Under the pieces are notes generated by a model. The model was not told where the DNA came from. It was given only the letters and a program-made list of their open reading frames with translations, and made no database searches. Shown piece by piece: positions 1 through 64,000 of a stretch of 64,000 nucleotides of DNA (positions within the stretch are counted from its first letter, which is position 1; each line of letters begins with the position of its first letter). A program made the translations under genes and the position numbers. The DNA is from Yuukianura sp. NJ FZ-2021. Its lineage: Eukaryota. The stretch spans positions 9,796,001-9,860,000 of the forward strand of contig CM102287.1 in the NCBI GenBank assembly GCA_046563655.1, given 5' to 3'.

Positions 1-715
1 GGTATTGGGAACGTCGAAAGACAAAATCCGCGCCGCGAAAATTTTCACGTCCAGAACTTTTCCTGTTTTCGTGGTTTTAGAAATAGTGGTTAGGAACGAA
101 TTAAGTTTTAATTGCCGGAAATGGTTCTTTTAGGGGAAAGTTTTAAAATTTTGACGAGTTGAAGGTTAAATTTCCGGATTTTGCGAAAATTTTGGCAAAA
201 GAGCGTCAGCATAGTCCAAAATTCAATTTTGAGCGAGAATGGCCTTTTGCAAATTAGATTTTGCACTGTTCGAAATTCAATTAAAGGAGAAGGGTTATAA
301 TTCAATTTTGAAGAAGAGAGACTTTTCAGAACAAATTGGCAAAATGGAGTTTTCGCGAAAAAGGGAGAAAATTTGCGGAAAATTGAGTTAGACGAAATAC
401 TTTACGTCTAAAGTCCTTTTGCACACTGTGATAAATTGGGCAAAATTTGGCAGAAGCCAGCAGCTTTTGAGCATCTGTTTCAAAAAACGAAAAAAAATTG
501 TGCTGCTTTTAAGTTAAGTCGAGAAAATTTCACAGTAGATCTTTGACCTGTAAAACTAAAACAAGAAAAGAATTGACCGTGAGTAGGAAAATTTTGAAAA
601 CTAGACCAGGAAAAGTAAAATTTTGTATTTCTGAAATGTCATTAGTGTTATTGTGGTTTGTTGTTTTAATTAACTTGTCAGTTTTACGAAAACCGCAAGA
701 ATTGTAAAAAGTTAC

Positions 716-1258
716 CTCAAACGTATTTTCTGGTAAAATCTGAATAACATTTCCACGTAGATTCAAACTCTCTAATTTGCTCATTCCACTCAACGTTAGA
801 TTCACTAAAAAGTTGTGACTCAAGTCAAGACTTTTACAGTTTTCCAAATCGGACCAACTGACGAATGTCGTGAGATTGTTGTTGCTGAGGTCAAGGAAGG
901 TCAATGACCTCTCTGCAAGGTCATTCTCGTTAGGTTGGACAAAAATTGTGCCAATTTGGTTATGGGCCAATACGAGTTCTGTCACTCCTTGTCCAAACAG
1001 TAGATCATGCTCTCTTATTCCAATGAACAATGTAGGTAAAACGTAGTCACGCAGTTCCAATCGGTGACCTCTGGAATCAAGGTCGTGACCTCCAAAACTT
1101 AAATTTAGCGCTGGAAGAACTGTGAGGAGACGATCTCCGATGCATGTAGTAGTTGCTGTCGTTTCAGGACAAAAGCACTCTGTAGGGCATTCTCCGCTTG
1201 TAGTTGACCTGATGAGGGTCACAACCACAAAGGTCACAAGCGTGACCTCTGAGGCCAT
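716..1258 (-). CDS. First coding exon of a signal-peptide leucine-rich-repeat protein (candidate 2mit ortholog); rest of gene lies left of the window
   Basis: ATG at 1258 gives MASEVTLVTFVVVTLIRSTTSG signal peptide, LRRNT cap CPTECFC, then LRRs (LVLAHNQI, LDLSNNNL, LDLSHNFL, LNLRGNVI); donor GAG/gtaact at 715. Confidence 0.85.
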
Positions 1259-4024
1259 TTTGGTCACTTCACAATCCTGCTCACAACTGTTTCACAAATG
1301 TTGTGAACAATGAGAAGCAACAGGCTCGAACAGTAACAATAACAGTTTGAAGTAGAAATCTGTTCCTTTGTTGAGAGGCGGAAGGGGAGAAAGCAATTAG
1401 TGTTTGAAGAGAAAACAAAAGGTGAAAGTTCTATTGTTCTTTCGCAGCGTTTCTCTTTTGTTTGATTTTGAAATTCCCGCGGGGCTGGAACTGAAACAAA
1501 GTGAACTTGGCTGCAGCGTTTTCCCTTTCCAACTGAGAGCGAAGTTCTAAGCTGCAGCGTCTGAGTTGAGTTTTTGGCCAAACCAGCGCCGGCGTTGTTC
1601 TTACTTTTTGTGCAGAGGGATTTTTGGAGGCAGTGTGCGAGTGAAGTTGTGGAACTGGAGACTGGAGAGTCAGAAACCGGAAGTTTATAGGCACACTGGA
1701 TCGCTGGAAGGGCTGGAAGGATTGGGAGGATTAGACTTTAGTGTTTACTCAACTTACATTTGAAGTCTCCCTGTGTTAGGCTAGGCCTTAAGTCTCTAAT
1801 TATCAATTATCCACTCTCTTCTGCTCAACAAAATAAGACTAAAGTACGCAGTCTACAAAAACCTAAGCTTAAACTCTGGTTTTCCAAAATCTAAAATCTG
1901 GGCAGAGATCATTAGCTCCAAAAAGACGAACAGAATTTTTAAAAGTGTCTAGTTTTTTGTAAACTGAAAAAAAAAACAAGTCTTTGTTGCTTTAAAAGTA
2001 AAAGTTTCGCAGTGTAAAAACGTTTTCTTTGCTAAAACATCATGGTGCGAAATATAGGATTTTACAAGTTCAAAAATTTAAATTTTGATTCAAGATTCAA
2101 TTTCACAATTGGGAAATTTTAGTCGAAAAAAGTTTTTGCAATAAGCAAATGCTCTTTCAAACATAAAACTGGACTGTCGAAATCTTTTGCTAGAAAGAAA
2201 AAATTGGAATTTTTTGAACAGCGTAGGAGATGGGAGATTGAAATTTTTATGAATTTGCGAGTTTTAGTGAAAGTAGTGGGATTTTTTTCGGAAGATGGTT
2301 TTTTTAAATTTCTAAATTTAGTTGAAAGTGTGTTTTTGTGTGATTTGAAATGTTGATTTGTGTTGATTCATTGTGAAGTGTTGTATTTCTTTTGTTAAGT
2401 GCTGAATTTGCACTCCATTTGTAGGATGACAAGAGTTCCATTTTTCTGCAAACTCCTCTTCAGCAGCATCTTTTTGTGTCTTTTTTTCTTCTTCTTCGTT
2501 TCTTCCTCTCGAGTGTTGTGACACTTTTGGAATAAATCATATTTCTGATTTTTTTTTCTCTTCCTCTCTGCACTGCGTTTTTACTTTTTTGAGTTTGTGA
2601 GCTCCGTTTTTTGAAATAGGGGTCCTTCCGGATTCAGTTCTTAGTTTTTTGGAAACTGAAAAAGTTTTTGGTTCTTTGCTCTGCGGGGGTGTCTTTTGTC
2701 GTCTTCATAAATCCAGTCGGAGTCATAATCATGTCATCACTATGTTTCTACTCGCACAAATTATTACAAAATCCAACAGGAACTCGTCTTTTCTAAAAAG
2801 AAAATTCAAAAAAGAATCTTTCTGTTCAAAACACTGGGTTCACTTTTTACGGCTTTCCTAAGAAGGAAGTTTCAAAAAAAGTTAAGAGTTGTAATAACGA
2901 TAGGTCACTTCCGACGTTCTGCTACAAAATAAGGCATTTGGCAGACACTGACACGACTTTAAGTCGCCTCTAACACTCATGTCTGGTCATCGGAATGTTC
3001 AAAAGTGTCGTTCTTCCAGAAAGTTCAAAGGTCAATGACTCATTTCACATGATGTCAAGAGGTCAATGACTCAGTTTGGCGCCAGACAACTTTTTCAAAG
3101 AATTTTCCTGCTATCCAACACTAATTTAATTTTAGTTAAACTCTTCTGACAGTGGTGTTTCATCTTCGAGTGTTTTTTTTTTCGAATTTGGTTTTCCTTG
3201 TGTGCGAAACCGCAAAGCGGAAGCATTTTTGGAGATTGCAAAAAATTAGACTGGAAAACTTTTGGGTTTGAATTTCCTGTTTTGAAAAGATCAATTTGCT
3301 TTGAAGTCGGATTTTGGTGGCCTTGATTTGTTATGATTTTAGTAAATTCCAAGGTTATTTTTGCGACATCCAAGGAGGAAGATGAGCATGTGTGAGTTAG
3401 GAAAATGCGAAAGTTAGCGTAATGTTTTTATTGTGATTTGGAGATAGAGTCATTTCCTTTGTTTTTGGCTTAGACTTAAGCTGGAATGGGTCCTTTAGTA
3501 AGTAAAAGTTAAGTTGAAGTGGGCATAAAGTGGAGAGAGACAAGATGAGATTGGAGCTGGAGTGCACATTCAGCATATCCCTCTGCCCTACTTTCCTTAA
3601 CTTCTTTTAATTCATGAGAGTCCATTGTTCTAAAACCTTGGAGTTCCATCTAACTTGGACTATGGACTGATTTTTAGTATAGTCTAACATAGGCTATGGT
3701 AAAAGTATAAGTTAGGTGGAAGGAGACTGTAATTGAGCAATAATCCTGCTGGTGGAATGGGAACAATCAAATTGTCAAGAAGGAATTTATGTGTGAGAGA
3801 CTAATTAAACGTCATTCATCATCATCTGAGCAGATGAAAGGAGGGAGATTTTGAACAAAATAAATTAGGAATGGTGCAAGGAGGGGAGAGCTACTGGGTT
3901 TCAAAATGATTTTCTCCTAGACGTTTTTAGAATGAGGGTTATTAAATTTTGGCTTGAGCTTTTGTTACTTTTTTAGTAACTTTAGGAAGAAAAATCTAAA
4001 AGATTTCTGTAATTTAATTTCTAG

Positions 4025-7000
4025 AAGATGAGGGCTGGGGAGATGCAGATGATGAGGAGGAAGAAGATGAAATTGACGAGGAAGAATATGAAGGTAAGAA
4101 AAAAAGTTGTAATTTTAAAATTAAAAACCTCAAAATTTAAAATTTTGCGTTTTTTTTTTAAATCCTGTAACTTGGACTTGGAAAAATTTAATTGGAAGAC
4201 TTGTCGAATTTGAAAATTGTTGGAACTAGAGGCAAAAAAATTTCTTCAGAAAGCAATTTTTTGATGACAGAAAACGAAAGTTAACGTCTCAAGAGTTGAT
4301 TTCTGATGAATCTGAGTTTTCGGACTTTTTGGGGGATTTTATTGGTGAAAAAATTTGAATGGAGCGGCAACTTGCCTCTGACAAGAGGAAGTGAAAGTAT
4401 TTAAGATTAAAATGAAGCGTTTGATTTAAGTGAATTTTCCGCTGCTTTTCTTCTATTTTTTTTATCCAGCCTGGAGAAAGGATTTTATTTATGAGAAAAC
4501 TTTCTCCTCCTCCCCAGTCAGTGAGGCGTGTGTGGATCTCTCCAATATTTTGTGCTTTTAAAACCGTCAGTTTTGGGCCTTGGGTTAGGTTTTAGCCTAA
4601 CATTAGGTTTTTTAGCCTAACGTTAGGTTTTAGCCTAAACCTAAAAAGCTGCTTCCCTTCTGCTATCTCTTCTTGCCCTGATCCTCAGTAAAGGCTTTTG
4701 AACAAGCTCAAAATTAGCGGAAGGAAATTGTTAATTAAAGAGAAACAATGGAGGCGATGATGAGGGTAAAGGGCTGTTTTGCTGCTTAGGGAGCGCGGGA
4801 AGATTTGAACTTTGGAGGGAGAAAGTCAATTTCAAATTTGGAAATTTTAAATTTCCGAAATGGAATTATTGTAAAGTGAGTCATGGAGGGAGGAGGGGAG
4901 AAGAAAGTTGAGGAAGTGGAATAATTCTAAAATTACTTTATTTTAAATTTATTATTAAAAAACTCATGCATTTTTAAAAACAAATTTTTATGGGGGAACA
5001 TTATGACCGGAGGACGAGGGGAAGAAAGGAATTTTTGTGCATTTAAAAAAAGTTTTTTGAAAAAGAAGAATAAAAAAAGTTATGAAAAATATGGAGAAAA
5101 GGCCCTTGTCAGTTCCAATTTCCGTAGAATGGGAGAGTATGAAAATGGAACTTTCTCTGCCCGTCGTGATCCATTAGATTAATCATATGGATCCATGCGT
5201 TCTCTCTTGGTTTTCAAAGTGAGAGAAAATGAAGCGCCAAAAAAAGTTGATCCACTTTTCACTTTTTCCAAAATGCCACTTTTGAGGCACTTTTTAACAT
5301 TTTTATTGTAAATCCGGTTTGAAAAAGAAAGTTAAAAGCTTCCATTTTCAATGTCTGCATAATGGGATTTTTCCATGTCAATTTTCGCGAGAGCTGTAGT
5401 CAAAAAACGAAAAAAATAAAACACGATTGGAAATTCGTTCTGTGAAATGTTGAAATGTATGTAAAAACTCTAAAAATTTCGGAAATTATTCAGTTTCTTC
5501 AACTTTCACTGCAAATGCCTCTTCTGGAATTTTTTGAGCGCTGGTTTTTGCGAATTTCTTTCGGTTTTTTTTTGTTGTATCTTTTTTTTTTGCGTTTGAA
5601 ATGTTTAGCAGGAAGCATCAACTCTTGTTGAGACTGTTCATATTTCTTCATTGTCCAACAGAAAAACCAAAATTGGAAAGTTGACTTTCTCTGTGTTCAC
5701 AACCTTAACCCCTCACGGGACAAATTTTCTTGTTCTGCTCGCCCTTTTGTTAAAATAAGATTAGAAAAAAGACATTTTGTGGAACTTCGTTTTCTTTTTT
5801 TTTTGTGCTGCACAACAGAAACAGCACGGGAGAAAGCCAAAGCCTCTCCTGCTCCTCCCTCCATTTCTTTTTTGAAATTTATTTATCAATCCATTTGAGC
5901 GCCTTTTCTCTTCTTTGGAGAAAAGGAGAAAGTAAAAGCTCTTCCTCCGGACTTGACGTTTTTATTAATGTAATTTTTCATGTGATTAGATTTCCGGTGT
6001 TATTTGGATGACCTTCTCCGCTTACCCTCCTCCTCCCTTTTCATTTACAAAAAGAAACGCTGCAGCGCTAGGGCTGGAACAAACTCGGTTGGGGAGCTTA
6101 AGACTTTTCCCTTTGGAGCTTACAGCTTCCAGCCGAGTATAATTCACATTAGAAAAGTATAAAAGTTTTCCCGGGGAAATTTTTTTCGTGGAACGACGGG
6201 GGAATTTTGGTTTTATGAGCGTGAAGGAGATTGGCTATAAAATCTATTAGGCCATTAGTAATTGCTTTACGCTTGGCTCCTTATGTCCTAATAACAACCA
6301 CTTTCACTTTCCTTGACCATATACTCGAACTTTGTGTGACCCCACCTTCGCATAGTGTGACGTGTGACCATACTTGTACTTTCTGTGAACTTGGTTTCCC
6401 TTTGTGTGTGGCTGCTTTCACTTTTTGGGCTGAGAAAAAGAAAGATGGAGGGAGATGACAATTTTGGTGGGGTGTAATGATTGAATTTGGAGGAAAAATG
6501 ACTCAATTTTGTGAAATCTTGGTGCGTCGCTGAGGATTTCAGAGATTTTTATCTGATTTTTCTAACTTTCTCTTCTTTTTGAACTTTTTTAGAACGTGAT
6601 CATGGATTTGGAAGGGAGAGCGAATTTGATTTTAAGGGATTTGTTGAAAGGTAAGAAATTGAAATGATTCAGAGATTTTTGAAACTAAAACTGAGGTTTT
6701 TATTTTTAGTTTGATTTTGTTTGTTTTTTTTAGATATGCTCATCCCAAAATAGTTGCGAATTACGCCGGACTGTTCCAGAACTTTGAGACGTTGAGTGAC
6801 AGCGTGCTGCATTGTGTAATGAAAATGTTTCATCGCCTGACCTTCGACCTTGGTCACACTTCTCTCTTGTGTCAAGCCTCAGTTTTCAGAACGTTTCAAA
6901 AACTATTGAAAGCAGCAAAGTTTCAACCGAGACTTCAAGTGGCAACTGAATTTTTCAAACACTTTTGGCCCAAGTTTGTCAAAATGGCAGCCGTCAACCC

Positions 7001-8009
7001 TAAAATCTTTATGGAACTTTTGTTTTGGAAAACTGGGAAGGACGATGCAGAAATTCAGCATGGATATGCTCAGTATGGAACTTCTGGAGCATCAGCAGGA
7101 GCAGGGTCAAGCAAAACGAAGAGGAAGAATGCCAGAGGGACGCTGAACGAGGAAGAAGAAAACGAAATTTGTGTACTCGCTGAAGAATATTCACAGCTTC
7201 CACCAGGTTTGGTCACAATTTAACCGCCATTCTGATACAATTTGAAATTTTTCTTGCAAGTTTTTTCAAAATGAAGTTTCATTGTCAATTCCAGTTTCTT
7301 GTTCATGTTTTTTTTAGAAAAAGGAAGGAAACAAGTTGATTGGATCAACGACAGGCTCATCAATGGACCAAAAGTGAAGAAAGTGATTCAAAACTTCTTG
7401 AAAGAAAAAGGACTTGCGGTAAGTTTTGATATTCTTCATTAAAGAAAATAAAATTTTCTTCAATTTTTTCTAAAAAGCATTCGGTTTGTTTAGCTTGGTG
7501 CTTTGAGGCTACCACGCAAAGGAAAGAAGAGTCAACCGACAGGACTGGACGCAGAATTTGAAAATTTGGAAAATTTCGATGTTTTGGCTTCGGATGACGA
7601 AGAAGTTTCGAAAGCACCGCCTGAGTCAACTTTTGATGCAACAGAAACCCCAGTTAGCGATGAAATTGCAAGGATGACCACTGTTACCAAGCTGTCCGTT
7701 GTATTGTCAGGTTCTGACACTGATGAGGCACCAACAATGACCTCCGCTGAAGTTGATCAGACGAAAAAAGTGACCACTCGACGTGTCATGATGTCTTCGG
7801 ATTCGGATGAGGAAGTGAGCACTCGACGTGTCATGATGGCTTCTGATTCGGATGACGAACTGTTGCGTCCGAAGGACCCCGAAGTGGAAGCTGCTGAGAA
7901 AAACACTTCACGACGAATTGTGTCATCGGATTCTGAAAATGAGACTGAAGAACCGAAAAAAGTCGGATCGCAACGACGTGCTATTTTGTCGTCGGATTCG
8001 GAAGCGTAG
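4025..8009 (+). CDS. timeout: Timeout/TIM2 (TIMELESS ortholog), 3' exons; N-terminal exons are outside the window
   Basis: Phase-consistent exons 4025-4093, 6593-6650, 6734-7206, 7318-7418, 7494-8009. EFDFKGFVERYAHPKIV...HCVMKMFHRLTFDL...AAVNPKIFMELLFWK matches the TIMELESS motifs HCIVKMLHRLAHDL and AAVNQKAFVELLFWK, followed by one Myb-like repeat. Confidence 0.9.
4585..4644. repeat. Short tandem repeat, 3 units of about 18-20 nt (TTAGGTTTTAGCCTAAC)
   Basis: Directly visible; each unit has TTAGG...CCTAA inverted ends. Confidence 0.85.
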
Positions 8010-9392
8010 ACCTGAAAGCTGGAAGTTTGTTAAAGTTAAGCTAAAGTTTGATATACTACAGTAGTTGCTAATTGATTTGTTCATTTTGAAAGTTGTTTTT
8101 TGAATAAGGTGTTTTTTTATTCAGTAAACTGTTTGTGCCTGGGTAAATTCTGGACTCGACGCTATGAATTTAAAAAAGTTTTTTGAATTTGAAGATGAAA
8201 ATGTGCTAACTTGTACGAAGAAGCTGCTATTTTCAAAATTTTAAATAAAAGTTCTGAAATTGACGTGAATAAATGAGGAATAACTTTGACGCCACATGAA
8301 AAACTAAAAATTTGAAATAACCAGGAGAACTTACAAGATAAATGGGATGAATAATTTAAAATTTTATGTGGCCTCGAAATTAGGAGAAACTTTTTCAATT
8401 TTTTGTAATAAGAACTTTGAAAATTTCAACTTTGCATCATTTTTCCTAATTTGGAATAAGATAAATAGCGTAGTATGAAGATTCTATCAGTTATTGAAAA
8501 AATGAGACCACTTTCTACTTTGTCTAAAATCGGTGTGAAGCGATTAGCCCTGAGATGAAAATACTTCCTGAGATTTGAAAATTTGAATGTTTTGACTTCG
8601 GATGAGGGTGAAGACGTTCCTGATTCACCGTCGCCGTCACCCGCGACCCCATGAATCCACACACGAAAATTTGTTTCAAAATTTCGGGAATTTTGATATA
8701 TTTTTTAATTTAACTTTAAAGAAATTATTAAAAAGGACCTTCACCATTTTCTTTTCTTCTATCAGCCTTTCAACCGGCCATGTTGTATTTCCTTTACTGT
8801 TTTTAGATTAAAAGTCTTAGTTTAGATTTAGTTTAAAGATTTTATAACCTTTGTTTTTTGGTTGGTCAGAAGCCTGCTCCACGCATCATTGGAATTGGTG
8901 TAAGAAACGCTTGAGGCGTTTGAGAAATTTCCTGTGACTAGTTCCACGTCGACACAGGAAAAAAGTGTAGCATGGCTTGTGTCTGTACTTGTCTCTAGTA
9001 GTGTGTTAATTGTATGTTGACCTTTCAACTATACCTTATTTGACCTCTAATCCCAAGTTAATCTAATTTCTACAAAAAGAAACAAAGACTAAAGGGAACT
9101 CTAAGGACGGTTCAAGGTAAGACTAAATTGACATCCAGCCAGTTGATAAAATTAGACAGGTTAGCAGAAGAAACATTTCTTTTGGTCAAACGTCTTTTTG
9201 AATGTCAAGAACTAACATTTTCTGAGTAGCTTTTGGACAATTCGAATAGAAAACAAGTTTTTCAAAATTACATGGCGTGTGGTGGGATGCCGAAAGAAAC
9301 CTGGTATTTTTTACTCTGGGAAAGAAACGTTTGTTTTAATTTAAGACTTCGGCTTCATTTAGTCACTAACATTGTAATTTTCATGTTTTCAG

Positions 9393-9626
9393 ATGAGGCC
9401 TGTGAGACAGCAACAATTGGTCGGTCTCAATGCGTTAAAAATCTTTTTGGGAGAGAAGGCAGTGGAGCTGCAGCGCCTGCGCCGACAACTTCGGACACTT
9501 AAGGCTTTGCCGCCTGCCCTACGTAGGCAAGACGACGTGGACCGGAAGGAACAAGAGGTCGATGAACTGGAAGCGGCATATGAACGTTATGAAACCCCTG
9601 TCGAACAACTGGAAAGTGAAATTTAA
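9393..9626 (+). CDS. Small (77 aa) orphan coiled-coil protein
   Basis: ATG directly after acceptor ttttcag; upstream donor AAG/gtaaga at 9117; AATAAATAAA at 9788; heptad-like ELQRLRRQLRTL...EVDELEAAYE. Confidence 0.55.
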   Translation: MRPVRQQQLVGLNALKIFLGEKAVELQRLRRQLRTLKALPPALRRQDDVDRKEQEVDELEAAYERYETPVEQLESEI

Positions 9627-10227
9627 TGGTGGTTGATGTGCACCTTCCTTGACCGCCTGTACCCACCGATTCAAATTTGTCTAGTGTCTGGAGACACATT
9701 TTTGTCACATGAATTTCCGTTCTATTCCTCTGAAACTACTCTACTTGTGTAAATAACGTCATTCTAATTGGCCTCTCCCTTAAGAACCAATAAATAAACA
9801 TGACTCTTTAAACAGTTTACAAAATTTTATACAAGTTTTGAACGTTTTTACTCAAGTTCCTCCAGTTTCGGTTTAAAATCTCCACTTTGCGGCGATTTTT
9901 CTTGCACTTCCATCACTTGAGTCGGGTTGTACTTGTACACCGTTATGGAGCAATTTGGAGCAAAAGTTGGTAAGTTTGTTAATTATAATTTGTTGATTCC
10001 ATAACAATTGCCCGAATGTCGTTTCTTTGTTTATGTTTTTCCGTGTGCTTTTTTTTTGTCAGCGGATCTCTGTTTTAAAAAGGAATTCCAAGAAGAATGT
10101 AAAATTAGAGGGGTTCATCAAACGTTCAAAATTGTTCAAAATTTGAAACTCAAAATTGCTAAATTTTCGAATACGAAACACTATTTGTTGCGGATACTAT
10201 GACTTGAGCGTCAACTAATTAATCAAG

Positions 10228-12195
10228 ATGGACCCTGCACTACCGCGGTGTCGGTTCCTCATGAAGAGAGATGTTTTTAATCTCTGCTACATGACTCCAT
10301 CCACTGCAACTGTAACTGTCCAAGCAGCTACAACTGCAAGTCGCAATTTTAAAAAAATAGCTCAGAATTTTGAAAATTTGACTGTTCAAACAAATTTTTA
10401 TTATGAATTTCAGGCCATTTTGAAAATCATGGGATACTTGGATGGTAAATCACGTTCGGAGTGTCGCCTTGTTTGTCGTGCCTGGAAGAAAGTACTGGAC
10501 GAAGAAATCGGATTGTGGTTTATCCTGAACGAGAAGAAATTCAAACATGAAAATGGATTCTTTTGTCGCTCTGTACTGCTCGAACGTCTCACTGTCGCTC
10601 ATGTCAACAAATTCAAAACCTTGGTTGCTATCAAGTATCCTGATCGTCTCAAAATCCTTCGTTGCATTGGTCCAGTCGATTCCGATTGGTTTAAAAGTCA
10701 AATTCTGCTTAAATGTCGCAACCTGGTTAGAATTGAGCTGTCCGGTCGGTTTCTCCAATCACAAGAACTGGCCAAACAATCACCTTCTCCTCCTGTTCCA
10801 CATCTTGGCCAGTCATCCTGCAAAGGTACTGGCAGTACCGATTCAGATGGATCTCGCAGTGGCAAAATCTCACATCACGTAACCTTCAATCACCTCAAAT
10901 CGCTGATTATCTCTTACACTGACCATGATTACCAAGCGTACCAGCTGAAAGTCAACGGTGCAGGTCCATTGCAAGCCATTTGGGGAACAATACTTGGAGG
11001 TCGGTTTGAAGCGATTTACCTTCTCAAGCAAGTGATTGACTCCAATGTTACTTTTCTTCTGGATACAATTCGAAGTCCTTCCTTGAGAACACTGTATGTC
11101 AGTGTTGATGGAATGCTATGGGACGAGAATAAATCTCATCCAGCATGGAGTTATCGCTGGAAGCGATTACCCCTGAAGCATTTTCTGGAAGCCCATCGCT
11201 TAACCCTCCGGAGATTGTACTTGCCACATTACGGTGGAGATTCAAAGAAAGAAGACAGAACGTTTCCCATTTTTCCTTGCAATCTGCGTACACTTGAAAT
11301 ATCGCTGCTCCAGAAAGGAGATAGAAAAAATACGCGGTTCATGGAGAAGCTGCTGCTGATTCAAACGGAATTGCAGGAACTGCGACTGGATAAGCACTAC
11401 GTTGGTCACTCCCTGATCATGTTCCCATGTCTCGTCAGCGTCATTCATGCAAATCGCTTGACATTGACGTTTGTCCATCTCAATTTAACGCAACACGATC
11501 AGGAGTTCATGGACGGTGCAATCTTCGGAGAATGTCGGCTTCTCCAGACGCTGATTATTCAACGGACGCATGAACGTGTCATCTTTCGACACGTCACGAA
11601 CTTACCGAAGTCTCTCCGCTGTCTTCGGATCCACGTTACCGTTTGGTTCGGCGAAACAGAAATGTTCCGGTACAAACATTTTAAGAAACTGGAGACACTC
11701 GTTCTGGACGACATCTTGCTAGAAGCTAGAGGAACGCATAGAACTCATCAAGTCCTCCGATTGGTCAGGAACGTTCTGCGCATGCGCCGCCTGGATCGAT
11801 TTCATCTTGACACACAAGAACCGGATCCGGACGGACCGTGCGTCCCCTTGAACGGCATCATTCAGAGTCTTTATGGTGGACACGACGTTTCTCAAGCTCC
11901 TACCAAAGGATTCTCCATGCTGCAGATGTATCCAAATACGGGCGGTCTTCTGGAAGAAGAGGAATCCCGACATTTCCTGGATTCGGATCCTCTGTACCGG
12001 ACGAATATCGATCCGAATCGACGGCACGGTCCGGATTTCAACGGTTCTGCTTCGGCACAAGACGTTGTGGTCAAGTCCAACATGTTTGATCCAAACGAAG
12101 TCGCTCGAATCCAGGAACGGAACGACGAAGATTCGGAAGAAGAGGCAGAGAAACCTTGGTGTGAATTTTGTTATGGACTACTTAATTTTACCTAA
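10228..12195 (+). CDS. F-box protein with degenerate LRR-like C-terminal region
   Basis: F-box AILKIMGYLDGKSRSECRLVCRAWKKV; LxxLxL repeats (LRTLYV, LRRLYL, LQELRL, LETLVL). Probable in-frame 102-nt intron 10312-10413 (gtaact...tttcag). Confidence 0.85.
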   Translation: MDPALPRCRFLMKRDVFNLCYMTPSTATVTVQAATTASRNFKKIAQNFENLTVQTNFYYEFQAILKIMGYLDGKSRSECRLVCRAWKKVLDEEIGLWFILNEKKFKHENGFFCRSVLLERLTVAHVNKFKTLVAIKYPDRLKILRCIGPVDSDWFKSQILLKCRNLVRIELSGRFLQSQELAKQSPSPPVPHLGQSSCKGTGSTDSDGSRSGKISHHVTFNHLKSLIISYTDHDYQAYQLKVNGAGPLQAIWGTILGGRFEAIYLLKQVIDSNVTFLLDTIRSPSLRTLYVSVDGMLWDENKSHPAWSYRWKRLPLKHFLEAHRLTLRRLYLPHYGGDSKKEDRTFPIFPCNLRTLEISLLQKGDRKNTRFMEKLLLIQTELQELRLDKHYVGHSLIMFPCLVSVIHANRLTLTFVHLNLTQHDQEFMDGAIFGECRLLQTLIIQRTHERVIFRHVTNLPKSLRCLRIHVTVWFGETEMFRYKHFKKLETLVLDDILLEARGTHRTHQVLRLVRNVLRMRRLDRFHLDTQEPDPDGPCVPLNGIIQSLYGGHDVSQAPTKGFSMLQMYPNTGGLLEEEESRHFLDSDPLYRTNIDPNRRHGPDFNGSASAQDVVVKSNMFDPNEVARIQERNDEDSEEEAEKPWCEFCYGLLNFT

Positions 12196-12646
12196 AACTT
12201 TTACAATTTTTCTGCAATTAAAGTTAATCACAATTAAAAACTTAATTAGCACCTTAATTATAGTACTGTGAACGGTGATAATTTTTAATAGTAGATATTT
12301 AACCCGATTTTTTATAAATGGCAGTTCTGGGTTCATTTTCTGCGAAGTCTTTTTAAAAACCTTAATTTAAGTTTGGTTCAAGGAATGAATTGATATCATA
12401 ATTTGCGGAGTCTGTCACAAAATGGCGCAATTTTTTGAAAAAAATGGCGCCAACTTTTTTCAAAAACTTTTGAAGGAGTATAGTTTCGTTGTTGTTGTAG
12501 TCAGTAAATAATTTCAACAGTTCTTGTAGTCCGTGCTGCTGTTTTCTTCCCGAGAATTTGAGCCGAAGTACTGAAAAATCGACTAGAATTGAATTATCAG
12601 TAATAGTTTTTAGAAGGCGTTCCAGTTTTTTGGAAAAAACTTTTTT

Positions 12647-14371
12647 TCACAACTCCATTGTTGATGTTGTGGCGGTAGAATTTGAAGGTTGTTGTGATAC
12701 GATGATCTGCGATTGCGTAGTAGTTAGAGTTAGGCTTGCGGCATGCTGCGGAACAGGCGTAGATAAACTTTCGGATACTTTGGAAAGTGCAGCTGATACT
12801 GTCGCCGTGGGGACAGTTGATGCTGTCGCCGTGGAGACAGTTGATGCTGACTGTGACAAGAGCTTGGACACAGTTGACGATGGAGACTGAGACACAAGCA
12901 GCAGTTTTTCAGGAGTATGCGGAGGAGTTGGGGGTGGACGAATAAAAAATGGATGCTGAAGGGCGGCACGAGCCGTGATTCGCTGGGAGGGATTAAATGC
13001 GAGTAGTTTTTCGAGTAAGTCTTGACTTTGAGGACAGAGACCTGGAACGACTGTGTTCAGCAGTTTGGGCGGTCGAGATGGAAATGTTCTTTGGGTAATT
13101 TTCGTGTCACTGGGCCACTCATTTTCTTCTGGAGTACCAATTACACTGGAAAAGTTACACAAAATGAACCAAATCAACTTCAGTTTCTCAAAAGTTGCAA
13201 AAATTTGGCAATATTTTAATATTTACAGTGAAAAGTGTTCCAGCTTAGAAAATTTTCTGACTTACTCGAAAATTTTATCGATTTGGTCACGTTCAGACGA
13301 TCCAGGAAAAATGGATCTTCTTCTATACAGTTCTGCAAAAATGCAACCAATGGACCAGAGGTCAACTGGAGTTCCGTAGCTACTCCCCAGAAGGATTTCG
13401 GGGGAACGGTACCATAGTGTCACCACCTGAAAACATAAAATTTTCAAAAAATCTTCACATTTTCAAAATTTTCAGCAATTTTTTTTCAAAATTTTAAATT
13501 GAGTCACTTACAATGGTAGTAAGTCTTGAGGAAAAGTCATAAATTTTCGCGAGTCCAAAATCCGCTAACTTGATTTGTCCCGTTTTGGAAATGAGCAAAT
13601 TCTGCGGTTTGATGTCTCTGTGAATTATGCGCTGACCGTGGAGGAAATCAACTCCAGTCAGGATTTGGAAGGTAATGTCCTACGAATCACAAAATTTTCA
13701 TAAAAATTTCAAAGTTCACAAGACATAAGAGGTCAAATCACAATTTAGTGTTAAAATCCTTTGAGGATCGAGAACACCGCCGGGGGCGATAAAAAAATAA
13801 GAAGCAAGCGTCATCGTTAAAAATACTTAAATTCATGTTTAATACTTAGTAAAAATGATTACTTTGATTTTTTGGACAGAGAGTTCGTCGGAACTAGCAG
13901 TCTGAATGTACTTGCCGAGATCCATGTCAATAAATTCAAAGACGAGGTAGAGGATGAGATGCGGATTGACATCGTTTCCGTTTCTTGGTCCATGACAAAC
14001 GTCTAGAAAACGAATAATGTTGGGATGCTTGAAACGATCGAGTTGACGCACGAGTGAAATCTCTCTCAAAATGGATACTGGAATTCCATCTTCGTTCATC
14101 GGTATCCGCACTTTTTTGAGAGCAACTTCTCTACTGGGGTCATTGAGGTCATGGGCCTTGTATACCGTTCCATAGGCACCTAAACACATACAAAAATTAT
14201 GTCAACTTAATTAATTCAAAACTGAGTTAATCGATTAATCAATTGATTACCATTGCCAATGACTGTGTCTTCTTTGTAGATACTGCCATGGGGGTAAGGA
14301 CGAGGAGACTGAACTGTTGTGGCCGGTTCTGTGGTCAGGCCAGCCCTAGCTCTCATGCTACTCGTGGACAT
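12647..14371 (-). CDS. Cdk4: Cyclin-dependent kinase 4/6
   Basis: Exons 14371-14251, 14179-13863, 13679-13512, 13426-13266, 13145-12647. [12 protein letters not shown], cyclin helix PVSILRE (CDK4/6 type), [26 protein letters not shown]; in-frame TAG upstream of the ATG. Confidence 0.93.
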
Positions 14372-17300
14372 TGGCCCCACAACAACCTAACCTGGTTGTT
14401 TAGCAGTATCCTGCACTGGGTACTGCCTTACAGTCGCTTTTGCCAAAATTTGCAAATCCTTTTCCCTTGTTGTTGCGTTCAAACTTCCCAGAGCGAGTTG
14501 GCCTTCGTCTTCCTCTGATGCATTTTTGTCTCGATCTTCTCTGGCATCAAGTTTTTTAGTTCAGCAAAAATAAGCAAGATTTTGAGCAGTGACGATTGTT
14601 GTTGTTGCAGTTTTTGCAAAATCTGAAAAAGATTAAAATTGAATGAGAAAGTGAAGATGAGGAGCTTAAGTGTTGTCCAGTGTTTGGACTAACAGCGTCG
14701 TCATTTGAGCAGACTCTGGGTTGTGATTACTTATGTTAAAAAGCGAACAAAGGAATGAACCGATTCATTAATCGTTCCTTTTTTATCAATGAACTCCCAA
14801 ACCTAAAACCTCAAGACGGTTTTCCCTATCTCCAGTGCACTTGCCTTGTTTTTAAGACTTTGTCTTTCATTTAAAAGTTATTAATGAGCCAAAGACTTGT
14901 TGGTTGAGCTTATTGACTGTTTGCCGGTGGTGGTCAACGAGCCGTTAGTCCTCAAGTCTTTCTTTATAAAGTTTTGACTTTTTAGTCTAACATTTTAGTA
15001 GTCCATGCTTCCCTTTGTGTAACCACCAACCAACAACGTCTGTCTGGCTCCTTGTGTCTCATTGACACTTCATCGCTTTCGTCTCCTTTGGGAAAAAATC
15101 TCTGCTCTGAGAGAAGTCTAAATGGTTCTGCCAGCCTCCTTCTTTGCAATATCCAACCTTACCGTCGTGGTTTTAGTACACTACGGTATGAATGAAAATT
15201 GTGTAGATGTATCTATTCTTTTGTTTACATTTAACACGAAACTCAAACTAAGTTGACTGGCAGAAGCATGGTGAGATACATAGAGAACGGGTGGTGAAAC
15301 TGATGGGAGCTCCACCACTTCCAGTCAGTCCGCATTGATCCTAACCAAACGTATCATCGGTGACACACATTTATGTTGTTCCAGCAGGAGCAGCTTAAAT
15401 TCCAACGTCATGATCAATTGCATTGCATTGCAACTGAAAAGTTGCAACAATCGTGTGTCCTCAAAGGTGTGCCAATATCTGAAACAGGGCCAGAAAAAGA
15501 TATGAAACTCCGCCATGTTTGTGCAAATCTCCACGAGATTCACAAACTCAATCTCCGTTATTACCTAAAAACCTCCAGGAATTGGCTCTTGCCATGAATT
15601 TTCCGCATGCACCCTGACTTAACATGCTCCACAAGGACATGACCTTGACCTTACATAACCCGATTAACACTAAATTTAGTAAAAAACGTAACTTACGGAA
15701 TGAAAAACGTTGGGCAGGTCACGGTTTTCTTTGTCTCTTCTCTCAAACAGCCGGTTTTGAGCCGAAACTTTTGACAGGAGCCACTTGTTGACTTGCACGG
15801 ACGTTTTTCGGCTCCACGACGGCTGATCCTGGACAATGGATGATTGGATATGATCGTGATCGGTTAGTGTGACGAAGTTGTTAGGTTGTTCCTAAGACCA
15901 AGTTCAGATTGGAACTGAACGTCCAGACTATAACAAAAAATTGACTTGGAGTGAGGAGCTTAACAGGAGCACGCAGCTAGCAATGGAATTTCTCTCCCCT
16001 TGGTCTTGGTCTCGCTTAGCCCAACCAAAAAATACCGCTCAATGCTAAGCCAAATAACAAAGGAAACACGGCTAAGGTAGTCGACGATTGTTTAAGGGCT
16101 AGTTAAGGGCCCTTAGAACTCATTTTTTAAACAAAGGACCTGGTTAGAACAAGTTAAAATGGAAATGAAGGGCCCCCTTCGTCTCTGGCGGGAAGGTTTT
16201 CGGAGGAGAGTGAAAGTCGACTTTCACTTTCTCAAAGTTCTCATTTTTGGCTGTTCTCCAGAACGTGTCAGAGTGTCGGCCGTTTTGACAAACTTAATTA
16301 ATCGATTAATTAGATTAGTTTAATTATCAATTGATGGTTTAAGTTTATTGTCAACCGACAGCACAAAGTTTGTTTACAGGAAGTGACTTGGAGGCGGCGG
16401 AGGTCAAAGAATGGACCAAATTCTTGGAACTCCCTTCTGAGAACTCCTTTTGTTTTCTTTTCAAAATGAATGGAAGGAATGTATTGGACTCGAGGGCTTG
16501 TGGACTTTAGGGGGCCCTTAGACCAGGGTTAGCCAAGTACCCATATGGGTTAAGGTGCAACACATAGCCAACAGTACGTCGATAGCCTGATTGAATTCCT
16601 TGTCTCGTGAGCAAGCTGGAAATGCTAAGGGTACAGGGGCCCTTTTGTCCAAGGCACCACCTTTTCAGTTTTGAAAAAGTACCGGGCACTTTTGGTTCCT
16701 TGAGGAATTTTTTGAACGTGTTTTAGTTTTTTGTGTGAAGTTGCAGCCGGATAGACGATGATCTTGCCCTTAAGTCTCCCTTTGTCTTGTGATAAATGTG
16801 AGGAGGGCCCTTAAGTCTCTCAGTTTGTAGTGTACAGAGTGTGATCCTGAGGAATACCAGATGCTTCTTCCTGTCAGGGCCCCCTTCAGGTCACACACTC
16901 AGCATCTGCTCCCTGCATTGTCCAATAATCATTACCTTCTGCGTCCCTTCATCCATCTGAATTTCTAAATCGTCTCCAAATTGCGTCATCATCAAAGTTA
17001 CTACGCAACCTGATTGCAAAATTTCAAAAAAAAAAATTGACCAAAAAATCAAAAATTTCAAAATTGACCTCTGGTATCTACGCTTTGTGACCTTTTCAAA
17101 CTAGTGAAATCTTTGATCACCCAATGGTTCCAATTTTTAAAATTTTTAAAAATTGTGCCTGGAGAACAAATTTCTCACGGTTTTTAAAACAATTAAAAAT
17201 TCCGTGGGAAAGGATACTGTGAATGAGCGTATATTTTTGTGGATATCTCATTACAAGGGACCCTTGAGTCCAGGAGAGGGGTACTTCCAAGGGGTCCCCT

Positions 17301-18865
17301 GTTTTTTTCTAATGTTACATAATCCAGTAGTACTGGGAACAAGATTCATGCCCTAAAAATGCTCCCAACATTTCCAAACACGCATCTCATTATGATCATC
17401 ATGAGTCAAATTCCACTTGAAAAAGAAGGATTCTCACGATCATCAAAAAGTTGTACAAGATGAGTCAAGTACCTTTCGTCTTCTTCTGCGGAATCTTCAA
17501 AAGGCCGTCTAGACTCTTGTTCCAAGTTTTTTGTCCCCAATCTAACAAATTTTGACTCCTTGTTCAAATTTTGACAAATTTTGACTCTTCTTAGTCAAAG
17601 TTTGACCCATTTTGACAAATGCTTTCACTTTTTTCGGTTTTAACTTTCCCGCCAGTCAAATTTTTGGCCAAAATTCGCAAGTGAATTTTCAACTTGCACC
17701 GCAAGTTTGTTGTAACCCAATCAATTCGCATAGTGTTTAGCGATTTGCGGATTTTGAATTTGGCGGTTTTTGGGCAGCAAAATGTCGTCGACCCCCGAAC
17801 CGGTACGGGGATTCGAACCGGTTTCCGGTTTCATTCATTTAACGGTATTTTGGAGGCGTCAGAGCATTGGAGCTTCGGTGTTGGAAATTACACTTGTAAA
17901 ACATGAAATGTGAAATCACTTCCGTTTCTTGACCTTTGTTGTTCCTGAGCCGTGACCTTTAGTGTTTCGTGACCTTTAGGGAAGGAACTAATTGATGTTA
18001 GGGTGTCATGCAATGACACTTAGCACAACCCATTGTAAACTCATGTCATGCTGTTCAGAAATTCTAAATTGTTGTTCAAATAACAATTGTAAGTGAAACC
18101 ATCTGGTTTGTGTCTGACGGATTGTTGCGTCAGGAAGATAAAGATCCACTTCCAGCCTCTCCACCTCCACTTCCGCTTAAAATTTAGACAATGGCCAGCA
18201 CATTTGTGCACAAATTTAAATTTAGTACTGTTTCATTTCCATCATGTTATGCTGAACACCTTGTTCAAAACACGGTGATGAAAAACATTACTAAACTTGG
18301 AATTTCCAAATAATGAATAACTTTCACCTGCTCCCGACAACCGGAAGTTCTAAACTAAAAAAATTTCTGGCCACTTTTCTTTTTTTCAAATTCTCAGAAG
18401 CGCGAAAAATTTAAACTGGTGGGTACATTTGGGGGATCCAATTTTACGTCAACCAAATTCTGAATGATAGAAACCACAAATAAAGCAAAATTCCAAATTT
18501 CAAGAAGCTAGAAATTTAGTAGGAAAAGAGTAAAAAAAATTTCTAAATTTTATTAAAACATAAAAAATATTGACGTCGGTTCAAAATTGTTTGAATTTGT
18601 CCTATTGAAGGTTTTAAAGAGAAAGTTGTAATGTGAGCTTTGCGTTTTGACCTTTCAATTGTTCAATTTCTTTTTTAAATTTTATGACACATTCTCCTTA
18701 GCGGTAAGGTATTGTATATTGTTCCTGAAAGTCATAAACGTTTGTTCTGTTCTAGCCGCACTAAATTTGAAAGTGTTGAAATCTAATTAAATTTGGCATA
18801 AAAAGTTTAGTTCTGTTTTACTCTTGTCGTTGTCAACTTCATAAGCCTTGAAGAAATCAGGGGTC

Positions 18866-21207
18866 ATGCGGGGTCAAACGAGGTCAGCCGCTCAGGTCAC
18901 CGTGTTTCTAATTTTTTGTATTGGTTTTACCCTAGGGTTCTTCAGTCCCATGTACTTTGGCTTCGACAAAGAAGGTAAAAGTGAGTCTGTTCCCAAAATT
19001 CCTGAAAGTCACTACACTTCCAGCACTGGCTTTCTCTACTCCAAGGCACCTCTGCATCTAATGCACCTTGCCAAATTCGATGCTTTCATGTTTTCCAAAT
19101 TCAAATTATACCAAACCAAGTTGAAAAGGAGGATGAAGAGACTCAAAACGTACAAAACTCAAAAAAATACACAAATCAAAGCCCAAGAAAAGTTGAATTT
19201 CAAGTTTTTTTTAAAATCTATTTTTCAAATTTTTGTTCAAATTTAGCTACATTGCCGATTTTGAGCGGAATTTGGTCAATTCTGAACGAAAAGAGGTCAA
19301 TGACCCCGAAAATTGGCAATGGGCGTTCCAAGCAAGCTCGAATCCAGCCAGAGCCTATCCGCTTCTGGCACGCATGACGTCTAACCTCCCGAAACTCTTG
19401 CAGGACATCGAAAGTGGCCTAGAGACAGGTATGATTTTATATGCAGAGGTCATTGACCTTTGACCTTTGACCTCTATTTTTGAAAATACAGATTTGATGG
19501 AAGAGATCTACCAGAAGAAAGAGCAGAATCGCCTTGACTGGCCTTCTGAGCATGACCCGGAGGTCACTCGACAAGCTTTGATTGAGCTGCCTATAGTTTA
19601 TGACATTCCGGTGACCTCGATCTGTAATGGTTCGTTTTTGGGTGACACTCCAGCACTCAAAGCAGATCATTGCAACCAAATTGCATCTACAGCCTACAAC
19701 ACAAACAAATTGGCTTCCGGTGTGCAGTGGCTCGACGCAGCTCGCAAGAGAAAAAAAGTCGAAAAACCCAAAACCGTCCCCGACGAAATTCTGAACATGA
19801 ATTACGCAACCCTATGTGCAGAGGTAAAAACAATTGAAAAAGAATTTTTTGAAAAAATTACAAAAAAAAAATCAACTGTTTCTTTAAAAAAAAAAGAACC
19901 ATCATGAATGGAAACTGTAGCAATGCAGCCAGACAACCAATCTAGATGTCGCAATTGATTTTAAAATTTCCTTGTTTTTCAAATTTTAGCATGACTTTGA
20001 ACTCGCAAACGTGACTGCCACGAAAGTGTCGGAATCGCGACCTTTGACCTCACTTTGGGAGGATGACCTTTACCCTCACAACGTTTCCTTCGGAATAGAC
20101 GATGTCGAAAGTCCACGTCTGCGCCATCTCCACATTTCACAAACTCCACAAGACCAAATCCATCCGACTGTCCGATTCTGGCAACTCTGCGCCGGCGCCA
20201 ACTTCCAAAGTTCAAAAGAACTGTCTCAAGGTCACTGTTTCCATAGCAAGGTCACTGACCCCCTGACCTCCCTCCTCCCCCTCAAGGTCGAAGTGCTCAA
20301 TCGCTTCCCCCCTGTACTCCAAATTCATGATTTCGTGGACTCATCTACCAGCTTGGCACTTATCACTCAAGCCATGACTGCAATTGAAGCTCAGAATGGT
20401 CCTGGTCAAGGTCAGAAGGCAAAAGGGGAGGAGCTTACTGCCAGTCCACCAATCCCAGCCACGCTTACAACTGATGGAATCCACGCATTGGCTAGATTTG
20501 GACCAATCACGAACCTCTGGAAGGAGTTGACGCGAGTTCCGACAGCTAAAGTGACCGAACGCCTCCATGTCAACGCATACTCTTTTGCCAACTTTGACTC
20601 AAGTTTGGACAACGTAAGAAAGTTGACCTTTGACCTTAACAAAAATTAATTTCAAAAGTAATTAAAAATTATTGTTTTTTTTCTAGTTCCCGGATTCCGA
20701 TTTCACTGAATCCCAAGTCCAACAGACTTTGAACATCCACATTTTCGTAATATTTTTTAAAATTGGTTCAAAATTTTGAAATTCAACTAGTGTTAATTAA
20801 TTTTTATTAATGTAATTCCAGTTGAATAGCATTGGGGGTGGTGGAAGGACGGTTTTCCCTAAACTTGGATTTGGAGTTGACCCCACCAGAAATTCGGCTC
20901 TGATTTGGTCACAGTTCAAGATGAACGGAGTAGGTCATCCCAATTTGTACTGGATCAACTGCCCAGTAATCGCTGGAAACAAATGGGGTAATTACAATTA
21001 CTTTAATTACAACTAATTACAACTAATTACAATGAATTACAAGTAATTTAAAGTAATTAGATCAACCCAGAGCTAATTCTCAACTTGCTTTTCCCTATTT
21101 GAACTTACGTTGTAAACTTTTAATTTTTTTGCCAGTGGCGTCCAACTACATTCGACAGGAAAGCAAAGAATTTGGATCCTCCGGGGGCAACATCTTGGCC
21201 AAATTGA
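18866..21207 (+). CDS. Prolyl 4-hydroxylase alpha-like protein, predicted catalytically inactive
   Basis: Exons 18866-19149, 19247-19428, 19492-19823, 19990-20613, 20687-20746, 20822-20987, 21136-21207. N-terminal hydrophobic segment, SNPARAYPLLARM, KVEVLNRFPPVLQIHDF, GGRTVFP, CPVIAGNKWVA. Confidence 0.82.
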
Positions 21208-21992
21208 AATAAAACACTAATTACAAAAACAAGTTTGATTAATTAACAAAAAGTTAAATGCTAAATTATTACTTAAAAAAACACGGAACTTTACAATACA
21301 AAAATGGACAAAACTAAAGTGTTAGGATTCAACAACATAAAAACACTAAAAATCTTATTTCACAGCGGCATCAGATTTGTTTCTCGTGAACTTTTGCAAA
21401 ATAAATTTTGAGATGTTAAGTCCTGTCTAATCCGTCATCATTCTTTTAATTAACTACTAATCTTAACTTTAAACTTTAAATAAAAATTTTAAACTAAATT
21501 AGGAAAGTGAGGTGTAATAACCTGTTTATGCAGGAGACTTTTTAGAATAAATGAACTGAAATGATTTGGGAAGACAATGGTTGTGATGAAGATGTGAATT
21601 ATTTGGACAATCAGTCACTCACTCCAATAAAACTTTGTGTTTATGCCATTCCATGCTTTAACACCTCTAAAATAATCATTCAACTTAACTTCACCATTAT
21701 CTTCCTAACATTCCAGTTTTGCAGTTTTCGCACTACAAGTAGAAAATTGCAACAAAAAGCGATACAGATTAAAATTCAACTCAAGTGTCTAAAAAAAAAG
21801 TGTGTTTAAAGTTAAACTTTTAACTGTAATTAACTTTTCAGTATCCTTGTTGCATATCTGGAGAACTAAATTTCAAAACAGAAGTTTAAATGTGAATTTG
21901 CACTCGACTTTTTCAAAAGTGAATTTGAATTTGTCGAAGGTTTTGGAAAGTGAATTTGAGTTTGTCGTAATTTTTGAAAAGTTGCTCCGAAA

Positions 21993-24415
21993 ATGACCTG
22001 GACTAGTCGTTTTTGTGTCTTCGCTTTGTTAACCGCTGCAATTTTTCGGGGTCAAGGTCAGGGTGACTCGGATGCGAAAGAAACTAAAAGCGAACCAATT
22101 TTTAGCAACTTTTCGCTGTCTCCGTTTCCTTTGCAAAAATTAGTGGAATGCGAAGTGGGGATTTACGAGGCTATGAAGGTCATCGGAAGTCAATTGCGAG
22201 AGGAAGAAGCGTTGAGCCAACTTGTGTCCATGTAAGTCTTAGCAGAGGTCAAATGTCATGTTTTGCCAATTCAGAGGTCAAAGGTCACGTATTGTTAACG
22301 CAAAGGTCAAAGGTCAAAGTCTTTTAGGTACTTGGACGACTATGAAACAAGTTCCGGGAGTCTGCCAAACGACGGATTTTTAAAAGAAGACGCTGTTGAG
22401 AAAATAGTGAACAATCCACTGGCAGCATTTCGGATGCTGTTTCGCTTCGTCCGTGACCTTCCCAAGGTCATCGCAGGAGGTCACGGAATGCTGGACGAAG
22501 TGTTGTCGCCGTCGTGTGCAGTGCCCAACGAACAGGACTTAGAAGAAGCCATGGACGGCATTCTGCGATTAGCTTTCACGTATGACCTTGACCTTCTCGA
22601 GGTAATTTGACCTTGACCATAGAATTTGACCTTTGACCTGAGCTTGACCTTTGAAATTTTAGTTTTCAGAGGGTTATATCCATGGCATCATGACCCCATT
22701 TACACTGGAAGCTCGTCACGCCTTTGCCATTGGTCGTCGTGCTCTGGACCTCGGCACTTATCCAGCTCTGACCGTCGAATGGCTGGAATTGGCCAAGTAC
22801 TTGACCTCAGAGGTCAATGACTCCGGTGACCTCGGGGTGAACGACCCCGAGGTCAATGACCCCGATGAATTCTGTGAAAATGACATGGAGGAACCAGAGG
22901 TCAATGACCCCGTTTACCTCCGTGATAATGACATGAATGAACTGGACGCCCTGCTTCTCCAAGCTGTTGACACCGTGAGCTCCAACTTTTTTCTGTTCAA
23001 TTCACAATTAAAAAATTTCAAAAATTTGAAATCAAAAATTTGGGATTTTCAATTTCAGCATGATAAACTGTTCGACTCAACCACAAGTTACGCCAACACC
23101 TTTTTTGTGCGGAAGATCGTTCCGAAACCGGAGATTCCTTATGAATTTGACGGTTGGTATCGTCGGATATCCCAGCGGTCACGGGATGCTGAACGGTACG
23201 GTGGGAATCCAGGTCGTAACTACCACGAAATCAATACTTGGACACTTTGTTCTGGACAAAGTGACGAAGGTCACCAGAGGTCACCACCTTTGTATTGTTG
23301 GAACGACCTGCGCATTCCGATTTTCCCGTTTCGGATTGAGCAGTTGACTGAAGTTCCCCTGGTGATCCAAATCCATAACTTCCTGAGTCCAGTTGAAACT
23401 GACCAGTTAGTAGAAATAGCTCAACAGCACATGGAACCTTCGGTTGTATCGTCCGAAGAGGGACCAGGTCAAACTTTCCGGACAACCGAACGGACGAGCT
23501 ACACGAAGTGGCTAATCGGCTGTCCACTCTGCTTAAAAATTGAAAACTTGATTCAAACGTTCACTGACCTCCACGCTCAACATGAAACTGGACTGCAAAT
23601 TGCTTCTTACACTCCGTTCGGTGCCCATTATCGATTCCATCTTGACCAGGTACATGTCAGGTCAAAAGGTCAATCGAAAACCACATGGCTTTCGAGACAA
23701 AGAAAGTACAAAAAAAATATTGAACCGATTGGGATCCGAACCCACATTCGTTCAGACCGGGAAGAGCTCTAACCATTGAGCTATCACGTTCCAATCATAC
23801 TGGAACTGCTACCAAACGGCAAAAAATGTAGATAAACTAATTCCAGCTTTTCATTCTATTTTCAGGATGTAACGCCGCTTTTGGAGCATTCGGACGACAT
23901 GAGAATTGCTACGTTCATGATCTACGTAAAATCACTGAAACGAAAAATCAAAATTCCAAAATATGAGACTTTTTTTAAGAAATTTTTTTTTTGAAAAAGT
24001 TCTGTTCTAAAACAATTTCAACAGTTGTCGGACGTAGAGGGAGGAGGATCCACTGTTTTCCTGGACGCTCAGTTGGCCGTCCGACCGAGCAAGGGTAGTG
24101 CTGTTTTCTGGTATAATTTGGATCCATACGGAGACGTTGACTTTAACACGCACCACGCAGCATGTCCAGTTTTCCTAGGAACTAAATGGGGTAAGGACAA
24201 TTTTTGAAAAAAAAAGTTTCAAAAATTTCTGAAAATTGATTTTTCAAAAATTCTTCTCAACTTTTCAGTTGCAAATAAGGTACGTTCGAAAAAATTACAA
24301 ATTTTTAAGTTTTTTGAAAACGTAGTTGAACAGTTTTTTGCTTGCCTTTTAGTGGATTTGGAGTGACGACCAATTTGATAGAAGGAGATGCCCTCCCAAG
24401 CTTACCAAAAACTAG
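21993..24415 (+). CDS. Prolyl 4-hydroxylase alpha subunit (catalytic residues intact)
   Basis: Exons 21993-22231, 22328-22601, 22663-22974, 23059-23649, 23866-23925, 24025-24190, 24269-24279, 24353-24415. Signal peptide, NNPLAAFRMLFRF, HYRFHLD (HxD), RIATFMIYLSDVEGGGSTVF, HAACPVFLGTKWVANKWI. Confidence 0.92.
23721..23791 (-). pseudogene. tRNA-derived pseudogene or SINE head in a P4H intron
   Basis: Minus strand GAACGTGA-TA-GCTCAATGGTTAGAGC (A box, perfect D arm)...TGGG-TTCGGAT-CCCA (B box, T arm)-ATCGGTTCA then a T run; anticodon arm does not pair. Confidence 0.7.
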
Positions 24416-24713
24416 AAATTTTGAAAAATTTGTAAACTAAAAAAAAATTTCGAAAAAGTACATGAACAAAAAATATTTTATTCATTTCCTGTTCGTACCA
24501 TCATCAGGTTTGACTTAAGAAATGCATAATGCTGCTACGAAATTTTTTTAAGTTCCACCGTCTTTTTTAATTCGAGCGCGTCAAATTTTGATAATCTACT
24601 CAGAAAATTTTGATTTTTGGGTAAAACTCACATAGTTTCGTCATCTCGTTTGTCTAGTTACTGATTAGCATTAAGGGCTCCCTTAAAGGGCTTTACAAGG
24701 TCAAAGGTCACGG

Positions 24714-27600
<2,887 letters not shown>

Positions 27601-28388
27601 GTTTTTTAAAAAGTACTAAATCGCAGTACTAAATCCGGTTAACTGGAAAACAAACGTTGGATTATTCAATTAACACTTTTTAAATTGACAAGTTATCACC
27701 GAATTAGTTAGAGATCCAGATTCTCTGACTCCATTTGGAAGGTACGGACGACTGAACTACAGCTGACTACCCAAATTTAGATTAATTGAGCTGATTGATT
27801 GTAAATTAAATCATCAGCTGATCAACTCTTCAATTTATTCAAGAAAGTGAAGGTTGACCTTTGAAGAATGAATGAAAAAAAAAATTCGCAAATTCTGAGT
27901 TGACTAGAAATACATTTTGAATTTGGTGCCAAAAAGAGGCAACTTGAGACATTGTAACTTCTATGTTGGAAAATACTTCACCATAACATGGATCGCCCGC
28001 AAAATTGGGGCGATGTGAGACTTTTCGAACTTTTAAGTTGAAGAAATGGTGAATGGCATAAACGCTTACCAATTATTCAATTACAATTCATTTAATTTAG
28101 CTGAGAATTACTTATTTAGTTAATTAAAATAATTAATTCTAGTTAAATTTTTGTTCCCTTTCTGAGCTAACAGTAATTTACATACTCCGATTTAACAGTA
28201 AGCTTTTAACAATTTGCCTATTCTAAAAACAAAATGAAAGTAAGAATTTTCGACACTTTTAGAAAACTGCAACTCAAACAAACCAGAGAGGAGTTAATTA
28301 AAACTATAATTTATAAATTATAATAATTTTTATAAATTATAATACTATAATGAATTATATACTATAATTTGGAAGAAACGATTCATCT

Positions 28389-29354
28389 TCAGTAGTAGCC
28401 GTACGTCGGACGATGCAGTTCCTTCAACATTGGAGTGTATTTTCTTCCTACGAAGTGCGGCTCGGTTGGACGCGGAGTTTGGTATACTAAAATATTTAAG
28501 TTAATTAAAACTAAAACTAAATTATGAAGGTCAATGTCACTGTGAGGTCAATTTGCTTTACCTGTCCATGGAGGACGACGATACGGAGGAAGCCTGGTAG
28601 TGGAGGTCACGTAGTCCGGCAGTGGCCAGGAATATTTTTTGGAAAAGTAGCGACATGCGACTCGGGTCGGATATTTTCGACATATTTTCGTCATATCGAA
28701 GAAATCAGAGTAATCGTATTGTCTTTGAGCAGTAACTGGAGACTGAAAACTGGAAAAAACTGCTGGCCTGGAAGGAATTTGTCTCTTCTTGGTCACAGAT
28801 TCCTGCGTCGAAGTGTCAACTCCTTCAAGACGTAGCTTATCATCTGCATTCCGGAGATGTTCGTGTATTACCGGATCCAAAACGAATTTGCGACGATTAG
28901 GCTGCTCGGGCTCCATCTTGGAAGAAATCGTCGTCGTCGACGTTTGACCGTCGACATTGACAGCCTCCTCTTCTTTTTTCATGTCAACATCAGCTGTAAG
29001 CAAATTAGTCTCTAGTGGTTGGACAGTGGTTGTAGTAGTTGTCTCAATTGACCTGAAATCTAAAAGTTGACCTTGACCTTTGGCACTTTCTGGTTCCAGT
29101 TTCGGTGGCAATGACGGTTCATCTGATTTCTGGATCTTCAAATTCCGAATTGGGTCAAACGGATACTCGGGGTGTATGAAAATCGGAATTCCAATGGGAA
29201 CTACCTTCTCGTTCTCACCGGACAGCTGATGTTGTTGACCTTTGGGCTGACCTTGGATCCAAGTACCCCCTACATGTGAAACTGGAACTGCAGTAAGTAG
29301 AAAGAAGCAAATAACTACTAAAAGTACTGCAACTGACGAAAACTGATTAACCAT
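28389..29354 (-). CDS. Orphan secreted protein, possible prohormone-like precursor
   Basis: Exons 29354-28562 and 28486-28389 (phase 1); signal peptide MVNQFSSVAVLLVVICFFLLTAVPVSHVGG; RRK, KKR and GRK sites; one Cys pair CRKYPTRVAC in the mature region. Confidence 0.7.
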
Positions 29355-29737
29355 TTTGAACAATGACAAACTTTCAGAAAACTTCGTCCAGTTTGAAACT
29401 TCACTCCTCTCTGGTCACACTGTCCCTTGGTTCTCTGGATCCTTCTTGGTCACTTTCTGGACGGAAAGTTGGACAAGGTCATTTCAAGGTCAAAGGCAAG
29501 ACAACAAACAATGTGGACACACGATAACCATGTCCAAAGATAATTGTAGTAGGACACACGTTATCCTTATGTATTTCTATTTATATTTGTGACCTGTTTG
29601 TTTTTATCTTTTCAGTCAAGTCCTGTCACTGCCTTCAATATTTTCAAAAATTTCTCATCAGTTGTGATTTTCAAAAAATGTTTTTATTTTTGAAATTTAT
29701 GAATTATGAAATTATGACGTAGATTGTCCTAATTGGT

Positions 29738-30232
29738 TCAGCGTCCCCAGCGAGGGCTGCGTCGGTCCAGTAACTTGGACATCGTCGACGGTTCACTTCC
29801 TAGAAGTCCGTGCATCATTTTCCCCAGACGGGGTTTGCCTGACCTTGACGATGGTTTGGCATTCCGACGTTCCAGTTTCGACGGTTCACCTTCCAGAAGA
29901 CCATGCATCATCTTACCAATTCGGTAAGCTTTGCGTGAAGGTGGGGCCGGTGGGGCCACGTCAGTTACCTCTTGACTTCGAAAGCTAAACTCCCCCGATT
30001 CATCTGAAAATTCTTCGTCACTTCCCGATTCATCTGAAGTATCTTCGTCACTTTCGGAAGAGCCGTCCATGTACTCCAGCACATCGGCAGCACATGCTGC
30101 CCGACCAGCGACGTAACCCTTAAGGTACTCCTCCGACATTCCGGCAAGTTTGAAGCTCGTTGCTGTTGGCAACGCAGCGGAGAGGGAGGTCAATGACCCC
30201 AGTACAAACAAAACTAGAAAATACCCGCCCAT
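29738..30232 (-). CDS. Neuropeptide-like prepropeptide with RXamide peptides
   Basis: Single exon, signal peptide, acidic spacer, then RK-AYRI-GK, RR-NAKPSSRSGKPRL-GK, RR-SPRW-GR-stop, with duplicated MMHGLL spacers. Confidence 0.75.
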   Translation of the reverse strand: MGGYFLVLFVLGSLTSLSAALPTATSFKLAGMSEEYLKGYVAGRAACAADVLEYMDGSSESDEDTSDESGSDEEFSDESGEFSFRSQEVTDVAPPAPPSRKAYRIGKMMHGLLEGEPSKLERRNAKPSSRSGKPRLGKMMHGLLGSEPSTMSKLLDRRSPRWGR

Positions 30233-30767
30233 TTCTCAAAGTTTTGCTGTGAATGACCTCTGTTGACCTTTGTGCAGAATGACCTCTGTTGACCTTTGCG
30301 TTCAATGACCTTTGAACTGTGTGCCAATTTTTGCTGCCGACTATTTGTCATTTCAAGTTTTCGCTCTCTTATAAACTAGGTTAAAGTTAATTAACTAAAA
30401 AATTAAACCATAACCGGGAAAACTTCAAAGAAAACTCTACTGACTACTAAAGTGTAACTGTTACTCGATTAGTTAATTAATTAGAAAAATTAAGGAAAAG
30501 TAATTAAGTTAGTTTCAACTTACACCGGAAGTTCGCCCACCACATATCAATTTTATTGTAAAAATCAAAAGAATAAAAATGTATCAACTAATTAATTGTA
30601 GGTATAATTTTTAATTTTTTCACAACACCGTAATTTCCCAATTAGAAAGGAGGAGACACAAGATAACATTTTTTTTGAAGTTGTGAGATAAATTTTGCAA
30701 ATTAGTGAAAAATTAGTACTCGGATGATACTTTTCGGTTTTAGATTTTTGAGTTTGAGCTGAATTTT

Positions 30768-32550
<1,783 letters not shown>

Positions 32551-32710
32551 CTTCAGTTGATGTCCAAGGGTATAAAACAAGCGATGATTAATCGATTAAT
32601 GAATTAAGCAAAGGAATGAGGAATCAGCGAGAGTTTCAAGCGTAGAGACAAAGACCTCCTTCAACGAAAGTACAGCCGAACACTGCAAGGGAGAGCAATG
32701 GCGGCACCCC

Positions 32711-32720
32711 TTTTATAAAA
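32711..32720 (-). promoter_or_regulatory. TATA box of beta-tubulin, in the head-to-head interval shared with VPS16
   Basis: TATAAAA about 28 nt upstream of an initiator-like GCAGT and about 160 nt upstream of the ATG; GCGCATGCG (NRF1/Ewg-like) near 32756-32764. Confidence 0.55.
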
Positions 32721-33228
32721 GAGTGCGGACGGGCAAGGCTAACAAAAAAGCGTCACGCATGCGCTGTAGCAAAATTTGAAACGCGGGAACTAGTTTGAAA
32801 ATTAAAATGTCAACAACGTAAACAAAAATCAGCTGACTCGCTGTCATGTCAACATCAAATAGTAATCACAAAAATTAAAATCGTAAGTAAATCAAAAACC
32901 AATTTAAGATAATCAAATTGATTAAGTAGTTAATTAATTAATTTAGCATTCATAGCAGACCAATGCCCATGACAAACAAGGCAGGGCGTATTTTGACAAG
33001 GGATCACGGATGACGAAGTGAGGAAGAGAAAGGTTTGACAATTTCCAATTCCTGAAATTGAAATTTTGTTTTGATTTTTCAGTGATTTTTCTGAAATTTT
33101 AGAACCAAGTCCTCATGGGCCTTAAATTTGTGTACAAATGATGGTTGACGATTTTTGGTAATTGACAATCATTGAAGAAAAGGGACAAAGTTAGTGTCAA
33201 AAGTGTCATCACTTGTCAAAAAATCACG

Positions 33229-36200
33229 ATGAGTATCCACGCTACAGCTGACTGGCATGAAATTAGCTTGGGTCAATTTTTTCGTAAGACTGAACTGTAC
33301 TTGATGGACTGGAAAGCTACCAATGTGGATTTGGATAACTATGCTCTCGTCGGAGCTTCCTACGGTGGACCAATTGCTATTATTCGAGACGAAAAAAAGT
33401 TTACGAGAGTCACACCTTCTATTCCGGTCAAACCCATCATTTCAATTTACAATTCTGCTGGGACACTCATTCATGGAATTAAGGTAAATGACATAAAGTC
33501 GATTGTGACGATTCTGATTAATTGAAGCTTGATCAATTTACAGTGGGACTCTGGCGTACTGGTGAAAATGGGCTGGTCATCTTCAGAAGACTTGATTTGT
33601 ATCCAGGAAGATGGGAACCTCCTTGTCTACTCCCTCTTTGGTCAACTTATGGATACCACCCACTGTCTTTCCGGTTCGGTAAGTATCTCAGTGATCTTAT
33701 TTTAATATCAATTGATTACTGCAATTAATCTCTAAATTGTGACGTTGACTGTTCTTTAGGTGCCGAAGCAAAAGGCCTACGAAGCCGAAATCTTCCAGGG
33801 AAACAAAGGCACTGGAGTCGTCTACCTCACGAATAAAGACAATTTCATTGTGATCAACGACTACAAACGAGCAGTGACGAAGACATTTCATCGCGTTCCA
33901 GGCGAGGGACCCTTCTCAGCCTGGTCAGTCATTTCTGGATCCGGCAGAGACCCCAAAGTCATAGCAGCCAGAGATTCAAGTCTATTTTTAGTCGATTTTG
34001 AACAGTGTACGGAAGTTACTCTTCAGTTTTCATCAGTAGCCGATGCTTCTGAGAGTCAACCGACAGTTACTGCCATATCGACGTCTCTCAATGGAGATAA
34101 CATAGCCATTTACACGGATACTGGAATTCTGTGGATGGGATCTTCTGACTTTAGGTTGAAATACTGCGAAATCCCTATGAGTATCAACATTCGACCGAAA
34201 CAACTTATTTGGTAATCACCCCATCGTACAACTGTATCTGTTCAGGTTTCAAAAAAAAAGTTGTAAAACATTTTTTTTCAAAATTTTGGTAGGTGTGGAA
34301 AGGAAGCTGTTTTGATAAGTTGGGACTCCGTGCCGACTTTGGTTCTAGTCGATCGCCAAGGCCTCAAGTTGACATTTCCAATGGACTCCAAATTCTACTT
34401 GGTCCCTGAAATTGATTCCGTTCGTGTCATCAGTAACAGCATGCACGAAATTATTCAGAGGGTAAGAAAATCATCAGTGAAATGTTCTTTTGCTAAAAAT
34501 TTTGGTTCAAAAGATTTCGAAATTTTGAAAATTTTTAGGTTCCAGAAGACACTCGACTGATATTTGGAATTGGATCGCTTGCTCCCGGATCCTGGCTGCT
34601 GGAAGCCTACAAGGAATTTACTCAACGTACAAGTAAAGCTGACGAGTACATTCGGTGTATTCCAGACATCGAGGAAGCCGTCGAGCAATGTATCTCTGCC
34701 GCTGGATACGAATTTTACCCACAAAATCAAAAATTACTCATGAAAGTAATTCATTCAAATTAGTTAATTACTAATTACTTAATTACTTTTCCCAATTAAC
34801 TAACTCCGTTTTTTAACTCTTAGGCAGCATATTTCGGAAAACTGTGGCTGACCAAGTACAATCCAGAACGATATCTCCACATGTCTCAAATGCTGCGTGT
34901 GATCAATGCTGTCAAGCACTACAAAGTTGCTATTCCTCTCACATTCCAACAGTAAGTGAACAATAACTTTTAATATATTATATTATTTATATTAATTATA
35001 TTATTATATTAATTTCCAGAATAGAACACATGACTATCGAGGTTTTACTGGATCGTCTACTGCTTCGACGTCAGTATGCCCTCGCATTCTCAATTACCGA
35101 AACCCTCCGACTCCCAAACGTTCACGGAAAGACGAGAATTCTGGCACATTGGGCCTGTTATAAGGTATGAATTTGACCTTTGACCTTGAATTTGACCTTT
35201 GACCTCTACTCAATATCAATAATTTCTGACTTTTTGACCAAAGGTAGCTCAAATGCACATTGAAGATGGAAAATTAGCGGCAGAAATTCATGCTAAACTG
35301 AAGTTTGATCCAGGAGCCACTTATTCTGAAATTGCAGACAAGGCAGCTGAACTTGGAAGGAAACGATTGGCCTTAAACGTAAGATTTCTTTTGAATACCA
35401 AAATTTTGAAATTTTTGGAAATTTTAAACTTTTTAGTTGTACAGTTAGCCCACTATGAAAAACGAAAAGGAGTTCAAGTCGAGTTGTTTTTGAAATTCGG
35501 TGACTCAAAGACAGCGTTGCAGAAGGCAGTTGAAAGTGAAGACTCGGATATCATCTACGACTGTTTGTTGCAAATTCGTGAAAAGATGAGTTTATCCGAT
35601 TTTCAAATGTTGGTACGCTCTTATCCCACGGCCTACAGACTCTATGTCAGCTACTGCCGAATTAGTAATCCGGAAGCAGCCAGAAGAATGTTCGAAATGG
35701 AAGATGACTTTCCCTCTCAAGCTGAACTTTTCTTGGAAGAAAGCGAAAAAGAAAAAGTAAGTTAACAAAAGTTTATTTTTAAGTTTTCCAAAAGTTTTAT
35801 GAACTTTTGTTCATTTTTTTGTGAAATTTCAGCGTCTGGAAAGTAAAATTGCCTCACTGCACAGTGCTCAACAAAAGTATCAAAAGGCAGAAGCAGCAGC
35901 GCAAGTGAAGGAGTACAGACGGGGAAAGTATGAATTCATGGCCTACGTCTGTGAAGAACGAATTAAGTTACTCAAACAACAACAAGCACTGGAACTCCAA
36001 TTTACTCAACCGTTTAGAGAGTTATCGCTCAGAGAAACGCTCAAGCGATTACTCCTCAACAAAGAAATTAAAGCAGCTGAAAAAATGAGAGTAGAATTCA
36101 AAGTTACGGATCGCACGTAAGAAAAAATGACAAAATTCCTACCATCCTAATCTCAAAATTTCAAAATTTTCTAAGTTTTAATTTCGACATTCGTTTTTTG

Positions 36201-36714
36201 AAATTCAGATTTTGGCTGATGCGGATAGCATGTTTGGGAGAAGAGAGAGACTGGATTGAGTTAGAAAAAATATCAAAGGCGAAAAAGATTCCAGGAGGAT
36301 TCGAGGTAAATTTCAAACTCACTAAGAATTTTCCAACTCACTTCGAAATTTCGATAAAAAAAATTCTAAAGTTTCATAAATTTTTAGGATTTTGTGGAAG
36401 TTTGTTTACATTTTGGAAGTGTTGAGGAAGCCCTCAAATATTTGCCTAAAGTTCGGGAAGACCTGCAGGTCAAGTACTACATAGAAGCTGGGTAAGTCGT
36501 AACTACTATAAAATTAGGTCAAAGTTAACATGTCAAGGTCAAAGGTCAAACAATTATTGATTCCTTGTGTTCCAGATCCTATGAAACGGCAGCTAACATT
36601 GCCCTAAGTCAAAAAGATGAAGAAATGCTTGGCTACATTTACCATTTGTGTGTTTCGAGTGATCGTGAAGTGGCACAAAAAGTGAAGACAATGCAAGAAA
36701 GTTTGAGCAAATAA
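33229..36714 (+). CDS. Vps16: Vacuolar protein sorting 16 (HOPS/CORVET subunit)
   Basis: Multi-exon with consistent phases; TADW...[77 protein letters not shown]; stop at 36714. Confidence 0.93.
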
Positions 36715-36773
36715 ACAGCTGTTTCTTCTAAACCCGAAAAAGTACAAATTGTTCAAAATCCTTAATCGCTATT

Positions 36774-37779
36774 TCATTTTTGAACTGTTTGATTTTTGAA
36801 GCGCTGACGCGAGCCTTTCTTTGTTGTGCGTGATGACTGGAGCGTGGAGGGCGGTGGACCTGGACGAGCGTAGTCGTGTTCCCGAAGAACAAGTCTGGGA
36901 TCAAGTTCCCACGACTCTTCTGGAACCAAACCCATGAGGAAATTGTCCAGGTTCATCAGGTACTCGGGGTCAACGTTGAGGTGGGCCAAGGGGTCAACAT
37001 CCAGTAGTTCAGCTAATACCTCCTCTTCCACCTTCACTTTGGCGTGACCTGAGAAGATGACCGAGTTCAGGTCAACTGTTCCTATGTCTTCTGTCTTGAT
37101 TCCAATGAGAGGTACCACTGGAACTGCTGGAACAGCATCGAAGGAGAACGGTACCACCGGACCAGAAACTGAAAACAAAACGGCTTAGGTATCCACGGTA
37201 TCTTCCTACATTTGTAAATTTAGGTACACAACTTTAATAAATTCTTTTCATGTTACCTGAACATATGATTGGTTTAGGTATGTGGATATCGTGGTTGTGT
37301 CCTTCGATCTCAGCAATGATACTGTCCAGCTCCTCTGTCGTGTAGTCCTTGAAGATATTGAAGAGATGACGTTCATAGGCTGCTCCAACTTCCTCTACGC
37401 TTTGAGGTTCTGGGTGCAACATTCCGCAAGTACACTCAGGCGATATATCCTTATCCTCATTGGCTGCTGAACGTGCTGCAGCTACTTGAGCTCGGTATCT
37501 CGCTCCGCGAGCTTCCTCGATACGTTTCTTGTTGGAGTTCTGTGTCGGGCGCCGTTTTGGAGTGGCCTTCTTGACCTTCGGAGGTTTCGGAGATTTCGGA
37601 GGCCGTTTCGGTCGCGGTTGTTTCGGTTTAGCTTCTTTCTTGGCGACACTCGCACGCGGACGATAGGATCTCTTCTTTGGAGGAATTCTGGGGTCAGCAG
37701 CCATCGCAGCAGCTATGACGGCTTCCTCTGCTTCACTACAGAACAAAAACGTCGCAAATAAATGTTCGAATGTCGCCAT
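36774..37779 (-). CDS. Orphan basic/acidic protein, probably nuclear, with EHDY (HCF-binding-type) motif
   Basis: Exons 37779-37257 and 37168-36774 joined in phase 1; Lys/Arg/Pro-rich NLS-like region (PPKKRS, PKRRP); VLREHDYARP near the C-terminus. Confidence 0.65.
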
Positions 37780-38970
37780 GGATGGTCGTAGATGAGACAA
37801 AATTTGAATAAGGTTGAATTGAAACTTACCGAAAGGCTTCTGCGTCACTCTTGACCGGAACTGCTCCTGGTTTCTTTCGTTGTCGACGAGGCCGTGAGTT
37901 CGGCGACATTTTGAATTTTTTCGCGGAGATGACCAAAGTTAAACGAGTTTCACAAGATTTAGTTAGTTTTATTGGATTGAAAGTTGACTACTTAGAACGA
38001 CTAATCGCTGAAATCGCTAATCGCTGTGATTGTTGACTTTTGACTTCCGAACCGATGGACGGTAAGATGACAAGTGACCAACCAATCCGTCTTTCAAATA
38101 CACAAGAACACTGTTTGGAGCAGAGAGAACAAAGAACAGGTCATTGACCTCCTGTGGGGTCATTGACCTCTGCTGACTACATTCCACCTTGCGCTACTCA
38201 ACAAGTCAACAAAGTAAAATTCCTCAGAGTCTGGAGATAAAAGAAATACAACTGCGCTGCGATGATGCTAGAGGTCGTTGACCTCCACTTTTGCTTCATG
38301 ACCTCTCGTGACCTTTCACATTTTAACTTTAAATTCGTAGTTTCACAACGAGTGTATACTAGATTAATATCAGTGTAAAAATGTAGTATATTTAATTAGT
38401 AACTTTTCAGATATTTTTTATATTATAAAAAATTTAGTTCCTTTAGGCAGTATAGGCAGCAGCGTGTTTAGGTTTCAATAAATAATTTTCAAATTGTATA
38501 AAAAAAATTCGAAATTTCAGGTACAGCTACATACAAAAGGAAAATTTCGAAACTAATTTGTACTGACAGAAATTATGGAAGGTGACACCAACTATTGACT
38601 AAAAGTTAATCTACTTCATTTTTTGTACAAACCCGCCATTCACCATAGGGCAATTAACCCATAACCCAGGAAACCAAAGGTCAAAGGTCATCCAAGGCTA
38701 ACTGTGAAATGCAGCGGTGTTAGGGATAGTAGTAAAGGGTTTCAGGTTCTGGTGCATACCTAAAGTACACAAAAACAAATTATAATATATTCAAATTATA
38801 ATTAGTATAATTAATTGTTAATTAAATCTGTTTTAAATTTTAGTTCCAGATTCAACTGTTAGCCACCACCCCTTCAACTTTCCAAATGACTAGAAGCATA
38901 GTAAGCGCAAAATCAACCTAAAACTTCAAATTTTAAAAACTAAAACTTTCAAAATTTTGAAAAAGTAAAT

Positions 38971-40460
38971 TCATCTGTAGTAATCGTAGTAATCGAAGGC
39001 ATGAAGAGGTGGTTGCATAACTAAATTCTGCCAAAACCTGTTAAAAACGTCAAAAGAATTAAGTCAAACGTCGTACTCATGCGTCAAAAGCAATGAAAAC
39101 TCTCAAGGGTCAAATGTGTAAACTTTCGAAATGTCAAATTTTGAAATTTTATATTTCAAAATTGTTAAAGTTTTCAAAAAATCAAATTTTGTTACCTCCA
39201 AGGGGACGTCATGCACATAGCCCTTGACCTTGGGCAGGGGAACTTCCGAAGGCACTCGGCAAACTGACGATCACATTCACACAAATGCGTTCCACAAATT
39301 CCTTTCCAGCCACGGTAGTCACCGACTGTTTCCAATTTTCAAAATTTCAAAAATCTAAACTTTTTTAAAAATTTGACCTTGACCTTGGTGGCTTACCACA
39401 ATGTGGACGTCCGTCAGCACAGGTCCAGTAGTATGGCACAAAGTAAGTGAGGAGTGGGGGACATTGAACTTGATTGTAACACCAGTCATGTTGTTGACAG
39501 CAACTAAAAAACAAAGGTCAAAGGTCAAGGTCATTGACCTGCAGTGTTGAGGTAAAAGGTCATTGACCCACCTGTCGATTCCATCCACGCTGAGTCCAGA
39601 TCCGAGGAATCCGCAGTAGCATCCATACCCTTTGTATGCTAATGGATTACACCCTGTAGCACACACTACCATATCGTACAAGTGAACTACGCTCCGCCGT
39701 GACCTCTGTGACCTCTCCGGGTCACTTCCATTTGTTCCCGCTTTTGAATGTTCCCGCTCCAAAGTTTTTTGAATTTCCGCCTCCAGTTGACCTTCTACCG
39801 TTTCTTGTGTGACTTCGCCTGAAAGTAAAAAAAAGTTACGACTTTTTTCAATGTTGAAAATTCAAGTGACCCGAAGGTCACACGAGGTCATTGACCTCAG
39901 AAAAATTAAGTTAAATGAAACGGTGACATTTCAAAAAAGTTTGTTTCCCGCGGCGAGACAATGGAAAGGAAAAGTGACAGGTATGTCTTCTGGTAATGTA
40001 ACAAAAATTACGCCAATTGTCACTTTGTTGAAAGTGAGCACTTCCTAGGCACAACATGATCACTAAAAAGTAACAATTAATCCGCGCATGCTCATGTCAC
40101 CCTCGCAGTTTGCCAAAAAATTGCAACTTTCTAGCAACCATTACCGAAATTCCCCAATTTTTGCACATTTTGCAAAAAAAAAATCAAAATCAAAACAGTG
40201 TTAACGCCAGTTGAAATTTCAAGCGAAAATCGTGCGGAGAATTTTGTTATATTTTTCAGATCGGCTGGATTTTTAGCAGTCTGATTGCCTATAAAAGTTT
40301 CGACTTGTTGCGAATTGTGGAAATTCGTAAACTAATCAATTTTGGCACATATTTTTTGCAAACCTTGTCCAGACGGCCCGACGACTCCCAGGAGAACAAC
40401 GAGGAACAGGCATGTGAAGAATGATGAGTCTCCGGTCACTTTTAGTTTCATTCCCACCAT
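38971..40460 (-). CDS. Secreted phospholipase A2 (group I/II/X-like fold)
   Basis: Exons 40460-40364, 39818-39572, 39503-39397, 39325-39196, 39037-38971; signal peptide, furin-type site RSRR, Ca loop YGCYCGFLG, active site CCQQHDWCY, LCECDRQFAECL. Confidence 0.92.
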
Positions 40461-42845
40461 GTCCAGATTTGGACTCCAACTTTGTTAATTAATCGATTAG
40501 TCCTAATTTTCGCACAGATTTTTGCACTAGTATTTTCCAAGATTTTTGCACATTCAGAACAGCGAGTCCAAAAAGTAGTTCAAGTTTTTGCACAAAAACG
40601 AAATTCTTTAAGTCACATCACTTCCACCGTTTGCAAATTTCAGTAAAACTGAAGCCAGGCAGCATCACCACGCTGGAAGAAGACTCGAACATAGAAGAAA
40701 ACTGGCCCATTTTTGCAAAAATTTTGCAAAAACTGTGCAAATTGTTGTTACTGCGTGATCAGTCCCAGATTGTTGCAATTTCCTAAGAAAAGAAGAAGTA
40801 AATGAGACTTGGTTGAGCAGAGGACTAAAACGGGGATCATGAAACAAATTGGATTAAGGCTCGCTTCAGCACCACATTTAGCCGAGGAGGAGGCTTTGCA
40901 AAAATTGTGCAAAATTTTTGCACGAGTCCCTTTTTGCAAATTATGTTCCCCTCCTCATGCTCTGTGTTGCTCAGTACCTATCGTTTACATAATTTGCCTT
41001 TGATTAAGTCCTCAGTGATCTGGAACGGAATGAAGAGCTTAAAAGAGAAGAAGTTTGCATTTTTGCACAAAATGGCAATAATTTTTGCAAGTTTCTAAAA
41101 ATCGAGTAATCCTCATGCTCTGTCAAGCGAGAAAGAGAGGGACAGAGACAGAGGCAGTCACTGTGTCATTCCTAACTTTAATTTCTTTGTAATGCTCCAC
41201 AGTAGGTAGCATTACAGATTAACATTTGCAAATTTCAAGGAATTTGCACATCACAAACCATCAGTCAAAGTCAATGAGTCGGAGACAATTGGCAGTAAGC
41301 CTAAATTCACAATTTCAAATGCACAACTATTAAACAATTTACTACTTTTCTGTTTTTCTCATAATAACCTAAACCTTAAGTGTTTCCAAAAAAAATAGTT
41401 TGAGAGAAAGTGAGCTTTCTCCTTAACGATTTCCAAAAATTCCACTTTTAAAATTTTCATTTCTGACTGCAAATTTCAAAATTTTGAATCAAATTCAAAT
41501 TTTTTTTTCAAATCTTCAAAGACTCAAATTTTTCTGAAATTTTGAACAATACAATTCATGACAACCTAGAAGAACCTTCCCTTTCCACCAGCAGAAATAT
41601 TTCCATTTTATAAATATTTTAAGTGGCGTACTAAATTATAAGGTCAATTTTCAAAATTTTCCAAAACATTTGGACAGTTTAAAATTTTGAAAAAAAAAAT
41701 CCGGGATATTAAAAAGAAGGGAAGCGTAATCTTAAGTGTGACTTAAATTTTGAAACAGAAAATTAAAAATGCAACTACATTACCTTGAGTTCTTGATTCA
41801 GGAAGTATTTCAGAATTTCAGAAATCTATTAAATTTTTTGAAAAACTTCCTGTTTTTTGGAACTGTTGGCTGGATATTGTTTGGAAACAGATTGTTATTG
41901 ACTTGAGATTTTTCACCTCTGTTCATCTAAATTCTAAAAATAGTTGAAGGTTGACCTTGGGTCAACTCGGAAAGATGAAAAGAAAAAGGAAAGTGTTACC
42001 TGCTCTGACCTTCACAACTATTAACAGTCCGAGGTCAACTGTGAACTTTTACAGCTACTTAAAAAATGATTGATTGATTCCTTTTTAAACATTCTAAAAA
42101 CTTTTTTGAATTTTGGGCATGTCGCTTCCGCAATTCCAAACAATGAAGACTTAAACATTCTATTCAGAGACGTAAGTGGACTAGAAAACAGCAACAACCA
42201 CAAAAAATCAAGAAAATTTAAACTGTTCAAGTTAAAAGTGACAAAAGCTAAAAAAAGAGTAAAGTTGAGCATTTCGCAAATGACTTGCTGAGTTGATTTA
42301 TGAAGTTTACGGTGAATTACACGGTGTAACACGCTAAAAGAGTAACAAATGGTGTTACGATGCTCAAACTAATTCAAACAGTGATAAAACTTCGCACTAC
42401 TCAAAATCACTTGACAAGGACTTTTCAAAAAATATTGCAAAATAATTTATGACATGAAAAAAAGGTACGCAATACAACGCCAAAAATAGAAACATCAAAA
42501 AATTTTGCTGGACTTTGACAACTAAAGTCAGAATCTCAAAACAAAATGAGAAAAGTTTGAACTTTTTGACAGAATTTTCCTGTAGCAGCACAATTTTCAA
42601 AATTTTGAATTTTATTTTTGTTAGTACATCATCAGAGAGATTTTTGGAAACAAAGTTTATTCTTGGTTTCTTTTCATTAAAATCTAAACCTTGAAGCCAA
42701 AATGTAACCTTTGAGTGCAATTAATTGTTAATCAGAAACTAATTAACCGTGTTAATTTCAAAAATTAATTAAGTTTTTCACACTTCCTTGTTTTTAACAG
42801 AGATCACTTCACTTCCTGGGATGATTTGTAAATAACGTTGAGGCT

Positions 42846-43632
42846 TTATGGGTCAATTCCCGTAACTGCCGGGCTAACTCCGTTTTCATTCCTGTCGCGT
42901 AACTCCGCCTCTTCTTGCAATTGACCTTGACCTTGACCTCCTGACCCCTCCCCTGGCTTGCTACACCTCACCCCCACAAAGGGAATGTAAATGCAGTCAT
43001 ATGGGATGGCCGACAGAGGAAGAGTGGATTGACCCAGCACAAGGTCATTGCCCTCCGCAGTTGACCCGGCAACAATTGCAGTCGGTTGCCAATACGTTCT
43101 TTTCCCGCCAAATCTCGTTCCGGGGTAAAATCTCCGCTCACCAGCCGACCTTGCTTGGATTGTCCGCAGTCCGCTTGTCCTCTGCATCACTCGGCTCGAC
43201 ATTTCTAAGGGGTAAAAAAAATCATTATCGTCAACCCCTTATCGTGAAATCTTTATCGTTAACCCTTTATCGTGAAATCTTTATCGTTTGTGAAATCTTT
43301 ATCGTGAATTCTTTATCGTTAACCCTTTATCGTTAACCCTTTATCCTGAAGTCTTTATCGTTTGTGAATTCTTTATCGTTAACCCTTTATCATGAAACCT
43401 TTATCGTTAACCCTTTATCATAAAGTCTTTATCGTTTGTGAAATCTTCATCGTTAACCCTTTATCCTGAAAATCTTTATCTTTAAGCCTCGACCTTTGAC
43501 CTCACCTCCTGAGTCTCTCTTGCCATAGCGTGGTCCAGTATAGACTCCACTGACGACGGAGACCATCACACAGCAAATGAGACCCAACAGCAGGAACGTC
43601 ATGGGGATCGACAGACTCGCAGTGGACGTCAT
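42846..43632 (-). CDS. RYa: RYamide (luqin-family) neuropeptide precursor
   Basis: Exons 43632-43506 and 43204-42846; signal peptide followed directly by VYTGPRY-GKR, second peptide RR-FYPGTRF-GGKR, C-terminal Cys pair DCIYIPFVGVRC typical of RYamide/luqin precursors. Confidence 0.88.
43225..43480. repeat. Minisatellite of 14-18 nt units (TTTATCGTTAACCC / TTTATCGTGAAATC) filling the RYamide intron
   Basis: Directly visible, roughly 17 units sharing the TTTATC core. Confidence 0.95.
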
Positions 43633-46600
43633 TGCACAAAATCTGTAGCGGAATTTGTAAAGAAAAATTAGCATGTCATGAGAAGCTGAAGGTATTTTTG
43701 GCAATTTGCTAATTGGTTAAAAAGTGCAAATTGAGAGTTGTGATTAGTGTTTTTGAAATTGGCGGATTGATGTCAAGGCTAACTAACTAATTGTAGTAGT
43801 GACATTATTCTACTTAAGCAACCACCTTAAATAATTACAGACTATGGTGGTCATCGTGCCAAAATTAGCAACAATCAACTCACTACCCAAAACAACAACA
43901 ATCACAACTGCAGTTCAAAATGACCTTTGGAAATTTAAAAGACATAAGTTAACTGTTGACACAACTTTTAACAACAATTGAACTTAATTTAATTGTTGTT
44001 AAAAGCTGTTAGTTATCCTGTCTTTACACTAATCCATTTGACCTTTAAACTTAAAACAGCCATTCAGCAAACAAACGCTTGCACAATTCTTCTGAACTTT
44101 TCAATTTTTTTAAATTTTAGGCAAATTTTGAAAACGGAAAACTTTGAGTGGCGTTTTGGCGTTGCTGGAAATGACGCCACTTTTCCTATTTTTGGTTTTT
44201 TAGTGTTGACTTGTGGTTTGAAATGGAGAAAGTGCATGTGAAGAAACAATTAAGTTAGTACAATTTAATTAGCAAGGAAAAGGTGTTAATTGTTTTTAAA
44301 AACTGCAAATTGGATTTTAATTGGGGAATTTGGGGAGAAAACGAGAGAAATGATTTACGTGTGTACAGTGCCTGTTGAGATTTAATTGCTAATTATTTGT
44401 GTGTGTGCTTAAAGAATGATGTAATAAAACCGACTTTTTTTTCGCAACATTTGTGCAAATTTTTATGTCCCAAAAAGAATACCTGATTGTACTTCGTTAT
44501 TGGATGTAAGTAAAACTTGGTTCTAAAGGAAATGGTTTAACAATTAATAATAATCACTACAATTTTTGGCTTGTTTTACTTTTTTATGTTTTATACGTAG
44601 AGCAACAATAACTTTAGATCTTTCATATTTCAAAATTTCATCAAAAATCAAATTTTCACACGCCAAACGCGTTCGGCGGAACTAAAATTCTTAATTAGAA
44701 AATGCATAGACTCACCTTAGATTTTATTTGAGTGGCGCTGAAATCCTAAACAGTTGAATTTTTTAGTTTCTGTTTCCAAGTTTTTCTTTTTTTCTTTTTG
44801 GTTGAGATGTTGAAATTTTTGGATTTTTCGCTAACCACGAACACCGATTTTCAAATTATTTTTTTGAAATTCCACCGTATTGTAACTGAAAATGACGGTG
44901 GTTGGGAAAGTGAGTGGCGAGTGGAGTGAAATGTGAATTTGCTTTTATACTTTCCCTGCTTTCTCCCTCTGCCTGTTGCTCTTTTCCCGTGCGCCAACCC
45001 ACTTCAAAAAATTACAGTTTTACACCCCCTATACCCCGAAAGTCGGTTTTTTTACTTTCATTTCAGAACAATTTGCGTCAAACGAACAAAAAAAAAAGTT
45101 TTTTTTCCTTTTCAACAAACTTTCTCATCCGGAAAAATATTTTCAAAAGCCAAAAAAACTTATCTCCCGGATTTATCCACTTTTTTATGGAAAGTTCCGG
45201 ACAAAAAGAAAGTTTACGTGATTTGTACTGGCCTGAGCAAATTGTGTTTGTGCTGGAGTTGGTTATTGGTAAGGTCAGTTCGAAATGTCAGTTTTTAACA
45301 TAACCTGACTAACCTAATTTGAAGAAATTCATAACATAACAAAGGTAATGCCATATGGCATACCACAGGGAAAGCAGTTTTTGTTATCAATTCGGCTAAA
45401 ACAAATATTGCATAGTAAATCCAATAATTTCCAAAGCCCTTCCTTCGTTTTCTTTTTCAAATCCCGTGTGTTCACTGCAGATAAGACATTTCTTCACATA
45501 ATCAATAAAAACCGGTACAAAAACTGTCTTTTCAAAGTCTAAATTTAAATTTTGACTCTTACAATTTTTATTTTCACTAAACTTATCCTAAACTTAAATC
45601 TAACAAAAACATTTCCTAGTAAAATTAGATTTTATTGTAAGCCAAAACGAGTTTGAAGAAGCAGCATTTCCAAAATCCAAAAATTGTATTTTTGCTTTTC
45701 AAAATGAAAATTTCTGAAAAGTGTAAGCAGAATTTGAAATTTTTAGTCAAAATTTATGACTGTCGTAGGTGGTTAATGTTTCGTCATGTGTCTTGATGTC
45801 TTTAGTTCCACTTTTGGAAAAGTTGAAACGAAGAAGTCATGTTTATGAGGAATGTTTAATTTTATGGTTGAATCAACATGGATAATAAGTCGAAATGACT
45901 AACAAAGGTCAGAGGTCACCATTGCTCAACATTGCTCGGGAATCATAACGTGATCACTAAATTATGAAAACACGTCTGCTTTGTTTACTTTAACTTCAAC
46001 TTCCAAACTCAACTAGAAACACTTCAACTGTAGGAGAAAAGACAAAACACTTTGTCTTTCCAAATCGAGTCACGTTGAAATGTTTACTCTGAAATTCATA
46101 CCATAATCTATCCAAATCAACTTGGGAATTCAAACTTTTCAAAAAGAAAGTGAAACGTGAAAAAAATATTTTTTTTTTCAAATTCGATTTTCTCCAAATA
46201 GACAATTTTTACACCAAAAATCCGAGTTTAACGCAGAGGAGAGAAATAATGTGAAAAAGACAAAATCTCAAAAGCGGATTACATTTTCACTTTCGGTTGT
46301 TTAGAAAGAAGATTAGCAATTTTTCCTTGCATCTGCGCCTTCCGTCTTAATGTCGCTTCCGATTATGTCATCTTTGCTTGAATCTTCCTTACTTTCACTT
46401 TTTAAAAAAAAAGTTCAGTTTTTTAAAACAAAACTGCTCAACGGAACAGTGCTTTCTCTTCTAAGACGAAATTTGAGACTAAAAAAAAACTTTCTCCTCC
46501 ACCTGCACCTTTCATTTAAAAAAAGTTAATAAAAAAAACTTTTCTCTTAAAAGACAAACGCCTTCCGTTTTTTTTTGTCCAAACTTTTTGAAATCCATTG

Positions 46601-46857
46601 ACTTATTCGTCTCAAAACCCCAAAAAATGTTAAAAACCGTAACTTCCAACGTAGATTCTGCAGAGGCGGTGCCAAAAAAAATTGTCGCACAACATTGTAG
46701 CTTTTTAAATTCAAAATTATTTGACTAAAAGTTAAAATTTAATTCCTACCGAGCTTAAAAATATTCAAGTTGTAAATTACTCAGTTTCTTAAATCGAAAC
46801 GAAGTTTCAAAAATCCCTATCATTTTCAAAAAACAATTTCTAAAACTAAAAATTGTT

Positions 46858-49800
46858 CTAAAAAAGAAATGGATCCACTTCAACTGGTTTGTACTGCGGA
46901 AGGTGATTGGGTATTTTCCAGTTGCCACCACACGGACAGCTCTTGAGCCACCGATTGTCCCAGGCCTTGTTGGCTGGTGACCTCGGCGGAACTTGCATCA
47001 GCGTAGCACATCCGCATCTAAAAACACGAAAAATTATCAAAATTGGTCAATATTTCATGAAATTATCAAAATTGCTCAAAATTTCATAAAATTTCTAAAA
47101 TTAGTAACAATTGACGCGCGTCACGAACTAAAAACACAAAGCTCCACTTTCACTCTATACTCCATCTGCCTCAAGTCAAACTCAAATTAAACAAATACAA
47201 ACGGAAATGAATGAGGCTCAAATCTCGCTCTTAACCTAACCAAAGTTCTAAAAACCTTAACCTAACTTCTGGGAATCACAAAACCTGAAACTACCTTTGT
47301 CTTTGGTGGGTGTTGACTTTTCATTAAGCATTTAAAACACAAACTTGGAACAAGGAACCACTTAATTAAAATATCCAAAAATTTAATTAAAATTTCCCAC
47401 TCCTCTCTAGCATTTCCCGCTTCAACTTAACATTTCCAACATCACCCTAACATTTCCCGCTTCAAATTAAAATTTCCCACTTCAACATAACATTTCCCAC
47501 TTTACACTAACATTTCCCGGTTCAAATTTCACTTAATACCTGTTGCATGCTTTGACTCCGACGGGATTCTTGCCTAGCCAAAGCAAACGGAGCCCATCCA
47601 TCCAGTACCCGCCTGACCTCTGACCCTCCAAATTGTCCAGCCATTTGCTCGGATTCACTCCAAACTCAAACTGAAACCATAAAAATATATTATAAACAAT
47701 TAATAACAATAATACAAATAATAATAAGACCACAAGTGAATAAAAAGTAGTTAATTTCATTTGAATGATGATTTGTTCAAAAAACGCACTCAGTAGTATG
47801 CCATTGACAAAAAGATTGTAACTTTCACAGGACTTTTTTGAAAATTCAAAGTTTGATGAGAGGTTTGAAATTTTTAAGTGGGAGGACTTTTTTGAAACTA
47901 AAACTTTGAAAAAGAGTGTTTTTGGTTTTTAGTACCTGAAGTGGTGTGTTTCTGGTGAAAGTTGCAGTGAGAGCCACTCCAGTGTTTTTGCTTGGATAAA
48001 ACGGATTCACATTTGGCATCTGAACTTCACTTGGCAAAAGACAACAGTCATCTAAATTACACAAAAACACAAAATAGTTTAGTACCCAGTTTCTGTTTTT
48101 AAACAAAAAAGTAAATTTCATTTTAATTAAAATTTTAATTCTTGAAATGTTAGTTTTTCATTTCTGTTGCCCCGAGTCAAGCCAAAGCAAGGCTGAATGA
48201 ACGAACGAGTATTCTCTCACACTTTAAAAACAAGAAATGAATTCCACGTCTACAACTTTCCAAAATTTTAAAACAATTTTTCAATTCACTTTTCAAAAAT
48301 AAGTTTATTTGTCTACCAATTTTGAATCTTGTACCAACCAACACTAATTCTAGTCCTAGGAAAGCGTGAGTTCCTGAATTTTCACTTTTAGGTGAAAAAG
48401 AGGAAAGTGTGTGTAAAATTAGTGTCCTCATAATTAAAAACAGGTTAAGCCATAATCATAAAACGTAAAACCTAAAAGTCATTTGGAAGTTCATGCTAAG
48501 AAAGTTCCGAGCAGGGTCAAAGGTCACACCGGAACGCTCGAAATGTCAACAACTCCAAAATTAGTCCAAAATTAGTTTTTACAACGCCAGAGGCAAAATG
48601 AGACAAAGAACTCCATACATTACAAGGTAACTACAACAGTACAACCTACGTTGTTCAAATATTCTAAAGAAAACTTAAAAAACATGAACAAGTTTCAAAA
48701 TTTTGAAAACTGAAAAGTACAAAATTTTGTCTCTCTCCATTCATTTATGTCAGTTTACACTTTTACAGAAATTTAAAAAACCGTCAACTCAATCTTCTAT
48801 CTTGGCAGCTTGGATTTCCAGGTTTCTGGAACTTCTTTCCAGAACATCAGTTGGAAAAATTTCAAAAACTGAAAACTTTTTAAAAATTATGAAATTTCAA
48901 CATTTCATAAAACCAAAATTCAAAAAACGTTAATCATCTTCAGACTCTTCTTGTGCTGTAAACCCGTCGGTCGTCGTCGGTGCCGCCGCTTCTTCGAGAC
49001 TATTTTCTCTGCTCAGCTCCGTCGTCAGATGCAAGTAGCTTTTAAACTCCTGTTTGTTGTCCACTGTTTTCTGGAGCGGTGTTTTCTCCTCCGGTTCCAT
49101 TGCATAATACACATCAAGTGACTCGTGTCTTCCTGGGACATAGACCATCGAGTCACCCTTGGCCAGAGATGGACGATGTCCAGGGTGACCATGTCCAGGG
49201 TGTCCAGAATGTCCATGTCCAGGATGTCCAGCTCGTCGGTTTCCTGCCAGCGTCTCCATCAGCGCCGCACTTTGCATCATCATCTGAGCAGTTTGTGGTG
49301 GTTGCGGTGTCTGTTGCGTGTAGCATCCAAAGGTCAAGCCACGCCCTGCCTGCGGGTACCTCGGATAGTCAACTCCATTATAGCCGAGGTCACTCTTCGG
49401 CTGAATCGGGGACACGACGACGCTTCTTCCGTCGTAAAACGACTCCTGTTCGGCTGTTTCCGGAAACCCGGAATTCGGAAATCCTTGATGAGCTTGTGCA
49501 TCTTGTTCCTTCTGCTTAGCCTTTCTGTTGTTCCACCAAAAGCCGATCACGAGCAGCAGAAAAACGATTCCAGCGAATCCCAGCGAAGCATACAAAAAAG
49601 TGTATGCTGTCGGATCCTTCTGGATCACAATATGGTCTTTTTCAGGCGTGGACGCTCTGTGGTAACTGTGATCTGCAGAAACAGAAAAGAAACATGAAAA
49701 GAAAAAGTCAACTTTTTCAAAAAAACTTTGTACATTTTCAATTTTTTGTTAACTTACGTGTCTCCGTATTTCCCATGATGGTTCCTTCCTCTTGCTCTGT

Positions 49801-52800
49801 TTAACTTTTAGCTTGTTCTTGACCTAACGATGATCAATGTTCTGCTTCTCTTTTGTAAATGGATCCTTGGAGGCAGATTTTAAAAGTTGACTTTTACAAA
49901 AACCAAAGTTGGCACAGACTAATCTAATTCCACTGACTCATGGTACAAAATTAGTCATTCCTTATTCACAGCCCTTAAGGGGTCTACGCAGGGACAAAAC
50001 CTTTGACTTTTTCAAAAGAAAAACTAAAAAAAAAAAGTTAAAATTTTCAAAATTTCAGCTTCTGCTTGAGCAAAGCTGTTCAGAAGTGGACTTCATCAAG
50101 GAAATTCTTGATTTAAACCACACTGGGAGGAAATGTCGTCTTGTGGTTATGATTGGGTTCTTGCCAAATTCAGATCCACATAGAACTGAAACTTGAGTGT
50201 CTAAAAAGTTAGAACATAAAAGTCTAATGTTTAGACTCCTAGAAAACACAAAGCTAAAATCTAGCTATAACTTATGCTCAACTAAAAACCAGCAGAGCCC
50301 TACTAACTCATCCCACACTTTTTATAACTTACAAGACAATGGTCATAACAAAAGCATTTTTAGTGTCACCGACTCAGCAATTCTGTTCACTCTTCCATCT
50401 CATACCAAGAAAAAAAAATGTATCACCACACAATTCTTAATCATCACATTACAATAAAGTCATTAGCTCAGCAATCCTACATTCTAGAAGCGCCACAATT
50501 TAAAAAAAGTAAAGGCGTGACCTTTGACCTGCCCTTCAAATGTGTTTGAAGCGTCTAATTTGACTCAAATTCCCCAGAAAGTACAAAATACCCCATATTT
50601 TCGGTCAATTTTCAATTTTTTTTTTGTAAAAATCCTACCGAAATTAAATAAAAACTAAAAACTTGCATTTTTTTAACATAAACCTGCTTTTCTCATCTCT
50701 CTATTGTCTGATTTGTCTGAAATTGACGAAGTTGGAGTTGAAAATGTTTTTTTTTCGTAAAATTTTTATGAAATTTTGAAAAATCCACTGAATTCGTTCG
50801 CGAACTACACGATACAACTGCAAAAATTGCATTCTTTTTTAAAACTTGGAAAATTGGATTTCTGTTTAAACGGCTTCGAAGCTATTCACTTCGAAAATTA
50901 ATTTCGAAAAACTAAAACTAACATTCCAAAATTAGAGCAACTTGCGTTATTCTTCGGAAAAACTTGTATTCACATTTAAAAAGTTCAATTAAGGAGTTGA
51001 ATAACTTGAATTAACTCACCAATTAAACTCTCATCAGGGTCATGCGGTGCAACGGAAAGTTTTGTAAGTAGTCGAAAGAGTAGTGGCAGCACATCTAGAT
51101 TTTCTGTTGTTTTTCTAAACGAAGGGAGACATGCTGGCCGAATCAATCCCCAAATTCTCATTAGAACTATTAATTCTCTCAGCGTTCCAACAGCCTTCGA
51201 GTCTCTGCAAACCTCCCACTGCAAAAACAATAAACACTTAAACTCAAAATAATTAAAATTTCAATCTCAAACTAAAATTTCAATCTCAAATTTTACATTG
51301 TTTCCAAATTAATTGTTTTTCCTAAAAACTTTTCCAGGCTCCTCCCACGCAGTCACATCGCAACTTTTTCTTAGAAAAATCAATACTTTCAATTTCTGAA
51401 TCCATTAAAAATAGAGCCGTAAAAAAGTAATCAGGAAAAAGCGTTCCTTGAGTCAACATTGTTTCTCTAAAAGTGGACACGGTGGGTATCATAAAATGTA
51501 CACCGCGGCGGTGCTGCTTTTGTGGTGGATCCACCGCCGCGGTCACAAAACATGTTAAAATGGACACCGTGTTTTTAGCATTAATTGAACACGAGCCCCA
51601 ATTTCGCATGAAACCAAGTCATCATCGCCCACAACGCAATCACTTCGGCCATAAAATGTGGCAAATGAAACTATAAACACGGTGTTCAATCACGCCTTCA
51701 CAGAGTTAATAGTCCATAACTCTAAGCTAACTTAATTAATTATATTATATTAAAATATATTAACATGAAAATTTTAGTTAAAAAATTATGACACTTACGC
51801 CAGGAGCTCTGGAGTGTCTTAGATCGGGTAAAATTGCGAGTAGTTTGACCGAGAGATCGGCACACCATTGCAGAAATTGCTGCAGCGATTGCAGCAATGT
51901 TGGTTCTACAGCATACTCCTTCGCTTCCATATTTAGCAGCACTTTGTCAACATCGTGCAGCGCTTCACCTTTACTGCCAAGTAGATCTAAAATTTTCAAA
52001 AAAAAAATCAAAATTTTGAAAAACCAATTTTCAAAAACAACCCTGAACAATGTGAAGTGGATTTAAGTTATCGAAACCTAAAAATTCATGAAAAATTGAA
52101 AACAAAAGATGTTCATTTTTTGTTTTAAACGGTATTTTCGTTCAAAATTTTGAAAAACTAATTACTTGAAAGTGCTTCTGCTGGACCACGGTCATGGCTG
52201 GACAGATTTCTAGGCCTCAACAGCGCTTTGAGTGCGCCTGAAACGAGATGCAGAGTCAACAGAGTTTGCTGGTCATTCGTCCGTGTCACTCCGCCAGAAC
52301 CCAACCTGTGACCAAAAACTAATTAAACTCTTGACCAATCAAATTCAAGCTTCTTCTCAGCCAATCAGATTCTGAGAATCAGCGATTATGCCAAGCGATT
52401 TATTACCTGTGAAGGGCCGCTTTGATGACGAGCATCCTCGTGGCAAAGTGACCTTGAACTGGTTGTGGTTGTCTTGCAAAAGTTTCGCTGAGTCGATCGC
52501 TGATACTTTCAATCAGCGATGGCCTCAGACACATCATGATGTCCCACGGATCCAGACCTCCCATCATACTCAATTCTATGAATGCTGTAGCAGTTGCTGC
52601 AAAAATTTCAAAAATTACCATTTGTAACCAACTTTTTAGCAAAATTTTGAAATTTTGAAAACATTTCTTACTTGCGTCAATACTGGGATGGATTTTGTAC
52701 AAATGGAGTTGTGACTTGGAGTCCATGGTGAGTAGAAGTGACCCACTCCATGTAAATTCCATGGCCACAAAGGGCCAACTTTGTGCTGCCGAACTTTGAC

Positions 52801-55800
52801 CTTGACCTTGACCTTGGAGTCTCATTTGCTTTGCTTCTGGAATGTCATCTGGGTCACGCTTGATTTGCACGAGAGGATCCACCGCTGGAGTGCTTCCTGT
52901 CAGCAGCCCAACCTGAAATTTCAAAAAAATTGTGTTTAGAACAAGAATTGCCAAGTTACGAAATTTGGACATTGGAAATACCCGAAATACGACAATTCAT
53001 GGTCTAAATTTGCAAAATTTTTGCAATATTTTGCAAAAATTCCAATCACGTAACTTTCAAACCTGACCCACATTGGTTCCAGGAAAGTCACAGGAGTCAT
53101 AGCCTTCCAGACACACTAGAGTGTCCAGAACATGCACAAAATTTGGCAATCCGAACGAAATTTGACAAGAAACAAGAATGACAACAAATTGTTCAAAAGT
53201 GGAACAACGAATTAATTACTCATTAGGAATTTCACAGTTTCAAATGTAACCGGGTCACTGCTGACCATTTAAAAATCAGCGCCACGAAGCCTAATTAACT
53301 CATTCGCTTTTTAGTTAATTAACTTTAACTACAATTAACAAAAAATTGAACGAAAAAAAATGGCAAGAATTCCGATTGGTTCTGCCGGCTCTCCAGTAAG
53401 CTCAACAGTTTAAACTTTGACCAATTTTTAAAAGTGTTTTCAATTTTTTGAAGTTCAAAATTTTGAAATTTTTTGTTCTAAAACTTTTTTACACTTAGGT
53501 CATGCCTTCTATGAACATGAATTCGTTTTTGACCAAAGAGACGATTGCCCAAGGGCTGCTGGACGTCGCCCTATTGGCCAGTAATGTCGCTCAACTCAAG
53601 TATGTCATGTCACTTGGCCCAACTGGTCCAAATGCACATCCATACTACTATCCCATGGTAGTTCTCATTTGGCTCTCAATTGCTTTACAGGTAAAGGTCA
53701 AAGGTCATATTTTCAAAAAAAAAGTTTCGAAAAACCAAAATTTTGATTTAGGGGTCAGTCGGACTCTGCCTGATTCTGATGGGAAAGAATCAAGTGCAGG
53801 ACGGGGGGCCTGGAACTAAAGCGGAAGTTTTGAACAACGTAATCACAGCGCAAGTATTTCTCATCACCGTGATCAACGTTCTCATTTCGTCGTTTAACAT
53901 TGAAGACACAATTCAGCGTTCGGGAAAGTTCGACGACTGGATTCGTGACGGGAACAACACGAAGTACGTTGAGAATTGCCCATGTGTCGATCCACTACGA
54001 ACTTTCCATCAGTCGGTGTCTCAAAATTACAAAGTCCATTGCCATTAAAATTCAAAATTTTAACTGTTTTTTTTTTCTAAAATAAATTTTCTGAGCTAAA
54101 CATCCACTATGATCTAGTGAAATCCGAACAATGAGGGGTCGAATTTTGAAAAAATTGCGCCTGGCGTCATAAAATTACAAAGTACATAACTTTGTTTCAA
54201 ATTTTAAAAACTTACTTGTTGAAAGTTGTCTGTGCGAATAAAGTGAAGGTTTCCGTTAGCCAATGAAATTGCAACAAGCGGTTGAATTGTGTTTGAGATT
54301 TGTTGGGTCATTGTTGGTGACGACTGGAGCGACGCTGGAGCCGAAGCGGAAGAGTTGGACAGCGACGGAGTAATTGGAATTCCGAGGGAACAGAATTGTT
54401 CAATCGGTGACTGAAACGAAATAGACTGCGTCTGCTGCCAAGACTGAAAGTCAAAAATCAAAATTTTAAAAAAATTATCAATCTAAAATTCAAATTCAAA
54501 GTTGTTTGTGTACCCAACACTGTGGAGGTTCGGTTCCGGACGCTTGGAATCTGGATTTCAAGGGCGCTGGAAGCGACAGTAGTTCGTACAAGTACAAGTG
54601 ACTGGAGAATGGATTCTCATTATTTTTCAGCGCTACGAGAATACTGTTGGTTTTAATTTTGGACAAAAACTTGATGCTGGAAATTGAGTAATCTGGAAAT
54701 TCAAAATTCAAAGTTACAAATTCAAAAACAAAATCAGTTTACCTAGAGGTAAAATTAACTGCAAATGTGATACCGTACCGGGCATGTTTGGAAGAAAGAG
54801 TGAGTGGCCTGCAAGTACTTTGATTTCAGCTTTGTCACGACTTGACCCCACAAGTGAAACGTTGACACGACTGACTTTAATAGGGTGATTGACCTTGCCT
54901 GAACTACAAGCTACCAAGATTTCACCTCCTAGAATCACAATTAAGTAATTGATTAAGTTTTTAATTAATTAACATTAAGTATAATTGAAATACCTTCGCC
55001 ATAGGCCATGTCTGCCAGTAGAATCTGACTTCTCAGGGGGATAATTTTTTCTGATGCGGTGATTGCCGTGAGTGGATCGTCGGGTGATCGTATAACAGTT
55101 CCTAGTAAACCTGTTCCTGTGACCAAGATACTGCCTTGTAAAGAACTTGTGAATCCTCTTCCTCGACGAATAGCTCTGACTTCATACTTTTCAGTATACA
55201 AAATGCTGTCCAACTTGTCTGGAATTAGACTCACCTACAAAACATTTTATCACAAACTATTCAGTAATGATCGAAGTCCTGAAGCAATTTACTTGTCTTG
55301 GAGCAGTTAGCCAACAAGATGTGAGAATCGGTTCTCCCCGGAACTCTCCTGAGTAAAGGACACACCACTTGTTAAGTAACTCTTCAACCATTCCAAATAC
55401 TTCGACGTGCCCATCTTCTGAACCAATCAAAATTTGTACTCCGGATGGATCCCAGTGCAAATGAGTAATTGCACATTCACTCCGTTTTACCCTGAAAACG
55501 ACATTCAAAGTATAAAGGATAAAGCACTTCAGAAATCAACATTTAGCTGGTTAATTTTTCGGATTAGCAGAAGAATTTACAAGTGACAGTTCCATGGCGT
55601 ATTCAAATCGGCAACGAATACATATGACCCTGTCCAGGTCATTCCATCCACACTTTGCTTCTGTTTTATCTTCGATTTGGACGATGTATTCTTCGTACTT
55701 AAATCAGTACAGGAAGAGAACGCTAGTAGATTCCGAACAGATATGGAGCATATCGGTTTGCATCCATCGTTCAAGTGTCTGAAAAATTTTACGAAACCAA

Positions 55801-55914
55801 AAATATAAAACGTCATATACCGGTTCTTAATTGGACCAAAAAATTTGACCTTTGACCTTACCTATTCAACTCCGACGATAAGCCAGGTTGTTTTACTTGA
55901 TAGAACAGTTCCAT
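46858..55914 (-). CDS. MED16: Mediator subunit 16
   Basis: Many phase-consistent exons from MELFYQVK (55914) through VFVADLNTPW, ITHLHWDPSG, LDPWDIMMCL, LQSLQQFLQWCADL, LRELIVLMRIWGL, DDCCLLPS, to KACNRCGC...WDNRWLKSCPCGGNW (46858). Large introns 54215-52913 and 51019-48052 carry nested genes. Confidence 0.92.
47391..47530. repeat. 20-nt period tandem repeat, 7 copies (CATTTCCCRCTTCAAMTTAA-like) in last MED16 intron
   Basis: ATTTCC recurs every 20 nt from 47392 to 47512. Confidence 0.9.
48930..49776 (-). CDS. Orphan single-pass membrane protein nested on the same strand in a MED16 intron
   Basis: Exons 49776-49758 and 49672-48930; MGNTETHHSYH..., TM FLYASLGFAGIVFLLLVIGFWW, basic stop-transfer RKAKQK, Tyr-rich tail, GHPGHGH repeats; in-frame TAA upstream of the ATG. 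Confidence 0.78.
51477..51688. repeat. GC-rich nested inverted repeat, possible MITE or transposon-end remnant
   Basis: ACCGCGGCGGTG (51502-51513) pairs perfectly with 51532-51543; ACACGGTG (51477) pairs with CACCGTGT (51565); 51561-51574 pairs 13/14 with 51675-51688. Confidence 0.6.
53360..54048 (+). CDS. Ninjurin family protein, antisense inside a MED16 intron
   Basis: Exons 53360-53395, 53499-53690, 53752-54048; TKETIAQGLLDVALLASNVAQLKYV, LIWLSIALQ, LNNVITAQVFLITVINVLISSF are ninjurin hallmarks. Confidence 0.92.
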
Positions 55915-56719
55915 TGCTAAATTTTTCTAAAATTTCCAAAAACTAAAACGTGAAATTCTCAAAATTTTTATCTTCTAAAAAAATAAAAACAAACTTCGAA
56001 GTTTCACTAAAAGTGTTTTTTGTGCCGACCGGTTGCCTATCCTTTGTGCATGGGCAACTCTAATGAAATACTTTTGTAATTAGCAGAAATGAACTAATTT
56101 AGTTAAAAATCCACAACTAAAGTTAAATATTGTGCTTTAACTATAAAGGTTCTTCATTACGATGACATAATTAGGAGTTGTACACTTTAGTTAATTGATA
56201 ATCCTTCAATAAATTAAACTAAAGTTAGGAAAATAATAAAATAGTAAAATTGAATGCCCATCTCTGGGATAGTGTACGGAAGTAAAGGGGGTAACTTTTA
56301 GACAAACTCATTTTTTAAATTGTTGCAAAATTGTGCAAATTCTGCGACCAAAAAAGGAAGTGGATTTGTAAATTGCAAATAAATTATCCCCTCTGCTCTC
56401 TCTCTTCTTCATTAATTTCTCTTGACAGAACAAACAGACACACAAGGAAAGGTGTTGTCTATCTCTGATACTCCAAGTACTAACACTGTATCCTCTTCTC
56501 TTGGAAGCGATAAGTTGACTCATCGGTAGGAACATACCGTCATTTGGTGTTTGGGTGTGGAGACTAGGTAAGTTATTCACTTTCAACAGGTCAACTGTTC
56601 ATTCATACGAAAAAGTCAATAAAAGCGGTTTCCGATTTACAGGTGAGAACAAACAGTGGCCGTTGATTTGTAATTGGAGTTCATCCGGTGGACGACTAGT
56701 ATCAAAGAGGCAGTAAGAA

Positions 56720-57397
56720 ATGATGGTAAGTCTCGAAAATTCAAATATTTTTTGTTACAATCGTTTTGTCTTGGTCTCAATTTACAGTTTATGCATGTTG
56801 TAATGTTTGATTTTGTGTAGGGTTCATACAATGAAGAGGAGTTCCAGGAAACGTTTCAGCTGTTTGACAACAAGGGGGATGGCAAGATCCAAGTGAGCCA
56901 AGTCGGTGATGTTCTACGGGCAATGGGTCAAAATCCGACAGAGGCTGATGTCAAGAAGTTGATTTCGAACCATCGGCAAGGTATGAACTTCAGTACTTCA
57001 TGTAACCACTGCAACAAAACGTTTCACAATCGCTTTTTTGTTATTTCAGATGAGAGGATCAGTTTCGAAGTATTTCTGCCAATGTATTCGTCCATTTCAA
57101 AGAACAAGAGTTCAGACACTGCTGAGGACTTCATCGAAGGTTTGAGACACTTTGACAAGGAAGGGAACGGGTACATTTCATCGGCCGAATTGAGACATTT
57201 GCTTACCACTTTGGGTAATAATTAATCACGGATTAGTTTTGCCAAAAAGTGGATTACTTGATATATTACGCTGAGCGTTTCTTGATTTAGGTGAGAAGTT
57301 GACGGACGAGGAAGTGGAGCAACTGGTGACTGGACACGAAGATTCACAAGGGAATGTCAACTATGAAGAATTCGTTCGTGCAGTTATGAACGGTTGA
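56720..57397 (+). CDS. Mlc-c: Non-muscle myosin essential light chain
   Basis: Exons 56720-56725, 56821-56980, 57050-57214, 57291-57397; [60 protein letters not shown]. Confidence 0.95.
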
Positions 57398-57725
57398 TTC
57401 ATAAGACGAACCAATATCGGCCAAATACCGTTTAGTTTGTTACTAACAGTTCCACTTTTTAGCAGTAATGAATCGCAGAGGCCAATCAGTACTTTTTAAG
57501 AACTTAAAGTAACTTCCATTCCAAACCCACATTTGATCCACCTTTGCCTAAAAACGTTTTGTTTTGTCTATTTTTTGGACAAGTGACTAACTACTGACTA
57601 ACTCCGCCCTTAATAGAAACCAAGTATAATTTATTAGTTACTCCCGAAGTAATCCGAAGTTAATAAAACTAAAAATCTTGTTACTTCCGGAGACAAACTG
57701 TCGATTGTCAGTAATCTTTCAACAC

Positions 57726-59983
57726 TCAACTTGTTGAACGTATCGTATCTTCAATCCAATCCATATGTGAGGTCACTCTGTCCAAATTTTTCAAAATTTC
57801 AAATTCAAAATCTAATTTCCAATTTATAGAAAATCTACCTCGTATAAACTCCTGGGAAATTCGGTTCTGCACATTTGAATCCATAAGAAACAATTCCAAT
57901 TTGAACATATTGTTCAGAAGTTAGGGGCTGCATAAGTGGTCCTGCCAAGTTTTTTAAAAATTTTGAGAATTTAGAAATTTTGAAACTTTTTGAAAAAATG
58001 AAACTGAGAAATGGAAGTAAGTTGCAATACCACCGCTATCTCCTTGGCACGCATCCCTTCCCCCACGTTGAAGCCCTGCAAAAATTTTGCAAATTGGATT
58101 TTTGCAATTTGCGAATTCCATTCAGCTTTCATTTTGTTAACGGTAATCGCTGCCTTACCAGCGCAAATATGTCTGTCATTGATTTTGGCATTTTTGAAAT
58201 CAGCGTACTTCGCTTGACATTCAGCGTCAGGCACAATTGGCAACTGAGTTTCACGCAAAACAGCACTGCTTGGACCATCTAAGTGTGCAAATGTGCAAAT
58301 TTTTGCTAATTTTTTGCAAATGTGCAAAATCTAGAAATTGGCGAATTCAAAATGACTTACTGAATCCAATGGCTCCCCACCCAGCAACAAATGGACTGTT
58401 GTTTTCAAAACGACTTGAACGCAGTTCCACTGATGCTGGGAGGCAAATGGGATGAACTTGGGCTAAACATCAAAATTCGAAAATTTGAAAACTGGGTTTC
58501 AAAATTTTGAAAAAAAAAAGTTCAGATTGTATTTACGTGTAAATTCTACTGGGTTCCGTAGTAGAATAATCGCAATGTCGTTTTCTTGTGTTTTGCTGTT
58601 GTAGCTGGGAGAAATTCGTGTTTGCTCGATTTGCAAATTAAGCGGATTCAGTCCATCTCCGTCCGAAAACAAATCGTGGTCACCCAGTCGAATTGTTTTT
58701 CTAAAAAACACACTTTTTTTGAAAACTTTTCAAAACATACTACTTTTTAGAAAAACTTTTCAAAGAACACTTTTTAGAAAAAGTGATCTAAAAAGTATTG
58801 TTTAACTTACAAGTCGTTTCGGTTAAATGTGCAATGAGCCGCTGTTAGAATATGCCTGTAAAAAAAATAGTTGTTAGTTGCAAAATTTATGTTAATTTTT
58901 CATTTTTTTTTGTAGATTTCTGAAATTTTGAAAAGTTTGACTTCAAAATTTAGTTTTACGAAACCTTTTGCCAACTAATGCTCCACCACATAAGTAGTTT
59001 GTGTTTCCTGTATTAGCGTCAGTGTAGCCCAGTGCCGCCAGCCATGGCCACGCCCCTAATCCAAATTTACAAAAACATAAAATTTTTGCAAAAAAATGAA
59101 ATTTGCACTCTTTTTGCAAATTTTTGCAATTGTTTACCAATTTGTGCTTCCCGTCCACCGACAATCCTGGAGTGTGACGCATTGCTGAATCCACATCCCG
59201 TTCGAATGTCAATGTTTTCTCCATTCGGAACTGCAATTGCCCGCGGTCTCTGCGTCGTCGTTGTCGTCGCCGCGGTCCGCACCGTGGGCCGTGTCGTGAA
59301 CCGTGCCGTTGGTCGTGTCGTGACCCAATCAAACGGTCTCCTTGTCGACGTCTGCGCAGGTCCTACGCTAATAATGTTTCCTCTAGCTTCAGGGCAACAA
59401 ATGAGCGACGTAAATCCTGAAACTCCGCAGAAGCTTCTACGCAGAATCCGATTGACGCTGATTTGTGGACGATTGGCCAAAAATCGCTGCAAAATGTCGC
59501 AACTGTCCAGTGGCATGCAGAATCCATTTGTATCTCGAAAAGTTTGGCAATCTGAAACTGGTTCTTCGTAGTCAGAAGGCGGAGCTTCTGTTGTGGGCGG
59601 AGTCACAGCGCCAATTGCCGGATTGACGAAATTTTGCACAAAAGATTGCAGGCCTGAGGCAAAGGCTTCGATCGGATTTCGTGCAATTCCGGTCAAACCG
59701 AAACTTTCAAGCGGACGGGGACGCTGAAACGGAAATCCAAACTGTGGACGACGTGGATCCACGTCGGGCGCAGACGCAGAAGGCCTTGGTGTGTCGTCGT
59801 CATCAAAAATTATATCTAAATTTTAGTTTTCAAATTTCAAAAAAAAAACTGGCAATTTTTTGAAAATCTTACTCTAGAATTGATACATTTCATTTTCAGA
59901 ATTTGCTGACCTTGTCCATGAAGCAGAATTGGCAAAATTGCAAAAATTAAGAAGAGTTGTGGCACAATTTGCAAAAATTTCAT
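57726..59983 (-). CDS. CLIP-domain trypsin-like serine protease (proclotting-enzyme-like)
   Basis: Signal peptide, CLIP cysteines CQT...GFCMPLDSC...FCG...LICCP, Thr/Arg-rich linker, R/IVGG activation site, triad [23 protein letters not shown]. Confidence 0.95.
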
Positions 59984-60709
59984 TTCAGACCAATCACAAA
60001 GGGAGATTTTTTTTTTCAAAATTAATTTATATGCTTCCTGTTGATGTTTGGTTGTTTTTTCTTGTTTTTGCAAACTTTTGCTGCTCGAAATAACTTTTGC
60101 TTCTCAAAATTCGCAAGTTGCGAATTTGTTGTTCTTAAAACAAAGACTACTGCGGAATGTTTGCCAATTTCTAATGAGATGGCGTGGGACTTGGAAGATT
60201 ACAGATTCTCACACGCCAAGTTCATTTTTAATCAAACAAAGAGGGAAATTGGCCCCCAGCATAAATTCGCAAATTGACTCAAGGTCACTCTTTTAATGTG
60301 CAAATTTTTTGTGCTCAAGCGGACACTTAATTGACTTTCTAGAAAAACTTGAGTCACTTTGGCTTTCAATTTGTATAAAAAATGGAGTTGATGCAATTGC
60401 GATTAATTGGAATCACACCAATTGGATGCTGCATGAGTGACGTCTGGTCAGAAACTTGTCCAGTGTTTTTTGCCAATGTAATGATGACATGGAACAAACG
60501 GAATTCCCCGGAGTTTCGCCAAATTGCAAAAAAAATTGGCAGAAACTAAAAAAACTCAAGGTGGTTCCAAGAGTGGAGTAAAAAATGAAACAATTTATTT
60601 CTTCATGATCAATTTAGGTACTTGGTTGTAAAAATTAAGAATTAAAATTTCCAATTTTCAAAAAAAAATGGATTTTCAAAATTTTAGAAACTGAATGTCA
60701 GAGGTCATC

Positions 60710-61312
60710 TCACTTTCCAACTGGTAGCAGGTCACAGTCGCACGCCTAATACAAAAAGTAACATAAAATTAGTAATTGTGAGGGAAAACCTTCAGTTTAG
60801 TGAAGTCAAAAATTTGAAGTCAAGATTTGTTGGAATTTTTTTTTTGAAATTTTGAAAAAATTTGGATTTTTTTTTTGAAATTTTGAAAAGTTTACCAATC
60901 CTCCGTCACCCGTTTGACACAAATAGTAGCAGATGTAGTCCCAGTCTGGTTGAGGTGTCGTTGCAACAGCAGGAGTCGGTAGTCCGTCTGTCCAAGCTAT
61001 GTCGCCTGACCCTGACATGTCATCGTGACCTTGACCTTGACCTTGACCTTGACTGTGACCGTGACCGTGACCTTTGTGTTGTTCATGCCACAGTTCGTGT
61101 TCTATCGGATCATAACCCGGCTTCATTCGGTGTTTCTTAGGCGGAGGAACTCCGTTTCCACCATGCTGACCTTCCATTTGACCTTTCTTCGGAATACTTC
61201 CGGAAATGCCCGAACCGATTCCATCGTACCGATTCGTGTTCGCTGGAACAGCGATGGCCAGAATCAGCACAACTGATGCTGGAATGACTAAGTATTTTAC
61301 TGGTCCAAGCAT
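60710..61312 (-). CDS. His/Gly-rich secreted protein with C-terminal four-Cys module
   Basis: Exons 61312-60896 and 60745-60710; signal peptide; HKGHGHGHSQGQGQGQGH; DWDYICYYLCQTGDGGL/ACDCDLLPVGK stop. Confidence 0.78.
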
Positions 61313-64000
61313 TTTCAAAAAACTTAAATCTCAAATTCTGTTAAAACTAAACTCGCTATTTTGGAAAAAGAAGACGTTTTACAAATCCACCGCTGAAATT
61401 TTTTAATTTTGATAGATTTTCGAATTTGGAAGATCTTCAGCTGCAGAATTTTGATTGTGGTTGCAAGGATTTTGGGTTTGCGAATTTATAGATTCGATTT
61501 CCATTAGAGTTTATCAAATTTTTTTAATCTGAAAAAACTTTTTTCACTGAAATCAAAATGCGTTTGTTGGTTTTGCAAATTTCCAAAAAATCGACAATAT
61601 TTACTTTCGTAATGGACGTTCAAATGGTAAAAGCAAAGTAAAAGCAAATTTACGTCAACTTCAAATTTTTTCCAAACAGAAAAAAATGAATTTTAGTAAA
61701 AATTCGTCATTGACATATGTAACAGTTGTTCAAAAATTCAAAATTTTCTTTCTTTGCTGAACCTTCTACACACAGGTGAAGTAGTAGTCTGTAGGTTTTG
61801 ATGTGAGATGGAAATGACTTTTTCTTCAAAAAACAAAAATTCGAAACTTTTTTTAATTTTTTTTCTCGAAATTTTGAAACTTTGTTTTTGAAACAGAAGT
61901 TAGAATAATGTGCCCTGTTCCACGTGCCAAGGCCACTTGAGTATAGGAATTGAGGTCACTTGGAGCTTTTCTAAGGGCTTCAAAACTTTGTTCGTCTCCA
62001 TCGATTTTCCAATTTCAAGGATTCTAATGCTTTCACTTCTGCTTTCACTCCAGTACTAAAACATGGTGGAACACACCAGTCACCAAAGTTAACGCTAAAG
62101 AAAGCAGCTAGTTTTGATAGCAGTTTCCTAAGGAAGAGATTTACAACTTTCTAAATTTCTCTTCTACAAAAATCTTAGAAAAGAATTCTCATGAGAAGAT
62201 TTTGGCAAAAAATTCTAACATTTTTGCCAAAGTTCTGGTTTTAATAGCTTTTTAGAGCAAAGAAATCAAAGGAAACTTTCACTTTTCATTTTTTGTAGTT
62301 ACTCCCTCCACCCGTTTTCAAAACATTTTCAGAAAATCTGTTTTTGTTTTAGGTTTTTGTTGGCTATTTTTTGAGAATTAGTTTGGTTTAATTTCATTTT
62401 CATGTGAGTCCAAATCTGTGAAGCTACAATAAATTTTGGTTTGGAGAAAATTAAATTCCAAATTTGGTTCGTTTCAATTCACACCCGAATTTTCTCGTTC
62501 TGGACGAGAATTCCAATGAGCTGCTTTGTACTTTCCCTCTCCGTTGTTCTGCATTTCATGTCAATTTGTTTCTCTCCAGCCTTCTGTTTGAACAGAATGA
62601 CGTCCCGCTCGTTTCTGTTTGAACAAAATTGAACATTTTCTAAAAAAGAGTTTGGAACAAGAATGATTCCAGCCCACGTTCATTTCCTTTTGTAAAGGCT
62701 GCTGCTGATGGGCAGCATCTGCCTCCTCTATCTCCCCCATTCCCCAAAATCATCATTTCAAACAGATAACACTTTCACTTTCACTACGGAAATTACACGC
62801 TTCAAAACAACTTTCGCCCCACCCATCAAAGAAATTTCAAAAACCAAAAAAGAATGTCAAAATTTCAAAATGTTCATACTATACATACTACATCTAAGTA
62901 CGAAAATGGTGATGGACTACAATGAACTAGGCATAAAGAACAAAGCTAAGCTTGAGGAATTTCTGGGATTTTAAAAGGCACTAAATCCAATTTTGAAAAA
63001 AAAATGAAAATTTTGCGAACAAATTAATTTTGTTTTGAAAAGAAAGTTTTGCCAAGGTTTTCAAAAGTTTTGGACAGGAGAAAGTGAGTTAGATGGATTT
63101 TTGAACTTTTTGTGTGTTTTGTGAGCAATGAGAAATGGGTTTGTGCCAAAGTTTTGTAGAGCGAGAGAAAGTTGACCTTTGACATTTTGTGCAGATTCGA
63201 CACTGGATTGTGATTGGCTGGAAGTAAAGAATCTTGGCTCCGCCTCTTTTGCTGAATTCCGGCACCAGGGAAGCCCACTTTCTCCGCCTTTCACTTTAGA
63301 TTGCTTGGCGGGACATGCGTCTTTGGCGCGAAAGTTCGCTTTCTCCAACTTTTACTTTGAAATTCCTCTAGTGCCAGCCTCCTCGTTCCTAACATAACGT
63401 CAGTCCATGTTCGACTGGCTCCAGCATCACTTTCTGTTTCTTCTTTTCTTCCGTGACCTTTGACCTTCTTCACACTTCTCTTCTATTTCCTTTTCTTTTC
63501 TCTTTTTCTGTTCTCTTGTATCTCGACTCTACAGCCGGCTGTTGGATTCCCAGTAAGTTGAAATTTTAACTTCTTAAATCTAATTTTTAAGTTTTTTGAT
63601 ACTTAAAATGTGTTTGAACATGTTTGAACAACTGGTTTAAAAAAAATAAGTTTAAGGACAACAGTTGTGGTTTCTCAGATTGTTTTCTTGGAGAACAAAA
63701 CCTCAAAATACTTTGGAAAAAGGCACTGTCGAGTGAAATTTTTACTCTGAATTTCCAAAAAGTACGAAAATAGAAATTGCTGCACAGAGTGACCAAATGC
63801 TAATTTTTTAGCAATGAAAATAAACACAGGGATAATAAAAATGAGGGAAAACGTTTGTTCTATTGTCCATTTTTTTTACTGTGCAGTTGTTGAAGTTTTC
63901 CTTATGTCAACCTAGCACGTTTTTCGGGATGACGCTTCAAAAGTTACTATCAACAACTGCACAGAATAAAAAAATGAACTATAAAAATTGTACTTTTGTT

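Follow-up and report, generated by a model that had tools for sequence, protein, structure and literature searches.

Results

The 64-kb window, by which we mean the whole stretch of arthropod-like DNA analysed and the scope of every count given here, carries predicted genes for, among others, two P4H-like proteins, a YME1L/FtsH-like protein, Vps16, a PLA2-domain protein, Med16, a ninjurin and a WD40 protein, together with many copies of the hexamer AGGTCA, the nuclear-receptor half-site. Compartments and splice donors rest on predicted gene models made for this analysis. An exact DR1 is the 13-mer AGGTCAAAGGTCA or its reverse complement, and a slash marks a splice donor. The arrays are as follows.

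888..923: four half-sites, among them the inverted repeat AGGTCAATGACCT with a 1-nt spacer; inside or close to an LRR-protein ORF
19447..19473, minus strand: AGGTCAtTGACCT then TGACCTtTGACCTtTGACCT, middle of a 63-nt intron (19429-19491) of P4H-like gene 1, antisense; stops in all three frames
20624..20636, minus strand: exact DR1, 73-nt intron (20614-20686) of P4H-like gene 1, antisense, 11 nt past the donor
22246..22316, plus strand: five sense half-sites with two exact DR1, 96-nt intron (22232-22327) of P4H-like gene 2; 29-nt higher-order duplication
22583..22650, minus strand: six antisense half-sites, two in an exon end (spacing 6, encoding YDLDL) and four in a 61-nt intron (22602-22662)
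22802..22942: repeated GAGGTCAATGAC(C/T)C in an exon of P4H-like gene 2, encoding EVND and lying within tandem duplications of 15 and 48 nt
23659..23672, plus strand: AGGTCAaaAGGTCA, 10 nt past the donor of intron 23650-23865, which is homologous in position to the paralogue's 20614-20686
24698..24710, plus strand: exact DR1, unmodelled DNA between the ends of P4H-like gene 2 and the YME1L-like gene
26237..26249, plus strand: exact DR1, 65-nt intron (26202-26266), antisense to the minus-strand YME1L/FtsH-like gene
30254..30311, minus strand: five half-sites, 26-nt tandem duplication, within-unit spacing 10; upstream of a minus-strand secreted-protein gene (28389-30232), 20-80 nt from its modelled ATG
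35174..35205, minus strand: perfect 19-nt duplication containing two exact DR1, 79-nt intron (35165-35243) of Vps16, antisense, 10 nt past the donor; AGGTCAAAGGTCAAATTC in common with 22622-22639
36516..36548, plus strand: three sense half-sites with one exact DR1, 84-nt intron (36492-36575) of Vps16
38138..38314: two clusters (three half-sites each, including one AGGTCAtTGACCT) upstream of minus-strand gene 36774-37909, 230-400 nt from its modelled ATG
38678..38690, plus strand: exact DR1, unmodelled DNA downstream of the PLA2-domain gene
39515..39562, plus strand: AGGTCAaAGGTCAAGGTCAtTGACCT and one extra half-site, filling a 68-nt intron (39504-39571) of the minus-strand PLA2-domain gene
42922..42939, minus strand: three half-sites at spacing 6, exon; translation GQGQGQ
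43490..43502, minus strand: AGGTCAAAGGTCg, beginning 4 nt past donor 43505 (gag/GTGAGGTCAAAGGTCG), donor GT in array register
50518..50530, minus strand: exact DR1, unmodelled DNA
52797..52814, minus strand: three half-sites at spacing 6, Med16 exon; translation QGQGQGQ
53695..53707, plus strand: exact DR1, 61-nt ninjurin intron (53691-53751), beginning 5 nt past the donor (cAG/GTAAAGGTCAAAGGTCA, three units at 7-nt spacing with C-to-A in the first)
55846..55858, minus strand: exact DR1, intron 1 of the WD40 gene (minus strand), sense, 5 nt past alternative donor 55861 (tAG/GTAAGGTCAAAGGTCA)
61026..61073, minus strand: five half-sites, four at spacing 6, exon; translation HSQGQGQGQGH
63454..63466, minus strand: exact DR1, unmodelled low-complexity DNA, possibly coding

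Each of the 16 positions that the initial annotation had given for AGGTCAAAGGTCA, in either orientation, matches exactly, and a further copy at 19461, overlapping one of these, brings the total to 17; in 100 dinucleotide shuffles the average was 0.01 copies and no shuffle held more than one. AGGTCA itself occurs at 192 sites on the two strands, where base composition predicts 26.6 and Markov models of orders 1, 2 and 3 predict 29.5, 31.4 and 63.9. It ranks first among all hexamers at each of these orders (z = 30, 29 and 16), and therefore a low-order background, the explanation against which the initial annotation had proposed to check the motif, does not account for the excess. Single sites are in 3-4-fold excess, and one-mismatch variants of the hexamer are enriched at most 2.8 times, so that it is sharply defined. 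Perfect DR1 outnumber those with one mismatch (17 against 11), and 13 more carry two mismatches (shuffles give 0.03 and 2.2 for the two mismatched classes); the 37 mismatches in the 24 degenerate copies are scattered across the motif, with six each at core G2 and G3. The description of the motif as window-wide holds in that sites occur throughout, but they are unevenly spread, with hot zones at 18-24 kb and 38-40 kb and a poor region at 2-16 kb. Density varies from gene to gene; the F-box, CLIP-protease and tubulin genes, for instance, have 0 or 1 exonic site each against 4-7 expected.

Direct pairs of AGGTCA lie at spacings of 6, 7 and 10 and convergent pairs at a spacing of 7 (six times), while no everted pair in the window is closer than 9 nt; the composite forms are DR1, DR0, DR4-like and IR1. 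The arrays are perfect head-to-tail runs of 2-4 units, the unit being constantly 7 nt in non-coding DNA, and both orientations occur locally, as does mixed 6/7 spacing inside single arrays. Adjacent exonic sites are a 6-nt step apart nine times and a 7-nt step never; adjacent intronic sites are a 7-nt step apart 12 times and a 6-nt step never. Among the 36 perfect period-7 arrays in the 64 kb the unit AAAGGTC accounts for 15 and every other unit for at most two, and AAGGTC is the unit in 9 of the 59 period-6 arrays. Higher-order duplications of 15, 19, 26, 29 and 48 nt also carry the motif.

Every compartment is occupied, at 3.2 sites per kb in exons, 5.2 in introns and 2.4 elsewhere. Coding DNA holds 40 sense and 20 antisense sites; resampling of synonymous codons with the proteins held fixed (500 trials) gave 10.1 +- 2.9 (maximum 18) and 5.7 +- 2.3 (maximum 13), and coding sites are thus about four times commoner than proteins and codon usage demand. 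Sense and antisense sites stand in the same ratio as in the control, which leaves no strand effect other than that of the TGA stop, and intronic sites (20 sense, 25 antisense) show no bias relative to transcription. Motif loci as such are not richer in introns than in other non-coding DNA (17 clusters vs 50, P = 0.14). The perfect arrays do favour introns: 12 of the 17 exact DR1 are intronic by the gene models, or 13 counting one further intron; DR1 loci number 9 in introns vs 5 in other non-coding DNA (P = 3e-4); and motif-bearing perfect tandem duplications are about seven times denser there (1.51 vs 0.22 per kb, P = 2e-5), while those lacking the motif do not differ (4.65 vs 3.79 per kb, P = 0.15). 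We found no general promoter enrichment across the 400 nt upstream of 11 ATG-start models, where the density is 3.4 sites per kb vs 2.4 in other DNA and two genes contribute 11 of the 15 sites.

Short introns mostly lack the motif (45 of 59 are siteless), and the 14 that carry it, mostly 61-96 nt in length, are not longer than the others (median 74 vs 81 nt, P = 0.52). The initial annotation had placed many copies just after splice donors. Our models put donors at 19429, 20614, 22602, 23650, 35165, 53691 and, on the minus strand, 43505; for the last of the listed donors the modelled site is 55896, with a GT at 55861 as a possible alternative. The closeness stands, since in 11 of the 14 introns the first site is no more than 25 nt from the donor, but a special link to the donor is not supported: because these introns are short and the branch site and pyrimidine tract occupy their last 25-35 nt, such closeness is expected, and it is mostly the geometry of 60-100 nt introns. 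In three introns, those with donors at 53691, 43505 and 55861, the GT of the donor falls in the register of a sense array.

We found no long repeat family around the arrays in the window, and none there extends beyond the motif. Motif-masked flanks (+-120 nt) of 48 multi-site clusters gave 76 similar pairs, physically overlapping neighbours included, vs 129-202 in 10 random control sets, which bears out the earlier remark that flanks are unrelated; they share no transposon or satellite consensus in the window, and no consistent terminal inverted repeats or target-site duplications were seen by eye. We count three exact copies of the 18-mer AGGTCAAAGGTCAAATTC, spread over two unlinked introns, while another intron holds a copy with one mismatch, and introns 22602-22662 and 35165-35243 have about 40 nt in common from the donor onward. 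The two P4H-like paralogues are anciently diverged (118 identical of 586 aligned columns), and at one shared intron position each has an array about 10 nt in, the two being oppositely oriented; at least that intron therefore predates its array.

Discussion

We tentatively propose, with a confidence a little short of an even chance, that the AGGTCA arrays are a lineage-specific micro-repeat family, spread by copying at the DNA level and filtered by reading frame. The initial annotation had offered a self-propagating micro-repeat as one of two alternatives, and this one fits better. Perfect DR1 outnumber those with one mismatch and mismatches reach core G2 and G3, which points to decay of recent copies and not to constraint; AAAGGTC dominates the period-7 arrays and larger duplications carry the motif; and synonymous sites show the excess on both strands. 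The recurrence of the 18-mer at two unlinked introns argues for dispersal of ready-made arrays, and the restriction to 6-nt steps in exons and 7-nt steps in introns for a frame filter. We also count in its favour the strand balance of intronic sites, the unshared flanks and the fact that introns with sites are no longer than the rest.

The repeat unit would be the 7-nt AAGGTCA outside coding DNA and the 6-nt AGGTCA within it, multiplying by local tandem duplication or slippage in units of 6, 7, 10, 19, 26 and 29 nt, with finished arrays now and then carried to new sites, and the arrays would not have been built base by base through selection for a binding site. They are strand-symmetric, and we infer that they are young and neutrally decaying and that selection acts mainly as a filter: exons would retain in-frame forms only, so that GQ, EVND and DL peptides appear where the protein is under little constraint, and in 60-100 nt introns the arrays would occupy the sole free segment, right after the donor. 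Against this model we count that neutral copying alone does not predict the intron preference, that the arrangements are those nuclear receptors use, that slippage alone leaves the inverted form unaccounted for, that the hexamer is sharply defined, and that density differs among genes.

The arrays might instead be functional clusters for a nuclear receptor of the DR1 type (HNF4, USP/RXR, Svp/COUP-TF, HR78-like) or another sequence-specific DNA-binding protein, retained by selection in gene bodies and at some promoters as regulatory or chromatin marks, a reading that we consider rather unlikely. Receptor binding is plausible. The sharp hexamer would suit this reading, as would forms that are exactly DR1, DR0, DR4-like and IR1 with no close everted pairs. 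It would also accommodate the intron preference, which other tandem duplications lack, the uneven density among genes, the dense clusters upstream of two modelled start codons (30254-30311 and 38138-38314) and the matching array positions in the ancient paralogues, and strand symmetry suits a DNA-level reader. Selected binding sites, however, are usually fuzzy, whereas here perfect 13-mers exceed one-mismatch forms and the contact bases G2 and G3 are mismatched as often as other positions. Promoters are not generally enriched, coding sites yield low-complexity peptides, and the window contains no receptor gene.

Alternatively, though we think it improbable, the arrays might be fragments of a transposable element (a MITE, a SINE/LINE tail or a composite) with AGGTCA repeats, its flanks deleted or never copied. 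The excess of perfect copies and the identical 18-mer would agree with this, and scanning metagenome contigs for the triple repeat yielded at least 120 loci, several of which (L038, L023 and L062) hold TGACCT arrays inside longer repeats whose flanks are conserved and whose unit measures about 250-300 nt; such elements therefore exist in other organisms. Those arrays are like ours in unit and in mixed 6/7 spacing (TGACCTTGACCTtTGACCTtTGACCT), but differ in being embedded in conserved units, in G+C content and in having no relation to the window, which the metagenome matches listed resemble at the arrays only (blastn; tblastx gave none). Within the window, moreover, no repeat family reaches past the motif, masked flanks are no more alike than random ones, and consistent element termini were not seen by eye.

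It is very unlikely that the arrays act at the RNA level in the splicing of very short introns, whether as an intronic enhancer, a U1 decoy (AG/GU core) or a branch-site-like UUGAC reservoir. The intronic location of 13 of the 17 exact DR1, their nearness to donors and the three donors in sense-array register are what such a role would give, but a role in RNA predicts strand specificity, which the intronic sites do not show, such arrays also lie in intergenic and coding DNA, most short introns do without a site, and intron geometry already yields the nearness. Least probable of all is that a telomerase-like activity added short interstitial copies of an unusual telomere-type repeat where chromosomes had broken, for although perfect head-to-tail arrays of a constant 7-nt non-coding unit lacking flanking homology would fit, and the rotated unit (TCAAAGG or TCAAGG) presumably resembles telomere repeats of the TTAGG or TCAGG type, a fixed template would not be expected to give convergent pairs or mixed 6/7 spacing in one array, both orientations occur locally, and no chromosome end lies in the window.

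The micro-repeat that we favour has partial counterparts elsewhere. According to Bolotin et al. (2011; PMC3252374), human Alu elements carry HNF4alpha binding sequences, a receptor-type direct repeat hugely multiplied, as we propose here, by copying and not by site-by-site selection, and the authors suggest a genome-wide pool of sites, of which some would function and many may serve as a sink. As that source presents them, the Alu sites lie inside a retroelement of about 300 nt with a consensus, are mostly imperfect and of low affinity, and have demonstrated binding (PMC3252374). The copies described here, read from sequence alone, are instead perfect consensus 13-mers with unshared flanks, strongly intronic and also in-frame in coding DNA. 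They resemble microsatellites and short tandem repeats in their head-to-tail 6-7 nt units, 2-4 copies and higher-order duplications, and a frame filter in exons is known for coding repeats. Ordinary microsatellite loci, however, have independent origins and many different units, whereas a single unit makes up 15 of 36 perfect period-7 arrays here, with inverted pairs and an excess of single sites besides. Introners, the intron-generating mobile elements, offer a parallel for a repeated sequence within many unrelated short introns, for the roughly 40-nt match from the donor between two of them and for the donors in array register; but copies of an introner match along the full length of the intron and have one orientation, while our introns have only the array in common, in both orientations, and at least one is older than its array.

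Since the unit of this proposed family is a nuclear-receptor half-site, its arrays form perfect DR1, DR0 and IR1 sequences and would probably be receptor-bound if accessible. We would take such binding as a consequence of the identity of the unit and not as the cause of the arrays.

AGGTCA sites and arrays

The exact 13-mer AGGTCAAAGGTCA or its reverse complement (DR1: two half-sites in direct orientation with a 1-nt spacer) occurs 17 times in the window, as compared to 0.01 in dinucleotide shuffles. The 16 copies listed in the initial annotation are all exact, and the seventeenth overlaps one of them. The half-site itself, AGGTCA, is present at 192 sites (87 plus, 105 minus) against 26.6 expected from base composition and 29.5, 31.4 and 63.9 under Markov models of orders 1, 2 and 3, and is the top-ranked hexamer in every model; low-order background, on which the initial annotation had let its claim stand or fall, does not account for the excess. 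The word is also sharply defined, its one-mismatch hexamer variants reaching at most 2.8-fold.

Neighbouring sites group into 107 clusters, of which 48 contain two to six sites. The preferred direct spacings between adjacent sites are 6 (12 times), 7 (18 times) and 10 (7 times), a convergent spacing of 7 is found 6 times, and no everted pairs less than 9 nt apart were found in the window. Of the 18 spacing-7 pairs, 17 have A as the spacer base. All 17 exact copies have the DR1-type structure (two RGGTCA half-sites, direct repeat, 1-nt spacer), and the arrays at the same time show the head-to-tail repetition of short tandem repeats (unit 1-9 nt), being returned by TRF with periods of 6 and 7. 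AGGTCA-type perfect arrays number 15 with period 7 and 9 with period 6; of the window's 36 perfect period-7 arrays, 15 have the unit AAAGGTC, and every other unit is found at most twice. The saturation of the window with this motif is confirmed, and it is stronger than was first stated.

Gene content and gene models

Scanned against Pfam, the window's 220 stop-to-stop ORFs of 70 residues or more show it to be a gene-dense animal locus. Its CLIP domain, together with a feature search, indicates an arthropod-like source.

Proteins and domains found in the window by Pfam
LRR protein
F-box protein
CDK-type kinase
Prolyl-4-hydroxylase (P4H) alpha N-domain
YME1L/FtsH-type protease
Beta-tubulin
Vps16
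Phospholipase A2 (PLA2) domain
Med16
Ninjurin
WD40 protein
EF-hand light chain
CLIP-domain trypsin

We take the ORF with the prolyl-4-hydroxylase alpha N-domain to belong to one member of a tandem pair of P4H-like genes. Neither Rfam nor tRNA scanning returned a match in the window, and no relatives were found by protein searches with exon translations or by a metagenome search with a Vps16 exon.

The gene models used here are predictions by a purpose-written small Viterbi gene finder, which was trained on Pfam-supported ORFs with its parameters re-estimated three times. It merges adjacent genes, and fused predictions were cut at gaps of more than 600 nt. Retaining models with a score of at least 30 left 16 models with 67 introns of median length ~82 nt, whose donors have A at +3 in 87% and A at +4 in 79%. 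There is some support for these models: profile coordinates run on across modelled junctions (e.g., ninjurin 1-58, then 57-102, in Pfam); stop codons interrupt all three frames in 16 of the 18 motif-bearing introns, and the lengths of the remaining two are not divisible by three; and the donors proposed in the initial annotation coincide with ours, with the single exception of 55861, where 55896 is modelled. We regard 55861 as an equally plausible alternative to the modelled donor.

Perfect arrays are concentrated in introns

Distribution of AGGTCA sites (compartment; sites; sites per kb; fold over local base composition). Everything else is all DNA outside the 16 models and may contain more exons and introns.
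Exons; 63; 3.2; 6.6
Introns; 45; 5.2; 18
Everything else; 84; 2.4; 6.3

Modelled introns contain 12 of the 17 exact DR1 copies, and exons contain none; a thirteenth intronic copy (39515) fills an intron of the PLA2-domain gene, which scored below the cut-off for models. Counted as independent loci, DR1 copies are 9 intronic and 5 other (P = 3e-4). Motif clusters as a whole do not follow this pattern (17 in introns vs 50 in other non-coding DNA, P = 0.14): introns are richer in arrays and not in motif loci. Motif-bearing perfect tandem duplications reach 1.51 per kb in introns as compared to 0.22 per kb in other non-coding DNA (P = 2e-5). A general surplus of tandem duplications in introns is ruled out as the cause, since all other tandem duplications are about equally common in the two (4.65 vs 3.79 per kb, P = 0.15). 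The specific intron preference of perfect arrays is real within the window, and we offer no explanation for it.

The initial annotation had placed many copies just past splice donors. In 11 of 14 site-bearing short introns the first site does lie no more than 25 nt from the donor, and in 5 of the 14 the last is no more than 25 nt from the acceptor. This bias is largely geometric, since the majority of these introns measure 61-96 nt and their 3' third is taken up by the branch site and pyrimidine tract. Introns with sites are no longer than those without (median 74 vs 81 nt, P = 0.52), and greater length as a mark of insertion was therefore rejected. With 20 intronic sites in sense and 25 in antisense orientation, the strand-specific occurrence of an intronic splicing regulatory element is not seen, which argues against any role at the RNA level. 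In three sense cases the donor GT stands in register with the array, which is suggestive and too few for statistics:

43505, donor: gAG|GTGAGGTCAAAGGTCG
53691, donor: cAG|GTAAAGGTCAAAGGTCA
55861, donor: tAG|GTAAGGTCAAAGGTCA

Other repeats are also present. Short near-palindromic motifs (TTTCAAAATTTTGAAA and variants) form a second family, which is AT-rich, makes up much of the non-coding DNA and occupies most array-free short introns, and TAATTA and TAATTAA (e.g., at 34758-34788 and 16286-16326) are the next most over-represented words behind the AGGTCA family, with TAATTA occurring 136 times vs 38 expected under an order-1 model.

Other repeats in the window
13430-13498, 39124-39182, 48672-48729 and 51989-52040, TTTCAAAATTTTGAAA-type examples, introns and intergenic DNA
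43205-43489, minisatellite with a 14-nt unit within 28-nt and 74-nt periods (TTATCGT...AACCCT), filling a 301-nt intron
47387-47547, 20-nt tandem repeat TTAACATTTCCCACTTCAAC, ~6.6 copies, unmodelled DNA

The motif in coding DNA

The modelled CDS (19.9 kb) contains 40 sense and 20 antisense AGGTCA sites. Resampling of synonymous codons with the proteins held fixed gave 10.1+-2.9 sense and 5.7+-2.3 antisense sites (maxima 18 and 13 in 500 trials), and codon shuffling gave 5.0 and 4.9. As the observed counts exceed both controls, the excess is a nucleotide-level one that affects both strands, and the resampling rules out codon usage as its source. In exons, neighbouring sites have a spacing of 6 or 12 nt and in no case of 7; in introns the spacing is 7 nt and in no case 6. 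Exonic arrays, which encode peptides such as GQGQGQ, EVND and DLDL, are found mainly in secreted or low-complexity proteins, and where 4-7 sites were expected the exons of the F-box and CLIP-protease genes have none and those of tubulin have one. The densest carriers of the motif, and two tandem duplications in coding DNA, are:

19247-20987, first P4H-like gene, 7.2 exonic sites per kb
22057-24190, second P4H-like gene, 9.5 exonic sites per kb
7768-7859, duplication of 45 nt
22838-22942, duplication of 48 nt, multiplying an EVND-encoding copy of the motif

Origin of the arrays

DR1 is represented by 17 perfect copies, 11 with one mismatch and 13 with two (background 2.2). Among the 24 degenerate copies the 37 mismatches are scattered over the 13 positions, with six each at the core bases G2 and G3. 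Three exact copies of an 18-mer, AGGTCAAAGGTCAAATTC, lie in two unlinked introns (in P4H-like gene 2 and Vps16), which are similar over ~40 nt starting at the donor, and a one-mismatch copy lies in a third intron. Taken together, the mismatch profile, the mismatches at core bases and the common 18-mer make the arrays look like recent copies from a common source in neutral decay, as opposed to sites held by selection. The most economical reading, which we favour tentatively and with slightly less than even confidence, is that the arrays are a lineage-specific micro-repeat, generated by copying at the DNA level and filtered by reading frame. Its unit happens to coincide with the nuclear-receptor half-site.

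A repeat search of the window found no long repeat family around the arrays. With the motif masked, comparing the 120 nt on either side of each of the 48 multi-site clusters yields 76 similar pairs vs 129-202 in ten random control sets, which bears out the first impression that the flanks are unrelated; inspection by eye of the 17 exact copies and 48 clusters found no consistent terminal inverted repeats or target-site duplications. With no consensus beyond the motif, the arrays do not form a transposon or MITE family within the window. Nor do they look like introners or introner-like elements, whose copies are alike over the whole intron and in one orientation: arrays alone are common to the introns, both orientations are present, and the likeness is partial, one intron pair being alike for ~40 nt from the donor.

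A link with tRNA-like fragments was likewise rejected, there being two cases with an inconsistent arrangement. These fragments (23740-23830, within the intron 23650-23865, and 17800-17835; T-arm-like GGATCCGAACC or GGATTCGAACC) were not called by ARAGORN or Rfam and may represent decayed tRNA genes or parts of SINEs. We regard interstitial telomeric repeats, with a unit equal to the telomere repeat of the species, as a very improbable source of the arrays; the window contains no chromosome end.

A metagenome scan with the triple repeat matched at least 120 contigs, and among the matches listed none is akin to the window beyond the motif. Three contigs from unrelated organisms carry TGACCT arrays with mixed 6/7 spacing, as in the window, embedded in conserved tandem units of ~250-300 nt:

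L038:2640-3330
L023:800-1480
L062:120-620 and 1200-1700

These look like a transposon- or satellite-borne version of the window's micro-repeat. The metagenome matches show only that the unit exists elsewhere, within longer repeats.

Possible functions of the arrays

Alternatively, the arrays might be functional and kept by selection as receptor-type DNA sites. The arrangements of the sites exactly match receptor elements, the hexamer is sharp, motif density varies from gene to gene and two modelled promoters contain dense clusters, all of which favour function; binding of the arrays by a nuclear receptor is plausible. A further point in favour of function is that the P4H-like paralogues, with 118 of 586 aligned columns identical (~20%) and three intron positions in common, each have an array ~10 nt past the donor of one shared intron, in opposite orientation. 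General enrichment upstream of genes is lacking: the 400 nt upstream of starts have 3.4 sites per kb vs 2.4 elsewhere, a rise accounted for by two genes, and a general promoter element was rejected on that basis. We consider selection for receptor sites unlikely as the main explanation.

A bolder alternative is that the arrays form a transposon-less, self-propagating element tied to introns, its AG|GT core becoming a 5' splice site and so seeding or remodelling very short introns, or that they are a gene-body mark read by a DR1-binding receptor. Either would account for the ~7x denser perfect arrays in introns and for some introns of 61-65 nt that consist mostly of array. The intron shared by the P4H-like genes predates its arrays, an argument against simple intron birth there, and we rate this pair of ideas as quite improbable.

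Implications

Full-text literature searches turned up no account of AGGTCA arrays in the introns of arthropods, and the unit is absent from the main text of a Daphnia tandem-repeat paper (PMC3152781) and from that of a Daphnia paper on new introns (PMC4202315). Among published cases, the nearest is the propagation of HNF4alpha sites by Alu elements, for which a receptor sink has been proposed (PMC3252374). If the pattern in the window is genome-wide, this arthropod would have hundreds of thousands of perfect receptor-consensus sites made by copying, and motif-based prediction of hormone-response elements (ecdysone, HNF4, RXR-type) would be meaningless in its genome; so many sites could titrate receptors and thereby act as a possible sink.

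The window also shows a DNA-level process that inserts low-complexity peptides, such as GQ repeats and EVND, into proteins. The concentration of perfect arrays in tiny introns, unexplained as it is, is the observation most worth pursuing, as this preference gives a testable approach to how the short introns of compact, intron-rich arthropod genomes are filled, maintained or born.

Follow-up and report, generated by a model that had tools for sequence, protein, structure and literature searches.

A pervasive AGGTCA word in a 64-kb springtail DNA window appears to write peptide segments where protein constraint is weak

Short DNA words can leave their mark on proteins in several ways. Hexanucleotide microsatellites situated in coding DNA form in-frame period-6 arrays that are translated into dipeptide repeats, while exonic transcription-factor sites, the "duons" that Stergachis and co-workers are said to have described in 2013, reportedly bias codon choice, the effect being weak and statistical and involving many motifs. 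The uptake sequences of Haemophilus and Neisseria are short exact words that are hugely over-represented throughout the genome, coding DNA included (Findlay and Redfield 2009, PMC2817400); as described there, they raise the frequency of the peptides that they spell, favour poorly conserved genes and positions, and occupy reading frames in a manner that tracks codon preference. The inverted repeat of AGGTCA with a 1-base spacer is presented in PMC1885670 as the idealised high-affinity EcR/USP element, natural response elements being usually degenerate, to the point that hsp27pal is termed "highly degenerated". Literature searches for AGGTCA together with Collembola and for springtail together with TGACCT found no publication, and AGGTCA with Daphnia yielded nothing beyond ordinary response-element papers.

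The present analysis concerns one window, i.e., the whole 64-kb stretch of springtail DNA, and 22 gene models predicted by our own gene finder, some of which are merged or mis-spliced (the YME1L model is mis-spliced), the exons of the "orphan" genes being gene-finder predictions alone. Counting both strands, the window has 192 copies of AGGTCA, a 6.8-fold excess over the 28.4 copies (SD 5.65) expected from shuffles, of which 0 of 100 contained at least 192 copies and the richest 49. No other hexamer is as strongly enriched, either in the window as a whole or in its non-coding DNA, and the longer word GGTCAAGGTCA is found 15 times against 0.04 expected. A one-mismatch scan gave 6.35-fold for the core and 2.15-fold for GGGTCA (46 copies), all other variants lying between 0.2- and 1.6-fold, a result that corresponds to the RGGTCA half-site core of nuclear-receptor response elements. 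An apparent depletion of near-cognate words was dropped, the Markov expectation being inflated by AGGTCA itself and the counts of AGGTCC and AGGTCT matching those of other contexts.

Paired copies display the fixed dimer geometry of nuclear-receptor response elements: DR1 (20), DR0 (15), IR1 (13) and DR4 (8) pairs are present in the window, IR0, IR2, IR3, ER0, ER1 and ER2 pairs are all absent from it, and the IR1 spacer is A or T in 12 of 13 cases. According to the 22 gene models, 77 copies fall in exons (3.4 per kb), 50 in introns (6.2 per kb) and 60 elsewhere (1.8 per kb). Neither the intronic copies (22 sense, 28 antisense) nor the exonic ones show an orientation bias, which identifies the word as a feature of double-stranded DNA and speaks against a splicing signal at the RNA level.

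The coding sequence contains 78 copies, far more than protein sequence and codon usage would call for. Permutation of synonymous codons with protein and codon usage fixed predicts 23.1±4.1 copies, 0 of 1000 permutations reaching 78, and permutation of codon order predicts 11.2±3.4; with protein and codon usage fixed, AGGTCA ranks first among 2080 hexamers (z 13.4). The copies are distributed over all five stop-free frames and both strands, being read in sense as xGQ/xGH (30), [EKQ]Vx (13) or RS (7) and in antisense as xDL (16) or [LVM]Tx (11), with 0 in the stop-creating frame, as had been anticipated by a preliminary description in which the word was said to be placed in different reading frames. 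The test of codon-pair bias suggested there, run here on the 22 gene models, found the GQ, GH, DL, EV and RS codons far off background. Gly-Gln is spelled GGT-CAA in 25 of 39 cases (7.4 expected) and, with tandem tracts collapsed, in 18 of 30 (5.7 expected, P=8e-7); Gly-His is spelled GGT-CAC in 15 of 29 (3.8 expected) and GGT-CAT in 1 of 29 (4.4 expected), Asp-Leu GAC-CTT in 9 of 45 (3.9 expected), Glu-Val GAG-GTC in 8 of 38 (3.6 expected) and Arg-Ser AGG-TCA in 7 of 30 (0.7 expected). The proteome-wide signature that had been predicted is visible as far as the window extends, GH (2.34-fold) and GQ (1.79-fold) being the two most over-represented dipeptides of the 22 models.

Head-to-tail in-frame arrays of two to four exact units, like those of coding microsatellites, are located at 22583, 29068, 42922, 52797 and 61026. 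Collapsing the tandem arrays, however, removes just 9 of the 77 exonic copies, so that tandem arrays do not account for the excess as they would for a hexanucleotide microsatellite.

Among the peptide positions able to spell AGGTCA, 73 of 130 (56%) actually do so in 14 weakly conserved genes, compared with 5 of 70 (7%), the value expected from codon usage, in 8 conserved genes (Fisher P=1e-12), the density of unrealised compatible positions being about equal in the two sets. This difference in realisation implies that the word makes the peptide, and it upholds the central proposal of the preliminary description that the DNA word, rather than the peptide, is being generated or selected. The conserved genes hold 5 copies against 5.7±2.2 expected, yet their introns are loaded with them. 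In exons, AGGTCA keeps to genes and linkers under weak constraint, and the peptides GQ/GH, EVND, DL, LT/VT and RS are largely born from it. The reading frame acts as a further filter: 9 of 12 period-6 repeats (DR0) are exonic, compared with 0 of 18 period-7 repeats (DR1), which are the main paired form in non-coding DNA (Fisher P=1.5e-5). The individual sites are collected in the table.

Table. Positions and readings of the main AGGTCA-bearing features of the window
Positions	Strand	Feature	Reading	Remark
888..923	.	Four AGGTCA in 36 bases		Includes a perfect IR1 (AGGTCAATGACCT)
19293..19307	+	GAGGTCAATGACCCC, P4H-like exon	EVNDP	Near-palindromic IR1 (AGGTCA-A-TGACCC)
20404..20414	+	GGTCAAGGTCA, P4H-like exon	GQGQ	Translation
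20624..20636	-	DR1 pair (20624/20631), intronic		10 bases past donor of P4H-like exon ending 20613
22050..22060	+	GGTCAAGGTCA, P4H exon 1	GQGQ	Right after predicted signal peptide
22242..22316	+	29-base unit x2.6, DR1 pair per unit		Fills P4H intron
22583..22650	-	TGACCT array		Spans P4H exon-intron border
22802..22944	+	P4H insert, ~37 residues	EVND(S/P)	Three IR1-type words and two TGACCT
23659..23672	+	DR2 pair (23659/23667), intronic		10 bases past donor of P4H exon ending 23649
29068..29079	-	AGGTCAAGGTCA, predicted secreted orphan	GQGQ	Predicted gene model
30252..30311	-	26-base unit x2.3, five TGACCT		~110-180 bases upstream of predicted start codon
35168..35205	-	19-base unit, two perfect copies, DR1 pair each		Vps16 intron
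42922..42939	-	Three tandem AGGTCA, RYamide precursor	GGQGQGQ	Hypervariable linker
52797..52814	-	Three tandem AGGTCA, MED16	QGQGQGQ	LQGQGQGQSS
61026..61085	-	Ten-unit hexamer array (GGTCAC/GGTCAA), predicted secreted His-rich protein	GHGHGHSQGQGQGQGH	

The peptides previously attributed to the word are indeed encoded by it: translation yields GQGQ at all six places named for it (20404, 22050, 29068, 42922, 52797 and 61026), EVND once in P4H-like and three times in the P4H insert (22810, 22849 and 22897), and DLDL at 22583. The additional suggestion that GQ and EVND tracts are insertions in loops agrees with the GQ tracts of MED16 and of the RYamide precursor and with EVND of P4H, the three tracts that could be compared with homologues, all of which lie in variable linkers and are missing in homologues; DLDL is not an insertion. 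The MED16 tract, placed ahead of the conserved FTWSGS block, is missing from Folsomia candida MED16, which has a Ser-rich stretch at that place; the RYamide GQGQGQ is missing from the relatives P0064 (66% identical) and P0065 (47%); and the P4H insert is missing from 10 of 10 aligned homologues, these having been obtained by a full HMMER search, the P4H frame having given no match when proteins were searched by word index. For P4H-like, the paralogous position of P4H (23466) has one PGQ, so that GQGQ looks like the gain of a 6-base unit. On the other hand, the two exonic copies of the border array (22583-22594), immediately 5' of the GT donor and followed in the intron by five more units, four perfect and one with the variant TGACCA, place DLDL without indel on a semi-conserved motif shared by homologues, Y-[DN]-x-[DN]-L, and three more copies at 22454-22483 also occupy alignable residues without indel; hence insertion is not the sole route, and selection may also act on the DNA within exons. 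Neither of the two findings named beforehand as fatal to the proposal, namely synonymous codons at background frequency and tracts conserved in orthologs, was obtained.

Local tandem duplication produces clusters, as exemplified by the 19-base units of the Vps16 intron; duplications carrying AGGTCA have periods of 19 (100% identical), 26 and 29 bases in non-coding DNA and of 48 bases in an exon, the latter being the in-frame duplication of the P4H insert (TRF period 48, 2.2 copies, 78% matches). The copies at 888..923, which lie outside the range covered by the preliminary description, fall within a leucine-rich-repeat unit (NDLAERSLTFLDL), and an ESM Atlas look-up of two orphan proteins returned no usable match. 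The YME1L exon was found at 78 loci of metagenome relatives, the best six of which have 66-79% nucleotide identity in exons and are therefore too distant for intron alignment; in these six, pooled, AGGTCA occurs 17 times compared with 8.7 expected, ranks ~115 among the hexamers seen and forms no paired sites.

Could the exonic copies be working sites, i.e., exonic enhancers or "duons" selected at the DNA level with the protein adapting around them? Several observations would fit such dual coding, judged here from nucleotide patterns: the 15-mer GAGGTCAATGACCCC exists in five exact copies in the window, three of them exonic and in the same frame; the copies of the 48-base duplication agree at 15/16 bases in the palindrome and at 23/33 elsewhere; in DLDL the minor codon CTT is employed twice, on residues that were already there, in an array that runs on into the intron; and one-mismatch variants of AGGTCA are not enriched. 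Yet DR1, the commonest non-coding pair, is never exonic although the genetic code would allow it in 4 of 6 frames, and conserved exons lack any excess at synonymous positions while the sites lie in the adjoining introns, so that we regard a working role for the exonic copies as rather unlikely. The converse proposition, that low-complexity GQ, GH and acidic EVND repeats came first and that hexanucleotide slippage copied their codons, GGT and CAA being preferred, is in keeping with the head-to-tail, period-6 arrangement of the exonic arrays, with the point changes that differentiate the ten units of the His-rich gene (GGTCAC/GGTCAA), and with CAA being the major Gln codon. It is nevertheless very improbable, considering that GGT-CAA predominates even when the tandem tracts are collapsed, that exonic copies are mostly single and scattered over frames and strands, that compatible positions are realised so differently in weakly conserved and conserved genes, and that the DR1 and IR1 of non-coding DNA, where AGGTCA is likewise the top hexamer, are forms that a coding hexamer cannot produce by slippage.

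Dispersal by a repeat family (transposon, MITE or satellite) inserted everywhere, exons included, has a precedent in the primate Alu elements, reported to have spread a consensus DR2 of AGGTCA half-sites (PMC1785376), but when the words of 108 clusters were masked and their 80-base flanks compared all-vs-all, the 34 pairs obtained consisted of 32 overlapping neighbours and 2 short AT-rich matches; there being no flanking homology among the 108 clusters beyond these two, such a carrier is scarcely credible. Hardly any weight can be given to the notion that the "exonic" copies are in truth intronic or non-coding and were miscalled by the gene models: four copies were indeed reassigned from exon to intron on inspection and the orphan genes lack homologues, but 56 of the 78 coding copies belong to genes backed by Pfam or homologues, and the cited tracts lie in open frames between blocks alignable to homologues. 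Telomere-like insertion was also considered; the arrays have just 2-4 units, both orientations and palindromes, and the one telomere parallel encountered was a beetle in which TGACCT is a candidate motif (PMC12134996).

The explanation that we favour, assigning a probability of about 0.7 to its DNA-first core, is that the exonic copies of AGGTCA belong, as local cases, to a system that operates at the DNA level across the genome and would comprise single words, direct repeats (DR0, DR1, DR4) and 1-spaced palindromes (IR1). Short tandem duplications or insertions, together with substitutions that change amino acids, would bring the word into coding sequence, and selection would then purge the copies that break the frame or hit constrained residues. 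It is presumably because of this purging that exons hold period-6 arrays, the 15-base palindrome and the 48-base duplication, while period-7, 19-, 26- and 29-base units are kept in introns. Most exonic copies would be tolerated by-products rather than needed sites.

From the strict geometry of the pairs and the absence of decayed copies it would seem that AGGTCA is kept or multiplied through its recognition by a putative dimeric protein of the nuclear-receptor type, even if the lack of decayed copies could alternatively mean that the copies are young; protein binding as the cause, proposed on the strength of word geometry, has in our opinion somewhat less than an even chance of being correct. 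A bolder and unlikely extension is that a sequence-specific molecular drive operates in an animal, a putative nuclear-receptor-type protein, or repair or duplication coupled to its binding, biasing the genome toward its own word. AGGTCA would then pile up wherever selection permits, exons too, the composition of the proteome would be reshaped as a by-product, and the phenomenon would be a eukaryotic counterpart to bacterial uptake sequences.

Should the same hold genome-wide, this springtail would represent a natural experiment opposing a DNA-level signal to protein coding, in which the signal yields new peptide segments, such as GQ/GH tracts and the 37-residue prolyl hydroxylase insert, and skews dipeptide usage, being itself filtered through reading frame and protein constraint. 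It may be asked why textbook-perfect hormone-receptor sites should occur several times per kilobase in one animal lineage, and which protein reads them. As far as annotation is concerned, the GQ, GH and EVND low-complexity segments of this genome would then have to be taken as footprints of AGGTCA rather than as conserved protein features.

With coding hexanucleotide microsatellites this DNA shares the in-frame period-6 arrays, but most copies are non-tandem and the unit is the word that dominates non-coding DNA at other spacings. As in duons, a DNA motif within coding sequence is tied to codon choice; here, however, a single exact word also alters amino acids and adds residues. The likeness to the Alu-driven DR2 retinoic-acid response elements of primates, as described in PMC1785376, is the lineage-specific multiplication of perfect half-site repeats, the difference being that those are carried by a transposon whereas here the flanks are unrelated and copies are exonic too. 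Nuclear-receptor response elements have the identical hexamer and the DR1, DR4 and IR1 arrangements, GGGTCA being the sole enriched variant here, but the copies of the window are perfect whereas natural elements are mostly degenerate, and their density of ~3 per kb across gene bodies and exons is far above that of gene-specific regulation. Finally, AGGTCA has the profile of a "drive" word of the uptake-sequence type, an exact word in excess in coding and non-coding DNA, concentrated where genes and positions are poorly conserved, and inflating its own peptides; unlike the uptake sequences, which are bacterial and caused by biased DNA uptake and recombination, it is found in an animal and in dimer-like arrangements.

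In the window, AGGTCA and its complement TGACCT occur 192 times, compared with 28.4 in dinucleotide-preserving shuffles (sd 5.65, largest value 49), and AGGTCA heads the ranking of enriched hexamers, followed by the overlapping GGTCAA and then by GGTCAC; the 11-mer GGTCAAGGTCA is found 15 times against an expectation of 0.04. Pfam matches on open frames indicate a high density of animal genes: LRR, F-box, CDK-type kinase, two tandem prolyl-4-hydroxylase alpha (P4H), YME1L/FtsH protease, beta-tubulin, Vps16, phospholipase A2, MED16, ninjurin, EF-hand light chain and CLIP-domain protease. All exon and intron counts are based on 22 gene models from this single 64-kb window, self-made with a purpose-written Viterbi gene finder (three-periodic Markov model, self-trained splice sites) and curated by hand; the models are imperfect, neighbours having been fused in one run and the YME1L model missing the Walker A segment. 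Their introns are short, mostly 55–100 bases, with GTAAGT-type donors. The word is present at 3.4 per kb in exons (77 copies in 22,671 bases), 6.15 per kb in introns (50 in 8,124) and 1.8 per kb elsewhere (60 in 33,205), 5 further copies spanning a border, against a chance density, from shuffles of the window, of about 0.44 per kb. A second word family (CTGGAA/TTCCAG, ACTGGA, CTGGAC) is also in excess, 3.1–3.6-fold over the whole window and with coding z up to 6.4 under synonymous permutation.

With respect to the direction of transcription, the intronic copies are 22 sense and 28 antisense; since this reveals no strand bias, AGGTCA is a feature of double-stranded DNA and not of RNA. Exonic copies are 50 sense and 27 antisense, TGA forbidding one antisense frame. 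Indeed, in the exons of the 22 models the TGA-reading frame contains no copy, and all five stop-free frames are occupied (30, 16, 13, 11 and 7 copies), as had been anticipated when the motif was described as being read in different frames. Six-frame translation likewise confirmed GQGQ, EVND and DLDL at every position where the preliminary description had placed them.

Coordinates of motif-coded peptides, genes, repeats and splice-site words in the window
Feature	Position	Strand	Remark
GQGQ	20404; 22050; 29068; 42922; 52797; 61026		LQGQGQGQSS at 52797
EVND	19293; 22810; 22849; 22897
DLDL	22583
Upstream P4H copy	18866–21212		Two of three iron ligands absent (SSLD vs FHLD, LYWINCPV vs THHAACPV)
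Second P4H copy	21993–24366
RYamide intron	43219–43489		About 19 copies of the 14-base unit TTATCGTCAACCCT take up nearly all of it; higher-order periods 28 and 74 bases
Non-coding repeat	47387–47518		20-base unit TTAACATTTCCCACTTCAAC, 6.6 copies; higher-order periods 40 and 60 bases
Predicted His-rich proteins	48930–49776; 60710–61312		Gly-His almost only GGTCAC
MED16	51778–55914	−
Ninjurin gene	53502–54048	+	Apparently within a MED16 intron, between N-terminal and middle parts
Paired words, often beginning 3–17 bases behind a donor	20614–20640; 23650–23675; 35165–35205; 53691–53710	either
AG|GTCA as donor (per models)	59907–59912		CLIP-protease gene
AG|GTCA across acceptor (per models)	31444–31449		Beta-tubulin

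The exonic excess is explained neither by the proteins nor by their codon usage. When synonymous codons were permuted within each gene, so that both were held fixed, 23.1±4.1 coding copies were expected against the 78 present (reached in 0/1000 permutations), and permutation of codon order yielded 11.2±3.4; among 2080 hexamers, AGGTCA was the strongest outlier of the synonymous permutation (z 13.4), ahead of GGTCAA (10.3) and GGTCAC (8.7). The proposed check of codon-pair bias, carried out on the 22 models of this window, proved positive even with tandem tracts collapsed: Gly-Gln is GGT-CAA in 18/30 cases (5.7 expected), Gly-His is GGT-CAC in 12/25 (3.2), Arg-Ser is AGG-TCA in 7/30 (0.7), Asp-Leu is GAC-CTT in 8/44 (3.8) and Glu-Val is GAG-GTC in 8/38 (3.6). 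The dipeptides GH (2.34-fold) and GQ (1.79-fold) are the two most over-represented in the 22 proteins. GGTCAC is a sister word with the same GGTCA core, and over all genes Gly-His is written GGT-CAC in 15/29 cases and GGT-CAT in 1/29.

Whether peptide or word comes first can be read from all peptide positions able to spell AGGTCA through some choice of synonymous codons. Eight conserved genes (CDK, YME1L, tubulin, Vps16, ninjurin, light chain, CLIP protease, F-box) realise 5 of 70 such positions (7%), whereas the 14 others realise 73 of 130 (56%; Fisher P=1e-12), among them P4H with 17/23, a secreted orphan with 6/6 and a His-rich protein with 8/8. A re-coding of pre-existing peptides is ruled out as the source of the excess by the unrealised positions, which have about the same density in the 14 others (57 in 3,867 residues) as in the conserved genes (65 in 3,696); the excess therefore consists of peptides that exist because of AGGTCA. 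The conserved genes match the codon-usage expectation (5 copies vs 5.7±2.2), and their introns carry many copies (4 in tubulin, 7 in Vps16): it is protein constraint that excludes the word from their exons. Thus, AGGTCA is a DNA-level feature imposed on coding sequence where protein constraint and frame permit, and it is the word that determines the local peptide, as had been claimed.

The expectation that GQ and EVND tracts are lineage-specific insertions is borne out in so far as the GQ tracts of MED16 and RYamide and the EVND insert of P4H have no counterpart in homologues; DLDL is not an insertion. The best MED16 match (Folsomia candida, 49% identity) is consistent with the window coming from another springtail; it aligns from FTWSGS on and has a Ser-rich stretch upstream in place of QGQGQGQ. 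Two relatives of the RYamide precursor (66% and 47% identical) have the same PYDCVYIPFVGVRC core and C-terminal NENG..PAVTGIDP, whereas the linker reading GGQGQGQ is completely different in both. The complement of the unit repeated in the RYamide intron contains GATAA, read as a candidate GATA-type site. A full HMMER search with P4H gave 62 matches, and about 32–37 residues between LAKYLTS and ELDALLL are missing in all 10 homologues aligned (nine proteins of nearly full length plus the closest fragment, P0022, which reads LAKALTTNDAGIDLDAMIL at this position). This insert holds three EVND(S/P) words, each a near-palindrome GAGGTCAATGAC(C/T)CC; the window contains five copies of the exact 15-mer, two of them in non-coding DNA. 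DLDL, on the other hand, aligns gap-free to the homologues' Y-[DN]-x-[DN]-L, its array running on into the following intron. The P4H paralogues are 25% identical and, since they have only 2 motif-coded columns in common, out of 30 and 49, motif positions turn over. The upstream paralogue looks catalytically dead, to judge from its iron ligands.

Exons also filter the spacing of the word. Exact direct repeats without spacer (DR0, period 6; 12 pairs) lie in exons in 9 cases, in introns in 2 and elsewhere in 1, whereas those with a one-base spacer (DR1, period 7; 18 pairs) are distributed 0, 13 and 5 (exonic DR0 vs DR1, Fisher P=1.5e-5); with arrays counted once, the exonic shares of 5/8 and 0/15 still differ significantly by hand calculation. 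Tandem Repeats Finder detected word-bearing local duplications of periods 19 (two perfect copies in a Vps16 intron), 26 and 29 in non-coding DNA and of period 48, i.e., 16 codons, in an exon. This split is the pattern expected from short duplications or insertions of which in-frame products alone survive in exons. Coding sequence would acquire the word chiefly through short duplications or insertions that preserve the frame, amino-acid-changing substitutions being a probable additional route, and clusters would grow likewise, exons retaining in-frame products only. Of the intronic copies, 46/50 are located before the last quarter of their intron, and two pairs sit 10 bases behind the donors of exons of the two P4H genes.

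A transposon or satellite carrier is ruled out, the flanks of the 108 clusters showing no shared homology once the words are masked. Counted with a five-base core, the arrangements are DR1 (20), DR0 (15), the inverted repeat IR1 (13, of which 12 have A or T as spacer) and DR4 (8); DR2, DR3 and DR5 occur twice each, and IR0, IR2, IR3 and the everted repeats ER0, ER1 and ER2 are absent from the window. One-mismatch variants are not enriched, GGGTCA (2.15-fold) excepted. DR1, DR0 and DR4 are spacings of textbook receptor sites. The AGGTCA inverted repeat with a one-base spacer is described in PMC1885670 as an “idealised” element that the EcR/USP DNA-binding domains bind better than the natural hsp27 element. 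This geometry suggests that a dimeric nuclear-receptor-type protein, by recognising the word, may be the reason why it is multiplied or kept; most exonic copies are probably tolerated by-products. It is possible, alternatively, that exonic copies have a dual function, coding and DNA-borne, a reading favoured by the exact 15-mers, the minor Leu codon used in DLDL and the better preservation of the palindrome within the 48-base duplication of the P4H insert (38/49 identical: palindrome 15/16, remainder 23/33), but against which speak the lack of DR1 in exons and of a synonymous-site excess in conserved exons.

No literature link between AGGTCA and springtails was found. In sequence, the closest known system is the nuclear-receptor response element, for whose lineage-specific multiplication the Alu-borne DR2 reported in PMC1785376 is the closest precedent, except that the word is here without a carrier. 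In behaviour, the closest analogue is the bacterial DNA uptake sequence, which, according to PMC2817400, makes its peptides twice as frequent and is found in genes and positions that are poorly conserved.
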